From positions 1,152,001 through 1,216,000 of the forward strand of contig CAVOHZ010000010.1 in the NCBI GenBank assembly GCA_963695855.1: a stretch of DNA of 64,000 bases, given 5' to 3'. The stretch is from an uncultured Nitrososphaerales archaeon (GTDB lineage: Archaea; Thermoproteota; Nitrososphaeria; Nitrososphaerales; Nitrososphaeraceae). Below are positions 1 to 64,000 of this stretch, piece after piece. The notes under the pieces are model-generated. The model was not told the origin of the DNA and made no database searches. It was given only the letters and a program-made list of their open reading frames with translations. The position numbers were made by a program, and so were the translations under genes. Position 1 is the stretch's first letter. The number at the start of each line of letters is the position of its first letter.

Positions 1-30
1 ATATATTATGTTACCGAACCCTGATATAAT

Positions 31-81
31 GAGAGTTCGAAGCCCTCCGAGCCCGTATACTAGTAGGGTTCAATAACATTT
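31..81 (+). repeat. tRNA-3'-end-like dispersed repeat, family A, copy 1
   Basis: GAGAGTTCGAAGCCCTCCGAGCCCG resembles a T-arm plus acceptor strand; 46-81 is identical (36 bp) to 17958-17993. Confidence 0.8.
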
Positions 82-193
82 AACAAATTAATTTTATTTT
101 TCTAAAGATTTGACTTCTATAATTGAGAGTTTAAGAACAAATATTTTCAACTCAAGAAATAACATTATTTCAAACTATTTTTTTAATTCTATT

Positions 194-382
194 TTAAGAT
201 GGAATTAATCCTATTTTCGGATCATTATGAAATGCACAAAAATTAGCATAACTAGGGTATTTTTCATGACATAGTGGACAATATTTTTTAGTTTCAGTTA
301 ATATATTTTCCCAGTCAAATTCTTCGCCACAACAGAGACAATTATTTCTTACAAAGATATTTTCTGAAGCAGCAGTTACCAA
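194..382 (-). CDS. small zinc-ribbon protein or fragment
   Basis: CLCC, CPLC and CAFH motifs; TTG start; short. Confidence 0.4.
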   Translation of the reverse strand: MVTAASENIFVRNNCLCCGEEFDWENILTETKKYCPLCHEKYPSYANFCAFHNDPKIGLIPS

Positions 383-442
383 TCTTGAAAAGCTTCAAGC
401 TCTAGGCTTAGAATTTGATTTAGTATATTCAAGTACTCCAAC

Positions 443-1000
443 CTATTTGGTAGATTCTATCCCCTTTTTGAAAAGGTTATACTGTCTGAGTAATCGCCTA
501 TTCAATCCTATTACTATGCCTCCGCTGATAATTAGAGAAATATTAGTTACTAATATCGCTATCAAAATAATTGGAGTATCATTCACTAGCTGGGCATACT
601 CTTCTACGTGTCTATAGAACGAGGCTGATCCAAGGAATATAATAGAAACAGAAATGCGCAAAACCAGCGAAGTAATGAAGACAATTTGAATATATAATCC
701 ACCTTTTGAATAAATAGAGCCGTCAGATCCTCTCCAAAACGAAATTTTTACATAATGGTATGTAAGAAATTCAGCACCTATAAATATAATTATAAAGACA
801 GGGAGAAATAAGACTGGAATGCCAATAAGGAAAGAGTTTAAAATAAAGTAAGAAACAAATATTGAAAAAACGATGGAAATCGCTATCAATACAGTCCTGT
901 TCACCTTTGATCCCTCATGCGCCTTTCTTATCTTTAATATAGCAACTAAAGCGGTAACTATTATTGGAATCAAAGTAATCAAGTCAAAAGAACTGGACAT
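443..1000 (-). CDS. multi-pass membrane protein (CcdC/DUF1453-like)
   Basis: About 5 hydrophobic segments; FWRGSDGSIYSKG loop. Confidence 0.6.
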   Translation of the reverse strand: MSSSFDLITLIPIIVTALVAILKIRKAHEGSKVNRTVLIAISIVFSIFVSYFILNSFLIGIPVLFLPVFIIIFIGAEFLTYHYVKISFWRGSDGSIYSKGGLYIQIVFITSLVLRISVSIIFLGSASFYRHVEEYAQLVNDTPIILIAILVTNISLIISGGIVIGLNRRLLRQYNLFKKGIESTK

Positions 1001-1309
1001 CTAATGAAAAAAGTGAACTAGAATTATAAAAAGTCTATTTTACAGATATCCATTTGTCAAAATATTGTAATAGGATCTATTAAAATTTTAAGGTTGATAT
1101 GATTCTAGTAAATAAATTAGGATTTAATGAATCGACAAAATTTTTGTTCTAAAAATTTTTTATTTAATTTCTAAAAACTTTCTGTTTGTTCAAATAAATA
1201 GTTCATTATTTCTAAAGAAATAAAAGGTATAGATTTGCTTCATTTCTTAAACTCAAGTTTCTATTTGATATTTTATTTTTATCTGAACTACAAAATTGTG
1301 TCAAAATCA

Positions 1310-1353
1310 GTTCACACACCTCCGAGCCCGTATACTGGCAGGATTCAATAACA
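1310..1353 (+). repeat. tRNA-3'-end-like repeat, family A, copy 2
   Basis: GTTCACACACCTCCGAGCCCGTATACTGGCAGGATTCAATAACA matches copy 1 with a few substitutions. Confidence 0.75.
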
Positions 1354-1451
1354 GTTTCTAGTTTAATTCAAAAATAAATGTGAATATTAGAAAACTTACT
1401 ATTGAAATTTGAAAAAGTAGATATTAAATAATTTGATAAACTAAAGGCAGT

Positions 1452-1682
1452 ATGAATTCAATAGTAATTACATCTTTTATTGCATTTGCTATAATTTCCG
1501 TAATGCTAACAGTATTTGAAAATGTGTTTGGACAAGGAGAGGAGGCAGAGCAAAGACAGGATCAATCACCACCAACATTAGATGATAATAACAATGGAAG
1601 AATTATTAGTGAAGAAATTTGTCCGCCATATTGCAGCCCACCTCCTCCGATACAAGAGTTACCACAAGAGCAACCACCATAA
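1452..1682 (+). CDS. small secreted Pro/Gln-rich protein
   Basis: N-terminal hydrophobic signal; CPPYCSPPPP. Confidence 0.6.
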   Translation: MNSIVITSFIAFAIISVMLTVFENVFGQGEEAEQRQDQSPPTLDDNNNGRIISEEICPPYCSPPPPIQELPQEQPP

Positions 1683-1994
1683 TTTTATTTGCACTTTCCG
1701 TATGTTATAATTTCAAGTATCTCTCTTGTTTGTAATAGATTCTAATATTAGAAATAGTAAAATATATTTTATTTCATTTCATTTACGTTTTTAAAATTAG
1801 ATAAATTTTATAATTATATTAGATATTATATTTTTAGCATTAAATATTGACTTTAATTTTCTGATTGAAAGATATGATGAATATAATAAATAAATACATA
1901 AAATTATAATAACATTATTGACATTTCATCCATCTCAATGATATATTATTTTATTTAATAAAGATACAATAATCAGAATGTCTCTTAAATTGAT

Positions 1995-3209
1995 ATGTAT
2001 AAGAATTTTGAAAATAATAATAAACAATTTAAATCAAAATTAGTTGAACATCTAAATGAAACATTATTTATTGAAAATGAATCAATAGGTAGAATAAAAT
2101 CAAGAATAGAACAGACACCGATTCTAGAAGTAAAACAAAGACTACTTCAACATTTAGAAGAAACATATAAGCAAAAAAACAGACTAGAGCAAATAATTGT
2201 AAAATTATCATCAGAAAAATCTAATAAACATAAAGCAAATTTGTTACCATTAACACCTGATTCTTCTAGTATAATAAGAACGAATCTTAAAAATTCAATA
2301 AAATCATTACCAAGTAATGATGAAGGTTTCAATCAAAGATTTAAATCTCTTCCAGAAGAAACTGAATTAACAAGAATTAAGGAAGACTATATAATAGAAT
2401 ATGATGAGGTAGTTACCTATCATAAATTGATACATATTGCAGAAATGACAGATTTACCACAACCCAATGATATTATATCTTTACTAAAAGAAAGTATGCA
2501 GGAAGAAGAATCAATGGCAAACTGGTATCAAGTACATGTGTCAGTGATACTTGAAAACCTATGGCCAAAGCTGATAAATTCTCCCATAAAGCGAGCTCAA
2601 GAATTTCTTCTCAATTATGCGGGTTCTAAAATGCCACTTATTATAATGTATGCGGATCTGGTTGGATCGACTAATTTGAGTATGACTTTATCCGTAGAAA
2701 TTCTTATTGCATTAATAAGAGCATTTACTCATGAACTATCAAATGTTGTAGAAAGATATAATGGTTATGTTCTAAAATATGTAGGAGATGCAGTAATTTC
2801 TTTTTTTCCTTATGCCATAGACAACAAATATCAGGTATGCAAGAATTCAATTGAGTGTGCAAAGTCAATTATAGATGTAATCAATACAGAGATTAATGTA
2901 ATTTTACATAAAAAATATGGTTATCCAGAATTATTTGTAAAAATAGGTATAGATGAAGGAGAAAATGTTGTAATTCAATATGGATATGAAAGAAACTCAC
3001 TAATTGATATATTAGGATACAGTATGAATGTTGCAGCAAAGATAACTTCTCTAACCACTGCGAATAGTATATCCATCGGGGAAAATGTGTATCATTTATT
3101 GGATCATATCCAACAATCAGAATTTCAAGAGTTGAAAATATCTATCAACAATTGGAAATATATCAATCGTGATACGAAAGAACCTTATAGAATTTACAAG
3201 ATAAAGTAA
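1995..3209 (+). CDS. ferritin-like (DUF892/YciF-type) domain fused to class III adenylate/guanylate cyclase
   Basis: N-term HLEET, EYDEVVTY, EEESMANW; C-term YADLVGST, KYVGDAV, KIGIDEG, ILGYSMNVAAK. Confidence 0.85.
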   Translation: MYKNFENNNKQFKSKLVEHLNETLFIENESIGRIKSRIEQTPILEVKQRLLQHLEETYKQKNRLEQIIVKLSSEKSNKHKANLLPLTPDSSSIIRTNLKNSIKSLPSNDEGFNQRFKSLPEETELTRIKEDYIIEYDEVVTYHKLIHIAEMTDLPQPNDIISLLKESMQEEESMANWYQVHVSVILENLWPKLINSPIKRAQEFLLNYAGSKMPLIIMYADLVGSTNLSMTLSVEILIALIRAFTHELSNVVERYNGYVLKYVGDAVISFFPYAIDNKYQVCKNSIECAKSIIDVINTEINVILHKKYGYPELFVKIGIDEGENVVIQYGYERNSLIDILGYSMNVAAKITSLTTANSISIGENVYHLLDHIQQSEFQELKISINNWKYINRDTKEPYRIYKIK

Positions 3210-3429
3210 ATTTTTATCTGATTTAATGTCTGTTCTTTTCCAAGCATTTCAATTTTATACTCATAGCACTCTTTTATTACAGCATTGCCGTATAGTAGAA
3301 ATTAGAATTTTTATATTGAACTCTAAAGAATGGTGTTATAGAACATAATATTATATGAATAAGAATTTGCATTCTAATATTTTAATAAAAATAAAACTTA
3401 TATAAAAATATAACATACCTTATACCTTA

Positions 3430-4379
3430 TGTATTATCCCACCACATGTGTTACACTCCTATTATACACTTGTACTGGTGTCATGTAGTTCAATGACATA
3501 TGTACTCTTTTATTATTGTAATATTTAATGAATTGCTCATGTCTTTTGAATCTAGGTCGCTCTACATCATATGTACGATGCCATCTTTCTATTTTACCAA
3601 GTGTGGTAGGTTTTCCTATACCACCCATAACATGTTGTATGTCATATTCTTTGCAGAAAGAATCAAAATCTGACTGTAATTTAGAATGTGAATTATAGAA
3701 TTGTGAACCATGGTCTGTCAGTATCTGTAATGGTTTTCCATATTTTCTGATTGTACGCTTCAATAGATAAATAATCTTATCTGATGTACCTTCTACACAT
3801 TTGATAGATGATAACACATATCTGGTGTGATCATCAAAAATAGATATCAGCCAAATTCCTTCATTTTCTATAACTTTCAGGTCAATCTGCCACAATTCAT
3901 TTGGAAATTTACGCTCAAATTGTATGTATTTTCTCTTCTTTCTGGGTTTGTTGATAGGATTGTTGTTCAATCCGCTTTTGCATAAAATTCTGTATACTGT
4001 CATATGTCCTACCTTTATGTTGTATTGGTTCGCAAGAGTTCCTTGTATCTTGTGTGGACAGTAATGGTATTTCTTTCTTAACTGTACTACCTTCTGTTCT
4101 ATCTTTTTATCTGTTCTATGAATTGTATGTGGGTCTTTTAGAATGATCTTTTAGTCCATTTAATCCCTCTTTCTTGTACCTGTTCCAGTATCTGTAGAAA
4201 CTCATTCTGGATATGTGTATATGTTTACAGATGTCAGTTACTTTCCATCCTCCTTCCAGTTTACGTCTTATACACCATCTTCTTATCTTTTCTAGATCTT
4301 GTTTATACTGCATCTAGTGTAACAACACTCCTTACTCTTACCAAGTAAAAGAGTGTAACAGATGTCATGGGATAATACA
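3430..4379 (-). mobile_element. IS481-family insertion sequence, 950 bp
   Basis: 29-bp TIRs starting TGT (TGTATTATCCCAccACATgTGTTACACTC, 3 mismatches); 16-bp flanking direct repeat CATACCTTATACCTTA at 3414-3429 and 4380-4395. Confidence 0.92.
3434..4313 (-). pseudogene. IS481 transposase (HTH + rve DDE), one frameshift near 4130
   Basis: ORFs 4116-4313 and 3434-4003 join as KRPHTIHRTDKKIEQKVV...MTVYRIL if one C is removed; WQIDLK, DDHTR, TDHGSQF, GKIERWH. Confidence 0.88.
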
Positions 4380-4392
4380 CATACCTTATACC

Positions 4393-4790
4393 TTAAAGAA
4401 ACTTTTTATATCACTAAGTTTAATATTACCAATAGTTGTAACAATTGTTTTATTAGTTCCACAACTAGTAATAAATTCGCAATCTACAGGTGTAAATGAA
4501 AGGTTAACTAACTCTCAACCTATAGAACCAATAAATTTGTCGTCTATACTAAAATTTGAAAAAGTTAAAACTATTCCTAATGAAATTCATGTTGGAGAGA
4601 AGTTTAGTATAAGTGCAACTGTTGTTAATACAGGGTCTTATCTGTCACTTTTATAGCAAATCTTTGTGATTCTGAACTTTATGCAACGTTTGATAATAAA
4701 GTTGGAGAATTAAATGCTCCAGAATGTAAGATGGTTTCAGAACCCGTTATATTCAATACAGGAGAGAAATCGATAGTGATGATATAAATA
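4393..4790 (+). pseudogene. decayed secreted protein (signal peptide plus Ig-like strand)
   Basis: Reads LKKLFISLSLILPIVVTIVLLV...VGEKFSISATVVNTG then frameshifts; no ATG; starts at the IS481 junction. Confidence 0.5.
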
Positions 4791-4956
4791 TAGTAGTAAG
4801 TTAAAACTTATATACTCATTTTGATATTATCTAGTGTAACATCAATTAAATGTCTTACCATATATATACATATTATAGCAGTAGTTATAGAAAAATGACT
4901 TGATTAGTCCTAAAATACTACCACAGTTAAATATTTGACTGCTGTTATTTTTTGTA

Positions 4957-5625
4957 ATGAATTCAAAAAATTCATTCAAATATGAAAGACTTTCTCCAGA
5001 TAATGCAGCATTATTACTAATAGATCATCAAACAGGTCTTTTACCTTTGGTTAGGGATTCGTCTGATGTAGAATTAAAAAATAATGTGTTGGCTCTAGGA
5101 AAAATAGCAAAAATATTTAATTTACCAGTAGTCATAACATCAAGTTATGAGCAGGGGCCTAACGGACCACTAGCACATGGAGTAACTGAACTCTTTCCAG
5201 ATGTTAAAGTAATAAAAAGACAAGGCGAGATAAATGCATGGGATGACCCAAATTTTGTAAAAGCAGTAGAAGATACAGGACGCAAGAAACTTATCATGGC
5301 TGGAATTGTTACTGATGTTTGTATTGCATTTCCAGCATTATCTGCAATAGAAGCTGGTTATGATGTAATAGTTGCAATAGATGCTTCTGGTACCTTTAAT
5401 CAGACTGTACAGCAAGCAGCAGTTTTACGCATGAGTCAAGCAGGAGCTACAATCATGAATTGGTTCTCTATATGTTGTGAACTTCAAGGCGATTGGAAAA
5501 AATCTACTTCTCCAGACATGGTACGGTTATTTACTGAACATCTTATACAATATGGTCTTATTGTTAGCAGTTATGTTGCTAATAGGCCAGATCAAACTAT
5601 GATACCAAAAGATTTCAAAGCATAA
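4957..5625 (+). CDS. YcaC-like isochorismatase-family hydrolase
   Basis: LLIDHQTGL, GPNGP, INAWD, GIVTDVC. Confidence 0.9.
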   Translation: MNSKNSFKYERLSPDNAALLLIDHQTGLLPLVRDSSDVELKNNVLALGKIAKIFNLPVVITSSYEQGPNGPLAHGVTELFPDVKVIKRQGEINAWDDPNFVKAVEDTGRKKLIMAGIVTDVCIAFPALSAIEAGYDVIVAIDASGTFNQTVQQAAVLRMSQAGATIMNWFSICCELQGDWKKSTSPDMVRLFTEHLIQYGLIVSSYVANRPDQTMIPKDFKA

Positions 5626-5816
5626 TAACAAATAAATAACTTTATTTTTTATTTTTTCAGTTCCCATTTCTCATACCACATATCAAGACTTTGCAAAATT
5701 GGGTCAAGGTCTTTTGTTTTTGTTGTTAATCTATATAGAACTTTATATCGTCAAATAAGTTTTCACTTAACTCAATTTGAAAACAATTATTGAAAAATTA
5801 GTGGTCCTAGATTATG

Positions 5817-5966
5817 GAAGGGCTCAAATCCTACTTATTCCATTTTTCATTTTTTATAGCCTATTAGAAATTGTTTAATAAATATTCAAATAAGTTACCA
5901 AATTAATAAATAAATACCAGTTTACCGATCCCAATTATATGTCATGCTCGAAGCCCTACGAGCCCG
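5817..5966 (+). repeat. composite repeat (family B T-arm motif + spacer + family A motif), homologous to 17827-17993
   Basis: GAAGGGCTCAAATCC...GAAATTGTT...TAAGTTACCAAA...CAGTTTACCGATCCCAATTA...CTCGAAGCCCTACGAGCCCG is colinear with the 17.8-kb copy. Confidence 0.75.
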
Positions 5967-6017
5967 ATTTGATAACCTCATTAAATTTTCACCCAACTAA
6001 TATATTATATTTATTAA

Positions 6018-6192
6018 TGGTGGCGTTGCGCACGAGGCGCTTGATGTAAGCAACCGAATCCCGCTTATATGACGATAGGCGCTGTGCAATCTCCATCGCG
6101 CGATCGAGAGCATTGCCGCTGACGGTTTCATGCACCAGCCCCTTCCTTTCGGCTTCACGTGGAGTGAGGGGAACACACATATTCGAACTAGC
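6018..6192 (-). pseudogene. GC-rich fragment of an enoyl-CoA hydratase/crotonase C-terminus
   Basis: PLTPREAERKGLVHETV...LDRAMEIAQRL...VAYIKRLV; about 57% GC over 6021-6180. Confidence 0.75.
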
Positions 6193-6207
6193 AAAACTCA
6201 TTACTTT

Positions 6208-6750
6208 TTATTTTTTCCAAGGATAATATGCAAGGAAGTAAAAAGCAGGGCATAGAGAAAGTCCAATTACCTTTTCTGGTTTTATTTTTAAAATAACACG
6301 CTTGTGCTGTGGTTTTCTATAATAGTATTTTCCAATTCCTAAATATTTCTTTGCTAGTTTATGTAAATGTTCATCAGCATTATCATAAGTTTGTTCTATG
6401 ACTATGCCTTTTATAGATACCATGTTATACGGATTATATTGTTCAACTACAGATAATGTAACCCTGGGATTTCTTGATACATTTCTTTTTTTGACTGCAG
6501 CATCGGAGGTGTTTACTAATATAATATCATTTTCTTCATCTATATCTGCCCATACAGGAGTAATATGAGGAAATCCATCAGCAGACAATGTAGATATAAA
6601 AGCAAGATTTCTTCCTTTAAAAAGACTATTAAATTGTTCCTTTGAAAGTTCTGTTGAGCCTAATGATTCATTTACTATAAAAAGACCTTCGGTTTCGATC
6701 GGGGGAATATCCACAATATCGATATAGGATTTATTGTCTTCTTTCTCCAT
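6208..6750 (-). CDS. PPOX-class F420-dependent oxidoreductase
   Basis: STLSADGFPHITPVW, KKRNVSRNPRV, RVILKIKP. Confidence 0.88.
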   Translation of the reverse strand: MEKEDNKSYIDIVDIPPIETEGLFIVNESLGSTELSKEQFNSLFKGRNLAFISTLSADGFPHITPVWADIDEENDIILVNTSDAAVKKRNVSRNPRVTLSVVEQYNPYNMVSIKGIVIEQTYDNADEHLHKLAKKYLGIGKYYYRKPQHKRVILKIKPEKVIGLSLCPAFYFLAYYPWKK

Positions 6751-6870
6751 TTTATTATAATTATAATGTCACGTATTAATTTTTATTGATAAGTTGATGG
6801 TTAAAACACAGTTACTATATTACCTAATTGTAACTATCTGATTTATTTAATTCTATTATATAATATAAAC

Positions 6871-7968
6871 ATGGAAAACAAATTAGAAACTCCAGATATG
6901 AAGTACAAATTATTAGGAAAAAGTGGATTACGAGTTTCTGAACTCTGTTTAGGAACAATGACATTTGGAAAAGATTGGGGATCCTTTTTGAAGGGTGCAT
7001 CAAAGGAAGAATCAAAAAAAATATTTGATTTGTTTGTGCATGCAGGGGGAAATTTTATTGATACTGCTAATGTATATCACAATGGGACTAGTGAAAAATA
7101 TGTAGGAGAATTTATAGCACCTGAACGAGATAAATTTGTTCTAGCTACCAAATATACTTTGACTACAAATCCTAATGACCCTAATGCTGGTGGAAATCAT
7201 CGTAAAAATCTATTTCAATCGGTAAATGCCAGTCTAAAGAGATTAAACACTGAATATATAGATCTTCTCTGGGTACATATCTGGGATTTTATGACTCCTA
7301 TTGAGGAGGTTATGCGTTCTTTAGATGATATGGTAAGGTCTGGAAAAGTACTCTATATAGGAATTTCTGATGCACCAGCATGGATTGTATCCCGTGCTAA
7401 CACACTTTCAGAACTCCGAGGCTGGTCGTCTTTTATAGGTCTTCAGATAATGTACTCATTGATTGAACGAACACCGGAAAGAGAATTGTTACCTATGGCA
7501 CGTTCGCTTGATATTGGAGTAACGGCATGGTCGCCTCTTGGAATGGGCGTTCTTTCCGGTAAATATAGCAAAGAAGATAACAAAAATAAAGAACCAAAGA
7601 GATTTGATCCAAATCATCCAATGGCTTCAACATTTGTAAATGAGCGAAATATATCAATTGCTAAAGAAGTACAGACAATAGCTAATGAAATTGAGAAAAC
7701 TCCTTCACAAGTTGCTCTAAATTGGATAATAAACCAAAAGCAGAAAGGAGTAATTATACCCATATTAGGAGCTAGAACTCAAGCCCAAATAATAGATAAT
7801 TTGGGCTGCTTAGAATTCAAATTAGATTCTGAACATATGAAAAGATTAAATGAAATATGCAAAATTGAGCTAGGATTTCCTTATGATTTCATATCCTCTG
7901 ATGTAGTAAGAAATCAGATTTATGGCAATCTATATTCATCAATAGAATATCATAGACTGGATTATTGA
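6871..7968 (+). CDS. aldo/keto reductase
   Basis: GLRVSELCLGTMTFG, FIDTANVY, LATKY, IDLLWVH, AWSPLG. Confidence 0.95.
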   Translation: MENKLETPDMKYKLLGKSGLRVSELCLGTMTFGKDWGSFLKGASKEESKKIFDLFVHAGGNFIDTANVYHNGTSEKYVGEFIAPERDKFVLATKYTLTTNPNDPNAGGNHRKNLFQSVNASLKRLNTEYIDLLWVHIWDFMTPIEEVMRSLDDMVRSGKVLYIGISDAPAWIVSRANTLSELRGWSSFIGLQIMYSLIERTPERELLPMARSLDIGVTAWSPLGMGVLSGKYSKEDNKNKEPKRFDPNHPMASTFVNERNISIAKEVQTIANEIEKTPSQVALNWIINQKQKGVIIPILGARTQAQIIDNLGCLEFKLDSEHMKRLNEICKIELGFPYDFISSDVVRNQIYGNLYSSIEYHRLDY

Positions 7969-8055
7969 GAGATAATTTTCAATAGCCATTACATATTTCA
8001 ACAATGTGTTCCAATAATTTACCTATTTGTATTTACTGATAATTCTATAGTGTTT

Positions 8056-8718
8056 TTAGACCCTAGAACAAATGTCAATGAATTCTTTCGTAGATAATAA
8101 CGAGTGTCCATAACTAGGAAAATTAACTTCTACAGTTGCATTTATTTCTTCCCAGTTGTATGCTGCTATAGCATCCTTGATCAAAGTTGTATGATAACCT
8201 AGTTCAACTGCATATCTGGCTGTTGTATCAATACAAGTATTAGCCCGCATACCTATTATAATCACATGATCCACATTGTGAAGTTTTAACAAAAAATCAA
8301 GGTTTGTATTTGCAAATCCACTAGCAGTCCAATGGTTTTGAGCAATGAGATCTCCTTGTTTAGGCGCAAGTTCAGGATGGAATTCTCCACCCCAACTTCC
8401 TTTTTCAAAGAGGGAATACTTTAAAGATCCCTTATGTGCAGGTGCCAAGAATTTCCAATCTTCAAAATCTCCTATTTCGTAATTATGATGAGGGACATAT
8501 ACAACTTTAATACCTGAAGATCTTGCTGCAGATAAAATTTTTTTCAGGTTTTCTATCAGGTTAATACCCATAACAGTTTCTTTCGTTTTATGCCATCGTT
8601 TACCATCTTCAGATAAAAAATCGTTAAATGGATCAACTATCATAACAGCAGTATTAGTTGAAGTATAATTTTCCATAATGATGTATATTATATTTTTCAT
8701 AATTAAACATAAGCCCAT
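8056..8718 (-). CDS. cysteine hydrolase (isochorismatase family)
   Basis: VDPFNDF, SGFANTNLD, GMRANTC; true start probably a downstream Met. Confidence 0.9.
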   Translation of the reverse strand: MGLCLIMKNIIYIIMENYTSTNTAVMIVDPFNDFLSEDGKRWHKTKETVMGINLIENLKKILSAARSSGIKVVYVPHHNYEIGDFEDWKFLAPAHKGSLKYSLFEKGSWGGEFHPELAPKQGDLIAQNHWTASGFANTNLDFLLKLHNVDHVIIIGMRANTCIDTTARYAVELGYHTTLIKDAIAAYNWEEINATVEVNFPSYGHSLLSTKEFIDICSRV

Positions 8719-8737
8719 AATTGCTATAGATGAAAGT

Positions 8738-8780
8738 CACTGGTCCCACTTTATAGAAGGGTTCAAATCCCATCGGTTCC
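8738..8780 (+). repeat. tandem tRNA-T-arm-like repeat, family B
   Basis: CACTGGTCCCA followed by GAAGGGTTCAAATCCCATCGGTTCC. Confidence 0.65.
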
Positions 8781-8937
8781 TTTTTTTTAATTGAAATTCA
8801 CATTACTTTGGTTTTTTTTCTATATTTTTAATTAAAAATATCATTTATATTAATAAATAAGATTTAGCAAAATTTCTTTTATGATATTTTTATCAAATCC
8901 AATTCTATATATTGTATAATAAAACTTTAATAATTCA

Positions 8938-8989
8938 ACTGGCCCCTTATAATATATGGGGCCAGTGGGATGAGAAACAAATTTGACCT
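8938..8989. repeat. att-like site: ACTGGCCCC/GGGGCCAGT hairpin; 8956-8989 is an inverted copy of 13051-13084
   Basis: 31/34 identity to the reverse complement of 13051-13084. Confidence 0.8.
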
Positions 8990-9189
8990 ATTTGTTGGTT
9001 CCCTCTTGAATTAAAGTTTATAATTATAATGTATGAATTGCGAATTTATTTTCTTTATATTAAATTAAGATTTATCCAAAACACTTTCGAATAGGATTAT
9101 CAATATATTAACAAACTTCACGATAAAAATATATTTTTATATTATAATCTTTTCTGACTTGTTTGGACCATTAATAGTAACAAATGAGA

Positions 9190-9254
9190 AAAGAGGGACT
9201 TGATCATCTACACATAAATGGACTAGCTATATCTCTCGTTAAGTTAACAGCACC
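9190..9254 (+). mobile_element. isolated IS6-type end
   Basis: TTAAGTTAACAGCACC nearly identical to the TIR at 44738-44753. Confidence 0.55.
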
Positions 9255-9511
9255 GCTAAATTTGTATCAATTTGTATTTGACTCAAATACATTGTTGTTT
9301 ATATTTTTGTTCATATACAACAGTATTATAAAGGATAAAATGTAGCCAATATCGGGGCAATTATCAATATATATAATTTTGAATTCTCAGAATTCATTAT
9401 TATTTTTTCTAATAATTATTAGAGTATATTTAAAAATTATTCAATAATAACATCTTCTAAAATAACTTAATAAAATAACTTTAATTAAATACTAAGATCA
9501 AATATCTATTA

Positions 9512-9672
9512 TTGAAATATGATTGGGATGCAACAGCATATGATCATATTTCAGATATACAAGAATCATGGGGACATTATATAATCAAATATATAAAATG
9601 CAAGGGAAATGAAATTGTTCTTGATGCTGGTTGTGGTTCTGCAAGATTAACCAAGATTTTATCAATTAAATG
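9512..9672 (+). pseudogene. N-terminal fragment of a Tam-like SAM methyltransferase
   Basis: YDWDATAYDHISDIQESWG...VLDAGCGSARLT then stop. Confidence 0.75.
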
Positions 9673-9723
9673 ACTATATCAAATACGTATAAATTAATAA
9701 TATATGATTATGGGATACAATAT

Positions 9724-10194
9724 TTATAGTAAATGATTCTTTTTTACAATCTTTACAAATTCTTCTAACTTTTTCAAAGTTTGCTGATGTAAATGGTGTT
9801 CTATACCCTCTGCATCTTTATTTGCAATATCTTCGTCTACTCCAATCATTTTTAAAAATTCAGCCAACAAACTATGTCTCTGATGAATATTAATGGCCAC
9901 ATCAATCCCCTGCTGGGTTAGACAAATTCCCCTATATTTTTCATATTTGAGATAGCCAGTTTCATCCAATCGCTTTACCATTTTAGTTACACTTGGAGAA
10001 CTCACATTAAGGCATTGAGAAATATCTATGGTTGTAGCATAACCTTTCTGCTGTACCAATTCATAAATAACTTCAAGATAATCTTCCATTCTATCTGTAC
10101 GGTCTTCGTTTTCCTTCTTTCCGGTATGAGCATCACGAATCGATTCAAGACGATTGATACCTGCATCAGAGTCAGCTTTCAACTTTCTTAGCAA
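9724..10194 (-). CDS. mntR: DtxR/MntR-family metal-dependent regulator
   Basis: MEDYLEVIYEL, VSSPSVTKMVKRL, RHSLLAEFL, AEGIEHH. Confidence 0.92.
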   Translation of the reverse strand: MLRKLKADSDAGINRLESIRDAHTGKKENEDRTDRMEDYLEVIYELVQQKGYATTIDISQCLNVSSPSVTKMVKRLDETGYLKYEKYRGICLTQQGIDVAINIHQRHSLLAEFLKMIGVDEDIANKDAEGIEHHLHQQTLKKLEEFVKIVKKNHLL

Positions 10195-10239
10195 TTTTTA
10201 TTTACCATCCTTATGTATATTTTAGTTACTAACAATTAG

Positions 10240-11559
10240 TTAAGATGGTATCAGCACTGATGTTGCATACATTATTGCCATTCCTACCGTAAATCCTGCA
10301 ATCATAGGTGTACTTAACATAGTCTTTCTTGGTTCATTAGTATTTGATGACATCCAAGAAGTGATGGAAAATACTACTTGAAATATTGCACCAGCACCTA
10401 TAGACAAGAATATTATTGCAGCAATAGGAGAATAGAGAAACCCTCCAATCCATGCTCCTACTATTGTTGGAACACCAGCTATCAAACCCATTGTTATCAG
10501 TTTTCGTATTGTCACTTTGGCACCACTTTTGGCCATTGGTGCTACTATTGCTAATCCTTCAGTAGTATTGTGTAAGGTAAATCCAACTATGAGAAAAGTA
10601 CTGAGGGCTACTTGTCCTAATAGAACAGCAGCACCTATTGCCAGACCTTCTCCAAAGTTATGTAATCCAATTCCTATTGCAATCATCATTGCTATAGCGA
10701 AAGGTTTTGCTAATTGTTGTTGCTGTTGTTGTTTTTGAAGGTCCTTTGTCGTAGAAGAAGAGAAGGAGGAAGAATATGTTACTAAGTTAGATTTAGACGT
10801 ATTGGCATCAGACTTGATTTTGGCGTGTTCAATAAGTTTTTCAGATGCATATAACAATACCAAGAAGGTAATGATTGTGATCATAGCAATCAACACTTGG
10901 CCATTAAAAGCTCCTGCAATATTTTCCCCTACAATTTCATTGCTTTCTACTAGTGCATCTATTCCTAAGAAGACAAGCAATCCTGTCGTAAGACTAAGGA
11001 AGAATTTATACTTGTTCATGCCAAGTCTTTTTATAAATGGAAACCAGAGAAGACCTATCAGTACGGGTATAACTCCTACATATATACCAATAATTGCAAA
11101 GTATGATGCTTGCTGAACATTTGGAGTTGGTGCTAATGCAGCCGCTTCAACACTCTTGCTAAACCTTGTACCATCAGAACTAGTCACTCCAACTTCATAT
11201 GGTACGCCTGCAATCCAAGAAAAAGGTACTATAACCTTTGCTTCTGCCAGTCTTGGCAATGTTTTACTTGGTTCTATTGCAGCTGGAATCATCCGATCAT
11301 TAATGTCGGCTTGCGCAATTTCTACTCCTTCTGGACCAGTATTACGGATAAATGCTACAATTTTATCATTTTGGAATTCTATCTTTTCTATTGTGATTTC
11401 AGGCAAAGGTATTCCTGTGTTTAATATCGACATACCAGGACCAAGAAGAAATACAAGCATTCCAGACAGTACTATTAAGGGAATTAACGCTATAACGATC
11501 ATTTTTTTTCGACTCGTCTTCCTGTTATTTCTATCGATTCTATTTTCATCAGACTCCAT
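10240..11559 (-). CDS. ZIP-family metal transporter with extracellular N-terminal domain
   Basis: IGLHNFGEGLAIG and LHNTTEGLA ZIP motifs; poly-Gln loop. Confidence 0.92.
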   Translation of the reverse strand: MESDENRIDRNNRKTSRKKMIVIALIPLIVLSGMLVFLLGPGMSILNTGIPLPEITIEKIEFQNDKIVAFIRNTGPEGVEIAQADINDRMIPAAIEPSKTLPRLAEAKVIVPFSWIAGVPYEVGVTSSDGTRFSKSVEAAALAPTPNVQQASYFAIIGIYVGVIPVLIGLLWFPFIKRLGMNKYKFFLSLTTGLLVFLGIDALVESNEIVGENIAGAFNGQVLIAMITIITFLVLLYASEKLIEHAKIKSDANTSKSNLVTYSSSFSSSTTKDLQKQQQQQQLAKPFAIAMMIAIGIGLHNFGEGLAIGAAVLLGQVALSTFLIVGFTLHNTTEGLAIVAPMAKSGAKVTIRKLITMGLIAGVPTIVGAWIGGFLYSPIAAIIFLSIGAGAIFQVVFSITSWMSSNTNEPRKTMLSTPMIAGFTVGMAIMYATSVLIPS

Positions 11560-11564
11560 TTCTC

Positions 11565-12791
11565 TTAACTGCCTCCTTGTGAAGCTTCTCCATATCTAAC
11601 AACTGCTGCAGATTGAGAATTTTTTGTTTTACTTTGAGTAGTAAAAGTATTCTTACTTATCTCAGCTGGATAGTCAGCTCTCTCACCTTTAGTAAATGCA
11701 GTCACATCTGACTCAGATAGGCCTTCTTTAACCAAGAACAGGCCAGTCCATCCTTTCTCTGCAAATTCTGTCTTGTGAGCGTGGAACATATAGGGACCGG
11801 GATACTTGTAGGAGAATTCTAGTATTGCTCTTTCACCTTGACTAAATGTTACCACATCTGTATACTCATTAGGAGTAACGCTGGTTCCAGTTCGATAGAG
11901 ATGAAATAGATTGCCATGCAGGTGAAAATTATTTATTTGATCAAATTCTAGTATATTAACCAAGTATACACGTACCAATTTGTCTTTTTCAATTTGGATA
12001 GGATGGTGCATGTAATAATTTGGAATTCCATTTACTGTGTAAAAGTTATTTTCAGTATCAAAGTCATTATCATATCCATTCATTACCATAACCATTTCAT
12101 CAGCTGGAGGTCTTGGTGTTTTAGGGTCTACAATATATGCACCATAAAGACCCTTAGAGATGTGCTCTTCTAAAGGCTGCATATGACAGTGGTAAAGAAA
12201 TAGACCAAATGGTTCAGCTATAAATTCATAAGTGAAGCTTCCACCGGGAGCAATAATTTCAAATACTCCATCCATTTGAGATTGATGAATGCCATGAAAA
12301 TGCATAGTATGAGGTTTTGATCCATTATTTATGAACTTGATTTTAACTAGATCACCTTCGGTTGCTCTAATTGTTGGACCTGGAATTGTTCCATTAAACG
12401 TCCAAGCATCCATAAATACACCTGGTGATACTTCAAGATTCTTATCTAGAGCTACTATAGTAAATTCGCGTAATGTGGTTCCGTTGTCTGTTGTCGATAC
12501 TTTCCCGTAATTGAACTCTCTTAGATATTTCATTGGATCTATAGTCAGATCAGTCCTTTCGTCCGCATTGAGTGAATCTAAAACATCACCTGTAGTTCTA
12601 ATTGTATTGTATCCACTACCGTGTCCGCCAGTAACTATTGTTTCCTTTTTAGTTGTTTTTTCTTCCTCCTTTGAGAAGGTATTATTATTCTGTGCAACTA
12701 CTGAAACTCCACTAAGAAAAGAAATAGCAAAAGATGTAGTTAGACTACCTGATAAAAGTATAGCAATTAATATTATTTTCGATCTTGACAT
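11565..12791 (-). CDS. two-domain multicopper oxidase, secreted
   Basis: PHTMHFHG, YHCH...H, FHLHG, MFHAH; signal peptide. Confidence 0.93.
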   Translation of the reverse strand: MSRSKIILIAILLSGSLTTSFAISFLSGVSVVAQNNNTFSKEEEKTTKKETIVTGGHGSGYNTIRTTGDVLDSLNADERTDLTIDPMKYLREFNYGKVSTTDNGTTLREFTIVALDKNLEVSPGVFMDAWTFNGTIPGPTIRATEGDLVKIKFINNGSKPHTMHFHGIHQSQMDGVFEIIAPGGSFTYEFIAEPFGLFLYHCHMQPLEEHISKGLYGAYIVDPKTPRPPADEMVMVMNGYDNDFDTENNFYTVNGIPNYYMHHPIQIEKDKLVRVYLVNILEFDQINNFHLHGNLFHLYRTGTSVTPNEYTDVVTFSQGERAILEFSYKYPGPYMFHAHKTEFAEKGWTGLFLVKEGLSESDVTAFTKGERADYPAEISKNTFTTQSKTKNSQSAAVVRYGEASQGGS

Positions 12792-12820
12792 ATGAATAGT
12801 ATTGTTAGTCTAAATAATAA

Positions 12821-12840
12821 ATGTTAGCCTATGCTAATAT
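12821..12840. promoter_or_regulatory. putative DtxR/MntR operator
   Basis: Imperfect palindrome ATGTTAGC-CTAT-GCTAATAT 30 bp upstream of the MCO start; resembles DtxR boxes. Confidence 0.65.
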
Positions 12841-13050
12841 TATTAATAAGCTTAAATATTTTATCATAGGGTTTCATAATTATAATTAGTATCTCTTTTG
12901 ACCTATAACAAATACTATATCAGTTTACTAATATCTAATCATAGACTTTGAAAATTAAATTACTGTTTTTGCCAATAGAAGTTTGTTAGATTTTATGTTA
13001 AATGTGAATATCATTTAACATTCTTATTGTCATAGAAGGGACCAAAATTT

Positions 13051-13084
13051 ATGTCATATTTGTTTCACATCCCACTGGCCCCAT
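13051..13084 (+). repeat. tRNA-3'-like att site upstream of the integrase remnant
   Basis: TTCACATCCCACTGGCCCCA resembles a T-loop plus acceptor strand; inverted copy at 8956-8989. Confidence 0.75.
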
Positions 13085-13181
13085 TTATAAGTGGGTTCAT
13101 ATACTTTGGGTTTGCTATAAGATTTTGTAGATATAAGATTTTGTAAAAGCAAGAAGGAGGAGAATAGAAGGATAAATATCA

Positions 13182-13792
13182 TTGAAATTATTTACAACGA
13201 TAGGAAAAATTCAAAATATCCCTAATTCCAAAAATATAGAACTAATAAATGAATTTCTAGAATATACGAGAAATAATAGTTCTTCAGAACATCATCAAAA
13301 TAAGAATATAAAAGTTTATAATAACATTGGTAATTTTATAGGTAAAACATTTGATTTTTAGCTATAACCAAAAAAGAACAAATTTTAGAATTTCTTAATA
13401 CTAAAGTTAAAAGATATTATGAAGATCCTGATAAAAGAATGATATCAACATGGAACAATTACCTCAATCGGTTAAGACTATTTTATTTTTATAGATGGTT
13501 ATACAATCATGCTAATGACACTGATCATGAAAATTGGCGAACTCCAGAATTTGTCAGGATAAAGAACAAAAAAAGTAAAAGAATATCTCCATATTTAGAA
13601 AGTGAAATTTGGGAAAAAGATGAATTATTGTCTATAATCAAAAATCAACCATATAAAGAGAAGAAGGCAGCTCTAACATTGTTTTGGGATCTAAATGGAG
13701 AAATCATAAAATTACTAAAATTAAAACATATTAGATTCAGGGAAAAATACGCAGAAGGTGAGGTCCCTCTGAAGGTATTAATTAAAGAATGA
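13182..13792 (+). pseudogene. truncated, frameshifted tyrosine integrase (Nitrososphaeraceae type)
   Basis: EDPDKRMISTWNNYL, FYRWLYN, ISPYLESEIWEKDELLSIIK, AALTLFWDL, LKLKHIRFREKYAEGEVP; C-terminal catalytic half missing. Confidence 0.7.
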
Positions 13793-13963
13793 TAGACATT
13801 TTATATTGACATTAGTCTTCAGTGTCAGACCAAAAAGTGTTTAGGAAAAGGTGACAACCTTTAGAGCCTCGCTAATCCCATATCTTTTTTTATCTAATGA
13901 TATGGATTATCGTTACACTTTGTGGATCACGTTGGCTGGCTGACTATTTCATGTCTTTATATT

Positions 13964-14383
13964 CTAAAAGAGACGTCTGTGCTCTGCCATCATACACCTA
14001 TTGTAAACAACATCCATGCCATTTTCCTTTGCTTTCTTCTCCGCCTCCTCATTGTAGATGCCTTCCTGCATCCAAATCACCTTAATGTCATCTTTTCTGT
14101 TAAGTGCATCATCTATTACAGGAAGTACATCTTCTGATTTTCTAAATATGTCTACTACATCTACCCTTTCTGGAATGTCTGCTATTGTTGGATATGATTT
14201 TCTTCCCAATACTTCAGAAATTGTTGGATTGACTGGAATAACATTATATCCATGTTCAATAAGGTATTTAGGTACAAAATTTCCTGCCTTTTCTTCGTTT
14301 TTTGACATACCAACTACTGCAATATTTTTCAACTGGTAGATTTTCTTTAACTCTGAATCTGAATGAGAATCCTGCTTTGTCAT
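13964..14383 (-). CDS. CoA-binding protein (YccU-like)
   Basis: IAVVGMS, VIPVNP, VDVVDIFR, IWMQEG, NRCM. Confidence 0.93.
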   Translation of the reverse strand: MTKQDSHSDSELKKIYQLKNIAVVGMSKNEEKAGNFVPKYLIEHGYNVIPVNPTISEVLGRKSYPTIADIPERVDVVDIFRKSEDVLPVIDDALNRKDDIKVIWMQEGIYNEEAEKKAKENGMDVVYNRCMMAEHRRLF

Positions 14384-14568
14384 ACTATTATTATTATAGT
14401 TTTATACAATAATATTATTGCTATTATTTGGACTGTGCGAAAAATTTTTGTTCATTTGTTCTTCTCTAATCACGTACTAAAAATGCAATGGTTTGAAGAT
14501 AATGAACTTGTATTATATAGTAATAAAGAGCGTAATGAATTTGCTTTTAAGACTGATAGTGAATCAGC

Positions 14569-15273
14569 GCTCTGTTAATTTAAGATAATTTCCACCTCCT
14601 TTAACTCAAAATCATTATTATTATTCGTTATTGTATCATTATACATAGATACAAAGAATTGTATCCAGTTATGTACATGAAATAGATTACATTCCTCTTT
14701 TCGCATACAAGGAGAGTAGTCATCAAAACTTTCTATTCTGTCTTTCAAATACTGGTTGACCCGTTCCATTAGACTTTTCTCTATTGAAGAATGAACATAA
14801 TGTTTCAATCCAATTACATTACATGCTTTATCATATCATGTACCTTCATCTGCGTATACAATATGCTTTCCATATTTTGATACAAGAGATCGAATGAACT
14901 TTTCAGCGACTATCATGTTTCTCTCTTCAGAAATATATATTCCAAGCACAGAACTGTGTACCGGTTCAATACAAAACCATAACCAGAAGTGCTGGTTACC
15001 AATCTGAATAATGGTCTCTATAATAAAAGCAGTTACTCTTTTTCTTTTATAGATCTGCAATGAACCAAATCTTTGAATCCAGTTCCCATACAGCAATGTA
15101 ACTTCTCTTTTCATCTCTAAATATTATCAATGCCTTGTATGTATTACGTAGACTTAAACCAAGATAAAGAGAATACATTACTATAACTGTGGATGTTCTA
15201 TTTCTAATGAATTTAACAAGTATTTATTAGAGATAGGACATTCACAGCTAAATCTATTTTCTTAAAACAGCCC
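14569..15273 (-). mobile_element. degenerate IS6-family element (fragmented transposase)
   Basis: [51 protein letters not shown] spread over several frames. Confidence 0.85.
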
Positions 15274-15290
15274 TTTTTTTGAAGGAATGA

Positions 15291-16637
15291 TTAATACTTA
15301 TGTTCTTTTTTTGTTTCTCTTATTACAGAATCTATATATTTTTCTAACTCATTTTCATCCAATTCAAATTTAGCCTCTTTGTCCATTTCTAGAGTATCTT
15401 TCTTTTGAGTAATTTTTTTGACAGTTCTTCGAATTTCGGCGTCCATCTCTGCTTGTCCTATTAGACCCAACAACCTTGACTCCAAGGCATGCTTACGTAT
15501 AAGTTTACGCAGATTATGATTAGTTGAAACAAGCGTTGCGGAATTGTAAATACCTAACAACATCAAAAATGCTCCTATATTCAAAACTGTTATCGATGAA
15601 AGTCCGAAAGGAGGATAAGGACTAACGACTTGTGTTGCTGCCTGATTTGCGGCAAATATTAAAAATATGCCAAAACCAGAGATTATCATGTATGTCCTGA
15701 TGATTCTATCATAACTAATGATTCTGGATATCTTCCAAAATGCAAGTCCGAAAAGCAATCCTCCGATGGGTTTACTTAATGCTAGGAATGCTCCTAACAT
15801 GATAGAAACAGTTACCGGATCAATTGCGAGATACGAAATTAGTATCCTGCTTAGGGTATACTGGTAAAAATATGTAATTAAAAAATACACAAGTGGTACA
15901 GACAATAAGATCCAATACACTATAGCATTTGTAGACTTCTCTCTGTAATTGTTCATTAATATTGCTGTTGTAATCCATATACTGAAAAAAGATATAAATG
16001 ACAAAATTCTGGAAACATTCGCTAAAAATAGATGTTTAGCCAAAGTTACGTCTCCCGAGCTTCCAACATATTCCCCTATACGATCTGGCAATGCATTCAT
16101 CTTGACACTGATAAAAGCGGCAGTCATGATTAAATTAAATGCTATCATTAACATTGACATAAAATATAAAAAGACAATCAAGTTGCGGTTTGATTTAAAC
16201 CAAGAGAAGAACATGATAGATAAAAATAATATCAAAGTTGCTGCTGTTCCATAACTTATAACAATTATCATAATACTGACAGGTGTGTAGAAGTAGTTAT
16301 TATGGAACTGTTGAAATATTAGAATTCCTATCAAACTTGCCAAAACAAATAATGAAATTAACGAAATTCTGTTAAAAGCCCAAACCATCAATCTCTTATT
16401 TAATTTGTAACTTTCAGATGAACTCTGTATATACTTTATAATCAAAAATTCTAAAAGCAGACATAATGAACTGTTGATGGAAAATAATATTAACTTACTT
16501 TGTAAAGGAATAAAATATTTATCAATGAGATCGTTTATCTTTACAACTGAAGTATCAATTAGTAAAGTCACTATTAATACGGTCACAAGAATAAGAAATT
16601 TCCTATTGCACCCTAATTTTTTATCATTTATAAGCAA
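15291..16637 (-). CDS. multi-pass membrane protein of unknown function
   Basis: About 10 TM segments and a charged C-terminal tail. Confidence 0.8.
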   Translation of the reverse strand: MLINDKKLGCNRKFLILVTVLIVTLLIDTSVVKINDLIDKYFIPLQSKLILFSINSSLCLLLEFLIIKYIQSSSESYKLNKRLMVWAFNRISLISLFVLASLIGILIFQQFHNNYFYTPVSIMIIVISYGTAATLILFLSIMFFSWFKSNRNLIVFLYFMSMLMIAFNLIMTAAFISVKMNALPDRIGEYVGSSGDVTLAKHLFLANVSRILSFISFFSIWITTAILMNNYREKSTNAIVYWILLSVPLVYFLITYFYQYTLSRILISYLAIDPVTVSIMLGAFLALSKPIGGLLFGLAFWKISRIISYDRIIRTYMIISGFGIFLIFAANQAATQVVSPYPPFGLSSITVLNIGAFLMLLGIYNSATLVSTNHNLRKLIRKHALESRLLGLIGQAEMDAEIRRTVKKITQKKDTLEMDKEAKFELDENELEKYIDSVIRETKKEHKY

Positions 16638-16716
16638 ACTTGATTATGCAGTGTAGAGTGAGCATAAAGACAAACATAATCTTTTTGTATTAGAGCTTGT
16701 AAATTGTGATGATATA

Positions 16717-17430
16717 TTGCCTAGAACAACCGGCTTAATCGCCACATCTTTTATATTCATACTGTTACTATTGTCATTTACGATATCGCCAGTTTTAGCT
16801 TCAAAGTCAGTAAATATTTTTCCCCCAGGAAGCAAACCATATGGTTTAACATATGCCGAACATGAAAAAAACTTCTGGACGTGGACACTAGCGATACCAG
16901 CGAAAGAAAGTCCTGTTAACGATCCTACAGGAGAGAAATGTGCAAAAGGTCAGACGAATACAAATTCGTCAGTTTTTTACTTGAGTTTTAACAATGGAGG
17001 TATATCTGATAGAACATGTAAAGTCCCAGCTGGCAAAGGTCTAGTAATACCAGTAATGCAGGTAGAGTGGTCTGACAAGGAATACCCAAATTCATCGGTA
17101 GAGCAGTTGCGTGAGGCCGCTAAGAAGGATCAAGATAGTGTTAACAGTTTGTATCTTAAAATAGATGATAAAGAGTACAAGTATGAGGATCTTATTAAAT
17201 ATAGAACTCCTACAGATGCTTTTGGGGTTGTCTTTCCTGATAATGGAATTTTTGGAGTTATTGAATGTGGTGTTTCCAAAGTTGTTGCTGATGGATTTTA
17301 TATAATAACTGAACCGCTTACCAAAGGCAATCACTCGATCCATTTTAAATCAAGTTTAATTTGTCCCGATCCAGATTGTGCAGAGCCTAATTTTGCACAA
17401 GATATAAAATACAATATAGTTGGACAATAG
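16717..17430 (+). CDS. secreted Cys-containing hypothetical protein
   Basis: Signal peptide; PYGLTYAE, DPTGEKC, VADGFY motifs. Confidence 0.8.
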   Translation: MPRTTGLIATSFIFILLLLSFTISPVLASKSVNIFPPGSKPYGLTYAEHEKNFWTWTLAIPAKESPVNDPTGEKCAKGQTNTNSSVFYLSFNNGGISDRTCKVPAGKGLVIPVMQVEWSDKEYPNSSVEQLREAAKKDQDSVNSLYLKIDDKEYKYEDLIKYRTPTDAFGVVFPDNGIFGVIECGVSKVVADGFYIITEPLTKGNHSIHFKSSLICPDPDCAEPNFAQDIKYNIVGQ

Positions 17431-17826
17431 ATAGATATACTAATACCAATTCTCTCCTTTTTTATCACAATTCTATTTCCGGTTCTTTTTTACATTTTTT
17501 CATTGTCTTTCCAATTCTGTTACACTTATGTTTTAGATATGGTTGAATATTCCTCTAATAGATTGTCTAAATCATGAACAGCAGTGAAGGATTCAAATCC
17601 CTATCTATGTTAATTCTTTAACAATAGTTTTAAGAAAATTCTTTAGCACAATCTAAAAAATTCATTTATCCTTAACTATATTCTAATGATATATCTACCA
17701 ATGTAGTTGCAGCATTCGAACTCCTTCATAAACTTTCATCTATTGAAACCTGGATATACATTATTTTAACTTAACAGAATCTTGATGATATTTATTTTAT
17801 TCAAAGAGTAACTAGTTCCCTTTGTC

Positions 17827-17993
17827 GAAGGCTTCAAATCAAACTGATTCCTTTTTTCCATTTTTTCCAATCAATTGGAAATTGTTATCAATTATTAAGT
17901 TACCAAACTAATAAATGTCAGTTTACCGAGCCCAATTACATGTCAAACTCGAAGGCTTCCGAGCCCGTATACTAGTAGGGTTCAATAACATTT
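17827..17993 (+). repeat. composite repeat (family B + family A), copy matching 5817-5966 and 46-81
   Basis: Direct sequence comparison; a further B motif GAAGGATTCAAATCCC lies at 17586. Confidence 0.8.
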
Positions 17994-18035
17994 TTTTAGG
18001 CCGAACAAGATGTACAGTAAAATTAATTTTGGTAA

Positions 18036-18968
18036 CTATAAGCAAAATTTCCTTAGTTCTTTAACAAATTCAATAGTTTCATTTACATCATAATCCTTTT
18101 CTGCATTCACGGCAAGAATTACTCTGTCTACTCCAGATTTTTTGAGCATGGATAAATCAGAACCAATTTCATCTGTTGTTCTTCCTGTCATAGGAGCTCT
18201 ATCACCTTTTTCAGAGATATTACTTTTCATAAGGTATGGATATGTTAGAATAGTTAGATCAAAATCCTTTCTTGATTTTGAACTTTTTTCAATTGCATCA
18301 TTAAACATTTTAATTGAGTTATGAAAGTATTCAAATGATCCTACTAAAACTCCTATATAACCATCCCCATATTTGGTAATACGCTCAAACGCCTTCGGTG
18401 AAAATCCTCCTAGCAAAATTTTAGGATGAGGTTTTTGAATAGGTTTTGGACCAATTATTGATTTTGGAATTTTGTAAAAATCTCCATTAAATTCTACTAT
18501 ATCGTCTGTCCATATCTTTTTCATAGCTTGAAGAATTTCATTTGCTCTATCTCCTCTTTTCTCATAAGGGATATTTGCTGCAAGATATTCGTCTTTAGAC
18601 CATCCAATACTAAATCCACAAATTACCCTACCTTCAGATAAAATGTCAATTGTAGTAAATTCTTTGGCAAGTGTTATAGGATTATGAAAAACCATGTCAA
18701 TAATACAAGTTCCCAATTTTACCTTTGTAGTATTAGCTGCTACAAATGCTAATGTTGTTAATGGATCGAAAATATTTTTAAAATATTCAGGCCATTGACT
18801 TTTATCGGGAGTCCCACCGTATCCTTGTTGAGGATTTATAGGATAGAACATTCGATCATATACCCAAAGTGATTCAAAATTTTCTTTTTCTGCTAAATGT
18901 ATAAATCTGATTAGATTTTCTTTAGTAGCATTTATTCCAAATTGGGGAACAACTAATCCTACTTTCAT
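18036..18968 (-). CDS. LLM-class (luciferase-like) F420-dependent oxidoreductase
   Basis: ESLWVYD, DPLTTLAFVAANT, KLGT, PKPIQKPHP. Confidence 0.92.
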   Translation of the reverse strand: MKVGLVVPQFGINATKENLIRFIHLAEKENFESLWVYDRMFYPINPQQGYGGTPDKSQWPEYFKNIFDPLTTLAFVAANTTKVKLGTCIIDMVFHNPITLAKEFTTIDILSEGRVICGFSIGWSKDEYLAANIPYEKRGDRANEILQAMKKIWTDDIVEFNGDFYKIPKSIIGPKPIQKPHPKILLGGFSPKAFERITKYGDGYIGVLVGSFEYFHNSIKMFNDAIEKSSKSRKDFDLTILTYPYLMKSNISEKGDRAPMTGRTTDEIGSDLSMLKKSGVDRVILAVNAEKDYDVNETIEFVKELRKFCL

Positions 18969-19147
18969 ATCTATTATTAGTTCTTATAGTATAAAGAGAT
19001 AATATAATTAACAATAGAATTTTAAAATTGTTATCCTAAATTATTTACTGAAAATCCTGGTTTAAGTAGTTTACATAAAATCATTTATACATACACATCA
19101 TCTTTAATATGAGAAAGATGGAAACAACAATTGAATTGATATTTTTC

Positions 19148-19594
19148 TTAATTAGTATAATATTTCCAGCATATAGTCTTTTGAATATCAATTACAATAC
19201 AGGTATCTCCCATTTCTACAACTCTTTTTTTATATTGAGAATATTTTTCAGATAATAAGAAATGAGCTTTTTTTAAAGTATCTGTATCATTTACCACATT
19301 TACTATTCTTGCTTTACCTTTCATCAAATATGAAAAATTATTCCAAACATTATCATCATATGTGTCAATTAAAAAAGAAATATTAGGATTTTTTTGTATA
19401 TTTTTTACTCTTTTCAATTCATCTGAATTCATTGTTTTTTTAGGTTTATCATCTATTGGAATGAATATATTACTACCATCAAAAACAAACACTACTGGAA
19501 CAACATAAGGTTGATTATTCTCAGGATCGACTGTTGCTAGTCTAGCTATCTTTGAATTATTCAAAGTTTCTAATATTTTTATATTTTCTATCAA
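19148..19594 (-). CDS. PPOX-class F420-dependent enzyme
   Basis: ARLATVD, PYVVPVVF, IDDKPK, LKRVKNIQKNP. Confidence 0.85.
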   Translation of the reverse strand: MIENIKILETLNNSKIARLATVDPENNQPYVVPVVFVFDGSNIFIPIDDKPKKTMNSDELKRVKNIQKNPNISFLIDTYDDNVWNNFSYLMKGKARIVNVVNDTDTLKKAHFLLSEKYSQYKKRVVEMGDTCIVIDIQKTICWKYYTN

Positions 19595-19693
19595 ATCACT
19601 ACTATAAAAAAATCAACAAGTTAATAAAAAAAGTTAATTGGCTATAACTAAAGAGATATTTGTAAATTATATTATTAGAATTAGGAATTGACT

Positions 19694-19999
19694 TTATTTA
19701 CTTGCATCTTTTTTAAAAGTGCATATTGTTTTTACATCTTTTCCATATTTTTTCATATGTATACGAGGTAAGTTCATCGTATTGTGAAAGTGGATATCTC
19801 TGCATCCTCTTTCTTTGGTTAAAAAATCTTCGATAGTGCCATTAGAATATTCAATTATATTTTTAAGAAATCCTCTTTTTTTATATTCACTTACTTCAAT
19901 AGCATTACCTTCGTTGTAATCTATTTCCCATATCTCATTGTTTATTAAAATATATTCTAGTGGCAGATTTAGATTGCCATTGTTTGTCTTAGAATTCAT
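19694..19999 (-). CDS. hypothetical protein
   Basis: 101-aa ORF with ATG start, coding-like composition. Confidence 0.5.
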   Translation of the reverse strand: MNSKTNNGNLNLPLEYILINNEIWEIDYNEGNAIEVSEYKKRGFLKNIIEYSNGTIEDFLTKERGCRDIHFHNTMNLPRIHMKKYGKDVKTICTFKKDASK

Positions 20000-20061
20000 T
20001 ACTAATAACTGTATATTAAAATAATAGCTATAAATTATTATAACGAATATTATTTTTTAGT

Positions 20062-21240
20062 ATGCCATCGGATGAAATTGAAAATGTTCTAATACTTCAG
20101 GGTGGTGGTTCTCTAGGTGCTTTCGCATGCGGTGTTTTTAAAGCACTTGTAAAAAATAATATAAAAATAGACATAGTTGCTGGTACATCAATTGGTGGAG
20201 TAAACGCTTCAATCATTGCTGGATGTAAACAGAAATATAGTCCTGAAAAGGCATTAGAGCAATTCTGGTTAGAACTAGCAGAAGGTGATATAAACTCTCA
20301 TTCATATCCTTTTACTAAGTGGTTATCATATGGATTAACAAATCCATTAACTTCGGTAGCGGACCATTCAAGAAATATTCATGGTTCACAAATCAAGTCT
20401 ATTTCATCATTCTATAAATCAGCAGTTTTTGGAAATAATAAGGTCTTTATTCCACGTTGGAATGCAGAATATGCTTTCAGTGATCCAGAATATTTTAATC
20501 CTAATAAATGGACATATTTATATGATCATTCTCCACTAATAAAAACATTAGAAAAATATCTTGATTTTAACAAACTACAACCCAATGGTAATCCTGATAG
20601 TCGTTTAATAATAACTGCAGTTAATGTTTTGACAGCAGAACCATTAGCATTTGATAGTTCTAAGCAACAAATAACTCCAAAACATATACTTGCTGCAACT
20701 GCTTATCCTAATTACTATTTTCAATGGGTAGAAGTAGAAGAGGGTATGTTCGCATGGGATGGTAGTTTACTTAGTAATACCCCGCTAAGAGAAGTCATTG
20801 ATGCTTCTCCATCAAAAAATAAACGGATCTTTCTAGTTGAAAATTATCCAAAAAAAATTGATAATTTACCTGATAATTTGTTTGAGGTGCAACATAGGAC
20901 ACGTGACATTTTGTTTAGCGATAAAACAATGCACAATATAAAAATGTCCAAAGCTTTTACAGTCTATTTGAAGCTAATAAAAGATCTTTATAATATGCTT
21001 GAAAATAATTTTAATTCACAAAATAAAGAAGATATAAAGAAATTTGAAAGAATTCGTAAAAGATATAAAAGAATATCAGAAAACCATGGTGCAGAAATTA
21101 AGGAAACATATTATATAACACGAGAAGAAAAAGATTCTAATCTTTATGAAAATGCTGATTTCTCAGTAAATGTCATAAAGAATTCTATAAAAGATGGAGA
21201 ACGACGAACAAATCAAGTAATTAATAAAATGTCTGCATAA
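20062..21240 (+). CDS. patatin-like phospholipase
   Basis: GGGSLG, GTSIG nucleophile elbow, WDGSL. Confidence 0.92.
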   Translation: MPSDEIENVLILQGGGSLGAFACGVFKALVKNNIKIDIVAGTSIGGVNASIIAGCKQKYSPEKALEQFWLELAEGDINSHSYPFTKWLSYGLTNPLTSVADHSRNIHGSQIKSISSFYKSAVFGNNKVFIPRWNAEYAFSDPEYFNPNKWTYLYDHSPLIKTLEKYLDFNKLQPNGNPDSRLIITAVNVLTAEPLAFDSSKQQITPKHILAATAYPNYYFQWVEVEEGMFAWDGSLLSNTPLREVIDASPSKNKRIFLVENYPKKIDNLPDNLFEVQHRTRDILFSDKTMHNIKMSKAFTVYLKLIKDLYNMLENNFNSQNKEDIKKFERIRKRYKRISENHGAEIKETYYITREEKDSNLYENADFSVNVIKNSIKDGERRTNQVINKMSA

Positions 21241-21448
21241 TAAAAACAAAAATATGTTGGTGTTGTCAAGTGATTTATATTTTATGAATGATATATTATT
21301 ATAGACATAGTTGAATGAATTATATTTTATTAAGTGCAATTTTGTCTAAATCTATATATTATATGTAATCGATAATCTTATATATTTTATATTCATTTTA
21401 TATTCAATTGAAATCAAAGATAATTTTATTAACAGGTAAAATTAGAAT

Positions 21449-22504
21449 ATGAAATCTGCAAAAATTATTGAAATAAATCAACCTCTTCAAATACAAGAAA
21501 GCAAAACTCCAAAACCTAAAGGTTCTCAGGTGTTGGTAAAAATTCAATCATCTGGAGTTTGCCATAGCGATATTCACTTATGGGAGGGTGGTTATGAAGG
21601 ACCTCAAGGTCAATTTTTGAAAACTACTGATAGAGGAGTAAAATATCCTTTAACGCCAGGACATGAAATTGCAGGAATAGTAGACAGTCTAGGCGAACAG
21701 ACGGAAGGTTTTACAAAGAATGAAAAAGTTCTTGTGTATCCATGGATAGGAGATGGACTATGTCCTGCATGCAGAATAGGAGAAGAAAATCTTTGTGATA
21801 AACCAAGATCCTTAGGAATTTATAATGATGGAGGATATGCTGATTATGTTTTAGTGCCTAATTATAAATACTTAATTAAACTTGGAGATGAAATTGATAC
21901 TGATACAAGTGCTCCTTTATCATGTTCTGCACTTACAGCATATGGTGCGGTAAAGAATGCCAATCTGACACCTAATGATAATGTAGTCATTGTTGGGACA
22001 GGAGGATTGGGATTGATGGCCATACAATTAGCAAAGGAAATAACAGGTTCAAGAATAATTGCTTTGGATAGAAATGATGAAAAGCTTAAAGCAGCAAAGG
22101 ATAATGGTGCAGATGATATTATAAATTCAACAAAGGAAGATGCTGTAAAAGCAGTCATGGAATTAACTGAGAGAATGGGAGCTGATGCAGTGATTGATTT
22201 TGTTAATGCATCATCAACAGTAGAACTTGATATGAAATTTCTTAGAAAGAGAGCAAAGTTGGTACTTGTTGGACTTTTTGGTGGTGAATTAAAATTGAAT
22301 TTACTTACAATGCCTACTAGAGCATATAAATTAATTGGATCTTATACTGGAAGTATGAATGACTTGATAGAACTTGTTTCATTAGCAAAGAGAGGTATAA
22401 TAAAACCAGTTATTTCTAATAGATTCAGACTTGATGAGGCTACAGAAGCATTGGGGATGTTAAAGGATGGTAAAATTCTTGGTAGAGGCGTAATAAATCC
22501 TTGA
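21449..22504 (+). CDS. zinc-dependent alcohol dehydrogenase
   Basis: GVCHSD, GHE, GTGGLG. Confidence 0.95.
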   Translation: MKSAKIIEINQPLQIQESKTPKPKGSQVLVKIQSSGVCHSDIHLWEGGYEGPQGQFLKTTDRGVKYPLTPGHEIAGIVDSLGEQTEGFTKNEKVLVYPWIGDGLCPACRIGEENLCDKPRSLGIYNDGGYADYVLVPNYKYLIKLGDEIDTDTSAPLSCSALTAYGAVKNANLTPNDNVVIVGTGGLGLMAIQLAKEITGSRIIALDRNDEKLKAAKDNGADDIINSTKEDAVKAVMELTERMGADAVIDFVNASSTVELDMKFLRKRAKLVLVGLFGGELKLNLLTMPTRAYKLIGSYTGSMNDLIELVSLAKRGIIKPVISNRFRLDEATEALGMLKDGKILGRGVINP

Positions 22505-23913
22505 CAGACTCTACTGCTAAAGAATTAACAACTATAAATCCTGCAACTGAAGAAATTCTCAATAAATATACTATAATGACAAAAGAAGAGGTTAATGCCG
22601 TTGGAAAGAAAGCTCAAGATGCCTACAAAGAATGGGAGAAAGATGTAGACAAGCGAATTGATTCTTTATATGATGTTGCTAAAGAATTAAGAAAGAATAA
22701 AGAAAATCTTGCTAGAACAGCTACAAATGAAATGGGTAAAGCAATAAAGGAATCAAGAGCAGAGATTGATAAATGTGCATGGGCCATTGAATATTTTGCA
22801 GATAACGGAAAGAACTTTATTCATGATGAATCTTTTAATACAGACGCAAGAAAGAGTATTATAAAATTTGAAGCATTAGGTGTTATAGGAAGTATAATGC
22901 CATGGAATTTTCCTTATTGGCAGGCATTAAGATTTGCAGCACCTTCGTTAGCAGTCGGAAATACAATTGTATTAAAACCAGCTAGTGCTACAATGCAATG
23001 TGGAATAGAAATTGAAAATATTTTTCAGCAGGCGGGGTTACCTGAAGGAATATTCAAGACAGTAACAGGAGATTCTAGTGTTGCAGAAATACTTGTAGAT
23101 TCACCATATGTAAATGCTGTTACATTTACTGGAAGTGTTCCTGTAGGCGCCAAAGTTGCACAAAGAGCGACATCTCAGCTAAAAAAAACAGTTCTCGAAT
23201 TAGGTGGAAGTGATCCTTTCATAGTATGTAAAGATGCAGATATTGAAAAAGCATCAACAGGAGCAGTAAAAGGTCGCTTTATAAATTGTGGTCAAAGTTG
23301 TATTGCATCAAAAAGATTTATTGTAGTAAACGATATTGCAAACGAGTTTATTGAAAAGTTTATTCAAAAAACAGAGAAACTTAAAGTTGGTAATCCTCTC
23401 TCTGATGATACTGATATAGGACCACTTGTAAATGCAAAAGCATTACAGACCATAGATTCACAAGTTAAAGATTCTGTTAAAGAAGGTGCAGAAGTACTTA
23501 TAGGCGGAGAACAAATATTAGAACATAAGGGTTATTTCTATAGACCTACTATTCTTGGCAATATTAGTTCAACTATGCGTGTAGTAAACGAGGAAGTATT
23601 TGGTCCAATTGCTCCTATTCTTATTGCAGATAACGAAAAAGAAGCTATAAAGCTTGCAAATGATTCAGAATTTGGTCTTGGTGCTAGTATTTGGACAGAG
23701 GACCTTGAAAATGCAGAATTATTATCGAGCATCATAAAATCAGGTATAGTAGCCGTAAATAATGTGGTAGTTTCAGATCCTAGGGTTCCATTTGGTGGTA
23801 TTAAACATAGTGGATTTGGTAGAGAACTATCCAGATATGGAATGCTAGAATTTGTAAATATTAAATCAATTAGACTTTATGACCAATTGATACATGAACA
23901 CTATGTAGAATAG
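22501..23913 (+). CDS. NAD(P)-dependent aldehyde dehydrogenase (SSADH-like)
   Basis: PWNFP, FTGS, ELGGSD, GQSC, EEVFGP; 4-bp overlap with the ADH gene. Confidence 0.95.
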   Translation: MTDSTAKELTTINPATEEILNKYTIMTKEEVNAVGKKAQDAYKEWEKDVDKRIDSLYDVAKELRKNKENLARTATNEMGKAIKESRAEIDKCAWAIEYFADNGKNFIHDESFNTDARKSIIKFEALGVIGSIMPWNFPYWQALRFAAPSLAVGNTIVLKPASATMQCGIEIENIFQQAGLPEGIFKTVTGDSSVAEILVDSPYVNAVTFTGSVPVGAKVAQRATSQLKKTVLELGGSDPFIVCKDADIEKASTGAVKGRFINCGQSCIASKRFIVVNDIANEFIEKFIQKTEKLKVGNPLSDDTDIGPLVNAKALQTIDSQVKDSVKEGAEVLIGGEQILEHKGYFYRPTILGNISSTMRVVNEEVFGPIAPILIADNEKEAIKLANDSEFGLGASIWTEDLENAELLSSIIKSGIVAVNNVVVSDPRVPFGGIKHSGFGRELSRYGMLEFVNIKSIRLYDQLIHEHYVE

Positions 23914-24120
23914 AATGAAAATTTCCGTAAAGGTATTATTTGTTGATATCTTGGAGGGATTCTACTATTCTCCCAAATTGTTTTGTATCTATTATTAAGG
24001 TAATAAAAGCAGATTCTTTTTATTTATACAAGTACAAGTTAAATTTTGAAAATTTAAAATTTCCACAATGATAATAAAGAATTCGAGTATGTGGTCAGAT
24101 GTATAATTGCATTTACTAAA

Positions 24121-24552
24121 CTAAAGTTTGTAAGATCTTTTTTGTTTAATATTATGCGATACTTTCTTAGTATCGCTCCTTCGCTTTTTTGTCCAATCTA
24201 TTCTTTTGTTATTTAACATTTCAAAGTTCTCATAAATATGAGGTCTCTTTTTTCTCATTCCTTGTACTACAGATTTTGCCTTGTTCCAAAAGGGAGTAGG
24301 ATTGAACATATCAAAATAAAGATCAGCATCTATCATTCTGTGACTTACAATAACACCTGACAGCTCAAAAAATCCACAAACAGCAATAAAATATGATCTT
24401 TGAATTGAAGACCCACCATACTTTTGTATGTATTCTTCATAACTATCAGCATACAGTTCTTCTAAAAACCAGAGTATTGCATCTCTATGACCATCATAAA
24501 TTTTATATAATTTTATTAGTGTATCAGTATTTACCATATCTTTTAAAACCAT
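24121..24552 (-). CDS. DUF4760-like hypothetical protein
   Basis: FFELSG...D...W...IYENFEML pattern. Confidence 0.65.
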   Translation of the reverse strand: MVLKDMVNTDTLIKLYKIYDGHRDAILWFLEELYADSYEEYIQKYGGSSIQRSYFIAVCGFFELSGVIVSHRMIDADLYFDMFNPTPFWNKAKSVVQGMRKKRPHIYENFEMLNNKRIDWTKKRRSDTKKVSHNIKQKRSYKL

Positions 24553-24890
24553 AATATATAGTTGTATAAGAAGTAGATAAAGGATTCATTAAATAGCAGT
24601 CGGATATATTGATATTACTGAAATTCTGATTCCTGTAGAAAAAAGTTCAATCTGTTGTATGATATATGGTATCAGAGGCAGAGTCAAATGTTTTTGACAC
24701 AATTCTGTAATACAAAATATTATTGTCAAAAAAATCAAGTTATTATTAATATCTGTCTATTACCGGAATTAAAATATCAGATTCAAATTAAAAAATCCTC
24801 TTGTTTTCATTTTATGTTTCTTGTTATATCGGTTAGACTAACGTCAAATAATCCATATCATTATATCTAGTCATAAATATTAACTAACAA

Positions 24891-26747
24891 TTGAGCACTA
24901 TCGATTATGAAAAAATCATTCAAGTTGTACGGTCGTCAACAAACAATCTTCTAAGCTCATTTCAAGAGAAAAATACTTTACTGAGACAATATCCAACGGA
25001 TATTAAATCCTACATCCGTGAGGGATATGATAAACAGAAAGCGTATGACTGTGCTGTAAATCTTTTTGGCAAGAATACGACTACGTTTATTGCTATAGAT
25101 GGCATAGAATCACAAGATCAATATTTGGATATGCTTGTCTTTTATGCTGGAGCCTTTGGCTATACTGGAGAGCTAGAATTCTCTAAAGATACGGGCTGTA
25201 AATATAAGGAGATAGAAGAATTGAAAGGAATTAACAATGTTTCCGCTGCCATTTCTATACATGAGCAGGATATCTCAAACATCGCAGGTCAGATAAAGGA
25301 AGGAGGAGTAGAGATCGATTCAGAAAGAATTCCAACTTCTCTGATGCAATTAGCAGAATACTATTTTGCTGTAAAGTCCGTTATCACAAATCCATGTATT
25401 CAGGTCGTCATCCTTGATAGAACTCTCGCCGGTGATGTTGCTCATCTTGTATGGAGTGTAGAAGAGCTATTACAATCTGACAGATGTATCTTAAAAGGGA
25501 TGGATACCGAATATGGTATAGTCACATCTTTGGATTTGGAACTAGCAAGGATTCTTCATCCAAATGAGCAACTGGAAATCCCTGTTGCCAGAAGTCATTT
25601 AATAAAATATGCTGCAATCAACAGACTCCTAAAACTAAAAGATAATCACAGTGTGAAAAACAATAATGTAACTTATGAAGCTTTACTATCTATGATCGGT
25701 GGATCTAACAAACGGCTAGATAAACTAAAATCCGATCTTTTGAAAATTGATGAAAAATATCACATTTTTCATGATGGGTCTAAAAATTTACTAAATAATA
25801 TGTTAGACACATTATATTGGGAACGTATATTGTCTGCATCTACTAAAATCTGCGAACATATCTTCAATACTCCTGATGGAAAACATCCACTTATTGTGGA
25901 AATACTAGGAAATAAGCACTGGATAACGGTAGCAGACATAGAGTATTTGATCTTAATGATGATTTACGCTCTATTGAGATTAGCATGGGAAAAAAATGTT
26001 CTTGTAATCGGTCTCATAAAAGATATAGGTGCATCGGAGATGACCAATACGGTCATCCCCTTGTTAAAAGAAGCAAGCAAAATAAATGAGAACAGATTGC
26101 CTCCATATGGTAGTGATAAGACCCTCCTTCAGACTGCAAGTGTTATCAACTCTTCTGACATGCGTACTCCTTGGAACACATTTGAATTTGATTCTTGTTT
26201 CAGGACTATAGTTCCTTTGCAAAGGAAAAAAAATAAAGGTCCTGATCTACAACTATCCATTCAAGTCAAAGGGGCATTCAAGAACGTTATATCATCGGAA
26301 AGAATGTTCTTGAAATCATATATCCAGCTATGGCAGAGCGATACTGACCCAGCAGTGAGAAGTCATGTATTCTCATATGACAGACCATGCTATCCACAAT
26401 ACGACATGACGGTAGATGATAAACTTGAATTATACCATGAAGACGGACAAGTGATTGAGAAAATTCAGCCTATGCTCCATTTCGACATTCAGAGCAGCAT
26501 CTCGCATCTTGTCATGGATATCCTGTCATCGATGTCACATGAAGTTATACCTGAATGCCTTGGTCATAATTATCCGCTTTTTTTAGCTGATAAGAAGGCT
26601 AAGGCATTACTTCAAGAAGGAAGACAGGCATATATCGCTGCAGTATCATTAGAATTGGCCAAAAGTCAACTTGACCAGCAAATATTATTTGAGAGTAGTT
26701 ATAGAGAATATCGATCGCAAGTTGAAGGTAAGAGGAGAAGGAGTTGA
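24891..26747 (+). CDS. enlarged NurA-like nuclease
   Basis: FIAIDG, VVILDRTL, VIGLIKD, GHNYPLFLAD correspond to NurA motifs; overlaps the HerA gene. Confidence 0.72.
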   Translation: MSTIDYEKIIQVVRSSTNNLLSSFQEKNTLLRQYPTDIKSYIREGYDKQKAYDCAVNLFGKNTTTFIAIDGIESQDQYLDMLVFYAGAFGYTGELEFSKDTGCKYKEIEELKGINNVSAAISIHEQDISNIAGQIKEGGVEIDSERIPTSLMQLAEYYFAVKSVITNPCIQVVILDRTLAGDVAHLVWSVEELLQSDRCILKGMDTEYGIVTSLDLELARILHPNEQLEIPVARSHLIKYAAINRLLKLKDNHSVKNNNVTYEALLSMIGGSNKRLDKLKSDLLKIDEKYHIFHDGSKNLLNNMLDTLYWERILSASTKICEHIFNTPDGKHPLIVEILGNKHWITVADIEYLILMMIYALLRLAWEKNVLVIGLIKDIGASEMTNTVIPLLKEASKINENRLPPYGSDKTLLQTASVINSSDMRTPWNTFEFDSCFRTIVPLQRKKNKGPDLQLSIQVKGAFKNVISSERMFLKSYIQLWQSDTDPAVRSHVFSYDRPCYPQYDMTVDDKLELYHEDGQVIEKIQPMLHFDIQSSISHLVMDILSSMSHEVIPECLGHNYPLFLADKKAKALLQEGRQAYIAAVSLELAKSQLDQQILFESSYREYRSQVEGKRRRS

Positions 26748-28627
26748 ATGTCTTGGTAGTAGGAAAAAATGAAACAGACACCATATTAGAATCTGAAATA
26801 GTAAAAGATAAAATGTTTGATTCAATTGAGGACAAGTTTTTTGCACGTCTAAGAGAAATTGCATCCACAACGAGAAATACAGCTGACGGTAAGGCTACTA
26901 TAACATTTCGTACTGCAAGAATCGAGGGAGTATATACACCAGATATAATAAAAAAGATTGAACCGGGGAGACTCGTTGCAATACCAAATACAATGTCAGT
27001 GGGTACAAATAATGCTTTTTCCGTGTATGAAATAGCAGATATCTACCCAATGCATTACAGTATGCTTACATTAGATCGAAATCAACCTGGGGCAATACGA
27101 AAGGAGTTCATGAACCTAATCGAAAAGGAATGGCATACAGACTCCAAGAGTACTTGGATAGAGATCATTGCAGCGCCAACCGGATATTCCATAATTTTAG
27201 ATACCGAACAGGAGCCAAAATTTATTAGAAAAAATACAGTTCCACTTATTGGTTCACAGGTACATTTACTGAATAAAAATACCATACAGAAATTTATCTG
27301 CTACACCCCAACAAATAACGAGAATTTAGATTTATATAATGTTGGAAAACTTTTGGGTTTTGCCGATACGGCTATACCCTTTACCATAAACCTGTACAAA
27401 TTACTCCACTATCATGTCGGTGTTTTTGCTTTTACTGGTTCGGGGAAGAGCAATTTAACGTCACTTATTATGAGGAAGACAATAAATTGTGTTCCATTTG
27501 TTAAGTTTGTGGTATTCGATGTATCATCGGAATATGGAATAAACATTCTAGATCTCCTGAAGGATTTTCCATCAAGGGTATTGTTTTCTGAGGATCTTCG
27601 TGGAAAGAATTCAAAGGATATGGCAGCAGATTATCTACGGAGACATGTTATTCCAGAAAGACTGGATCAAAAGAAAGATAATCTTCTTTATATGATCAAA
27701 GAAATAATAGACCAAGATAAAGTAACTAAAATATCTATAGAATCAGATGCTGAAAGAGATATGCAGGGCTTGGGAACGTATTCGGGCCTATTAAGGACGC
27801 TTGGTGACATTTCAGCAGAAAAATATGGAGCTGCAGGACAGAAAATTCTTATTCCTACAATAGCAGGTATGATAAGAAAATTTATGAACGATAACAAGAT
27901 CAGAGATGAAGACAGTTCCATCAGCAATGAAATTATTCCTTTGTTAGCTGAGATCAACAAACTACTTGTAAATGCAAAATTTCGACAGGATGCAACAATA
28001 TTATCCCTTTTTAATAATCTTAAAATTGCAATAGATAATCCTGTTACAAATAATCCTGCTGGATATTATTCAACAGATCTTGTTAAAGAGATAATGGATG
28101 AAAAAGAATCCTCGCCAAGGCTCTTTGTTATAAATCTCCCAGAAGCAGATACAGCAAGAACATTTTGTTCAGAGATTATTAAGAGGGTATTTAGGTACAG
28201 GAAAAATAGCTTCACTCTGAATCCAAAGATAATATTTGTCTTTGACGAGGCACAAGAATTCATTCCTTACGATAAAAGGAGAGAAGACGGAACAGAAACT
28301 TCTAGCAGGGCCGTCGAGAAATTGTTAAGACATGGTCGTAAATATAACCTACATGGTTGGATATCTACCCAGCGAATCGCTCATTTAAATACAAATGCAC
28401 TACAACAACTTCATAGCTATTTTGTAAGTACAATGCCAAGGCCGTATGATAGGCAGTTGATTTCTGATACGTTTGCCATCGATGATGCGTTTATGGACCG
28501 CACCTTAACATTTGAAAATGGAGATTGGCTTATGACAAGTTTCAAGGCAACAAATACCCAAAATGTACCTGTTTTCTTCCACGCAAAAGATAATGAAGAT
28601 TTCCTATCAGAAAGGATAATGAAATAA
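26744..28627 (+). CDS. herA: HerA-family (DUF87) ATPase/translocase
   Basis: HVGVFAFTGSGKS (Walker A), VFDVSSEY, FVFDEAQEF (Walker B), RHGRKY, STQR. Confidence 0.88.
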   Translation: MNVLVVGKNETDTILESEIVKDKMFDSIEDKFFARLREIASTTRNTADGKATITFRTARIEGVYTPDIIKKIEPGRLVAIPNTMSVGTNNAFSVYEIADIYPMHYSMLTLDRNQPGAIRKEFMNLIEKEWHTDSKSTWIEIIAAPTGYSIILDTEQEPKFIRKNTVPLIGSQVHLLNKNTIQKFICYTPTNNENLDLYNVGKLLGFADTAIPFTINLYKLLHYHVGVFAFTGSGKSNLTSLIMRKTINCVPFVKFVVFDVSSEYGINILDLLKDFPSRVLFSEDLRGKNSKDMAADYLRRHVIPERLDQKKDNLLYMIKEIIDQDKVTKISIESDAERDMQGLGTYSGLLRTLGDISAEKYGAAGQKILIPTIAGMIRKFMNDNKIRDEDSSISNEIIPLLAEINKLLVNAKFRQDATILSLFNNLKIAIDNPVTNNPAGYYSTDLVKEIMDEKESSPRLFVINLPEADTARTFCSEIIKRVFRYRKNSFTLNPKIIFVFDEAQEFIPYDKRREDGTETSSRAVEKLLRHGRKYNLHGWISTQRIAHLNTNALQQLHSYFVSTMPRPYDRQLISDTFAIDDAFMDRTLTFENGDWLMTSFKATNTQNVPVFFHAKDNEDFLSERIMK

Positions 28628-28754
28628 GATAAGATCCAAAATATTGGAGACAATCTGGACTTTATTATTACTTATCCAAACGATTAATCCTTTTAAATAC
28701 TAATCCCTGACATTCAACAATTTAAAGCCTAAGATAACTAAGCAAAATTTTAAT

Positions 28755-28995
28755 TCATATATATTCAGCATATATTGATCTATAAATGACATAATAGAGA
28801 AAAAGGTCATATATGATAACACATTCTCCAAAGATTCTCTTGATACAAAAGAAGACAGATTCTAAAATTCGTCTCTGTCCATTTCTAACGTTATCCTTAA
28901 ATTCTTGCAAATTTTTTTTCTGCATCTTTACCTTCTTGTTTCCTAGGTGGTGATTGATCTTCATATGAAATTCTTTCTTACTTTTATTGCTGGCT
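28755..28995 (-). mobile_element. IS5-like transposase C-terminal remnant
   Basis: GQRRILESVFFCIKRIFGE. Confidence 0.7.
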
Positions 28996-29187
28996 AGAAA
29001 CTAAACTCATATGACTTGGAATATGGGTAATATGACCATATTACTAGAAATTTTAGAATTCAATATTGTACCGTAAATTACAGACGTACTAAAAATGACT
29101 TTCTTTAAAAACGCTTCGATTTTAACAATAAGTAGGATTTCGAGTAATTGACAAACTTTCAGTTATATTCCTATCAAGAATATTCTT

Positions 29188-29465
29188 TATGGATTTGCTA
29201 AATTTTGCTGTTTATCTAGAAAACGACAACTTTTCAGGTCATTTACTGGACTGCAACTATCTGAATTTGATTCAATTTACGGGGAAATAGAATAGATATC
29301 AAAAATACGAGATAAAACGTATCTCTAAAAGAAAGCGCACAAGACGAGTAGGAACAGGAGATAAACGCTTTTTTAAACATACAGTAAAAGACAGATTTCT
29401 CATGCTTTTAGTATACTTCATATTGTACATAACACATACACTTTCTGGATTTCTGTTTGACCTGT
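29188..29465 (+). mobile_element. ISL2-group (HTH_Tnp_4-type) transposase N-terminal remnant
   Basis: FRSFTGLQLSEFDSIY, RTRRVGTG, VKDRFLMLLVY, SGFLFDL with frameshifts. Confidence 0.7.
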
Positions 29466-29827
29466 ACCACAACAGATTGTTAGCATCTGATTCTACTACG
29501 ACAATCAGATTTAAGACGCATCTTACATAAGGCATGGATTGGATTGGTTATGTTATAGTTTGTATCAAGTGGTAGTTTGATAAGAAAATCTATTATGTAA
29601 GAGCGATTAGAAAACTAGAGAAAGAGTTAAGGATAATGGTCTGACATTTTGAATGTCTTGATGGTTTAGAACATTAAAATATACTTCAGTATTGATTCTT
29701 ATACAATTTCTTATACAATCGTTCAATTAACAGATTCTATATTTGCTCTTAGATAAAGACAATTATGTGGATAGATTACATAAGTACGACAGGAAATAAA
29801 TTATAGATATAATTTTTTATTCAATAC

Positions 29828-30913
29828 TTGAATAGCATGGACTCTTGGCTTTTATTTAGAGGAAATGAAGAGCGAAGTGGTGTTTTTGCAGGCAAATTAC
29901 CACGAGAATTATCGCTATTTTGGGTCATTGAATTAGAACCTATGGTATCTTCGCCTATTTTTCATAATAATGTTGTCTATAACTCTACTATAACTGGTAA
30001 AATTTTCGCTGTTAATGTTTACAGGAAAAAGATCATTTGGCAAAAAAATATAGAAAAACCATTTGTATCATCATTATTACTCCACGACAATTTATTGATA
30101 TCATGTACTTTTGATTCATGGATTATTAAACAAGATTCCAAATCTCTTGCAAAGAATTTGATTTATGCTTTAGATATCACTAAAGAAGGGAAAGAGGAAT
30201 GGAAAGTACAAATACCCGGAGATATTTTTTCATCTCCTTGTATCTGTGATGGGAAGATAATAGTAGTCGGGTCCCTTGATTCCAAACTTTATGCAGTCGA
30301 CTTGAAAGGAAATATTATGTGGACATTTAATACAGGTGGTTCTATTTGGTCTTCACCCACTACAAATAATCAAGAAATATTTATTGGTTCTGATGATTTT
30401 TTTCTCTATAGTGTTGATCTAAATGGTAACTTAAATTGGAAAACTATGTTAGAAGGCAAAATTAGAGCTACACCCAGTTTGATCCAATCAACTAATTCTT
30501 TGTTTATAGGTACACATAACGGTATAATGTATTGTCTAGATAGATCGGATGGTTCTATTAAATGGAGATATAAAATCGGTAAGCCTATTCTTTCTTCAGT
30601 TGCGACATCAAAGGATCACATTTTCTTTGGATGTTCTGATAAATGTATATATTCATTAAACTCTACTGATGGTTCTATCAAATGGAAATATGAAACTGGA
30701 GACAAAATTTGGTCTTCACCAGGGATAATACGGAATGGTGGAATACTATTTGTAGGCTCTTTAGATTCTCATATATATGGTTTAGATATTGAAACCGGCA
30801 TGGTAAACTGGAAATTTCCTACAATGGATTCAATAGAATCATCTCCATGTATTGCCAAAAATATGATGTTTATTAGCTCAAAAGATGGTCTATTGTATTG
30901 TTTTAGTAGTTAA
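29828..30913 (+). CDS. PQQ-like beta-propeller repeat protein
   Basis: Repeated SSP...VGSxDxxLYA.D..G..KW units; no signal peptide. Confidence 0.92.
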   Translation: MNSMDSWLLFRGNEERSGVFAGKLPRELSLFWVIELEPMVSSPIFHNNVVYNSTITGKIFAVNVYRKKIIWQKNIEKPFVSSLLLHDNLLISCTFDSWIIKQDSKSLAKNLIYALDITKEGKEEWKVQIPGDIFSSPCICDGKIIVVGSLDSKLYAVDLKGNIMWTFNTGGSIWSSPTTNNQEIFIGSDDFFLYSVDLNGNLNWKTMLEGKIRATPSLIQSTNSLFIGTHNGIMYCLDRSDGSIKWRYKIGKPILSSVATSKDHIFFGCSDKCIYSLNSTDGSIKWKYETGDKIWSSPGIIRNGGILFVGSLDSHIYGLDIETGMVNWKFPTMDSIESSPCIAKNMMFISSKDGLLYCFSS

Positions 30914-31391
30914 GAAGGACAGGTCTATTTACCTCATTTAATTTCGCTCCGAGATAAATGGAACTTTCTCGATCTTAGAACACTTTTTATAATGATGTCA
31001 TAAGAGTCTGCAGATGTATTCAATCCCCTTATCTTTCATTACATTTGGAATTCGACTTTACTTTTTCAATTTCGTCCCAGATTCCCTCAGGCAAAGTAAT
31101 CGTCAGAGTTTTTCTGTATTATATTTTATTTTCCTTTATAATCATGCCATCATTATTTTTCATTACTACCTAAATATATTTATAATTTGTATTAAACTTC
31201 ATTCATTAGAATTATGATCATTCATTTTGACGATATAGAGATCTTACTAATTGTTGTGCTTACCGACAGAATCAAAGCAATAATAATCCTTCTTCATTTA
31301 GACACCTAAATCGGTTTTTAAAATATATCAGAAAAAAAATCATAATATTAAAGATAAAGATATTTTTGCCCTTCTTATATCTATTGGATAT

Positions 31392-31940
31392 GTGATACAA
31401 CCTATTAATAATATAATAAATTCTTGTTATAGTATTATGATTGGTGAAAATAAAACAAATGTTATTAATCAAATTATTGGTGATTTTATTGAATCCATCT
31501 TGAAGGAGAGACCAATTGGTGCGTTTGATCTTGAATTCGAACTAAAATCATTTGTATACGAGGATAAAATTTTTGATCTAAAAGATGTTAGTGAAAATGA
31601 ATTCATTATAAGAGAATTTAAACGAAAAGAGGAAGAAACAGCAGAATCCGAAGAATATTTGAAGGATATTAGTAGAGCTAATAACTATGATGATTTTTTC
31701 AGTTATTTACAAAGTATTGAGGACCCGTTGATTTATTATTTATCTAGACAAATATTGAAAGATGAACGAGTCAAAATAGTAGAACCTATAGAATTGGAGG
31801 AACAAGAAATAGATGATGTATATACACCTAATTTATGGATTTTTCACAATGATGTGGAGTATAAGCAAAATATTGATTACATTATCGAATTTTACGATGA
31901 GATGAATAGAGAAGATCAATATCCTAGTAACCAATATTGA
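31392..31940 (+). CDS. acidic hypothetical protein
   Basis: Glu/Asp-rich ORF; likely start at ATG 31437. Confidence 0.65.
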   Translation: MIQPINNIINSCYSIMIGENKTNVINQIIGDFIESILKERPIGAFDLEFELKSFVYEDKIFDLKDVSENEFIIREFKRKEEETAESEEYLKDISRANNYDDFFSYLQSIEDPLIYYLSRQILKDERVKIVEPIELEEQEIDDVYTPNLWIFHNDVEYKQNIDYIIEFYDEMNREDQYPSNQY

Positions 31941-32022
31941 TAAGTTCAATATGTCTTATATTTAGAACATTTGTTTTTTCAGAAAAAGAAATAACTTAGT
32001 TTATCTTCAAATAAGTAAGTGA

Positions 32023-33442
32023 TTGTTTTCCTCTAAAATCAAAATTACATTTTATGGGGGAGTAAATGAAATAGGTGGAAACAAAATCCTAATTGAAGAT
32101 AAGATACAAAGGTTTTCTTGGATTTGGAAAAAGTTTCAGCCGTAGAGCAAGATTTTTCTAAGAGTTCATCAATCCTAGAACGTCAAATGGTATTGTTGAC
32201 TTTATTGCTATGGGACTAGTTCCAGGTATTTCTGGAATATATAGAAATGATTTGATAAAACTAACAGGCAGAAAAACCGAAAAACCTGAAATTGCTGCAG
32301 TATTACTTTCTCATGCTCATTCAGACCATGCTGATTACATCTCTTTTTTGCATGAGGATATACCGGTTTACATGGGAGAAACATGTTATATGATTTTAAA
32401 GGCACTGGAGGAAAGGTCGTCCAGAAATATTGAAAGAGAGATACTAAACTACAAACCAAGACCATACAGTACAAAAGACAAAGCTATAGAAAGAAAAATA
32501 GAGACTTTTAGAACAGGAGACAAGTTCAAGATAGGTTCTCTCGAAATAGAACCAATCCATGTTGACCATTCAGTACCCGGAGCATATGGATTCATTATCT
32601 ATACATCAAGTGGACCTGTTGTGTATACTGGTGATATCAGACTACATGGATTCAAATCTCAAATGACATTTGACTTTATAGAAAGAGCTAAAGCGGTAAA
32701 ACCGATTGCTCTGATTACTGAAGGAACCAGGATAAACGACATAGAAAAGATAGAAAGCGAAGAATTAGTCTACAGAGAATCAGGCAAAATAGTTAGAGAG
32801 ACTGATAGGCTCGTTCTTGTTGATTTTAATTTCAAAGATGTCGACAGATTCCGGACATTTTACAACATAGCAAAAGAAAATAATAGAAAATTTGTTGTAA
32901 AACTAAACGATGCATATTTTCTAAAATATTTATCTCAAGACAAAAATCTTGACGTTCCAAATATAGATGACGAAGATATTATTATTTATTTGCCAAAGAG
33001 AGGTTCTGGAACATACTCAGATTCAGATTATAAGGGCAAAGATGGTCAGTTTCTAGATCTTCATAATGCATGGACCGCAGAACAAATTGCTCCAAGGGAA
33101 GACAAGGTGCTCTGTGCAATAGGATTTTTCAGTTTTACCGCGTTAATTGACATGAAACTAAAACCAGGTGCAAGATATATCCACTCCGCAAGTGAACCGT
33201 ATAATGAAGAACAAGAGTTTGACCAAGTTAGGATAAACAATTGGATTGAACATTTTGGTATGACAAAGTTTCAGAGTCACTGTTCAGGACATGCAAGAGG
33301 TCGAGATCTTTTAAATGTAGTCAGAGAGATAGACTCAAAGATGTTATTTCCTGTTCATACTGAATATCCAGATGCTTATGCCAAAGTCACAAAAAACATG
33401 ACGATAATAGAAGAGGGAAAAAAATATGTCATCAAAGGGTGA
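32023..33442 (+). pseudogene. RNase J-like MBL/beta-CASP hydrolase with disrupted 5' end
   Basis: SHAHSDH, VDHSVPGA, YTGD, ITEGT, HCSGHA, PVHTE in ORF 32210-33442; upstream ITFYGGVNEIGGNKIL...VFLDFG is broken by two 1-bp deletions and TAA at 32159. Confidence 0.85.
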
Positions 33443-33516
33443 TATGAGGAAAGAACCAATGCGATCAGAAAAAATCTCACTTATAATTATCACACATATA
33501 CAATATTAATTGTATA

Positions 33517-34396
33517 GTTTCAAACCTATTTTAGTCAATTTCTAAGTTTGATATAATGGACATCACCAGCCGGCCCATTTGCGTTTCAAACCTATTTTAG
33601 TCAATTTCTAAGCATGAAGATAACCCAATCAATGGATTTGGATGCTCTGTTTCAAACCTATTTTAGTCAATTTCTAAGGTTATATCATAGACAAGTTTGA
33701 GCTTATGTTTTTGAAGTTTCAAACCTATTTTAGTCAATTTCTAAGGAATACTAAGGACACTGCTCAAAGTATCGGTCATGGGTTTCAAACCTATTTTAGT
33801 CAATTTCTAAGTTGTTTTACCTCTTTTTGCTTTCTATTGTTCATAGCAAGTTTCAAACCTATTTTAGTCAATTTCTAAGGCATTATTTATGCTGCCGATA
33901 TTTACAAGAACAAAGGTTTCAAACCTATTTTAGTCAATTTCTAAGATTATTACAACGACATAGGTTTGGATAGAAAAGAATTAGTTTCAAACCCATTTTA
34001 GTCAATTTCTAAGCTACTAGGAATTAAAACCTTATTCATGTCTGTTATTCCAGTTTCAAACCCATTTTAGTCAATTTCTAAGAAATGTGATAAAATTGGA
34101 TCAGTTTTCACTCCGTTTCAAACCCATTTTAGTCAATTTCTAAGGCAAAAAAAGAGATTACTATTGACCCAAAGAGAGGACAGTTTCAAACCCATTTTAG
34201 TCAATTTCTAAGGCAAAAAAAGAGATTACTATTGACCCAAAGAGAGGACAGTTTCAAACCCATTTTAGTCAATTTCTAAGATAAATATGTTGGGTTTAAA
34301 AGGAAAGTAATAATTAAGTTTCAAACCCATTTTAGTCAATTTCTAAGTCAGGATGAAAATTGATCCGTCGTTATCACATTTTTCTAGTTTCAAACC
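33517..34396 (-). CRISPR. CRISPR array: 13 complete 30-bp repeats, 13 spacers (32-39 bp) and a 10-bp truncated repeat
   Basis: GTTTCAAACCYATTTTAGTCAATTTCTAAG at 33517, 33583, 33649, 33716, 33782, 33850, 33916, 33984, 34053, 34115, 34183, 34251, 34318; GTTTCAAACC at 34387; minus strand inferred from the TTGAAAC 3' end. Confidence 0.98.
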
Positions 34397-34406
34397 GTAT
34401 GTATAC

Positions 34407-34694
34407 TACTGTCATTTTAAGTATTAATTCATTATAAATATTAATAAATTTCTGACTCAACTTATATGTATGGTTTTTCCAAATGGAAAAACTAATGAAG
34501 TCTCTAAAGATGATTCATCACTTTCTAAGAGGCTTCAATTTGTCATGCTAAAAAATGTTAGACCAGCATTTGATCTTAAAAAATGAAATATTAATAAAAT
34601 TCTTTCTAATAGAAAATATATCAATGATATTTTAGGAATAAAAAAAAGTTTTGTAACAATATTGTTACATTATTTTCTATTCAACTAGATTTCT
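34407..34694. repeat. about 288-bp duplication, copy A (copy B at 39934-40220)
   Basis: Long identical runs, e.g. AACTAATGAAGTCTCTAAAGATGATTCATCACTTTCTAAGAGGCTTCAATTTGTCATGC. Confidence 0.95.
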
Positions 34695-34915
34695 TCATAC
34701 ATAAAAACTTTACCAAAATGGGATTTATTGACTATAATGAGAAAAATCGAAAAGTATTTTTTAAAGGAATTCAAAAAATCTTCAGAAATATGTTACTATA
34801 AATTTTCCAGAAATATATTAGTAGAGATTTTACAGAAAAATATTACTAGTATATTAATATCAGTTAACTAAGTTAACTCATCCTTACATATTAGATTTCG
34901 TAATGCAAGAGGAAC

Positions 34916-35200
34916 ATGAAATCTCTTTACGAAAAAAACACTTTCGCTGTAATCGCTATAGTAACTGCCATATTCATGGTTGGTATAATGATGTCCGGCC
35001 CAATATTTGAAAATGCATATGCAAATGATGACCATCATGGCCACTACCATCACCACTACCATCACCACTACCGTCACCACCACCATCATGACCATGACAA
35101 CGACTGCTACGATCATCATGACCATGACCACGACTACTACGATCATCATGACCATGACAACGACTGCTACGATCATCATGACCATGACCACGACGACTAA
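34916..35200 (+). CDS. secreted His/Asp-rich peptide
   Basis: Signal peptide ending AYA; mature part about 45% His; 30-bp internal periodicity. Confidence 0.75.
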   Translation: MKSLYEKNTFAVIAIVTAIFMVGIMMSGPIFENAYANDDHHGHYHHHYHHHYRHHHHHDHDNDCYDHHDHDHDYYDHHDHDNDCYDHHDHDHDD

Positions 35201-35246
35201 CAACACAAATCTAGAAACATCTAGATCTTTTTTTAATTTGAATCAA

Positions 35247-35600
35247 TTAACAATTCCTTGGTAAGATGCTAATATTTGGTGTATAAAGATATTTGAATTT
35301 ATAGCTGTATGGTATTGTAAAGAATATCAATAGATGGCCTTTATCATTTCTTTTTATTTTTGTACGCTGAGATAACAATTCTATAGCCACATTAATATTA
35401 TGTATCTCACCAATGGATATTAAAGACTCAATGAAATTTTTAAAATCCTTCGAATGTATATTAGTTACATGCAGTATAAGATTACCATTTTGTATGTTGT
35501 CGTTATAACTTCTAGGCTTGAGTTTAGGTTTCTCTTCTTTATTAAAAATTGAAAATTGAAAGATCTCATCCATTGCGCTTGTAGTTAAATTACTTTCCAT
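35247..35600 (-). CDS. hypothetical protein
   Basis: 117-aa ORF, ATG start. Confidence 0.45.
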   Translation of the reverse strand: MESNLTTSAMDEIFQFSIFNKEEKPKLKPRSYNDNIQNGNLILHVTNIHSKDFKNFIESLISIGEIHNINVAIELLSQRTKIKRNDKGHLLIFFTIPYSYKFKYLYTPNISILPRNC

Positions 35601-35864
35601 CTATAAAATCTATAACCCATAGATTAAATGAATTATCGATATTGTATATACTACAGATAGTTTACATATATTACTTCAAACTTTAGATCTGTATGGCTTC
35701 AAACAAATATTTGCGAATGATCTCTAAATCTAATGATTGTTTACACGTTAATTTGCCAAAGGCAGTTAAGAATTTAGGTTTTGAATTCCAAAATTATGTT
35801 ACAGTACAATTGAATCCAGATGAATCTATTACGATTAAAAAAATCGATTTGGATTTGAATTAGA

Positions 35865-36149
35865 ATGAATTTAATAGAGAAAAGTTTAAAAAAATTTGAG
35901 AAATTAAGTAAAGTAAGACCTTTACCAATAGAAGTAAAGCATAAGGCTGAAGAAAAAATCAATCAAATTATACAGAACAAAGTTTCTAATACAGAGGTAC
36001 AAGAATTGAATTCAGCAGTCAAAAATATATCGAATCTAACAGGTTATCCTAGTTCTAGAGTTATGGAAGCTTTAATGAAATCAGATACAAAGAAGATCAT
36101 TATGGTCAATACTGAAGGTAAAATTTTTATTAAAAGAAACGAAGAATAG
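35865..36149 (+). CDS. basic hypothetical protein
   Basis: 94-aa ORF, ATG start. Confidence 0.55.
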   Translation: MNLIEKSLKKFEKLSKVRPLPIEVKHKAEEKINQIIQNKVSNTEVQELNSAVKNISNLTGYPSSRVMEALMKSDTKKIIMVNTEGKIFIKRNEE

Positions 36150-36444
36150 AAAGATTAAGGTTTATTTGTCCGCAATAATTGTAGGTTCTCTATGGTTGAG
36201 TTTAAAACTTTCTACTAAACTTTCAATTCTTCTATGTTCAAAGGCAGATAGATTAAAAACTGAATTTTTGTCAATTATAATATAAGAATCTTTATTTTTC
36301 TCTATAGATTTAAATTCTTTATTCCTATCATCATACAAACTAAAATCATTTGAAAATATCGATTCTATCGCTTTAAATCTATTTCCAAAATAAATTATAA
36401 AGGCTACACATCTAAATCCACTTAAATCCTTATTCTATCAATAT

Positions 36445-37800
36445 TCAATAGACATTTTTCTCAAAAGATAATGGTTTAAAGTTAAGATTTAGATCATTAG
36501 CATATCTGTATGCTCTTTTTATTTCTTCTTTGGTGGGAGATCTTGCAATTTCATTATACCGATCTTTATATTTTGGGGACAATGGATTACATAGATTGTC
36601 TGGATGGTATTGATCCATAATGTTGATCTGAACTTCTGGCATATTCTTGGCAATCCACTCTAAAACAGGATTAGTACAACACTCAATATGATTGGGCATT
36701 ACTAGATGACGTATTACAAAATCCTCTCCCCATCGATGCACAAGTTTTAGATTTTTAGTTACAGTTTCCCAGTACCAAGGAGTTCTAGAAAGGTCTAACG
36801 CACATTTGCCAGGACCAAACTTGAAGTCTGGTAGCCAGCCGTCCATGAGTGTGCGCAGAATACTCATTGTCTCACTACTCATAAAGAAGTTCGAGTTCCA
36901 GAGCTGTGGACTATTGAATATAGACTGTTTATAGAATGCATATCCCGAATCAGGAGGTGAATTGTCAAAATATTTATCAGATTTGACCGATTCAATATAA
37001 TCAAGATCCTTTATATTATTTATCCAGTCTATCTTGAAGGAGTCGAGCATACTTATTGCCTGTGTAATGGTATGGAGGTGTATAGTTGGATCACCCCCAA
37101 CCCAGTTAATATTATGACATCCTTCCATTCTAAGCTGCCAAATCATTAAGGCTAAATTATTTGGGGTAATAAGAATACCATTTTCCTTGTCTGTGCTTAT
37201 ATCTCCATTTTGACAAAAAGAGCACCTCATATTGCAGCTTGTAAAAAAAATTGTTCCTGATCCATTGGTTCCTCTGAAAATAAGTTCCTCACCACGATGA
37301 TGAAAATAACTGCTTACTTTAGAAGTTGATTCAAGCTGACAAGTACCACGCTTTTTATGTGTTTTAGTCTGGCATGATCCGTCTTCATTAACTGTTAGTT
37401 GATTAGATCGGTCAATCTGACAATTCCAGCGACAAAAGTTGCAGTGTGTTAGCATGCGTTTGACAAGCTCAACAGTCAAATCCAGTAGTGAGGTTTTCTT
37501 ATGTTGTTTTAATTCGGTTATTATGTCAGTTTCTTCAGATCTTATTGATTTCCACCTCTCTAGGAATATTTTTGTTAGATTTGTAAATTCTTCCCAAAGT
37601 TTTTGTTCATTTATGCCTGATAAATCCATAAATTTACAGGGTATGGATCTGGAAATCAAGTATTTGGCAGGCATCCGATTTGTTGACACAGCGAAGTACC
37701 AAGGTAAGCCCGTTCCCCTATTCTCTTTTAGCTGTTTCCATATGTATAAAGATTCAAAATTCAGAAAGCCTTTATTATCAGTTTGAAAGGATGATCTCAT
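36445..37800 (-). CDS. PflX-like radical SAM protein
   Basis: CNFCRWNC, GSGTIFF, CNMRCSFCQN, RHLVMP, NIMDQY. Confidence 0.92.
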   Translation of the reverse strand: MRSSFQTDNKGFLNFESLYIWKQLKENRGTGLPWYFAVSTNRMPAKYLISRSIPCKFMDLSGINEQKLWEEFTNLTKIFLERWKSIRSEETDIITELKQHKKTSLLDLTVELVKRMLTHCNFCRWNCQIDRSNQLTVNEDGSCQTKTHKKRGTCQLESTSKVSSYFHHRGEELIFRGTNGSGTIFFTSCNMRCSFCQNGDISTDKENGILITPNNLALMIWQLRMEGCHNINWVGGDPTIHLHTITQAISMLDSFKIDWINNIKDLDYIESVKSDKYFDNSPPDSGYAFYKQSIFNSPQLWNSNFFMSSETMSILRTLMDGWLPDFKFGPGKCALDLSRTPWYWETVTKNLKLVHRWGEDFVIRHLVMPNHIECCTNPVLEWIAKNMPEVQINIMDQYHPDNLCNPLSPKYKDRYNEIARSPTKEEIKRAYRYANDLNLNFKPLSFEKNVY

Positions 37801-38217
37801 GGTATTATATTATAATAGTAATATATTTGACAAGATTTATTTATATTTGTAACCCTTTATCTTCAATAAACTAAAATCAATTTACTTTCATAGTTTTCAT
37901 AGAATATGAGAGGATATCCTCAGCTATATAAGTATGAAAATTAATAATGTAATAGCAATTCAATAATCAATATTAGCGACAAGATTACTTAACTAGATTT
38001 TCAAGTTTTAATCGATAATATTAATAAAATTTTTACTTTCTGTCATATTTTTAATTGGAGATTCTAGAGATTTAATCTATGAGGTTTGTTCTTACTTGTT
38101 TTTATTACCAATAGGGAACATATCTCCATTGCTTTCTCAATAAAATCTCACACTTTTATTTTTTATAAATCTATATTGAATAGATTGTTTGGATACGAAC
38201 AAAAAAATGGAAAATAA

Positions 38218-38712
38218 TCAAGGTTTATAAATAGTATCAAAAATCCGATCCCGAAATTGTTCCAAAATAGAATACGAAGGTTCAAACTCTTTACTGTCAT
38301 AATAATCAGACAACAAGTCTTTATTACTCAGAATGGGTTTAATTATATCTTTATCAGTAATTATTCCAATTAGTTTTTGTTCATTATTAATTACTGGTAG
38401 TCTTCTAAAGTTATGTGAATGCATAATTTGTAAGGCCTCTATTAACGAATTAGAATCTTTAATTGTAATTAGTGGAGAAGTCATTATCTTTTGTGCTTGT
38501 AATTGTAAAGTATCTTCTTCTTGCGCAATACAGTATACTATATCTCGTTCTGTGATTATTCCAACAGGATCATTAGATTCATTTACTACTATAAGACTGC
38601 CGATATTGTTATTTTTCATAATTTGGCATATTTGTAATAATGGTCTTGTTATTTGACTTGTCTTCACGTTACTAGACATAAAATTCGAAATATTGGTACT
38701 TTTTAAGCTCAA
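38218..38712 (-). CDS. CBS-domain protein
   Basis: IGSLIVV...VGIITERD, RRLPVI...IGIITDKD. Confidence 0.92.
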   Translation of the reverse strand: MSLKSTNISNFMSSNVKTSQITRPLLQICQIMKNNNIGSLIVVNESNDPVGIITERDIVYCIAQEEDTLQLQAQKIMTSPLITIKDSNSLIEALQIMHSHNFRRLPVINNEQKLIGIITDKDIIKPILSNKDLLSDYYDSKEFEPSYSILEQFRDRIFDTIYKP

Positions 38713-39794
38713 GATGAATATATTTATAGAAGAATACTTCTACATATCTCTTTTCTTTTTTAATCAATTTATTACCTGAATCTGATCCGGTTACATCCAA
38801 ATCTTTTTGCTATACGTAAATCCAGAATTTATTGTTATATCTCATTTGTTACTTTATGACATTGTATATTGTGTGGTCTTCTACTTCACTTCTTATCATC
38901 TCTTTATAAGTTAATTGTTCTGTTTTTATTAATTTTATTTCTTCATCCTTTTGGAGCATTAATTGCTGAAATATTTTTCTTGCATCTTGTAATTCCTTAT
39001 CCTTATAATCCTTGGGATAGGTTTTAGAATAAAAATTTGTTGTTTATTTTATCATGTAATTTAACATGATAAAATATTATATTATATTATATTATGTCTG
39101 TGGAATAAATAGATAGGTAGATAGATAGAAATACTATTATTTTTGTATTTGTTGTATTTTTTCTAGATATTCACAAATATGTTTCTTGTTGGTCTGCACT
39201 TCCAAATATTCTCCCTTTGAGGGATGCCAATATATTGGAATATCGCAGCCATAGCACGATTTAACATTCATTTTGTTTTACTTCACTTCTTAGTATAATT
39301 AATCACATTTCTATTTTTTAAAATATTGCTATATAATATAGATAGTATCAATAGTTCTATCTACCTATATTCTCATGATATTATAACAATTTAAAAAAAT
39401 ATTTTTATAAATTTATAAATCTATTACTCTAGCGATATTGTCAATATAAAATCAGAATTTTGAATAATTCCGGAGTAGAAGGAGGGTAGAAATGGTCACC
39501 TTCTTCGTTCCGGAGTCCTGGTAAGTCGTTGAAGGATGTAAATTCAATTACGATAAAGTGGTTTATCTCTATTTATAATAGAAAACCTTTACGGGTATAT
39601 TGATCTAAATAATTACATTAGCATATGCGTGTTACTAATTGACTGCTATTCAACACAGTAATCCAACATCTTCTAAATACTGTAATCAATGTGGTTCAAA
39701 CTTAATGATCTTACCTGAACATCTATCAAAAATATGATGATAAATAATGGGGATATATTCATTGACAAGATAAACAGAGATCATTGAATAGCTT

Positions 39795-39876
39795 TGATAA
39801 ATACTCACCAATAGTTGAAGAAATGGCAAATAGTATTAAAATAACAAAGCCAAATTTTGAAGGAGTAAATTGTTGA
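39795..39876 (+). pseudogene. 3' remnant of a PsbP-like gene, duplicated at about 46759-46839
   Basis: FDKYSPIVEEMANSIKITKPNFEGVNC; shared AATAGTATTAAAATAACAAAGCCAAATTTTGAAGGA. Confidence 0.55.
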
Positions 39877-39933
39877 AACTATCTTTCAATTTTTTAGATA
39901 ATAATTTTTAATTCTGTAACACTTGTGTTTATT

Positions 39934-40220
39934 TACTGTCATTTTAAGTACTAATTCATTATAAATATTAATAAATTTCCTACTCAACATACATTTATGG
40001 TCTTTTCAAATGGGAAAACTAATGAAGTCTCTAAAGATGATTCATCACTTTCTAAGAGGCTTCAATTTGTCATGCTAAAAAATGTTAGACCAGCATTTGA
40101 GCTTAAAAAATTAAATATTAATAAAATTCTTTCTAATAGAAAATATATCAATGATATTTAGGAATAAAAAAAAGTTTTGTAACAATATTGTTACATTATT
40201 TTCTATTCAACTAGATTTCT
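39934..40220. repeat. about 287-bp duplication, copy B
   Basis: Matches 34407-34694 and includes the stop of gene 40203-40625. Confidence 0.95.
40165..40195 (-). terminator. putative terminator: perfect 18-bp palindrome plus T-tract
   Basis: TGTAACAATATTGTTACA (40178-40195) just after the stop, followed by poly-T on the minus strand; copy at 34652-34669. Confidence 0.55.
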
Positions 40221-40625
40221 GCCGTGGATTTTTAGTAGTCTTTGTAAAATCTCAGCAGCAATATGTCCTTTAACAGTTTGTTTGAGGTCAAGACCCGATA
40301 TTTCTTGAACAATTGTAGCAAATTTTGGATGTTTTGCCTTGATTTCTGATGCTTTTGCCTTGATTTCTTCTTCTGTCATATATTCCTCTAACGGTGAACG
40401 ACTCTGACCAGTTATTTTTTCCTCAACTAGATTTCTGGCATGTGCTTTTAGTATTCTCTGTAAAACTCCCGCTACAAAATAAGCTCTGAAAGTTTCTTTC
40501 AGATCAAGATCAGGAATTTCTTGAACAATTGTAGCATACTTTGGATGGCTTGTTTTAAATTCTGCTGCTTTTGACTTAAATTCTTCTTTTGTCATTCTAA
40601 TATCTTCTAAAATGGTTGTCATCAT
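40203..40625 (-). CDS. two-repeat helical hypothetical protein, no signal peptide
   Basis: Unit MTxEExKxK...HPKxATIVQEI..LDLK.T...LQR.LK.H.RNLVE present twice. Confidence 0.85.
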   Translation of the reverse strand: MMTTILEDIRMTKEEFKSKAAEFKTSHPKYATIVQEIPDLDLKETFRAYFVAGVLQRILKAHARNLVEEKITGQSRSPLEEYMTEEEIKAKASEIKAKHPKFATIVQEISGLDLKQTVKGHIAAEILQRLLKIHGRNLVE

Positions 40626-41049
40626 AATGTGTGTATAAAAACACGTATATAACGATCTGTATCTCTGGAATAGATATATTTATATATAAATAAGAATACA
40701 GGAAACATATTGCATAGTATTGCAAACCATTACAATATATGTCAATAACAGAGTAATATATTTACAAATCTATACTTGCGTACGATTTTATATAACTCAA
40801 TTAAAATACCATATTCATATATTTAGCTAATCTGATTTCAGTCATACTATGTGAGTTGTAAACCGACCTTGGCGAAGAATGGTAATCAGGCATTATTACT
40901 TTTATTAATAAAATCCATTATTATAGAACATTTTTAATATTACTAGTTGATAATTTCATTAACGTTGAAGATAAAAATTATTTCAAGTCTTAAATATAAA
41001 TAGAAAAATTTCATTTTATATACACATGGAACATAAAATACTATTTTTC

Positions 41050-42168
41050 TCATTTAATTATTTTGAATTCATCTAATACTTCGCCATCATTGGAATAGTA
41101 TTTACCTATTAACGTATTTCCATTATCGGCTACATCGACGTTTAAAAATCCATAGCTGGAATCTTGCTGATATACGATATAAGGTTCTTGGTTGGTAAAA
41201 GCATCAAAATTAACTCCACCAGTTCCTACTATTATCTGAAACATTCCTTTAGGGGATGTGTATTCTGTTTTGCCGTTATCGTTAATAATTGGTTGTGATG
41301 AATTTTTTTCATTATAAGATATGGGGTAGGTTCTTTGGTAATTATGAGCATGGCCACTAAACAGTATATCAACTCCATATTTTTCAAATAGTGGATGGTA
41401 TGTATCTCTCAATTTTTTTATTGGATCACAAGAGTCATGAAGTCCACAAAGCGAAGAATATTGCTGTCTATGGGTCATAACAATAATCCATTTTATATCC
41501 GGATTTTTTGATGCTTGTGACAGATCTTTATTAACATATTCATATTGTTCTGTTTCTTCAGCATCTGAGAAACGATCTTCCTCACCAGCATTATATGTAG
41601 ATTCAGAAGACATCATTAGAAAATGGATATTTTTGTCGTCAAATGAATAATACGGATCGGATAATTCAAAGTTTTCCATATATTGTTGAAAAAAGGTTGG
41701 CGTCATATAATCATGATTACCAACTATTGCCTTCATTTTATCAGAGATAGGTTTCACTATATCTAGCCAACAATTCATATCAGTACCATAGGATGTATCC
41801 CCAAGATTGAAGACTATTTCTGGATTGTGGTCTTGAATAGAATCTACTGTCTTTTTAGTATCTTTAGTGCAACCCCAATCACCAACCAATGCAAAATTGA
41901 AATTGGAGAAATTTTTTTCATCCTCAAACTGTTCATTTTTTTCCTTAAAAGACGTAAGTTGACTTTTAGGATCTGTACTTTCAGAGTTGTCACTTTTATG
42001 CGATGAAGAGCTTTTATCGCTAAATTCATTAGTATCATAATATTCTTCTGACTGGAATTCAAAAAAATCATCAGATTTGGAAAATGCAGTTTTTAATGAA
42101 ATATCAATAGAAAGTAATAAGGACAAGCTTAAGGAAATGATTAATATTTTATTATATTTATATAACAT
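41050..42168 (-). CDS. secreted metallophosphoesterase (purple acid phosphatase-like)
   Basis: GDWG, LGDTSY, VGNHD, MTHR, SGHAHNYQR. Confidence 0.92.
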   Translation of the reverse strand: MLYKYNKILIISLSLSLLLSIDISLKTAFSKSDDFFEFQSEEYYDTNEFSDKSSSSHKSDNSESTDPKSQLTSFKEKNEQFEDEKNFSNFNFALVGDWGCTKDTKKTVDSIQDHNPEIVFNLGDTSYGTDMNCWLDIVKPISDKMKAIVGNHDYMTPTFFQQYMENFELSDPYYSFDDKNIHFLMMSSESTYNAGEEDRFSDAEETEQYEYVNKDLSQASKNPDIKWIIVMTHRQQYSSLCGLHDSCDPIKKLRDTYHPLFEKYGVDILFSGHAHNYQRTYPISYNEKNSSQPIINDNGKTEYTSPKGMFQIIVGTGGVNFDAFTNQEPYIVYQQDSSYGFLNVDVADNGNTLIGKYYSNDGEVLDEFKIIK

Positions 42169-42454
42169 ATTAACATAAAGATTTTAATTGCATATATATT
42201 TGTAATAAATAAGGTTTAATGTGTCAGCTAACATATGCTAAGCGATAATCCAAAGAACTTGATTTTCATCTATCTGTAATATTGACTATATGTATATACT
42301 TATCTCGTGCTTTGTCATTATGTTGATATATGATTTTAAATGCTTTGTTTTTTGCTATGTAATATTTATCTTGAATAGGTAGGTATCATTACACATATTT
42401 ATTTTCTATACTATTATAGATGAGATTTAAAAAATTTAAAATAGTAACCCTATT

Positions 42455-43030
42455 TTATTTTTCAACATCCATTCTTGTCGCTTCTAACGATAGTTTTCTT
42501 CCTCTCAAGCCTGCGACCAAAATTTGAATTCCAGTTATAAAAATCGATATTCCTATTAAAAAGCCTACAAATGCAAAACCAAATAGTGGTGACGCCATAA
42601 TATATGTTGCTATAGCAATAGATATTATTCCTACACCTATACTAAAGAACCTATTGAATTTGCTCTCTGATTTTTCACCAATCCCATGAGCTATACGAGC
42701 AAAACCATCAAACATCAAGGCCAAAGCAACAAACAGTACGAGTATAGACGTAGCACCAACTGGAAATGCTAATGCCAAACCAGCCAATATCACAACTAGA
42801 ACTCCCAAACCTATACTTGCAAGACGTGACTTACTCTTGAAGATAATCCCTGTTATAATCTTCTCAATTCCTACAATAAAGAACAGAATAGCAAGAAAAT
42901 ATACTAAAGATATAGTAGTAAGTCCAGGATATGTCATAACAATTAAGGATATAATTATAGCAATAGCTCCTAAACCAATTTGAGCAAATCGCATCAATCC
43001 ATGAGTTTTTGAATCAGATTCTCTTATCAT
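42455..43030 (-). CDS. HdeD/DUF308 membrane protein
   Basis: Six TM segments with a duplicated G...P pattern. Confidence 0.8.
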   Translation of the reverse strand: MIRESDSKTHGLMRFAQIGLGAIAIIISLIVMTYPGLTTISLVYFLAILFFIVGIEKIITGIIFKSKSRLASIGLGVLVVILAGLALAFPVGATSILVLFVALALMFDGFARIAHGIGEKSESKFNRFFSIGVGIISIAIATYIMASPLFGFAFVGFLIGISIFITGIQILVAGLRGRKLSLEATRMDVEK

Positions 43031-43264
43031 TTGTAGAATACATGCGATAGTTATTCTGTATATATTCGTTGTTATTGTTTCGGTAACAATACGTTTTTTA
43101 ATAACAATACGTGTTTAAAATAAATATGCATGTTTATTAAAACAAAAAAATAATATTTCTAGTTTACAAGATCTTATATGGTTCAATAAATATAATATGA
43201 GACTTCAAAATACAATAAAAAAAATAAAAAATTTTAGATATTTTTATATCCAAAATTTAGTTAC

Positions 43265-43798
43265 TTACATTACTTTTTCTTCAAGTAGATTTTTAGCGTG
43301 TCCCTTTAACAGTTTTTGTAAAACTTCAGCGGCAAAATAACCTTTGGCAGTTTCTTTCAGGTCTAGAGTAGATATTCCTTCAGCTAAAGCGGTGAATTTT
43401 GGATGGTTTGCTTTGAAATGTGCTATCTCTGCTTGAATCTGCTCGTCTGTCATCATTTCTTCTAATGGTGAACTAGTTTGATTGCCTACTTTTTCTTCAA
43501 CTAGATTTTTAGCGTGGAATTTTAGCATTTTTTGTACAGCTTCAGCAGCAATGTATGCTTTGACAGTTTCTTTCAGGTCTAGAGTGGGTATTTGTTCAGC
43601 GATAGCAGCGAATTTTGGATGTTTTGCCTTGAAGTCTGCTATTTTTGCCTTGATCTCATCTTCTGTTAATGTGTAATCAGGGGCCATAGCTTGAGCAGGG
43701 GCAGTAGCTTGAGCAAATGCACTTCTAGGAACAGTTGTAAGTACTGCTGCACTTATTAAGAGAATTCCTAAAGTTAGGAATATTGATACATTTTTCAT
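43265..43798 (-). CDS. secreted two-repeat protein, paralog of 40203-40625
   Basis: Signal peptide ending AFA; same HPKF...LDLKET...HAKNL unit twice. Confidence 0.88.
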   Translation of the reverse strand: MKNVSIFLTLGILLISAAVLTTVPRSAFAQATAPAQAMAPDYTLTEDEIKAKIADFKAKHPKFAAIAEQIPTLDLKETVKAYIAAEAVQKMLKFHAKNLVEEKVGNQTSSPLEEMMTDEQIQAEIAHFKANHPKFTALAEGISTLDLKETAKGYFAAEVLQKLLKGHAKNLLEEKVM

Positions 43799-44490
43799 AG
43801 TAAAAACACTTGATAAATATACTATAATATACTTTCGCTTATTCTCTTTATAGAAAATTATATTCTCTATAGAAGATTGTATTATACCTTTTCTTCTATA
43901 TAACTTTCAGGTAAAGATAGAAAGTTATACTTTAATCACTACATAAATAAAAGTTTTAAAACAAATTTTTAAGCTGTAATTATATATAAAAAACTAAAAA
44001 ATCTTTAAACCTAAATATGTATATACACATGTATACATATATCTAATTTTTATAAACCAAAATGATGACTCATAACACCTATCAGAAGAAACCCTATAAA
44101 TGCAAGTGAAAGCCCACAGATCGTATATGGTAGTATTTTGTTCTTAATGTTTTTATCGATTTTTGTTCTGAAAGAAGCTATACTCATTTTCCTATATAGT
44201 CTATAGATAGCATGTATATGAATTTTTTAATATTTACTAATGTTATATAACAATAGTATATTGTTAGGGAAAAATGTTCTAGATATAATGTTTATTTAAG
44301 CAGTATTTAGACTTATTTTGTGAGACCTAAGGAAGATAGAGGTTGAATTAGCTTTCAAATATTTTCCTAGCATAGATATTATTGCTATAAATCTATCTTA
44401 TTGTATGACCAAAAGTCCTACTACTTACAACATCAGACATGAAAAATACAGGTACTGAAAATTCTGATATTAATTTTGTTTATATTCGCA

Positions 44491-44753
44491 GGTGCTGTTA
44501 AGTTAACGAAAGATCTGAAACATCGATTACATTCACCATTTGAGAAAAGTCTGATTGAAAGAGTGATGCAGTATTTCAAGGATAGAACCAAATGTTTTGA
44601 TGATTACTATCCATGTAATAATATACAAAAGTGTTACCTACAGCATGTATACAATTGGATCTGGTTATTCATATATCTGTATAATGCAAAAATCAGAAAC
44701 AATATCGTATTCAAGATAGGTAGGAGGTGAGATATCTTTAACTTAACAGCACC
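44491..44753 (+). mobile_element. internally deleted IS6 derivative (MITE-like), 263 bp
   Basis: Perfect 16-bp TIR GGTGCTGTTAAGTTAA; interior encodes EKSLIERVMQYFKDRTKCFDDYYP. Confidence 0.88.
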
Positions 44754-44820
44754 TTCAGCATGAAATTAATATATTAAAATTTGGTACTGTATTGGATTAT
44801 ATACCATCATCTTTTTTTTG

Positions 44821-46326
44821 TTACTTTTTATCTTTTGTAGCAGTATTAGTTTTTTTAGATACTAAATCTTTTATAACATCAGATGTATTTTCTTTTAATA
44901 TCTCATATTGATCTTTAGTTATCTTTCCTCTAATAAATTCTTGTTTTAGGAATCTTAGATTACTCATTATTTTTTTAATAGCAATATCAGGATTATCTGA
45001 CAAATGTTGGTCAAGTATAGTTTTTAGGTGTTTATTGGCATTTCGTTTTTGAGAATATTCCTTGGTTGATCTCATAATAAATGGAATGAAAAAGGTGAAT
45101 ATAGCTCCAAGGAATACTGCAATATATTGGGAGGGTATTTCGTCAAAGTGAATTAAACGATTCCTTTCGTCAATAAGATTAAGATTCAAGTAAAGTATTT
45201 TATTGTATACGTTTTCTTGTGTTAATGAATTATTTAAACCAGATTCGATAAAATCATTTTCACCTATAACACTATAAGATAGGTTGAGGGGAACAACAAT
45301 ATTTTTCTGATGATAATTCGAATTAGCAATAATGTCAATAGGAATTACACCTTTCCCACCTAATATAGTAAAATGATTTCCTTGACTAAAATTAATTGAT
45401 AAATCATCAGAAAGATCTTTTTTTACGAGTTCAGCTTTCAGATTTAATTTGTATAAACCACTGTTATTGAATTCTAGACCAACCGAGGTTTTGCCATTGT
45501 TGATATTTATTGATTTTACTTCTAAATTCAGATCTGGATGTGGAACATGAATTTTTCCAAAAACATGGGAAAACTTGTAATCTTCTGATATTCTTCCAAC
45601 TTCAACCAACATTGCATAATTTGTAGGATAACCTATTTGGGCAAGGTCCAAAGTAACCTTAAAGCCACTTGGGATAATAGACAAATATTGTTTAGTAAGA
45701 TTGGAGGAAAACAATAGAGGTTGAAAGTCATAGTCTAAGAGTTCATATCCTCGTATACTCCAGCCAAGTTTTTCAATTAAATCTTTAGAATTTATTGTTC
45801 TTTTAATTATTTCATTTAGTTGCTCACCTTCAAGAATCTCAATATGGTTTGAATGATTTTGTGTAAGACTCGAAATGTTTGTAGTAGAACTTGACTTGTT
45901 ATTATTATTGTAAAAATTTGGATTGTTATTGGTTAATAAATATCTATAATTATAACCTAAGAAACCAGTTGTTTCGTCATGATCAGAGTCTACAAATATA
46001 TTAATAAAAAGGTTCTGTGGAACAGTAGTACTATTTAATATTGCATTTTTTAGTTTATCTAGAAAATCATTAAATAAAAATTTTATTTCAAGATGAGTAC
46101 CATTACTTGATACATATACTTTGTCTAGATCACTACTTTGTAGTAAATAGTTAAGAGTTTTATTGGAACCATCATCTGCACCATGATATATATAATTTTG
46201 TATTTCTTTATTTAGGAATTCGGTTTTTAATTTTGGAGAAGATCCATATACATCAGAATATAAAAAAGTAAGACAAACCATAAAAGAAAGAAAGAAAAAA
46301 ATAGCAGCAGGAATTGCAGTTTTCAA
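44821..46326 (-). CDS. secreted/membrane-anchored surface protein
   Basis: Signal peptide, IFVDSDHDETTG motif, C-terminal TM and GKITKDQYEIL tail. Confidence 0.8.
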   Translation of the reverse strand: MKTAIPAAIFFFLSFMVCLTFLYSDVYGSSPKLKTEFLNKEIQNYIYHGADDGSNKTLNYLLQSSDLDKVYVSSNGTHLEIKFLFNDFLDKLKNAILNSTTVPQNLFINIFVDSDHDETTGFLGYNYRYLLTNNNPNFYNNNNKSSSTTNISSLTQNHSNHIEILEGEQLNEIIKRTINSKDLIEKLGWSIRGYELLDYDFQPLLFSSNLTKQYLSIIPSGFKVTLDLAQIGYPTNYAMLVEVGRISEDYKFSHVFGKIHVPHPDLNLEVKSININNGKTSVGLEFNNSGLYKLNLKAELVKKDLSDDLSINFSQGNHFTILGGKGVIPIDIIANSNYHQKNIVVPLNLSYSVIGENDFIESGLNNSLTQENVYNKILYLNLNLIDERNRLIHFDEIPSQYIAVFLGAIFTFFIPFIMRSTKEYSQKRNANKHLKTILDQHLSDNPDIAIKKIMSNLRFLKQEFIRGKITKDQYEILKENTSDVIKDLVSKKTNTATKDKK

Positions 46327-46399
46327 TAATAAATTTTCATATACTTTCCAATTTTAATTTTTTTATTGACTTTTAGATTTGTAATCTCCTAAAATATGA

Positions 46400-46640
46400 G
46401 CTCTGTTCAGATAAGCAGCGAAAGCTATAGCTGAGGATGTTCTAAATATACCATGAAAATCAAATTTGAAAGAAATAAAACATCTTCTTCTTTTATTGTA
46501 ATGTATTCTGTTTATCTATACTTTCTTGGTTTATTTAAGTTTAAGAAATACTTCCAAGGCATTAACTATATTTAGAGATCAGAAGAGAAGTTATGTTTAT
46601 GTTTGGAATTGGATTCAGATATTCGGATCCTGCGATATAT
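46400..46640 (+). mobile_element. IS6 transposase N-terminal remnant
   Basis: KFERNKT, VMYSVYLYFLG, LRNTSKAL, RSYVYVWNWIQ. Confidence 0.75.
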
Positions 46641-46847
46641 ATAAAAAAAAGAATAAAACTTATGTAATGGAGCAGTAGGAAGTGGGAATCAAGTTAATTG
46701 TGATGTTACTGTGATAGATGATATAGATTAAATTTTGACGAATTAGGTAAAGCAGTATTTGAAAAATATTCATAAATAGTAGATGAAATGGTTAATAGTA
46801 TTAAAATAACAAAGCCAAATTTTGAAGGAATAAACTGTTAATTAATT

Positions 46848-47270
46848 GAGGCTAGGTCATAATTATTTTTCCATTTTCATAACGAATAAAGCTAGTTTAT
46901 TGGTGTATGATGTTTTGGTGAAACACTATACAAACCAACAAACTAACACAAAATAGATCAGAATCTCTCCTAATTAGGATTTTGTATTTGATTGGTTTGA
47001 TTCGTTGGCCACATAACAATAATAATAAAACAAGACGTGAAACACTATATTTCTATTCCCATAGTGTTATACTGAAATGTTTTATTGTTCGTATATGGTT
47101 TCGATTAGATTCCAACAGAGCATTGCATGAATATCTTGCAATTGATCTATCATATAACAGAAAGATAATGAAACGATGTGTATTATCCAAGGTACAAAGC
47201 AGAAGAACATTCGACTGACGCCCTGGTACAATATCAGGGGTATAAAAAACAGGATTACTGCTATGAGTGA
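46848..47270 (+). mobile_element. truncated degenerate copy of the IS at 48843-50011
   Basis: GAGGCTAGGTCATAATT left end; CFIVRIWFRLDSNRALHEYL. Confidence 0.85.
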
Positions 47271-47320
47271 ATATGATCCCAGTTCCAATCAGTTAAAAAA
47301 AGAAAAAAAAGAAAGAAAAT

Positions 47321-47743
47321 TTATCCAGGGAACGGGATTATTCCTGATATGAATTCTGGAACTTCAGACCTTAGTTGATTGTTAAAGTCCAAGTTGATGC
47401 ATATATTTACAAGATTCTTGTTAAAGTTTATATCTCCAACGCCATCACCATTTTGTTGACCGTTTACTGCTGTTTCAGTATCCTGTAACTCATTTGTTGC
47501 AACGCCATCCTCTGGAATCTCGGTGATATCTACACCATTTACATTGATGTTGCTGTTGATACATTTTATTTTCTGGATATTTACATCAGTCTTTTTTGCA
47601 TGACTATCATATCCATATCCATTTCCATATTCATCACCATATGGTTCTGCTTGCGCAGTTGTAATCATTGATGGGAATAGAGTGAACAGACTTGCTGCTA
47701 CTGCCAGCACAATTGAAGCCAACACTACTTTATGATCGTTCAT
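47321..47743 (-). CDS. secreted hypothetical protein
   Basis: Signal peptide; QKIKCINSNINVNG and NLVNICINL motifs. Confidence 0.8.
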   Translation of the reverse strand: MNDHKVVLASIVLAVAASLFTLFPSMITTAQAEPYGDEYGNGYGYDSHAKKTDVNIQKIKCINSNINVNGVDITEIPEDGVATNELQDTETAVNGQQNGDGVGDINFNKNLVNICINLDFNNQLRSEVPEFISGIIPFPG

Positions 47744-48619
47744 TACATTGTTAATTAGAATTATAATATATGAAAGATTGGAAGGAAGATTATATGATCT
47801 TGTAATATGTTATCATTCCGAATTATTGACAATAAAAAGAATAGCAATTGTTGTTCGGGTATGACATGAAATTGTATCATGCGTATTCTTCAATAGGTTA
47901 TTTTTTATTCTCTCATATTCTTGTCTTGTCTGTTCTTGTACCAGACTGGAAACTCTTTGATCATAAAAGATTAACAGACTTATTACCGAACGCCTAAAAG
48001 ACTACCTGAAAAAGAAAACAGAAGAAGAGAAGAGAAAAAAATTAGAACAAAATGATTGAATTCTTGTTACTGAAAATTTAAGTATCTAGAATTCCATAAT
48101 ATTATTGCCACTGGTAAATTCTCTATAGTGAGAAGACTAGTTCGGTTGTTCAAGCAATATGCTACGATGATCAAATGTCATCATAATACACGTTTCTCTA
48201 CTATCGAGATTTTTATACTTTATTTAGTGGTGTTGGAGAGAAAAAGAATTGCAAGTAATGAATGGATATCTAGTCATTCGCTCCATTGTGACTGATATCT
48301 CATAATTTGCACAATCTTTGCTCTATCCCTCTCTCCAACTATTATACTAACCAAGATTATTTTTTAAAGAATGTTACAGTTAGATAGATTGATAGATTGA
48401 TAAACTGTTAAATATTTCGTGATTCTTCTGTTAATACGTAACTGATTAACTGTTTACCCTGGTCCAGATGATTTTTGTAAGTCTGCATCTGTGTCTTCTA
48501 AATATGCTCTTATCTTTCTGTTGATTGATAGGCTTTAACTTTCTTGGTTTTATGGAATCACCGTTTAGTAACTTTCTAGAGTATGTATTGTCTATTCCGA
48601 AATGTCGTTTATCAGCATG

Positions 48620-48842
48620 TAAGAGAGACCAAGTGAGTATAGTATTATACATACAAGATGTGAACAACTATCCATTTCCTTTGGAAAACTAGCGACAACG
48701 ATAGAAATGAGATGAAAAAAAGGACCCAAAGATTCTATAGAATGAACCAAAGAAAAGAAGTATGAAACTATTGTATCGGTCATAAAGATATTATTTGGAG
48801 AATATGTCATGTAGAGACGATACGAATGCAGAATAGATAACT
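48620..48842 (+). mobile_element. older IS5-like transposase remnant interrupted by the following IS
   Basis: NQRKE..ETIVSVIKILFGEYVM...IRMQNR; continues LVFR after 50011. Confidence 0.6.
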
Positions 48843-50011
48843 GAGGCTGGGTCATAATTATTCCATTTTCAAAACGAATAAAGCTAGTTTATTGGTGTAT
48901 GATGTTTTGGTGTAACTATCATCCAAACCAACAAACTAGCACAGCAGAAGAGATCAACATCTATTCTAATTAGTATTTTGTATTTGATTGGTTTGATTCA
49001 TTGGCCACATAACAGTAGAGGAGGAGGACGTGGTAGACCATATCTCTATTCTCCTACTGTTATTTTGAGATGTTTTGTAGTACGTATATGGTTTCGATTG
49101 GATTCCAACAGAGCATTGCATGAATACCTTGGAATGGAGATGCCATATAACAAAAAGGTAATGAGGGAATGTGGACTATCCAGAATACCTAGCAGACGAA
49201 CATTTGATAGACGTCTTGCTACGATATCTAATGATATCAAAAACAGAATTACTACAATGGGTAAACTTTTTGTGCATGATAAAATAATTGATCCATCTAT
49301 TCTTTCAGCAGACAGTACTCTTGTAAAGGCTAAAGGTCATGTATGGCACAAATCCTCTATAAAGAAGAAAGTAGTACCTCGTTCCGGTATCGATACAGAT
49401 GCAATGTGGGGAATTAGCCATACAAAGGGCTGGATATTTGGATACAAATTACATTTGATATCAAGTACAGGTTCTGTTATTGTACCTTTGGCAGCAGACT
49501 TTACAACTGCCAACATACCAGACAATCAGATGTACAGTATATTGACAGCAAGTCTTCCGTTTACAATGATTAAAAGAACATTATACATGTCTGCAGATCC
49601 TGGATACGATGATCATGAACTGTACGATCTTAGTACAGATATGGGATTTCAACTAGTGTGTCCAGTAAAGAGATATAGAAATACACCCTCTGACAGAATA
49701 AAACTGATAGAATTTTATGAATCTGAAGTTGGACAGACTATCTATTCTCTCAGAAGTATATCAATTGAACCATTGATAGAACATATCAAATCTGTCTTTA
49801 GAATAGATCCATTACCTGTGAGAGGATATGCCAAGGCTTCTTCAGTAGTACTACTATCAGTACTGCTCTATCAGATACTTGTGTATTATAACTGTAAAAC
49901 TAGAAAAGATAATCCAAGAGCAATCAAATACATGCTAGGAACATAATGACTGAAAACATCCTACTATTGTTAGCATCATAAAATTTGTTTATTGAATTAT
50001 GACCCACTCTC
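48843..50011 (+). mobile_element. complete IS (IS5/IS982-like DDE), 1169 bp
   Basis: 17-bp TIRs GAGgcTGGGTCATAATT (2 mismatches); 8-bp TSD AGATAACT at 48835-48842 and 50012-50019. Confidence 0.92.
48978..49946 (+). CDS. DDE transposase
   Basis: ADSTLV, DTDAMWG, FGYKLHL, ADPGYD, RSISIEPL. Confidence 0.92.
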   Translation: MYLIGLIHWPHNSRGGGRGRPYLYSPTVILRCFVVRIWFRLDSNRALHEYLGMEMPYNKKVMRECGLSRIPSRRTFDRRLATISNDIKNRITTMGKLFVHDKIIDPSILSADSTLVKAKGHVWHKSSIKKKVVPRSGIDTDAMWGISHTKGWIFGYKLHLISSTGSVIVPLAADFTTANIPDNQMYSILTASLPFTMIKRTLYMSADPGYDDHELYDLSTDMGFQLVCPVKRYRNTPSDRIKLIEFYESEVGQTIYSLRSISIEPLIEHIKSVFRIDPLPVRGYAKASSVVLLSVLLYQILVYYNCKTRKDNPRAIKYMLGT

Positions 50012-50476
50012 AGATAACTAGTCTTTAGGTATTGGGTTCAACGTTGATAGCCTGATAGGTTAGTAGTTATTCTTATATGCCTTAAACAAATCTATCTTAA
50101 TCAAAATATAGATCTACACATCACTTAAAGTCCAAAGGAATTAGTGTCATAGTGATTGTATTTTACTAATTTTTCTAACCTTATTTTGAACTATGTCCTC
50201 TACTTGATGAATTGTATCAAATATTATTTTGACTATAATATCATACATCCAATAAATTATGTTTCAGGTTAATACATTATCTATCGATTTAATACTTTTA
50301 TCAACTGCGATTTCATTGTGATTGACAATTGACCAAGATATGTGCCTTTTGCATACAATTCTAATATGGTAATCTAACCAAAAAACTTTATCAAAAATGA
50401 TTGTAAAAAAGTTATTTACTTTGTATACAGAAACATAACTTTATTTTAACATTTTTATGATCGTTTATTATATATA

Positions 50477-51571
50477 GTGACATTATACAAATTGCAACCA
50501 AATAACGCGGTTTTAGGAAAAGAAGCGGAGCTGGCCATGAAAGTAGATAACAACAGAATAAAATGTACTGCTTGTGCAAGATATTGTCAAATACCAGAGG
50601 GAAAAATTGGGTTATGTGGGATTCGCGGAGTAATTGACAACAAATTATTTCTATTCTCTTACGGAAGAGTTATTTCAGGTAATATTGACCCTATCGAAAA
50701 GAAACCTGTATCGCACTATATGCCTGGGACATCAATTTATTCGATCGCTACTACTGGTTGCAACTGGTTATGTAAGTATTGTCAGAATTACGATATCTCT
50801 CAGAGAAGAAAGATTGAAGGTATAGAAATGTCACCCTACAAAGTAATAGAAACTGCAAAAAAATATGGAGTGGAAGGGATTGCATATACATATAATGAAC
50901 CATCAATTTTTATGGAATTTGCCAAAGACTGTGGATTACAAGCACATAAAAATAATATTTTCAATATTTTTGTCTCCAATGGATACCTTACTCCTGAATC
51001 TATTAACATGGCTAAAAGCTTCCTAGATTGCATAACTGTTGATTTTAAGGGCAGTGGAGAACAAAGTTTCGTTAAGAAGTATATAGGAATTCCTTCTTCT
51101 GATCCAATTTTTCGATCTCTTAAAGAAATTAAAAACCATACCGATATTCATATAGAGATCACAGATCTTATTGTTCCAGAAGTAGGTGACGATTTAATAG
51201 CTGCAAGAAAATTATGTAAATTTATATATGATGAATTAGGAGATGATATCCCGATACATTTTTTACGATTTCATCCAGATTATAAGATGATGGAATTTCC
51301 ATTAACTCCTGTTGAAACACTTGAAAAGCATTATAACATTGCTAAAAATGAAGGTCTAAAATATGTTTATATTGGAAATGTACCAGGACATAAACTAGAA
51401 CATACCTATTGTCCAGAATGTGGAATGATTGTAATCCAACGTTATGGATTTGATATCATTTCGTGGAATCTTGATAAAGAGAATAGATGCAGACATTGTT
51501 CTAAACCGATTTCGATAATTGGTAAACCTAAAAAAATAGGAATGAGAAATAGATTCCAAATTATTAACTAA
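50477..51571 (+). CDS. amrS: AmmeMemoRadiSam-type radical SAM enzyme
   Basis: CTACARYC, DPIEKKP, GCNWLCKYCQN, YTYNEP, RFHPDYK, TYCPECG. Confidence 0.9.
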   Translation: MTLYKLQPNNAVLGKEAELAMKVDNNRIKCTACARYCQIPEGKIGLCGIRGVIDNKLFLFSYGRVISGNIDPIEKKPVSHYMPGTSIYSIATTGCNWLCKYCQNYDISQRRKIEGIEMSPYKVIETAKKYGVEGIAYTYNEPSIFMEFAKDCGLQAHKNNIFNIFVSNGYLTPESINMAKSFLDCITVDFKGSGEQSFVKKYIGIPSSDPIFRSLKEIKNHTDIHIEITDLIVPEVGDDLIAARKLCKFIYDELGDDIPIHFLRFHPDYKMMEFPLTPVETLEKHYNIAKNEGLKYVYIGNVPGHKLEHTYCPECGMIVIQRYGFDIISWNLDKENRCRHCSKPISIIGKPKKIGMRNRFQIIN

Positions 51572-52057
51572 TCAAGATTGAATAAAATTTAAGTAACTAG
51601 TAACATATTACAATTAGATAAGACACCCATTAAATAAGTATCATACTGTAATTTTATATAAGGAATCAAATGGATTTTCTAAAGGAATTTTTTAGTATAT
51701 TTGAATCCAGCAGGGATACTACATTCTCTTACTTTAGATTATAAAGCTTATCAGTTTCCATCTTCAACACTTTCAAGGAAGATGGTCAGCCATACAAACG
51801 ATGATACTACATCCGATTGTGTTAACTGGAGGTGTTAATATAAGGAAATAGATTTAGCTGTCAATACGTAATTCTAATAGATTTATTGTTAAAGTTTGTC
51901 AAAATAGAGCAGCCACCTGTATTCTAATACTCTTTGCTTTCATACTTTATTGGTATCTCAATATAGAACATGTCAAATATCTTAACTTGATTGACGCTCG
52001 TAAATAAGAAATAAGAAATATGAGTATAAATATTCATAGTAACATATTATTTATTAA

Positions 52058-52387
52058 TTGAATGACAAAATGGTAATTACTGCAGAAATTAGTATAATCC
52101 CAATACGCCTAAATAATAAAACAACAGGTATGAGTAAAGAAATTGCAGCTGTATATGATGCTATAAAGGAAATAGACGATACTAAAATTACTCTTACTGG
52201 TATGGGTACTCAAATCGAAACTAGAAATTTAGAAAGGATTCTAAACATTATAGAGATATCACATAAAACACTCAGAGAAATAGGTGTCAAACGAATAATC
52301 TCATCAATAAGAATTGATGAGAGATTAGACAAGTCTCAGACGTTAAATAATAAAATAACGTCCGTAAAACAAAAGCTTAAAAAATAA
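52058..52387 (+). CDS. thiamine-binding/MTH1187-family protein
   Basis: AEISIIP, MGTQIE, IRIDERLDK. Confidence 0.85.
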   Translation: MNDKMVITAEISIIPIRLNNKTTGMSKEIAAVYDAIKEIDDTKITLTGMGTQIETRNLERILNIIEISHKTLREIGVKRIISSIRIDERLDKSQTLNNKITSVKQKLKK

Positions 52388-52499
52388 AAGAGAATAATTG
52401 ACCAGAGATTTTATTTTTTTTATTTTTTTTATTTTTATTCTTTATAACGAATAACAGAATTCATAAAAGCTATCTTTTCTCCTTTAACATTTTGTATTA

Positions 52500-53791
52500 T
52501 TAATTATCGAGTATGTCCAACATACATATAATAGGAAAATGATCACTATAACCCGAATTGTTTTCTCTTCCTCGAGGAAAATTCTTATCAATTTCATATT
52601 GTTTGGTATTATCATTATAGTATTTTTTTTGAAATACAAATTCTGTAGGATTATCTTTCAACGATGGATGAATTTTTGTCTTATCTAGATAATAGTATTC
52701 GTTAATACTGTCATTAAATTTATCATAGGAAAGATTATCTACAAGTCTTAAGCCTTGGTAAAATATCTTTATACTGTTATCTCTAAATTTTAATTTCTGT
52801 TTTCCGCGATAAAGTCCCTGAGAGATAATAAATTGGTCAAAAAGGCTCCATCGTTTTGTTTTCCAATAGTATATAGTACCACCAGGAACGTTTGGATCAA
52901 TATCTGTATTTCCGATAGAATGCGGGTCAGCTACAAATTTCATCATAGGATTATATAAGCAAACGGGTTCTTCTAGGTAGTATTTTCTGAATGATACATC
53001 TACAGAACTTTTTTCTTCTCTAGCTCTTAATTCAAATATTTCTTTCCATTCTTTACAATATCTAATGTTAAAAACGGCATTTAAATATCTAGTTATACTT
53101 TCATCATACGGGTCATCATTGAAATCTCCCATTAACAGAATATTTTTGTTTAATTCGTAGTCAAGTTTCATTATATGAGGCATTTTATATACTTCCTCAG
53201 TAGGAACTTTTAGTAATGTATCAACTATTTTCCACATTTCTCTGCTACACTATTTCTAGCCTGAGCAGTATCATTTGGCTGGCATGCTTCATATTTTCCT
53301 CTTCTCGAAGGCCAATGATTGACCAGAACGTACAAATCAGAATTATTTTCTTTGACCTTGAGATGTGCTTGGAATATGTTCCTAGTGGGATATCTGAAAT
53401 CAATATTATATGCATTAGTGTCTAAACAATCAAATTTATATTTAGAATACACTAAACAAGTATCTATTCCTCGTAGATCTGGACTATCATTATATTGGGC
53501 TATTGCATATTTATCAGGATTTATTTTCTCTATTAATTTATCAAGTATGTTTTTATTTTCTACTTCGCATAAGCCTAGTAAATCTGGCCCATACTCAATA
53601 CTTTCATTCTCTTCATTATACTTCATAGATTTAATAATTTTAGATAGGTTTTCCACCTTGATATCGCGTACTTCCTTGTTCCACCCCTTTTCAGGAGTAA
53701 ACTCAAAATCGGTTGCTATCTCATTTTTTTCTATATCAAAGAGGTTTCCTACATTCCAGAATGCTATTTTAATATTTTTTTGTTGGGTCAC
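52500..53791 (-). pseudogene. endonuclease/exonuclease/phosphatase-family gene split by a frameshift near 53230
   Basis: WNVGNLFD, GLCEVEN, DLRGID, NHWPSR in ORF 53225-53791; MGDFND, FDQF, GYSDHFP in ORF 52500-53237; one missing A restores CGKIVD. Confidence 0.85.
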
Positions 53792-53998
53792 ACTTCCAAT
53801 TTGTTTTCTTTTTTAATAATGGTTTTGATATGATTCTTTCTTTTTCTATACCGAAAAATTAACGAATGTATTAAAGTTATGGGATTCGAAAAAATAATTC
53901 AAAATTTTATTATTAATTGTATCTATTAGTTTAGAAATTAGTACTATAGAAAAAAAATGATCGATAGTAATATATGCATCATTTGATTAATAGATTAA

Positions 53999-54823
53999 AT
54001 GTCTATAATAGATAAACTGATTTTAAGACCAGTACCTGATGTTGAAGAACTTTACAAAAATAGTCATGTAAAAGACGAATTACCAGAAATTTTAAAAATT
54101 TTAGCATTATGGGGAAAAAATACTACAAATCTATGGAGATTACATATTATCTTTGGGGTAACTGCTACAATTTTTTCAATACTTGCTGCCATTGGATTCA
54201 GTTCTACTGGAATCATTCCAGATACCTTAGATGATAAAAATAATTCAACCACGATAATGCAAGCTGCAGTAAAAGAAATAAAGCAATTACATGATCAAAA
54301 AATAGCAAGCCAGATTTTTGGCTTTCTAGCTGCAGTGAGTATCTCTTTAATGACTGCCTTTAACTTTGGAGCGAAATCAAATGATACAAGAAATGCATGG
54401 AGAGAACTGAATGCTGCTGTATTGAAATTCAATCAAAATATTATTGGAAAACGTGAAGTAATAGGTGTATACGAACATGCAGAAACATTAATCGGAGGAT
54501 TAATCTTTACAAAAGACGGAACAAGTCAACCGGGAACAAGTCAACCGGGAACAAGTCAACCGGGAACAAGTCAACCCGGAACAAGTCAACCGGGAACAAG
54601 TCAACCGGGAACAAGTCAACCGGGAACAAGTCAACCGGGAACAAGTCAACCCGGAACAAGTCAACCGGGAACAAGTCAACCGGGAACAAGTCAACCGGGA
54701 ACAAGTCAACCGGGAACAAGTCAACCCGGAACAAGTCAACCGGGAACAAGTCAACCGGGAACAAGTCAACCGGGAACAAGTCAACCGGGAACAAGTCAAC
54801 CGGGAACAAGTCAACAAAGTTAA
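53999..54823 (+). CDS. SLATT-like 2TM protein with (GTSQP)n tail
   Basis: W..H...G..AT..S TM1, GFLAAV...LMTAF TM2, RNAWREL helix; repeat tail. Confidence 0.7.
   Translation: MSIIDKLILRPVPDVEELYKNSHVKDELPEILKILALWGKNTTNLWRLHIIFGVTATIFSILAAIGFSSTGIIPDTLDDKNNSTTIMQAAVKEIKQLHDQKIASQIFGFLAAVSISLMTAFNFGAKSNDTRNAWRELNAAVLKFNQNIIGKREVIGVYEHAETLIGGLIFTKDGTSQPGTSQPGTSQPGTSQPGTSQPGTSQPGTSQPGTSQPGTSQPGTSQPGTSQPGTSQPGTSQPGTSQPGTSQPGTSQPGTSQPGTSQPGTSQPGTSQQS
54518..54814 (+). repeat. 15-bp tandem repeat GGAACAAGTCAACCS, 19 full units plus one partial
   Basis: Read directly; CCC variant in units 4, 9 and 14. Confidence 0.98.
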
Positions 54824-55208
54824 AAGATCAAAATAAGCTCAGTTATTAAATATATGATTTAATTATATTCTTTACTACAAAAATCTTACAAAAGAGTAAC
54901 AAAAAAGATTTCACTTTTCCCATTGTATTTTTTTCTGAACCACAAATTCGAGTTGAAAACCTATGAGTACCTCTGATTTATCAGTTAAACCAAATTTTGA
55001 AAAGACTTGATAAAAAGGATAATCTCCTATCTTAGGAAATAGGATATATATTTGATTTATTGGCATGCAATTTTACCCATAATAAATCCTTTGATAGATT
55101 GCTGAATTTTATCACAGATATGTGCATTATTCAATGTGTAACATAGACTATCTCAATATTATTTGACCAAAATATATATATTCATTCAATCAATTTGGTT
55201 ATAAAATA

Positions 55209-55475
55209 ATGGTTTCAGAATTTAATGATGTCAATGTAACTGGAATGGATGTAAAAAAGGATTCCAAAACAAAGCTATCTCTATGGGGTGGTGGTCCTGA
55301 TGTCGGTTGGTATAATATTACGAATAATCATGACAGTGCATTTAATGGGATGGTAAATGTATTTACTGCAGCAGCAATGCTTGGAAACAAGAAAGTGACG
55401 GTTGTATTTGGTGGCTCCTTTAGTGGTTCGCCGCCTACAGATAAAGAAATTGAACAAGTCATTATGCTAGGATAG
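55209..55475 (+). CDS. hypothetical protein
   Basis: 88-aa ORF, ATG start, AT-rich TATA-like sequence upstream. Confidence 0.7.
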   Translation: MVSEFNDVNVTGMDVKKDSKTKLSLWGGGPDVGWYNITNNHDSAFNGMVNVFTAAAMLGNKKVTVVFGGSFSGSPPTDKEIEQVIMLG

Positions 55476-55616
55476 TATCTTATAAGAAAATTGTAATAAG
55501 ATCTAATATTTCTTTAAAATAGTAAAATATTAAAACAATATAATTTGATCTCTTGTAAGGAGAATTTGAGTCCTCTAAGCTTAACAACAGGATCTTATTC
55601 AACTAATGATAATAAG

Positions 55617-56150
55617 CTATTTTTGAGCTATTGCATATAACGCGTTACTTCCAAAACTTTGACTCTATTTTCCTTAATTAAATCTGTATTTGCCTCTTTA
55701 ATCTTTGTATAAAGAACAGGATCTAATTGGTCTATAATCCATCCAAGCCCTGATCCTAAAGCAATGGTCCGCCAATCTTCAGGATTATTCAATAATTGAG
55801 ATGCCGCCTCTTCTTTTATAATTACATTTATTATATCGCTTTCTTCAAATAATTTTTTTAAATTATCATTATTACTAATTTTATCCCAAAGATTATATGA
55901 TTATAACAAGCCAGGTCTATGCTTTTGATACCTATTCCAATGAGAATACGCTGGTTCAAACATTCTTGGTCCCCAAGTAATAACCGCTAACTTTCCTTAT
56001 GGTTTAACCAGTCTCCACATCTCATCAATCTGTCTTTTCATGTTATCTGCAAAAAAGATGACAAAAATACAAACTACAGTATCAAATTCACCGTCGCAAA
56101 AATATATAAGATTAGTCATGCCTCGATTACGAAATTCAATATCTTTAAAA
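55617..56150 (-). pseudogene. decayed class I SAM methyltransferase
   Basis: FDTVVCIFVIFF, MWRLVKP*GKLAVITWGP, PEDWRTIALGSG with stops and frameshifts. Confidence 0.75.
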
Positions 56151-56173
56151 GATAAGGTATTAAAAAATTAGTA

Positions 56174-56740
56174 ATGATAATAATCACTTTAAGTGGTGTT
56201 ATTATTCTTGTTATCCTCAATTTTTCTGTAATTACTAATATTTACGGACAAGAAAATATTAATAATACAACACTAAGAAAAACATTCTATTTTGAAATTG
56301 AAATTCCAGATGATTGGATATATCGAAAGTTTTCGAATGCTTATGCTACAGGCCTTTTAGGGTTTGGTCCATCTAACTCTCTAGTTGCAATACCAGTAGA
56401 ATATTGGGGTTCAAACACGAGTTATGCAGTAGCACAATTTAGACAAGATGCTTATTATGGTGTCAAAAATGCACCTCTTGATGCGTATGTAAAATATAAG
56501 TTAGCCGAACAAGATGCAATGAAAGTTATTACGCAGAAAGATATAATTCTGGCTAATGAGACCTCAAGACAGATATATGCAGAAGGAATTGGAAAATTCG
56601 AAGGATTCAAGTTCTTAGAATATTATGCATTTCATAATAAAGAACCATATATAATAGCATACTATGCATCTAATCCTGTATATGAAAAATATCTTCCAGA
56701 CTTTCAAAAAATGGTAAATTCATTCAAGTGGATAAATTGA
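56174..56740 (+). CDS. secreted PsbP-like protein
   Basis: FEIEIPDDW, YIIAY, YEKYLPDFQKMVNSFK. Confidence 0.75.
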   Translation: MIIITLSGVIILVILNFSVITNIYGQENINNTTLRKTFYFEIEIPDDWIYRKFSNAYATGLLGFGPSNSLVAIPVEYWGSNTSYAVAQFRQDAYYGVKNAPLDAYVKYKLAEQDAMKVITQKDIILANETSRQIYAEGIGKFEGFKFLEYYAFHNKEPYIIAYYASNPVYEKYLPDFQKMVNSFKWIN

Positions 56741-57009
56741 AAATAATTCGTTAGAAGGTATAGCCCTTATATTTTTATTATTTTTTGTTTCTAGTCTTGG
56801 TACATTTACAGGATTATTGTTGGTCAAACCTTCAGACTTTCCCCTTAGTTCATCTTTTACTATTCATTTTCTTTGAATAATTACGTTCTCTTCAATTGAA
56901 GGCTACGCTCATTTTACAAAATATCGCTAGAGTAATAGATAAATATGCAATTACATACTATTTAATATAACTACCAATAAATTAATAAATACATTCTCGA
57001 ATTAAGGTT

Positions 57010-57250
57010 ATACCAGCATTTTTAGACGTACACACTATTCCTTCTCTAGACAATGAAAAAGTAGAAGAATTAATAGGTTCCAATGACGAGTTTGATGTTA
57101 CCCCCATTAACATTCTGTTTAATAGAGATGTGAATCTAAGCTACTGTCTGCAGGAGGGAGGCACCCAACAAGGAAGCAGTAGAAAAACATCATTCCAAAT
57201 TCAATTTGAAATGTGAGTAGATTACAGAAGTAACTATGGCCAAAAAATAA
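57010..57250 (+). pseudogene. DUF4242/SCO4226-like nickel-binding protein pseudogene
   Basis: PAFLDVH...YCL..EAPNKEAVEKHH...CE*ITEV; ATA start, frameshift, TAG. Confidence 0.75.
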
Positions 57251-57372
57251 AATAAAATAAAATAAAATATCGCTAGAGTAGTTGAATAATTAATCGTGAA
57301 AGAATTTTTTATTCATAATAATACTTATCCATAACTTTTTTATTACGATTAAAAAAATTATCTAACTAACAA

Positions 57373-57762
57373 ATGGTATTAAATAATGAATTTCATTCTG
57401 TTTTTATTGAAAATATAATCAATTGCGAGCAGTCTATAAGATGGGTAGGAATAACTGATCATACCGGTACTATTATAAATGAAAGACTTAGAGAAGGGCT
57501 AAAGCGCCTCCTTACCGAAGAAGAAAATAATCAGTTTGCAAAAAATTCAATAATTAGGCATAAAGCAAGATTAAAATTTGAATCAAAAATGGGTAAATTA
57601 ATGTATGCATTTAGGAGATATGAAAACATGAGTAGATGTCTAATTCCAATCAATGAAGGTTATTACCTATTTTTAACTATGGATTTTGAGGAAAGTAATT
57701 TTGATGAAATAATAATGGAAAAAATTATTCCTTTTATTCAAAAAGAAAAGAGAAATTTATAA
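57373..57762 (+). CDS. DUF6659-like (roadblock/PAS-like) protein
   Basis: IRWVGI...G.I...REGLKRLLT.EE, MGKLMY pattern common in Thaumarchaeota. Confidence 0.75.
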   Translation: MVLNNEFHSVFIENIINCEQSIRWVGITDHTGTIINERLREGLKRLLTEEENNQFAKNSIIRHKARLKFESKMGKLMYAFRRYENMSRCLIPINEGYYLFLTMDFEESNFDEIIMEKIIPFIQKEKRNL

Positions 57763-58092
57763 ATTAATAATTCTCTTTCGGGTTATTCGTATCGCATCTC
57801 ATCTCTCTTCGTCCTTCAACATTCTGAATCTATCATGGTAACATAATTAGAAAATGATCTTTAGGTACAAAATGAAATTATCAGCGTAACAATATCGCTA
57901 GAGCAATAAAATTATAATTATAATTTTATTTTTATCAAGTATTATATTATTTTTACAAGATAGATAGAAACTCAAGACTCACTCTACAGTAGGAATAAGG
58001 AATAGCACTTAAATACAGATAGCAATAGACACTTAAACATTTTCAATCTATTAGTCAAATAAATAAATAACATATTATGGGAATGAAATTTT

Positions 58093-58585
58093 CTAACCTC
58101 CTACTTTCAATGAAACCGTTTTTATTGTATCATCATACAACCAGTTGTTATAGTCATAAACATCTTTAGAAGTTTTTCCAATGACACAAACATCATACTC
58201 AGAATATAAAAAATCATTAATATGAAATTCTAATTTCTATTTCTTCTCATCAACAACATTTATCTCTTGATTTTCATAGTTATTTGCTGATCTTAATGAT
58301 ATAATTATAACATCGTCCGGTATATCTTGATCAATTTTTACATTCACCTTTACTTCAAAAGTAGGTTGTGTTTTCATTCATATATTCATCCCATTCTTCC
58401 TCATTGGAAAACTTTCCTAATTTGGATTCAATATCTTCTGTAGTTTTTTCTAATTCCGATTCTACCGCCTTATCTGAGATACTATTCACATCACTGGATC
58501 CACCTGTAATGGCTATCGTTCTATCCGTTTGTTTATCTTCTGTTTCATCAATACTGATTTGTAGAGACCTATGTCTCATTGTCAT
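58093..58585 (-). pseudogene. decayed acidic hypothetical gene
   Basis: ORF 58355-58585 followed by coding-like VNVKIDQDIPDD...LKVGG with an internal stop. Confidence 0.35.
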
Positions 58586-58764
58586 TATTGCCTTCGATAC
58601 CTTCTTGTTGTTGATAACTACTATCGGAAAAGTAAAAATCTATGAAATTAAAACTGACTAAACAAATTATACAAGTTATTTTCTTTGTGGATACCAATTA
58701 ATTTGATTACTTTATTATGGATATAATATTTTTCATACTTTAAAAATAATTAACAAGAAATGAG

Positions 58765-59151
58765 TTAGTAAGGTATCAAAGAATTGACATGCTTTATGAA
58801 AATATCTTTTGCAACTTTTTTGCAGACGTAACATTCTTCTCCAAATTCTGGATGCATTTCTGCCAAGACTTTATAATTTATTAATGATGATGTCATAAAA
58901 CATATTTTAAATTGTTGTGGTGTACCTTCTACCATTTTTGAAATGTCAATTAACTTATTATAAAGATCAAAACCATCCGTCATAGACATTCTATAACCAA
59001 TAAGAACTAGATCATAGTCTTGAGATCTAAAATTTTTTTCTGCTAATTGTGGGTCGTTTATTAAAGTTAGATTGAAACCTTCTTCTTCCAACCATTTCTT
59101 ATATCTTAAAGAAGTGTCAAGATCATCATCAACTATTAAGATATTTTTCAA
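58765..59151 (-). CDS. stand-alone receiver domain lacking the phospho-acceptor Asp
   Basis: ILIVDDD, YDLVLIGYRMS (G where D is expected), DGFDL, CFMT; TTG start inferred. Confidence 0.85.
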   Translation of the reverse strand: MKNILIVDDDLDTSLRYKKWLEEEGFNLTLINDPQLAEKNFRSQDYDLVLIGYRMSMTDGFDLYNKLIDISKMVEGTPQQFKICFMTSSLINYKVLAEMHPEFGEECYVCKKVAKDIFIKHVNSLIPY

Positions 59152-59542
59152 TATAATGTAATTAATAGTGCAGGTTATTAAAAAATGATATTCTAGAGAG
59201 CTGAATCCCATTATGACGAAATTCCAGAGATATAATTTTTAACGAATAATGAACAGTGGGTCCTAGTAATATTTCATTTCAAATATCAGAAACGCTATTA
59301 ATAATATTGAAGGTGATAGAAACAGAAATATGAACAATACCCGTTGCTATGGTTGCAATGCTTCCATCTAATGGAATCCTGAAAAAGGAGAGTATTGGGA
59401 ATTACAGAAAAACAGGAAACACGTTTGCCCATATCTGCAGAAACAAGAGCAAGAAATATACTAGCAGTATTGTGACTATTTCAATATAATGCACAGTGTA
59501 TTTCATTATTAAATAGAAAGATGTTAAAGAAATTTCCTACAA

Positions 59543-59725
59543 TTGTATATAGAAGAAAAAAATAAAATAAAAAGTTATACCACATTCATTATCATAGCAT
59601 TGATCATAGTGTTTATTGCAGCATTAGCAATAATATCAGTCTATGATCTTTTTGTTCATGACATTACAAATAATTTCACTGAACTTTGTGCACGATATGG
59701 CTTCCCTGTATCTCTAGGATGTTGA
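59543..59725 (+). CDS. small membrane protein
   Basis: One TM segment; C...C tail. Confidence 0.5.
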   Translation: MYIEEKNKIKSYTTFIIIALIIVFIAALAIISVYDLFVHDITNNFTELCARYGFPVSLGC

Positions 59726-59824
59726 CGCCTTTATTTATATTTTCGAATTGATTAATTGTAATATACAGAACTCGTCATATTATTAAATTTCAATTATAAA
59801 TTAATTAATTAATTATTATAACAT

Positions 59825-60307
59825 ATGAAAAATTTCGTTTTTAGAGAATTCAAATTTACTGAAGGTAGACTAGTTGTATTTAGTTTAGTACGAATGGTTC
59901 TAGTACTAGTTATATCTTTGATGTTAATTGGGAATGGAGTAGTCGGACATGTTGCAAACACATACAAGGAAATAAAAGCCACAGTCGCATTCAAAAACAT
60001 TGATGGCGATATCAAGGTTGTAGGTATTATAGGAAATATTGGAATAAATCCTACATTAGTGTCTAGAAGCGGGGAAACAGAATATGCTCTTAACGTCATT
60101 AATGAAGATAAAGAACCACATATGTTTTACATTGATGGATTAAATGTTCATACAAAATTACTAAGATTTGGAGAAAATGATACAATAACTATACGTCCAG
60201 ATAACGAAGGAACATACAATTACTATGATAGGGTTTCTTTGGAGAAAAATAATGGTTCAATAATACCAATTGGCGAATTCAAAACTTTGAGGGTAGCAGG
60301 AGATTGA
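59825..60307 (+). CDS. secreted cupredoxin-like protein
   Basis: NPTL, VINEDKEPHMFYI, GTYNYY; type-1 Cu Cys absent. Confidence 0.7.
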   Translation: MKNFVFREFKFTEGRLVVFSLVRMVLVLVISLMLIGNGVVGHVANTYKEIKATVAFKNIDGDIKVVGIIGNIGINPTLVSRSGETEYALNVINEDKEPHMFYIDGLNVHTKLLRFGENDTITIRPDNEGTYNYYDRVSLEKNNGSIIPIGEFKTLRVAGD

Positions 60308-60534
60308 AAGAATTAGTTCAAGATATTGGAGAGTTTTATATTTATTTTATTTATCAATCAGAATTAAAATTTTTAATGTTCTATCAAACTCGGTCAATAG
60401 TAGTCTGGACATGCATTCCTACCTTGTCCAGTTCGAAAATTCTATGTTATTATATTGACTTTATTCTTCCGTCTCTTTATTATTCTTGGCTTGGTACAGA
60501 ATTGAAAAAAATTCCATAAATGGAAATTAATTTA

Positions 60535-60873
60535 TCAATTTAAGGCATTATTCACAAATGCTTCGTATTTTTCCTTTGGAGAAACTCCCACCGTTCGAGC
60601 TATCTCATTGCCATTTTTAAACAATACTAGTGAAGGTATAGATTGAATATTATATTTTACTGCAATTTCTTCATTTTGATCAACGTTAATTTTAGACACT
60701 TTAACTTTTCCGTCTAGAGAGTAAGCTAATTGTTCAACAATTGGACCAACCATTTTACAGGGACCACACCACTCTGCCCAAAAATCCACTAGCACTGGGA
60801 TATCAGAATTCAAAACTTTATCGTTCCAATTTGTTGTATTCAATGAAACAACTTTTTCTAATTCTTTTGTCAT
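60535..60873 (-). CDS. trxA: thioredoxin
   Basis: VDFWAEWCGPCK, IQSIP. Confidence 0.97.
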   Translation of the reverse strand: MTKELEKVVSLNTTNWNDKVLNSDIPVLVDFWAEWCGPCKMVGPIVEQLAYSLDGKVKVSKINVDQNEEIAVKYNIQSIPSLVLFKNGNEIARTVGVSPKEKYEAFVNNALN

Positions 60874-61421
60874 AATATATATATTATCGTATTAGGTAAT
60901 TATAGACCTACAATTTCAAATAAAGTCACAACAGAGTGTATATTTATACCATCTTCAAACATGAATAGATCAATATGTTTGTCAAAATATTGACTAATTC
61001 TTGCTTTTGAAACCATATTTCTTAACTTTACAAAATAAAATTTAGACAAATTTATTTTTCATCTATCTTAATTATAACATTTTTTTACCATCTGTTTTCT
61101 TGACTTCTCGGTTTTTGACATCTTGCAAATATTCTAGTACATTATTTCAAAAGTACCAACAACAATGAACTCTGGTCAGTGGGAGATCAAGTCATTTTTT
61201 TTACTTGGGATAGTGTTCGTTTCTCATATCGGTTTCAATTGGATGGTCACTTCTCTCTATTAGCTTGATTCTCTTTATCTCTTTTATCCTAATCGATAAA
61301 GTGATTGGACCAAATCCTATATAGATTTCTTTTATCTTTATGTTATTAATTATTTTTTTTGTTATAAAAGGTGTATAGATATGAAAAATAACATATATTT
61401 ACAAGAATCATTAATTTGTCA

Positions 61422-62213
61422 TTAATTATCTATTTTATTGTAATCGTTATTTTTTATAGGATAAATTAAAGATTTATTTTCATTTACTATGTCACCAATT
61501 GATTCTATTATTCTTGTAGAATATCTGAAAGCTTTGTTAATATCTGAAGGATTGTCATTTGTTTCTACGATGATATTATTCTCAGACAGATACACAACTA
61601 TTTCGATACGGTTTTCTATATCTTTCCATTTTAACTGATACCCTGTTAATGTTTGTACCATACCTACCCATCTTAAGTTATCAAACCATTTTCCTGAAAT
61701 ACTTTGAACTATTTTTTTATTAACAAGTTTGTATGGTACATATACTTGAAGGATTTGCGAATATTTTGTTTGATTACTTCTTTCTTCATTTGATGAACCC
61801 TTCAGATTTGAAAATATTATTTTTCCATCTTTCGTAGATTTATATCCTAATTTGGTTCTCTCAATCAAACCCAATTCTTGTAGTCGTCTCAGTGATCTTG
61901 ACAAAATTTCTTGATGTATATCTAACATACTTTTCAGTCCATTAAATGAAAATGTGGATATAGTATTTTCATCTTCATTACCATACAAAATATTCATAAT
62001 ATCTATATCATGTTGTCTAAGGTCTGAGAGAGATATAGAGGAATCATTATCATATATCTTTTGTTTATCGGGAAACGATGTAAGTAAAATGGTTAAATTG
62101 TCATTATCTATATTATTATTTTTATTTTCAATTTTGGTATTTTCTTTTACTTTTATTTTACACACCACATTAACTATATTAATGTAAGTATATATAAATT
62201 GGTAAGTGCGCAT
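61422..62213 (-). CDS. winged-helix domain protein
   Basis: FSFNGLK...IHQEILSRSLRRLQELGLIER; start probably downstream of the annotated Met. Confidence 0.75.
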   Translation of the reverse strand: MRTYQFIYTYINIVNVVCKIKVKENTKIENKNNNIDNDNLTILLTSFPDKQKIYDNDSSISLSDLRQHDIDIMNILYGNEDENTISTFSFNGLKSMLDIHQEILSRSLRRLQELGLIERTKLGYKSTKDGKIIFSNLKGSSNEERSNQTKYSQILQVYVPYKLVNKKIVQSISGKWFDNLRWVGMVQTLTGYQLKWKDIENRIEIVVYLSENNIIVETNDNPSDINKAFRYSTRIIESIGDIVNENKSLIYPIKNNDYNKIDN

Positions 62214-62285
62214 GTATAAAGCAACTTACTATATGGTAAGTAAAATAAAATCATTTAATAACAGAAGACATAAAAATAAAAATAG

Positions 62286-63284
62286 TTATGGCTGATTCTC
62301 CAATATCACTGAAACATTAAATCGTCTTCCATATCTATTTACAGATAATGAAGTTTTTTCGTTTATCTTCTTCTTTTTGATTTGAGATGAAAGCTCTGTT
62401 ATTTCTTCTATCCTTTTATCATCAATCTCCTCGATAATATCACCTGGTCTTATTCCTGCATCAGCTGCGGGACTATATTCTTCCACCTTTACAACTAGTG
62501 CACCTTCATTGGTTGGTAACCGATAATATCTAGCTATTCTACCGGTTATCTTGATCGTAGAGATGCCTAACCATGGTCTATTAACTTTCCCATATTGTAT
62601 TAACTCCTCTAAGACCTTTTTTGCAGTATTTACAGGAATTGCAAATCCTATTCCATGGGCATACGGTATTTTTGCGGTATTGATGGCAATTACTTCGCCG
62701 CTAGTATTTACTAAAGGTCCCCCAGAATTGCCCGGATTTATTGCTGCATCGGTTTGAACCAATTCTAATACTCCATCTTCAAGTTCGATGTTCCTATTTA
62801 TGGAACTAATAATTCCTGTTGTAACCGTAGGTCCTCCTGTTAGACCAAAAGGATTGCCAACAGCAATGACTATTTGACCCACTTTTAGAATATCAGAATT
62901 TCCTAATTTAGCAAATGGCACTGAGGTTATTGACTTGTTATCATGATAATTAGTATCATTATTATTGTTAGAGTCATCAAAACTATTCGAATTCAATTCA
63001 ATTTTTAATACAGCAAGGTCAGTGAGCTTATCAGTTCCGATTACTTTAGCATTAAATGTTCTTCCATCATGTAATGTAACTTTTAATCTCCTGGCATGGT
63101 CGACTACATGATAATTTGTGAGTATATGACCTTGATTATCAAAGATAATGCCAGATCCTACACCTTCAATTGGAAATATACGGAAGAGCTGATCAGTTAC
63201 CATTTTGACACTCGCAATATTAACTACATTCTTAGTTATTTTTTCAATAGCGTCGATAAATGTTTCTTCAGTTATAGGAATCAG
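62286..63284 (-). CDS. htrA: HtrA/DegP serine protease with PDZ domain
   Basis: [34 protein letters not shown]; frame open upstream to CTG at 63284. Confidence 0.93.
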
Positions 63285-64000
63285 AATTTTATACCTCCTC
63301 GTTCTAGAGGTGATTTAGGTTTTGATGGCGTAATCGGTAGTTTCTTTATCGTTGGTTGACTTATGATTATATCATACATACTTGTATTATATTAGAAGGA
63401 GATGACTAAATTGATTAATTTTTAAATATTTGGTCACCATCAATAATAACACTTTCTAATCGATGCTGTTTAGAGAATCTACAAAGTATTAAATGGCCAA
63501 ATATAAAAAAAGGGAGGTCATGACTACCTGATGAGAACTACAACCATGCAGAGTTTTTTTTATGTCAGGCGAACGTCTGTAGCAACCAAGTATTATCATC
63601 AGACAGACGACACTCCCCAACTTCAAAAAGTACAGAAAAGGTTATAACGGTTATAGAAAGATGTGCAAAAATGTAATCAAGAATCACATTTTCACCGAAG
63701 CACTTTCATCTAAAACAGACTTTTAAAGGGAAAGCAAAGATGAATGACATGAAATTCAAATAAACCGATTTTAAGATAGTAAGGCCTCAGAGGCCTACCG
63801 CAAGGATAAAACATTGTCTTAACTTTTGGGAAAAACTTTAATATGATTATCAAAAAATTCTGTAGATATGTCTTCACAATCCATTCTTACAAATAAAGAT
63901 CCAGCGATAACCATAAAGATTATCAAATATATGATTATGGAACATTATGAATGTCCTCCAGACTCCAAGTATTGTCTAGAACTATTTACAGAAAGTAGAA

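Follow-up and report, generated by a model that had tools for sequence, protein, structure and literature searches.

Short same-orientation repeats as candidate att-like sites bounding integrase-less gene cassettes in Nitrososphaeraceae

The short repeats designated family A are best explained as att-like recombination sites at the borders of integrase-less cassettes, served by a recombinase acting in trans, a reading to which we assign a probability of roughly one in two. The repeats are modular in make-up and share a common orientation, and homology between loci breaks inside their core.

The window, i.e., the whole 64-kb stretch of DNA analysed, contains four copies of family A and four of a second repeat, family B, at the positions given in the original prediction. 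All are intergenic, lie on the plus strand and are confined to the first 18 kb, and none of the eight is overlapped by an ORF of at least 60 aa. The 21-mer representing family A matches at 35-55 (0 mismatches) and 5946-5966 (2 mismatches), with 0 matches expected in 100 shuffles. A profile built from the four window copies and run over the 64 kb yielded exactly four plus-strand matches (2-98, 1292-1369, 5912-5988, and 17913-17998; E 1e-26 to 5e-16) and none in the remaining 46 kb past 18 kb, the only other matches at E < 1 being two weak minus-strand self-matches of the same four copies.

A site of approximately 75 bp can be read as three parts: a left arm of class v1, v2 or v3, an 18-nt core (CCTCCGAGCCCGTATACT), and a right half that usually reads TAGTAGGGTTCAATAACAT and in some copies extends to about 60 nt. 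In A site 1 (1-79), a v3-type left arm at about 8-43 is followed by the invariant core and an R1 right half at 44-79 (core profile E 5e-15), while A site 2 (1283-1354) comprises a v2-type arm (1283-1318), the core (1319-1336) and a variant right half, TGGCAGGATTCAATAACAG, with a core profile match at 1319-1353 (E 4e-12). Both other sites have v1-type arms: A site 3 (5912-5988) carries the core with one change (CCTACGAGCCCG) and a non-R1 right half starting with ATTTGATAACC, and A site 4 (17913-17998) carries the core and R1 right half at 17957-17991, followed by seven T (E 2.9e-14). Since the window opens 7 nt upstream of the arm of A site 1, the array may extend further upstream.

Outside the window, one genome scan identified the core and right-half pattern at 13 loci on 11 contigs of six assemblies, five of them labelled MAG; as far as scanned, the site family occurs only in Nitrososphaeraceae/Nitrososphaerales assemblies. 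The four window copies and 17 from these loci constitute 21 distinct A copies, a set including weaker profile matches and one degenerate BLAST match. The core is common to all of them, with the single change in A site 3. Left arms belong to v1 in 10 copies, v2 in six and v3 in five, and cannot be aligned with one another beyond CCT; right halves are R1-type in 16/21 and of other types in 5/21. Each arm class is found with R1 and also with a non-R1 right half, left arms and right halves combining freely around the core. Half of the R1-type copies (8/16), drawn from the window and five different assemblies, show no difference across the 36 nt of core and R1, with flanks that cannot be aligned. 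One MAG holds the site family at several places (L002, L006/L007, and L013). The genes flanking A sites are of accessory types and lie in both orientations (PNPOx, SnoaL, NHL repeat, CBS, dioxygenase, hydrolases, MFS). On 5 of the 11 contigs an A site lies less than 400 nt from the contig end, compared with approximately 1.8 expected from position alone, consistent with neighbours that vary in the sampled populations.

Whether breakpoints fall on the repeats had been put forward as a check of the original prediction, and homology does stop inside the A core in all three locus pairs with common flanking DNA. In pair (a), window positions 37-1351 correspond to 194-1509 of L010 with 99.24% identity over 1316 bp and unlike DNA on both sides; the arms are v3 (window) and v1 (L010), and the right halves part directly after ...CCGAGCCCGTATACT. 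Pair (b), on two contigs of the same MAG (L002 and L006), has 421 bp in common on the right side (88.6% identity), with arms v1 and v2, and pair (c) (L004 1-1213 and L006 2482-3692, 99.0%) shares a CBS-domain gene together with its left arm, homology stopping after CTCGAAGCCC. With the right bound given by (a) and (c) and the left by (a) and (b), the crossover is placed within about 15 nt. In non-R1 copies similarity ends variously after CCC, CCCG or CCCGTAT, so the junction is not demonstrably one nucleotide. Because sites with unlike arms have only the core and right half in common, homologous recombination would resolve there too, and the breakpoint position does not discriminate between site-specific and homologous recombination.

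Strand was compared in five sequences (four copies in the window, three in L009/L010, and two each in L003, L006/L007, and L013), and neighbouring A copies agree in 8/8 comparisons, with a chance probability of 2^-8 (about 0.004). The B copies (four in the window, one in L003) share the strand of A. Spacing from one A site to the next is 1275, 4636, and 12001 nt in the window, 1568 and 1685 nt in L006, 1276 and 576 nt in L010, 1437 nt in L013, and 1484 nt in L003; six of the nine intervals measure 1.3-1.7 kb, as a cassette with one gene would. The rightmost visible site has a non-R1 right half in all four multi-site loci (L003, L006, L010, and L013), as would be expected of an array ending in host DNA, and that of L003 is an inverted repetition of the left core arm (CTCCGAG...TCGGAG). 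Against a simple array model, A site 4 has an R1 right half, yet no site occurs in the following 46 kb.

Between the window repeats lie hydrolases, oxidoreductases, gene fragments and a GC-rich piece, as originally described: two isochorismatases, an aldo/keto reductase, two PNPOx-like proteins, a luciferase-like monooxygenase, a cyclase, and a multicopper oxidase, along with a ZIP transporter, a DtxR-like repressor, and IS481-like and IS6-like transposase fragments. Their description as single genes fails for two of the three A-to-A intervals of the window (4.6 and 12 kb), each with several genes. Cassette 1 (80-1282) has one ORF (443-1000, minus strand), coding for a 185-aa predicted membrane protein that has no Pfam or NCBIfam match and is identical to its L010 counterpart at 185/185 residues. 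Segment 2 (1355-5791) includes plus-strand ORFs at 1452-1682 and 1995-3209 (DUF892 and nucleotide cyclase), a frameshifted IS481-like transposase at 3437-4313 (minus) and an isochorismatase at 4957-5625 (plus). Segment 3a (5989-8731) contains the GC-rich gene fragment (6017-6180), a PNPOx-like gene (6208-6750, minus), the aldo/keto reductase (6871-7968, plus) and an isochorismatase (8056-8718, minus), and segment 3b (8797-17559) the DtxR-like, ZIP and multicopper oxidase genes inside a 55-nt inverted repeat pair, a CoA-binding protein, the IS6-like fragment, and two membrane/secreted proteins of no known family.

The family B 17-mer matches with 0-3 mismatches at 5817, 8756, 17586, and 17827 (0.11 matches expected; 0/100 shuffles reach four), and the corresponding profile matches in the window at 5792-5857, 8732-8796, 17560-17627, and 17803-17865 (E 3e-16 to 1.5e-9). 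The second copy, followed by a run of eight T, and the third, the weakest and most degenerate (E 1.5e-9), are solitary, and the first, with T runs after it, and the fourth form the left parts of two composites (5792-5988 and 17803-17998), in which B, a spacer of about 70 nt and A succeed one another. A composite of two repeats had been described originally at about 150 bp, a size that proved too small, each measuring about 195 bp. Family B is a separate module of 45-65 nt, located at the outer end of the long v1 arm and elsewhere solitary. As homology between copies also stops at its left edge, it may be a second recombination site like A.

In the proposed mechanism, the left arm of an A site would move with the DNA to its left and the right half with the DNA to its right, a crossover inside CCGAGCCCGTATACT between two sites leading to excision, insertion or exchange of the intervening DNA. 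The exchanged DNA would span 0.6-12 kb, often with one accessory gene and without a recombinase of its own. Asymmetry of the core would hold the products in one orientation, and repeated events of this kind would give rise to head-to-tail cassette arrays. The recombinase would be encoded elsewhere and act in trans; the short identical core with imperfect inverted arms (CCCTCCGAG, 8 nt, CTAGTAGGG) suggests a tyrosine recombinase. We further infer that recombination is site-specific and involves circular intermediates. Dyad symmetry of the core is weak (best 7/9, or 8/11 with an 8-nt spacer) and, by our own estimate, does not reach significance once account is taken of how many arrangements were tried. 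A search for tyrosine and serine recombinase domains in 177 ORFs (64 from the window, 34 from the loci, and 79 further short reading frames), reaching 2 kb to each side of a locus and cut at position 1 in the window array, was negative; the integrase link of the original prediction found no support in any ORF examined. Transposase remnants are DDE fragments only (IS481-like in the window and L005, IS6-like, DDE_Tnp_1, and DDE_3), and neither excised circles nor empty sites nor a complete attB/attP pair were seen. The predicted shuffling of cassettes by repeated recombination is upheld for A repeats that move or exchange small gene-carrying segments, and not for a site-specific integrase.

A serious rival, doubtful in our judgement, is that the repeats are passive, constituting a dispersed MITE- or REP-like element or a conserved intergenic module shuffled by homologous recombination, in which direct repeats loop out circles that re-enter at other copies. 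Breakpoints would be forced into the sole common stretch under any mechanism, Campbell-type homologous events likewise keep orientation within an array, and the negative recombinase search points the same way. Like MITEs, the repeats occur as short intergenic, non-coding units of about 75-195 bp in multiple copies, and most copies have imperfect terminal inverted repeats, which in v1- and v3-type sites with R1 are 14 nt long (ATGTTACCGAACCC ... GGGTTCAATAACAT) and complementary at 12/14 positions. The left inverted repeat is missing, however, from v2-type sites (6/21), and, unlike in MITEs, a target-site duplication is visible at none of the 21 copies, the orientation is constant and the arms are modular. 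None of the three locus pairs shows the homology to either side of the element that a simple insertion would leave, and the uniform strand and the lack of copies in the window past its first 18 kb are also unfavourable to passive repeats. The perfect identity of half the R1-type copies within unalignable flanks argues for sequence selection or very recent spread.

It is unlikely that the sites are copies of a host tRNA 3' end, left by serial integration of integrase-carrying elements since decayed to fragments. Window copy 1 resembles a T arm followed by the acceptor 3' strand (GAGAG TTCGAAG CCCTC CGAGCCC G), GGTTCAAATCC is present in B, and an upstream continuation of the array could hold a tRNA. 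Thaumarchaeal integrated elements use tRNA genes in 39/68 cases, and tandem re-use of sites is known (PMC6563490). The putative host tRNA end would read ...CCTCCGAGCCCG. The derivation from tRNA claimed originally was nevertheless not borne out: ARAGORN detected no tRNA in the window or the 13 loci, and Rfam none at gathering scores or, on the copy-bearing stretches 1-150, 8600-8900, and 17500-18050, at E up to 10, relaxed ARAGORN settings giving implausible matches only (introns of 132-1295 nt or 29% GC). The T-arm-like stem has just 3-4 bp and is confined to v3 (5/21), being broken in v1 (10/21) and missing in v2 (6/21). Moreover, conservation extends 24-60 nt beyond the supposed tRNA 3' end, the core string does not appear in the att list of 74 thaumarchaeal elements, and segments, some of only 0.6-1.6 kb, are devoid of integrase remnants.

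A function of the repeats as small RNA genes or as cis-regulatory elements (a terminator, operator or promoter module), with none in recombination, is very improbable. T runs follow B and some A copies, an A/T-rich box in the composite spacer appears by eye to be a possible promoter, and window copy 1 has a stable RNA fold (z = -4.2), but this fold is not conserved (z of -0.2 to -1.65 as RNA in three other A copies; above -2.4 as DNA in 18/21), no Rfam family matches, the strand is constant regardless of the direction or family of neighbouring genes, and homology ending inside the element is left unexplained.

A bacterial-type integron or attC cluster (CALIN), as in archaeal MAGs, is scarcely credible: the RYYYAAC ... 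GTTRRRY pair occurs within 120 nt on either strand at 0/21 sites and the single-stranded DNA fold reaches z <= -2.4 relative to shuffles in just 3/21 (top strand) and 2/21 (bottom), so that bacterial attC identity of the A sites is rejected, and the crossover is central, about 20 nt inside the site compared with 6 nt from the 3' end, ORFs run both ways, and no attI, Pc or, in the ORFs examined, IntI-like gene was seen. The array does recall integrons and CALINs in its short, imperfectly palindromic sites, placed head-to-tail between mostly single, promoter-poor accessory genes, in cassettes lacking their own recombinase and in the same cassette lying beside different neighbours, and integrons are reported from 75 archaeal MAGs, Thermoproteota among them (PMC9668308). 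The predicted likeness to an integron survives as an analogy alone, both the attC signature and a conserved single-strand hairpin being absent.

Other known systems share features with the att-like sites proposed here. Thaumarchaeal att sites have a median length of 17 bp, one-orientation tandem accretion is known, and cryptic integrated elements, integrase-carrying by definition, span 2.6-140 kb (PMC6563490, PMC8371274). Tandem integrated elements resemble the present arrangement in the short direct repeats flanking segments, the 18-nt core fitting the att median, whereas the units here are integrase-less and, for six or seven of the nine intervals, 0.6-1.7 kb long, and, unlike elements of one tRNA, the site family occupies several places in one genome. 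Acinetobacter plasmid dif modules are described (PMC6449649, PMC13141974) as small recombinase-less accessory modules bounded by pdif sites. Short conserved sites and shuffling between replicons by a host enzyme in trans are points of likeness; pdif sites are 11-6-11 Xer sites, and the best such arrangement here reaches only 7/11. Whereas pdif sites alternate in orientation, all sites here point one way. Streptococcal cis-mobilizable elements are integrase-less att-flanked segments that undergo tandem accretion with a recombinase encoded elsewhere, at one chromosomal att site adjoining the enzyme-supplying ICE. The cassettes proposed here would likewise be integrase-less, att-flanked tandem segments needing a recombinase from elsewhere, unlike them with no ICE-type enzyme-supplying element in view. 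Overall, the conserved short repeat of this soil ammonia-oxidising archaeon has a fixed orientation and sits where small gene-bearing segments are exchanged between genomes, an arrangement that resembles an integron-like cassette system.

The observation behind the original prediction is confirmed. The 21-mer of family A is present exactly at 35-55 of the window and with two mismatches at 5946-5966, none being expected by chance, and the 17-mer of family B occurs at 5817, 8756, 17586 and 17827 (expectation 0.11). Profiles built from the copies detected exactly four A sites, at 2-98, 1292-1369, 5912-5988 and 17913-17998, and exactly four B copies, at 5792-5857, 8732-8796, 17560-17627 and 17803-17865, and a profile search of the other 46 kb of the window found no additional copy of either family. 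All eight copies are on the plus strand, none overlaps an ORF of at least 60 aa, and A and B are joined in two composites (B, about 70 nt, then A) at 5792-5988 and 17803-17998. Between the repeats lie genes for accessory enzymes and transporters as well as IS fragments, matching the earlier description, and G+C is about 30% throughout the window.

A species-representative genome collection was scanned with a degenerate pattern comprising the A core and tail, which returned 13 loci on 11 contigs from six Nitrososphaeraceae/Nitrososphaerales assemblies, five of them labelled MAG. The window is not among these loci, whose G+C ranges from 25 to 37%. Weaker copies were added by profile and BLAST within the loci, bringing the total to 21 distinct A copies; the comparative data consist of assembled contigs, mostly MAGs, with 2-kb flanks. 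Aligned on the invariant stretch, the A site contains an 18-nt core, CCTCCGAGCCCGTATACT, essentially invariant in 16 of the 21 copies and partially retained in the others. The left arms, about 40 nt long, fall into three mutually unalignable classes, designated v1 (...ACCGATCCCAATTACATGTCATACTCGAAGCCCT; 10 copies), v2 (TGAACTACAAAATTGTGTCAAAATCAGTTCACACACCT; 6 copies) and v3 (ATGTTACCGAACCCTGATATAATGAGAGTTCGAAGCCCT; 5 copies). The right half is of the R1 type in 16 copies (TAGTAGGGTTCAATAACAT or near variants, with similarity reaching about 60 nt in some) and of other types in the remaining 5/21, and left arms and right halves are freely combined across the 21 copies. Among the 16 R1-type copies, eight that come from five assemblies and from the window agree at all of 36 nt, while the DNA flanking them is unrelated.

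Sites with a v1 or v3 arm and R1 carry terminal imperfect inverted repeats of 14 nt (12/14 complementary), and the core can alternatively be read as CCCTCCGAG, 8 nt and CTAGTAGGG, with 7/9 positions complementary; neither the terminal nor the core symmetry is statistically secure. Compared with Xer/dif sites, the core reaches at best 7/11 in an 11-6-11 arrangement, the best overall being 8/11 with an 8-nt spacer. A small ORF on the minus strand of the A site was judged not to be coding because, by eye, three variants of the right half lack its start codon. Short non-coding stretches elsewhere in the window, at 57105-57294 and 47740-47872, have counterparts of 73-81% identity close to A sites of other MAGs (L011 1782-1960; L003 2266-2401) and may represent further repeat families in these genomes.

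On every sequence holding several A copies, namely the window (4), L003 (2), L006/L007 (2 and one degenerate), L009/L010 (3) and L013 (2), the copies share one strand (8/8 neighbour comparisons). In the window, successive A sites are 1275, 4636 and 12001 nt apart, and in the loci 1568, 1685, 1276, 576, 1437 and 1484 nt, six of the nine intervals measuring 1.3-1.7 kb, and the same-orientation sites part cassettes that mostly hold a single gene. ORF direction is mixed in these arrays, unlike in most integrons. In all four multi-site loci the rightmost visible site has a non-R1 right half, the pattern that arrays terminating in host DNA would give. In 5 of the 11 contigs an A site lies no more than 400 nt from an end of the contig, against about 1.8 expected by our own arithmetic; this is only a hint, compatible with neighbours that vary within the sampled populations.

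All-against-all BLAST of the window and the loci yielded three pairs with long shared flanking homology, and in all three homology stops within the A site. In the first pair, window 37-1351 and L010 194-1509 share 99.24% identity over 1316 bp, and the 185-aa protein that both encode is identical; on the left, a v3 arm in the window faces a v1 arm in L010, with unrelated DNA farther left, and on the right the two sequences part directly after CCGAGCCCGTATACT. The second pair, L002 and L006, comes from two contigs of one MAG and shares the right side (88.6% over 421 bp), with arms v1 versus v2. The third, L004 and L006, comes from different species-level MAGs and shares a CBS-domain gene together with its arm (99.0% over 1213 bp), diverging from the core onward. 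These breaks indicate that left arms move with leftward DNA and right halves with rightward DNA. They place the exchange point in a stretch of about 15 nt inside the A site, and the 1.27-kb unit of the first pair behaves as a cassette, both of its neighbours differing between the window and L010. Two cassettes of about 99% identity are shared by assemblies that each represent a different species of the collection. A search with the protein encoded between A sites 1 and 2 of the window found 10 relatives, returned without genomic context.

We interpret the A repeats as att-like sites at which a recombinase supplied in trans, probably a tyrosine recombinase, would exchange DNA, building and shuffling head-to-tail arrays of integrase-less cassettes; the probability of this reading is put at roughly one half. 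Exchange may take place in the 8-nt stretch CCCGTATA. The main rival, homologous recombination between passive repeats, would likewise put the breakpoints where the sites share sequence and keep the orientation constant. The modular arms speak against it, as does a core so strongly conserved from one assembly to another; it is the less probable of the two readings but a serious one.

Among 64 window ORFs, 34 locus ORFs and 79 further short frames (177 in total), no tyrosine or serine recombinase domain, including the Phage_integrase type, was detected; this search covered the loci with 2 kb on either side and the window array, which is cut at position 1. Between the sites, in the window and in the loci, neither an integrase nor an integrase remnant was found. 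NCBIfam provided no additional identification for the unnamed ORFs, two of which, adjoining the third and fourth B copies and the fourth A site, look like membrane and secreted proteins. The only recombination-type genes in the examined ORFs were remnants of DDE transposases. An IS481-family transposase gene, split into HTH and rve parts in separate frames, occurs at 3437-4313 of the window and at 2983-3955 of L005, on the minus strand and 1-2 kb from an A site in both cases, and window 38778-38887 also matches the L005 copy over a short length. This transposase was rejected as the enzyme acting on the sites, since it lies near them in only 2/12 sequences, in differing orientation, and is a DDE enzyme; its proximity was judged coincidental.

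Family B consists of ACTGGTCCCACTTTATAGAAGGGTTCAAATCCCACTGATTCC followed by T runs. Four composites (at window 5792 and 17803, and in L003 and L012) have it as the distal end of the long v1 arm, and it stands alone at 8732 and 17560. The leftward DNA is unrelated for every B copy, as is the rightward DNA for the lone copies, so that B constitutes a module with its own junctions. The motif CCC-N10-AGGGTTCAA is common to B and to the A core with its right half; the A-core profile matches B copies only at E = 8.3, leaving homology unsupported. That A and B are one and the same site is a lead only, and B may represent either another type of site or a portion of a long arm.

The proposed derivation of the repeats from tRNA 3' ends was not supported. 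Rfam, consulted at E up to 10 for three stretches with copies, returned no tRNA match, nor did it match anything in the window at gathering scores; ARAGORN with default settings detected no tRNA in the window or the 13 loci. With relaxed settings and introns, ARAGORN gave eight implausible hits that were judged artefacts, the one examined having 29% GC and mismatched stems. The T-arm-like hairpin of the first copy belongs to the v3 arm only (5/21), comprises 3-4 pairs and is missing in v1 and v2, and conservation runs well beyond the supposed tRNA end. Classical tRNA-targeted serial integration, which would imply a tRNA ending ...CCTCCGAGCCCG adjoining an array, is given little credence: it requires a tRNA and the present data show none, with no array-end tRNA in the window, which opens at the first visible base of the array, or in the 13 loci.

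Bacterial attC sites were rejected, as the RYYYAAC (R'') / GTTRRRY (R') end pair was present at 0/21 sites (regular-expression scan, ±120 nt, both strands) and folding as a single-stranded DNA hairpin reached z ≤ -2.4 in only 3/21 sites on the top strand and 2/21 on the bottom strand (DNA parameters, 100 shuffles each). A simple MITE does not fit either, given that no target-site duplication was found at any of the 21 copies, terminal inverted repeats are missing from the v2 sites (6/21), homology is one-sided in 3/3 homologous pairs with no filled/empty-site pattern of two-sided homology, and the copies in the window and loci are clustered in a constant orientation rather than scattered in either. 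Searched with the composite, a phage collection gave a single chance-level match to a microvirus capsid gene (E = 4e-3) and a plasmid collection gave none.

Several other features of the window were recorded. Immediately after A site 3, an island of about 160 nt at 6017-6180 is GC-rich within DNA of 30% G+C and is probably a foreign gene fragment; a 70-aa frame at 5989-6201 on the minus strand resembles, by eye, the C terminus of a crotonase (enoyl-CoA hydratase), with no Pfam match. A 55-nt inverted repeat (8952-9006 and 13034-13088, 84% complementary) surrounds a 4-kb block encoding a DtxR-like repressor (9724-10194), a ZIP transporter (10240-11559) and a multicopper oxidase (11565-12791), and a fragment of an IS6/IS240-like transposase follows at 14839-15123 on the minus strand. 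At 24891-28627, two overlapping long ORFs encode first a 618-aa protein without family match and then a 627-aa HerA/DUF87-type ATPase; the two might act together in defence or DNA translocation. In a CRISPR-like array at 33517-34385, a 30-nt repeat, GTTTCAAACC[T/C]ATTTTAGTCAATTTCTAAG, occurs at least 13 times with a period of 62-69 nt, and one repeat-plus-spacer unit is exactly duplicated (34115-34250); Pfam recognised no cas genes in the whole window, and Rfam no CRISPR repeat family at gathering scores. About 290 nt beside this array (34407-34694) are duplicated 5.5 kb away at 39934-40220 with 93-100% identity, and the latter copy may be a second, array-less leader region. An apparently whole DDE_Tnp_1 transposase is encoded at 48978-49946 on the plus strand, its start and 120 nt upstream (48854-49228) being repeated 2 kb upstream (46862-47235) at 79-94% identity. 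Finally, about 29 tandem 15-nt units at 54443-54875 fall in ORF 53999-54823, which encodes a pentapeptide-repeat protein with a weak extensin-like Pfam match.

In their behaviour, the A-site arrays are close to cis-mobilizable elements, with which they have no site in common. Among the closest known systems in this respect are also integron arrays (PMC9668308), the tandem re-use of att sites by archaeal elements (PMC6563490; PMC8371274) and the dif modules of Acinetobacter (PMC6449649; PMC13141974), each with a different site. The thaumarchaeal mobile elements catalogued in one survey comprise integrase-carrying islands of at least 2.6 kb, IS elements, casposons and proviruses, and the core strings are absent from its att table (PMC6563490). 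In the searchable literature, whose coverage leaves out subscription journals, no paper contained the core strings, and nothing relevant was retrieved on integron-like systems in ammonia oxidisers or on Nitrososphaera islands with direct repeats.

Ammonia-oxidising archaea are drivers of soil nitrification, and to our knowledge their acquisition of accessory genes is poorly understood. We tentatively suggest that Nitrososphaeraceae may possess an undescribed native form of cassette capture, based on a double-stranded, non-attC, att-like site of about 75 bp with an 18-nt core, through which integrase-less and often one-gene cassettes would be excised, inserted and swapped between species by a recombinase acting in trans. 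The 18-nt core offers a concrete string with which genomes and metagenomes can be mined and the enzyme sought. If true, such a system would parallel the integron independently, on a site other than attC, and would open a new path for genes to spread in this lineage, by which single genes without a recombinase of their own would move between positions and species.

Follow-up and report, generated by a model that had tools for sequence, protein, structure and literature searches.

The 64-kb window (the whole stretch of Nitrososphaeraceae DNA that was analyzed) contains a real two-gene operon on its forward strand, which encodes an unusually long NurA-type nuclease and a HerA-type DNA motor. According to the open reading frame and its translation, gene 1 (24891..26747) begins with a TTG codon and encodes a NurA-family nuclease of 618 aa. 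Gene 2 (26744..28627), also with a TTG start, encodes a HerA/FtsK-family ATPase of 627 aa. As the preliminary description had stated, the two genes overlap: both ORFs are intact and share the four bases TTGA, with the HerA start TTG beginning at 26744 and the NurA stop TGA at 26745–26747. Neither gene is a chance ORF, because a database search at E ≤ 1e-3 yields 246 matching proteins for gene 1 and 342 for gene 2. One database protein is 97% identical to gene 1 across the same 618 aa, and the identity of the two genes to database copies is 97–99%.

The 338-nt spacer upstream of gene 1 has a single element (24852..24877, forward strand) that is conserved in a 76%-identical relative, locus L002 (26 nt, 92%, E = 6e-4), where its counterpart (9959–9984) lies just before the gene start at 10001. 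The element includes a TATA-like TTATAT about 25–30 nt before the gene 1 start codon and, from the general geometry of archaeal promoters, is a probable promoter for a leaderless or short-leader transcript. A 71-aa ORF at 24655–24870 is treated as spurious because it belongs to no Pfam family, has no relative in any locus, and overlaps the promoter-like element. Before the HerA start, and still inside the end of gene 1, a purine-rich Shine-Dalgarno-like run, AGGAGAAGGAG (26731..26741, forward strand), can be read directly and may couple translation of HerA to that of gene 1.

The gene 1 protein falls below the cut-off of the Pfam NurA model (PF09376; 13.6 bits against 21, E = 0.046) and matched no NCBIfam model. 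The NurA model is matched at E ≤ 0.01 by 27 of 74 aligned relatives (best E = 2.8e-11), and precomputed annotation gives PF09376 for 5 of 120 close homologs among the matches listed. At the sequence level, gene 1 is homologous to NurA transitively, through members of its family, and every source name among the family matches listed is “hypothetical protein.” Searches of PDB sequences with the single gene 1 protein and with a profile of close homologs found no NurA, and a profile of the diverse family found NurA weakly. An AlphaFold2 model from the 74-sequence alignment (pLDDT 91.8, pTM 0.92) superseded a first fold from 32 close homologs, in which the C-terminal half was unmodeled (pLDDT 62.8). 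The 10 best Foldseek matches of this model in the PDB are all NurA chains (E 2e-8 to 2e-6, probability 1.00), with TM-scores normalized to the target of 0.33–0.60 for NurA chains and of 0.60 normalized to 2ygk. As modeled, the gene 1 nuclease has the NurA-type RNase H-like fold. The pair had been described as non-canonical with a NurA-like nuclease, and this description holds, as the protein is longer than the solved NurAs and its motifs are changed.

All four motifs quoted in the preliminary description are found in the translations of the two genes, and the three in the nuclease can be aligned with canonical NurA. IDGIE (residues 69–73; 25095..25109, forward strand, as for all features below) contains D70, the predicted first catalytic Asp, which is invariant in 74/74 relatives; the family profile places IDG opposite AVDGS of Pyrococcus furiosus NurA (3tai). 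LDRTL (residues 175–179; 25413..25427) contains D176, a predicted catalytic Asp that is likewise invariant in all 74, and in the profile LDRsLsG lines up with LMDGTLTG of the same structure. E156 (25356..25358), a predicted catalytic Glu invariant in 74/74 relatives, may be equivalent to the canonical NurA Glu. In HNYPLFLAD (residues 559–567; 26565..26591), D567 takes the place of the canonical NurA His: in the profile, GHNxPLFLADKxAK corresponds to GGYLRPLQLAHHGVK of 3tai, and the C-terminal position that is aligned to the His of the P. furiosus LAHH motif is Asp. Among the 74 relatives, at least 90% keep D567 and all keep L563. The catalytic roles predicted for D70, E156, and D176 follow what we take to be the catalytic residues of the solved NurAs.

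Residues ~225–305 (25563..25805) probably form a winged-helix insertion inside the NurA fold. The model has helices at residues 238–251, 262–268, and 273–290; after these, near residues 293 and 303, two isolated bridges of one residue each may represent a hairpin. Profile matches to Z-alpha and MarR-type winged-helix chains are weak (E 0.06–0.6), and eight HTH or winged-helix Pfam families appear at E 0.001–0.01, each in one member of the 74 relatives.

The gene 2 protein contains the Pfam domain DUF87 (PF01935, “Helicase HerA central domain”; E = 5.3e-16, 59.8 bits against a cut-off of 23.2). Its Walker A motif, AFTGSGKS (residues 229–236; 27428..27451), had been regarded as a variant; it is instead an ordinary P-loop that fits the general pattern [AG]x4GK[ST], with G232, G234, K235, and S236 invariant in 44/44 family HerAs. 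The Walker B Asp-Glu (D501 and E502; 28244..28249), within IFVFDEAQEF, is also invariant in all 44. By sequence, gene 2 belongs to the HerA/FtsK ATPase family with intact Walker A and B motifs. It remains far below the NCBIfam cut-offs for canonical HerA (NF040937 and NF040819; 34.6 and 28.5 bits against 800 and 970) as well as for anti-phage HerA (NF042943 and NF042944; 58.4 and 32.2 bits against 800 and 850). Fifteen PADLOC families match gene 2 (14 HerA models and one mad8), the best being PDLC01055, “HerA, Type III coevolved” (E = 7.6e-34, 115 bits). The profile of the gene 2 family matches PDB HerA chains at E about 3e-12 to 6e-6, including DUF4297-HerA and Sir2-HerA chains at 2.7e-12 to 3e-11, Thermococcus kodakarensis HerA at 3.8e-9, and Sulfolobus solfataricus HerA at 5.7e-6. 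By sequence, gene 2 thus scores slightly better against defense-type than against canonical HerAs.

The long NurA/HerA pair also occurs at 70 other genome loci among the Nitrososphaerota, the Methanomethylicia, and deeper Thermoproteati, none of them from a named cultured ammonia-oxidizing archaeon (AOA), and represents a conserved yet unnamed family in soil and other archaea. ORF clustering places HerA directly downstream of NurA in 67 of the 71 loci; tblastn adds a downstream HerA in three more (L029, L039, and L052), and the remaining locus (L054) stops at a contig end. The distance from the NurA stop to the HerA start lies between −8 and +8 in 57 of the 67 pairs and is −4 in 24, and the trees of the two proteins agree on the main clades. 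HMMs from the nuclease and HerA alignments found no NurA or HerA paralogs in the locus flanks besides the pair itself. One Methanosuratincola metagenome-assembled genome (MAG) has two pairs, L006 and L032, of which L006 is the second, paralogous one. The nuclease and HerA are therefore paired genetically in 70/71 loci, and would form a physical complex by analogy with the solved HerA-NurA complexes. A complex prediction from the full-length nuclease and HerA residues 1–200 only (the natural assembly being 6:2) gave a score of 0.01 and a mark of 0.32 and is neutral on binding.

Synteny around the pair is kept in two large clades, the non-AOA Nitrososphaerota and Methanosuratincola, with ordinary neighbors such as a thermosome, an MFS transporter, a CoA-binding protein, and a pterin dehydratase, and most of the family appears to be inherited vertically. 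The window’s own clade, which comprises 13 loci, shows a different pattern. The window has no neighbor in common with the 76%-identical L002, and NurA lacks its N-terminal 308–439 residues in three of the 13 loci (L014, L021, and L059). In both trees, this clade groups with Methanomethylicia, apart from other Nitrososphaerota (SH-aLRT 99 and 96). Here the pair appears to be dispensable, given the absence of synteny and the truncated NurAs. Vertical inheritance, which the preliminary description had named as counting against its own reading, thus appears to hold for most of the family, and the window’s clade departs from it by loss, rearrangement, and odd phylogenetic position. In L014, a ParB-like gene is found close to the decayed copy.

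A Pfam scan of the window covered 49 of its 57 ORFs of at least 100 aa, the other eight being nested in longer ORFs. No mre11 or rad50 and no SMC/Rad50-type ATPase was found among these 49 ORFs, and the sole metallophosphatase (41050–42168) also has a purple-acid-phosphatase C domain. Among the 70 related loci, Mre11/Rad50 does not form a recurrent neighbor cluster, and one SMC-like ATPase adjoins L028 only. The absence of adjacent mre11/rad50 reported for this locus therefore extends across the window and its 70 relatives. The insertion sequence debris said to follow the pair amounts to a single sub-threshold match: in the non-coding 1.2-kb stretch 3′ of gene 2 (28628–29827), one of five stop-to-stop pieces matched HTH_Tnp_4 (E = 0.02, 14.9 bits, cut-off 27) and the other four matched nothing in Pfam. 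Self-BLAST and tblastn with all locus ORFs found no second copy of this stretch in the window. The clear transposase and integrase genes of the window are far from the pair (3434–4003 and 48978–49946).

Repair-type genes are located within three genes of the pair in 17 of the 71 loci, which are not independent because closely related genomes share contexts. They include an AlkZ-like glycosylase directly after HerA (four loci), an AP_endonuc_2 TIM barrel (six loci), and a LigD Prim-Pol (four loci), as well as XPB with Bax1 (L011), Lhr (L070), and an AlkD-like gene (L002) at single loci. The AP_endonuc_2 family (PF01261) includes sugar isomerases too. Restriction-modification (R-M) genes occur within the same distance in three of the 71 loci: the pair adjoins a complete type I R-M system in L006 and a type I restriction gene in L060, and a DNA methylase is three genes away in L007. 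PADLOC gave 15 matches among 150 neighbor representatives, most of which Pfam re-reads as an ABC ATPase, XPB, Lhr, a small-molecule methyltransferase, a response regulator, or TnpB. Thus, Pfam assigns “BrxHI” in L070 to the Lhr-type helicases, “mad3” to the ABC-transporter ATPases, and “PD-T4-6” in L008 to the response regulators; “PbeA” in L011 is the XPB beside Bax1, and “mad2” in L003 is a small-molecule-type methyltransferase, a re-reading carried over to “mad2” in L056 solely from the shared PADLOC name. The only cas-like matches in these representatives are a weak Csa3-like protein (L013, 3.9e-6) and a TnpB/Cas12f-like protein (L055).

Taken together, the pair is on balance best read as a divergent, enlarged NurA nuclease with its cognate HerA ring ATPase, serving as a chromosomal genome-maintenance module across most of its range, and probably as a NurA-HerA variant that works without Mre11-Rad50. 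On the model of the solved HerA-NurA complexes, a hexameric HerA would take up double-stranded DNA at a free end and pump it into a NurA dimer on the HerA entry face, where an RNase H-like metal site of D70, E156, and D176, with D567 at the canonical His position, would cut the strands. The probable winged-helix insert of the nuclease may additionally help to recognize DNA or its ends. The activity of the family would most likely be the chewing of DNA ends, and its maintenance role would be the processing of broken or damaged DNA.

A stand-alone defense module is possible but considerably less probable. When linear DNA invades, HerA would load on its free ends and the NurA-like effector would destroy the DNA, in parallel to Sir2-HerA and DUF4297-HerA. 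This would be consistent with the type III-coevolved HerA as the best PADLOC model of gene 2, the slightly higher scores of defense-type HerA structures, the R-M genes beside or near three pairs, and the two pairs in one MAG. The lost synteny, the truncated copies, and the Methanomethylicia affinity of the window’s clade point in the same direction, as does the lack of a named cultured AOA genome among the 70 matching loci; moreover, a 2026 paper argues that canonical HerA-NurA itself may serve defense (PMC12977600). However, the nuclease and its 74 relatives match no PADLOC model, including those for NurA, Sir2, and DUF4297, the four scanned window neighbors match no defense model, two large clades keep synteny, and cas genes are absent among the scanned window ORFs and next to the pair. 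Plasmid and phage collections contain no match to the pair either, which is weak evidence because both hold few archaeal elements. The defense complex proposed in the preliminary description is thus unsupported by the gene neighborhoods, with R-M genes left in 3/71 loci after Pfam re-reading against repair-type genes in 17/71. It is more doubtful still that the pair is a stand-alone archaeal immune system with an end-sensing winged-helix insert, exchanged between Methanomethylicia and soil ammonia oxidizers and coexisting with a canonical NurA-HerA-Mre11 locus; if true, this would be the first HerA defense module with a NurA-fold effector.

The pair could also be a DNA-pumping machine with another cellular role, for instance in DNA import or export, chromosome resolution, or replication-fork processing, and its nuclease would then trim or nick the DNA rather than degrade it. 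HerA is a member of the FtsK/HerA family of pumps, gene 2 weakly matches the NCBIfam DNA-import ATPase CedD (E = 8e-8, 31 bits), and two clades have an HTH protein encoded immediately after HerA (TrmB-type in cluster 33, HTH_24-type look-alikes in cluster 42). This role is unlikely, as the CedD score is far under the cut-off of 600, the pair has no conserved membrane or pilus genes next to it, and the nuclease keeps its metal-site residues without exception. The further reading of the pair as a module carried by a mobile element that is integrated or decaying, with no host function in the window’s genome, would fit the non-coding stretch with its weak transposase-HTH match, the integrase and transposase genes of the window, the variable context within its clade, and the ParB-like gene at L014, but is very improbable given that both genes are intact and 97–99% identical to database copies, that the repeat search found no repeats flanking the pair, that no integrase, replication, or conjugation genes lie within 8 kb, and that the composition of the pair is ordinary for coding DNA of the window, with no plasmid or phage match.

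DNA-end processing is poorly known in mesophilic archaea, including the globally important ammonia oxidizers. Surveys based on NurA models can score these lineages as NurA-less because the nuclease misses the Pfam cut-off and is named “hypothetical protein.” In a 2026 comparative study, one Nitrososphaera-related lineage has HerA and NurA listed as “not detected” (PMC13707971). Whether canonical HerA-NurA acts in resection or in defense is itself disputed (PMC12977600), and the same paper argues that the complex degrades both strands. As a separate NurA-HerA branch that is probably Mre11-Rad50-independent and has an extra DNA-binding-like domain, the long NurA/HerA family is a concrete target for biochemistry and a cleaner system in which to ask about the purpose of NurA-HerA machines.

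Among the closest known systems is the canonical archaeal mre11-rad50-herA-nurA operon (S. solfataricus 2ygk/4d2i, P. furiosus 3tai, and T. kodakarensis 9x1l–9x1p), with which the pair shares the RNase H-like NurA fold, three aligned motif stretches, a DUF87-core HerA with Walker A and B motifs, and adjacent, co-oriented nuclease and ATPase genes. Unlike canonical NurA, the nuclease has 618 aa against 319–433 residues in the matched NurA chains (about 170–290 extra residues), a probable winged-helix insert, an Asp aligned to the LAHH His, and, as a single protein, no sequence-level PDB match; adjacency to Mre11/Rad50 is absent across the 71 loci. The Deinococcus radiodurans NurA-HerA (7f6d) differs in its bacterial host and its much shorter NurA, in which we know of no winged-helix insert, and its chain 7f6d_G is a weak structural match to the gene 1 model (E = 0.056, rank 25). 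According to PMC12977600, it is likewise a two-gene module that acts without adjacent Mre11-Rad50. The CRISPR type III-coevolved HerA/NurA correspond to clusters 57 and 58 of Shah et al. (PMC6546367); their HerA model, PDLC01055, is the best PADLOC match of gene 2, whereas the nuclease matches no PADLOC model and type III cas genes are absent from the scanned window ORFs and from the immediate surroundings of the related loci. Sir2-HerA and DUF4297-HerA (8yho, from a Sir2-HerA study, PMC11514289; 8j4u, 8wiv, and 8xau) also pair a HerA ring ATPase with an effector gene, and their HerAs are the best sequence matches of gene 2 among solved structures. In contrast to these systems, the partner described here is a NurA-fold nuclease rather than Sir2 or DUF4297, and the pair resides in archaea, mostly in syntenic chromosomal surroundings.

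The pair consists of two intact, coupled genes on the forward strand, a long NurA-like nuclease (gene 1, 618 aa, 24891-26747) and a HerA-family ATPase with a TTG start (gene 2, 627 aa, 26744-28627). The two open reading frames (ORFs) share the tetranucleotide TTGA, in which the stop codon of gene 1 (TGA, 26745-26747) overlaps the start codon of gene 2, and a purine-rich run (AGGAGAAGGAG) lies just 5' of this overlap, which suggests the usual arrangement of translationally coupled genes. Both genes are full length compared with their database relatives, the closest of which have 97% identity over 618 aa (gene 1) and 99% identity over 624 aa (gene 2). Within the 338-nt upstream spacer, a single 26-nt stretch (24852-24877) recurs, at 92% identity, in the relative L002 (76% identical), where its position before the gene start is the same as in the window. 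The stretch includes a TATA-like TTATAT about 25-30 nt 5' of the gene 1 start codon and, given the general geometry of archaeal promoters, may represent the promoter of a leaderless or short-leader transcript. A 71-aa ORF overlapping this element is probably spurious, as no relatives of it were found.

Gene 1 is not recognized as NurA when searched alone: it scores 13.6 bits against the Pfam NurA model (cut-off of 21), and neither NCBIfam, PADLOC, nor a sequence search of the PDB gave a match. Homology to NurA is nevertheless established by its relatives, its modeled structure, and the family profile. Among 74 aligned relatives (19-83% identity to gene 1), 27 match Pfam NurA at E ≤ 0.01, the best with an E-value of 2.8e-11. 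The AlphaFold2 model based on this alignment is of high confidence (pLDDT 91.8, pTM 0.92) and has a NurA fold; NurA chains from T. kodakarensis, P. furiosus, and S. solfataricus account for all of the top ten Foldseek matches to it in the PDB (E-values from 2e-8, probability 1.00; TM 0.60 normalized to 2ygk). The family profile gives a weak match (E = 0.015) to P. furiosus NurA over three short stretches (IDG with AVDGS, LDRsLsG with LMDGTLTG, and GHNxPLFLADKxAK with GGYLRPLQLAHHGVK), which fall on the motifs quoted in the preliminary description. All four of those motifs are present, with IDGIE (69-73), LDRTL (175-179), and HNYPLFLAD (559-567) in gene 1 and AFTGSGKS (229-236) in gene 2.

The acidic residues D70, E156, and D176 show no variation across the 74 nuclease sequences, and D567 is conserved in at least 90% of them. 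Canonical NurA has a His in the C-terminal motif, whereas the long nuclease has an Asp (D567) at the aligned position; with these four residues retained, the nuclease site looks intact in the alignment, the Asp replacing the canonical His. Gene 1 is also longer (618 aa) than the matched NurA chains (319-433 residues). Part of the extra length is probably a winged-helix insertion at residues ~225-305, where the model has three helices and then two isolated bridge residues, possibly a hairpin, and winged-helix matches are weak.

Gene 2 has a HerA core, matching DUF87 (E = 5.3e-16). The G, G, K, and S of AFTGSGKS, as well as the Walker B Asp-Glu, are invariant in all 44 family HerAs, and the motif agrees with the general P-loop pattern; the Walker A previously described as variant is an ordinary P-loop. 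Gene 2 is far under the NCBIfam cut-offs of canonical and anti-phage HerA alike. The HerA family profile matches the defense-type DUF4297-HerA and Sir2-HerA with E-values of 2.7e-12 to 3e-11, versus 3.8e-9 for the canonical HerA of T. kodakarensis and 5.7e-6 for that of S. solfataricus, and the best PADLOC model for gene 2 is ‘Type III coevolved’ HerA (7.6e-34). We read gene 2, from these profile comparisons, as a separate branch of the HerA family that would be somewhat nearer to non-canonical HerAs, the differences in score being modest.

A word-indexed search recovered 246 relatives of the nuclease at E ≤ 1e-3. The 120 matches listed all have at least 49% identity, every name shown is ‘hypothetical protein’, and the sources among the matches listed are Nitrososphaeraceae, Nitrososphaerales, or Nitrososphaera sp. 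AFS; an exhaustive search of 50%-identity representatives gave 330 relatives. Scanning one genome per species for an exact match to either of two 8-residue patterns, which are (nearly) invariant in 32 close homologs and not in distant ones, identified 70 loci. Many belong to Nitrososphaerota, including a Conexivisphaerales MAG, while seven are from Methanosuratincola or Methanomethylicaceae and another seven, with 26-29% identity, represent distant relatives from Thermoprotei, Marsarchaeota, or ‘Thermoproteati’ genomes. Complete or near-complete genomes carrying the family include CP186953.1, CP130488.1, OY970160.1, and CP117708.1. The named cultured ammonia oxidizers (N. viennensis, N. gargensis, Nitrosocosmicus, and Nitrosopumilus) are not among the 70 scan matches.

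The nuclease and HerA are strictly co-inherited. A HerA ORF is located immediately 3' of the nuclease in 67 of the 71 loci, window included; tblastn recovers HerA in L029, L039, and L052, where shadow ORFs had been picked, and the remaining locus (L054) stops at a contig end. Stop-to-start distances fall within -8 to +8 for 57 of the 67 pairs, and 24 pairs have exactly -4. Quick maximum-likelihood trees, built independently for the nuclease (60 rows, leaving out 14 fragments <500 aa) and for HerA (44 rows), give the same main clades.

For the comparison of gene neighborhoods, the loci and the window together supplied 1,202 non-overlapping ORFs, which were clustered, and recurrent or adjacent clusters were annotated with Pfam. 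The pair has stable synteny with ordinary genes in two large clades: thermosome, TetR, pterin dehydratase, MFS transporter, and CoA-binding protein in Nitrososphaerota other than ammonia-oxidizing archaea, and lipoate ligase, radical SAM proteins, and a TrmB-type regulator in Methanosuratincola. Repair-type genes occur within three genes of the pair in 17 of the 71 loci, which are not independent because they are phylogenetically clustered. They include an AlkZ-like glycosylase (PF06224, E = 3.7e-57) directly after HerA on the same strand in L031, L046, L048, and L062 (e.g., L062 2182-3450), an AP_endonuc_2 TIM barrel in six loci (PF01261, a family that also covers sugar isomerases), LigD Prim-Pol in four loci, XPB with Bax1 in L011, an Lhr-type helicase in L070, and an AlkD-like protein in L002. 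This family-wide context favors a role in genome maintenance independent of Mre11-Rad50, to which we would give an even chance. The link to alkylation or cross-link repair, through the four AlkZ-like loci and the AlkD-like protein of L002, recurs in separate clades.

The pair may possibly function in defense instead, especially in the window's clade, although the positive evidence is thin. PADLOC was run on 150 representatives of the 161 neighbor clusters (≥110 aa, within three genes of the pair), and 15 gave matches, most of which Pfam re-reads as non-defense proteins. What is left places a complete type I restriction-modification (R-M) system next to L006 and a type I restriction subunit next to L060; a DNA methylase occurs near L007, and L028 is adjoined by an SMC-like ATPase. 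No cas cassette adjoins any of the 71 loci, nor does Mre11 or Rad50, except for the one SMC-like protein in L028, and the plasmid and phage collections, both with few archaeal elements, contain no relative. Of the interpretation initially proposed, the non-canonical nature of the pair is supported and the defense role is not. In each of two separate clades, the gene immediately after HerA encodes an HTH protein, namely a 364-aa protein in L064-L069 (e.g., L064 13262-14353) with no Pfam match and Atlas look-alikes bearing HTH_24/AsnC-type domains, and a 265-aa TrmB-type protein in the Methanosuratincola locus L026 (13685-14482); either might act as a regulator or as a third component.

Both trees place the window with L001 and L002 (support of 100) within a Nitrososphaeraceae clade that is sister to Methanomethylicia sequences (SH-aLRT of 99 and 96) and not to other Nitrososphaerota. 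The HerA identities agree, with 59-62% to Methanomethylicia rows (L006, Methanosuratincola-type) versus 51-54% to other Nitrososphaerota. Tree position and identities point to an old transfer, in either direction, or to paralogy. One Methanosuratincola MAG has two pairs, L032 (10004-13614) in the conserved context and L006 on a 13-kb contig, directly beside the R-M system.

The window's clade comprises 13 loci: nine are rows of the tree, L060 is assigned from the HerA tree, and L014, L021, and L059 are assigned from their 62-70% HerA identity. Within this lineage, the pair seems dispensable and free to change position, because the window and L002 have no neighbors in common, the surroundings of L003 and L004 are rearranged although their proteins are nearly identical, and the nuclease has lost 373, 308, and 439 N-terminal residues in L014, L021, and L059, respectively, none near a contig end. 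Outside the clade, large losses were found only in L061. Frameshifts in L003, L013, L029, L053, and L063 may in some cases be sequencing errors of the assemblies. A ParB_N/HTH_ParB protein two genes 3' of the decayed copy in L014 (11241-12332, reverse strand) may indicate a mobile-element context.

Fluidity may not be specific to the pair, since the genome is generally fluid across the window, where genes for integrase and transposase occur, as do a split gene and long non-coding gaps. An rve-type integrase core fragment (189 aa, 3434-4003, reverse strand) and a DDE_Tnp_1 transposase (322 aa, 48978-49946, forward strand) are present, and several stretches >1 kb have no ORF of at least 100 aa, giving low coding density alongside the signs of mobile-element activity. 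Adjacent 188-aa and 245-aa ORFs (52500-53791, reverse strand) match the N- and C-terminal parts of one Exo_endo_phos_3 model and look like one gene split by a frameshift. The insertion-sequence debris said to follow the pair comes down to a single HTH_Tnp_4 match (E = 0.02, under the cut-off) among five stop-to-stop pieces; the 1.2-kb stretch after the pair has no repeat copy elsewhere in the window, and no repeats were found bracketing the pair. The noted absence of mre11 and rad50 holds, as neither was found by Pfam scans of 49 of the 57 window ORFs of at least 100 aa, the other eight being nested within longer ORFs, and the sole metallophosphatase (41050-42168) is of the purple-acid-phosphatase type.

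A metallo-beta-lactamase/RMMBL (beta-CASP-like) gene is located 3.6 kb 3' of the pair in the window (32210-33442, forward strand), and fragments of such genes lie directly 5' of the pair, in divergent orientation, in L002 (8454-8879, reverse strand) and L003 (8622-9487, reverse strand); in the window's clade, this arrangement could be left over from synteny or mark a functional partner. A 448-aa protein (15291-16637, reverse strand) that matches no Pfam family has relatives of 24-26% identity a few genes from the pair in L004 (7682-9076, forward strand) and L003 (14241-14903, forward strand), the latter shorter and with a weak PADLOC PDC-M57B match. The window also encodes a 404-aa protein (1995-3209, forward strand) with a DUF892 (ferritin-like) N-terminal region and an adenylate/guanylate cyclase catalytic domain.

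A pump-and-cut mechanism is likely for the pair, by comparison with HerA-NurA complexes of solved structure (the structural matches; PMC12977600). A HerA hexamer would translocate duplex DNA, starting at a free end, into a NurA dimer, which would cut the strands delivered to it, and the putative winged-helix insert may contribute DNA or end binding. The combination of this mechanism with a maintenance role is, in our judgment, just on the likely side.

Automatic database names already mark some members as NurA-domain proteins (e.g., ‘putative NurA domain-containing protein’ for Atlas look-alike clusters). In a non-exhaustive search of the literature, no account was found of a ~600-aa NurA with a winged-helix insert or of a separate NurA-HerA branch in Nitrososphaerota. 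A 2026 comparative study describes the NurA-HerA-Mre11 clusters of Nitrososphaera-type genomes, N. viennensis, N. gargensis, and N. evergladensis among them, as compact and gives HerA and NurA as ‘not detected’ by KOfam in another lineage (PMC13707971). None of these three species was found in the pattern scan for the long family, and in the long pair of Nitrososphaera sp. AFS (L007) HerA is not followed by Mre11, which together suggest two different systems, the long pair and the KOfam-detectable NurA-HerA-Mre11 cluster, each with its own distribution.
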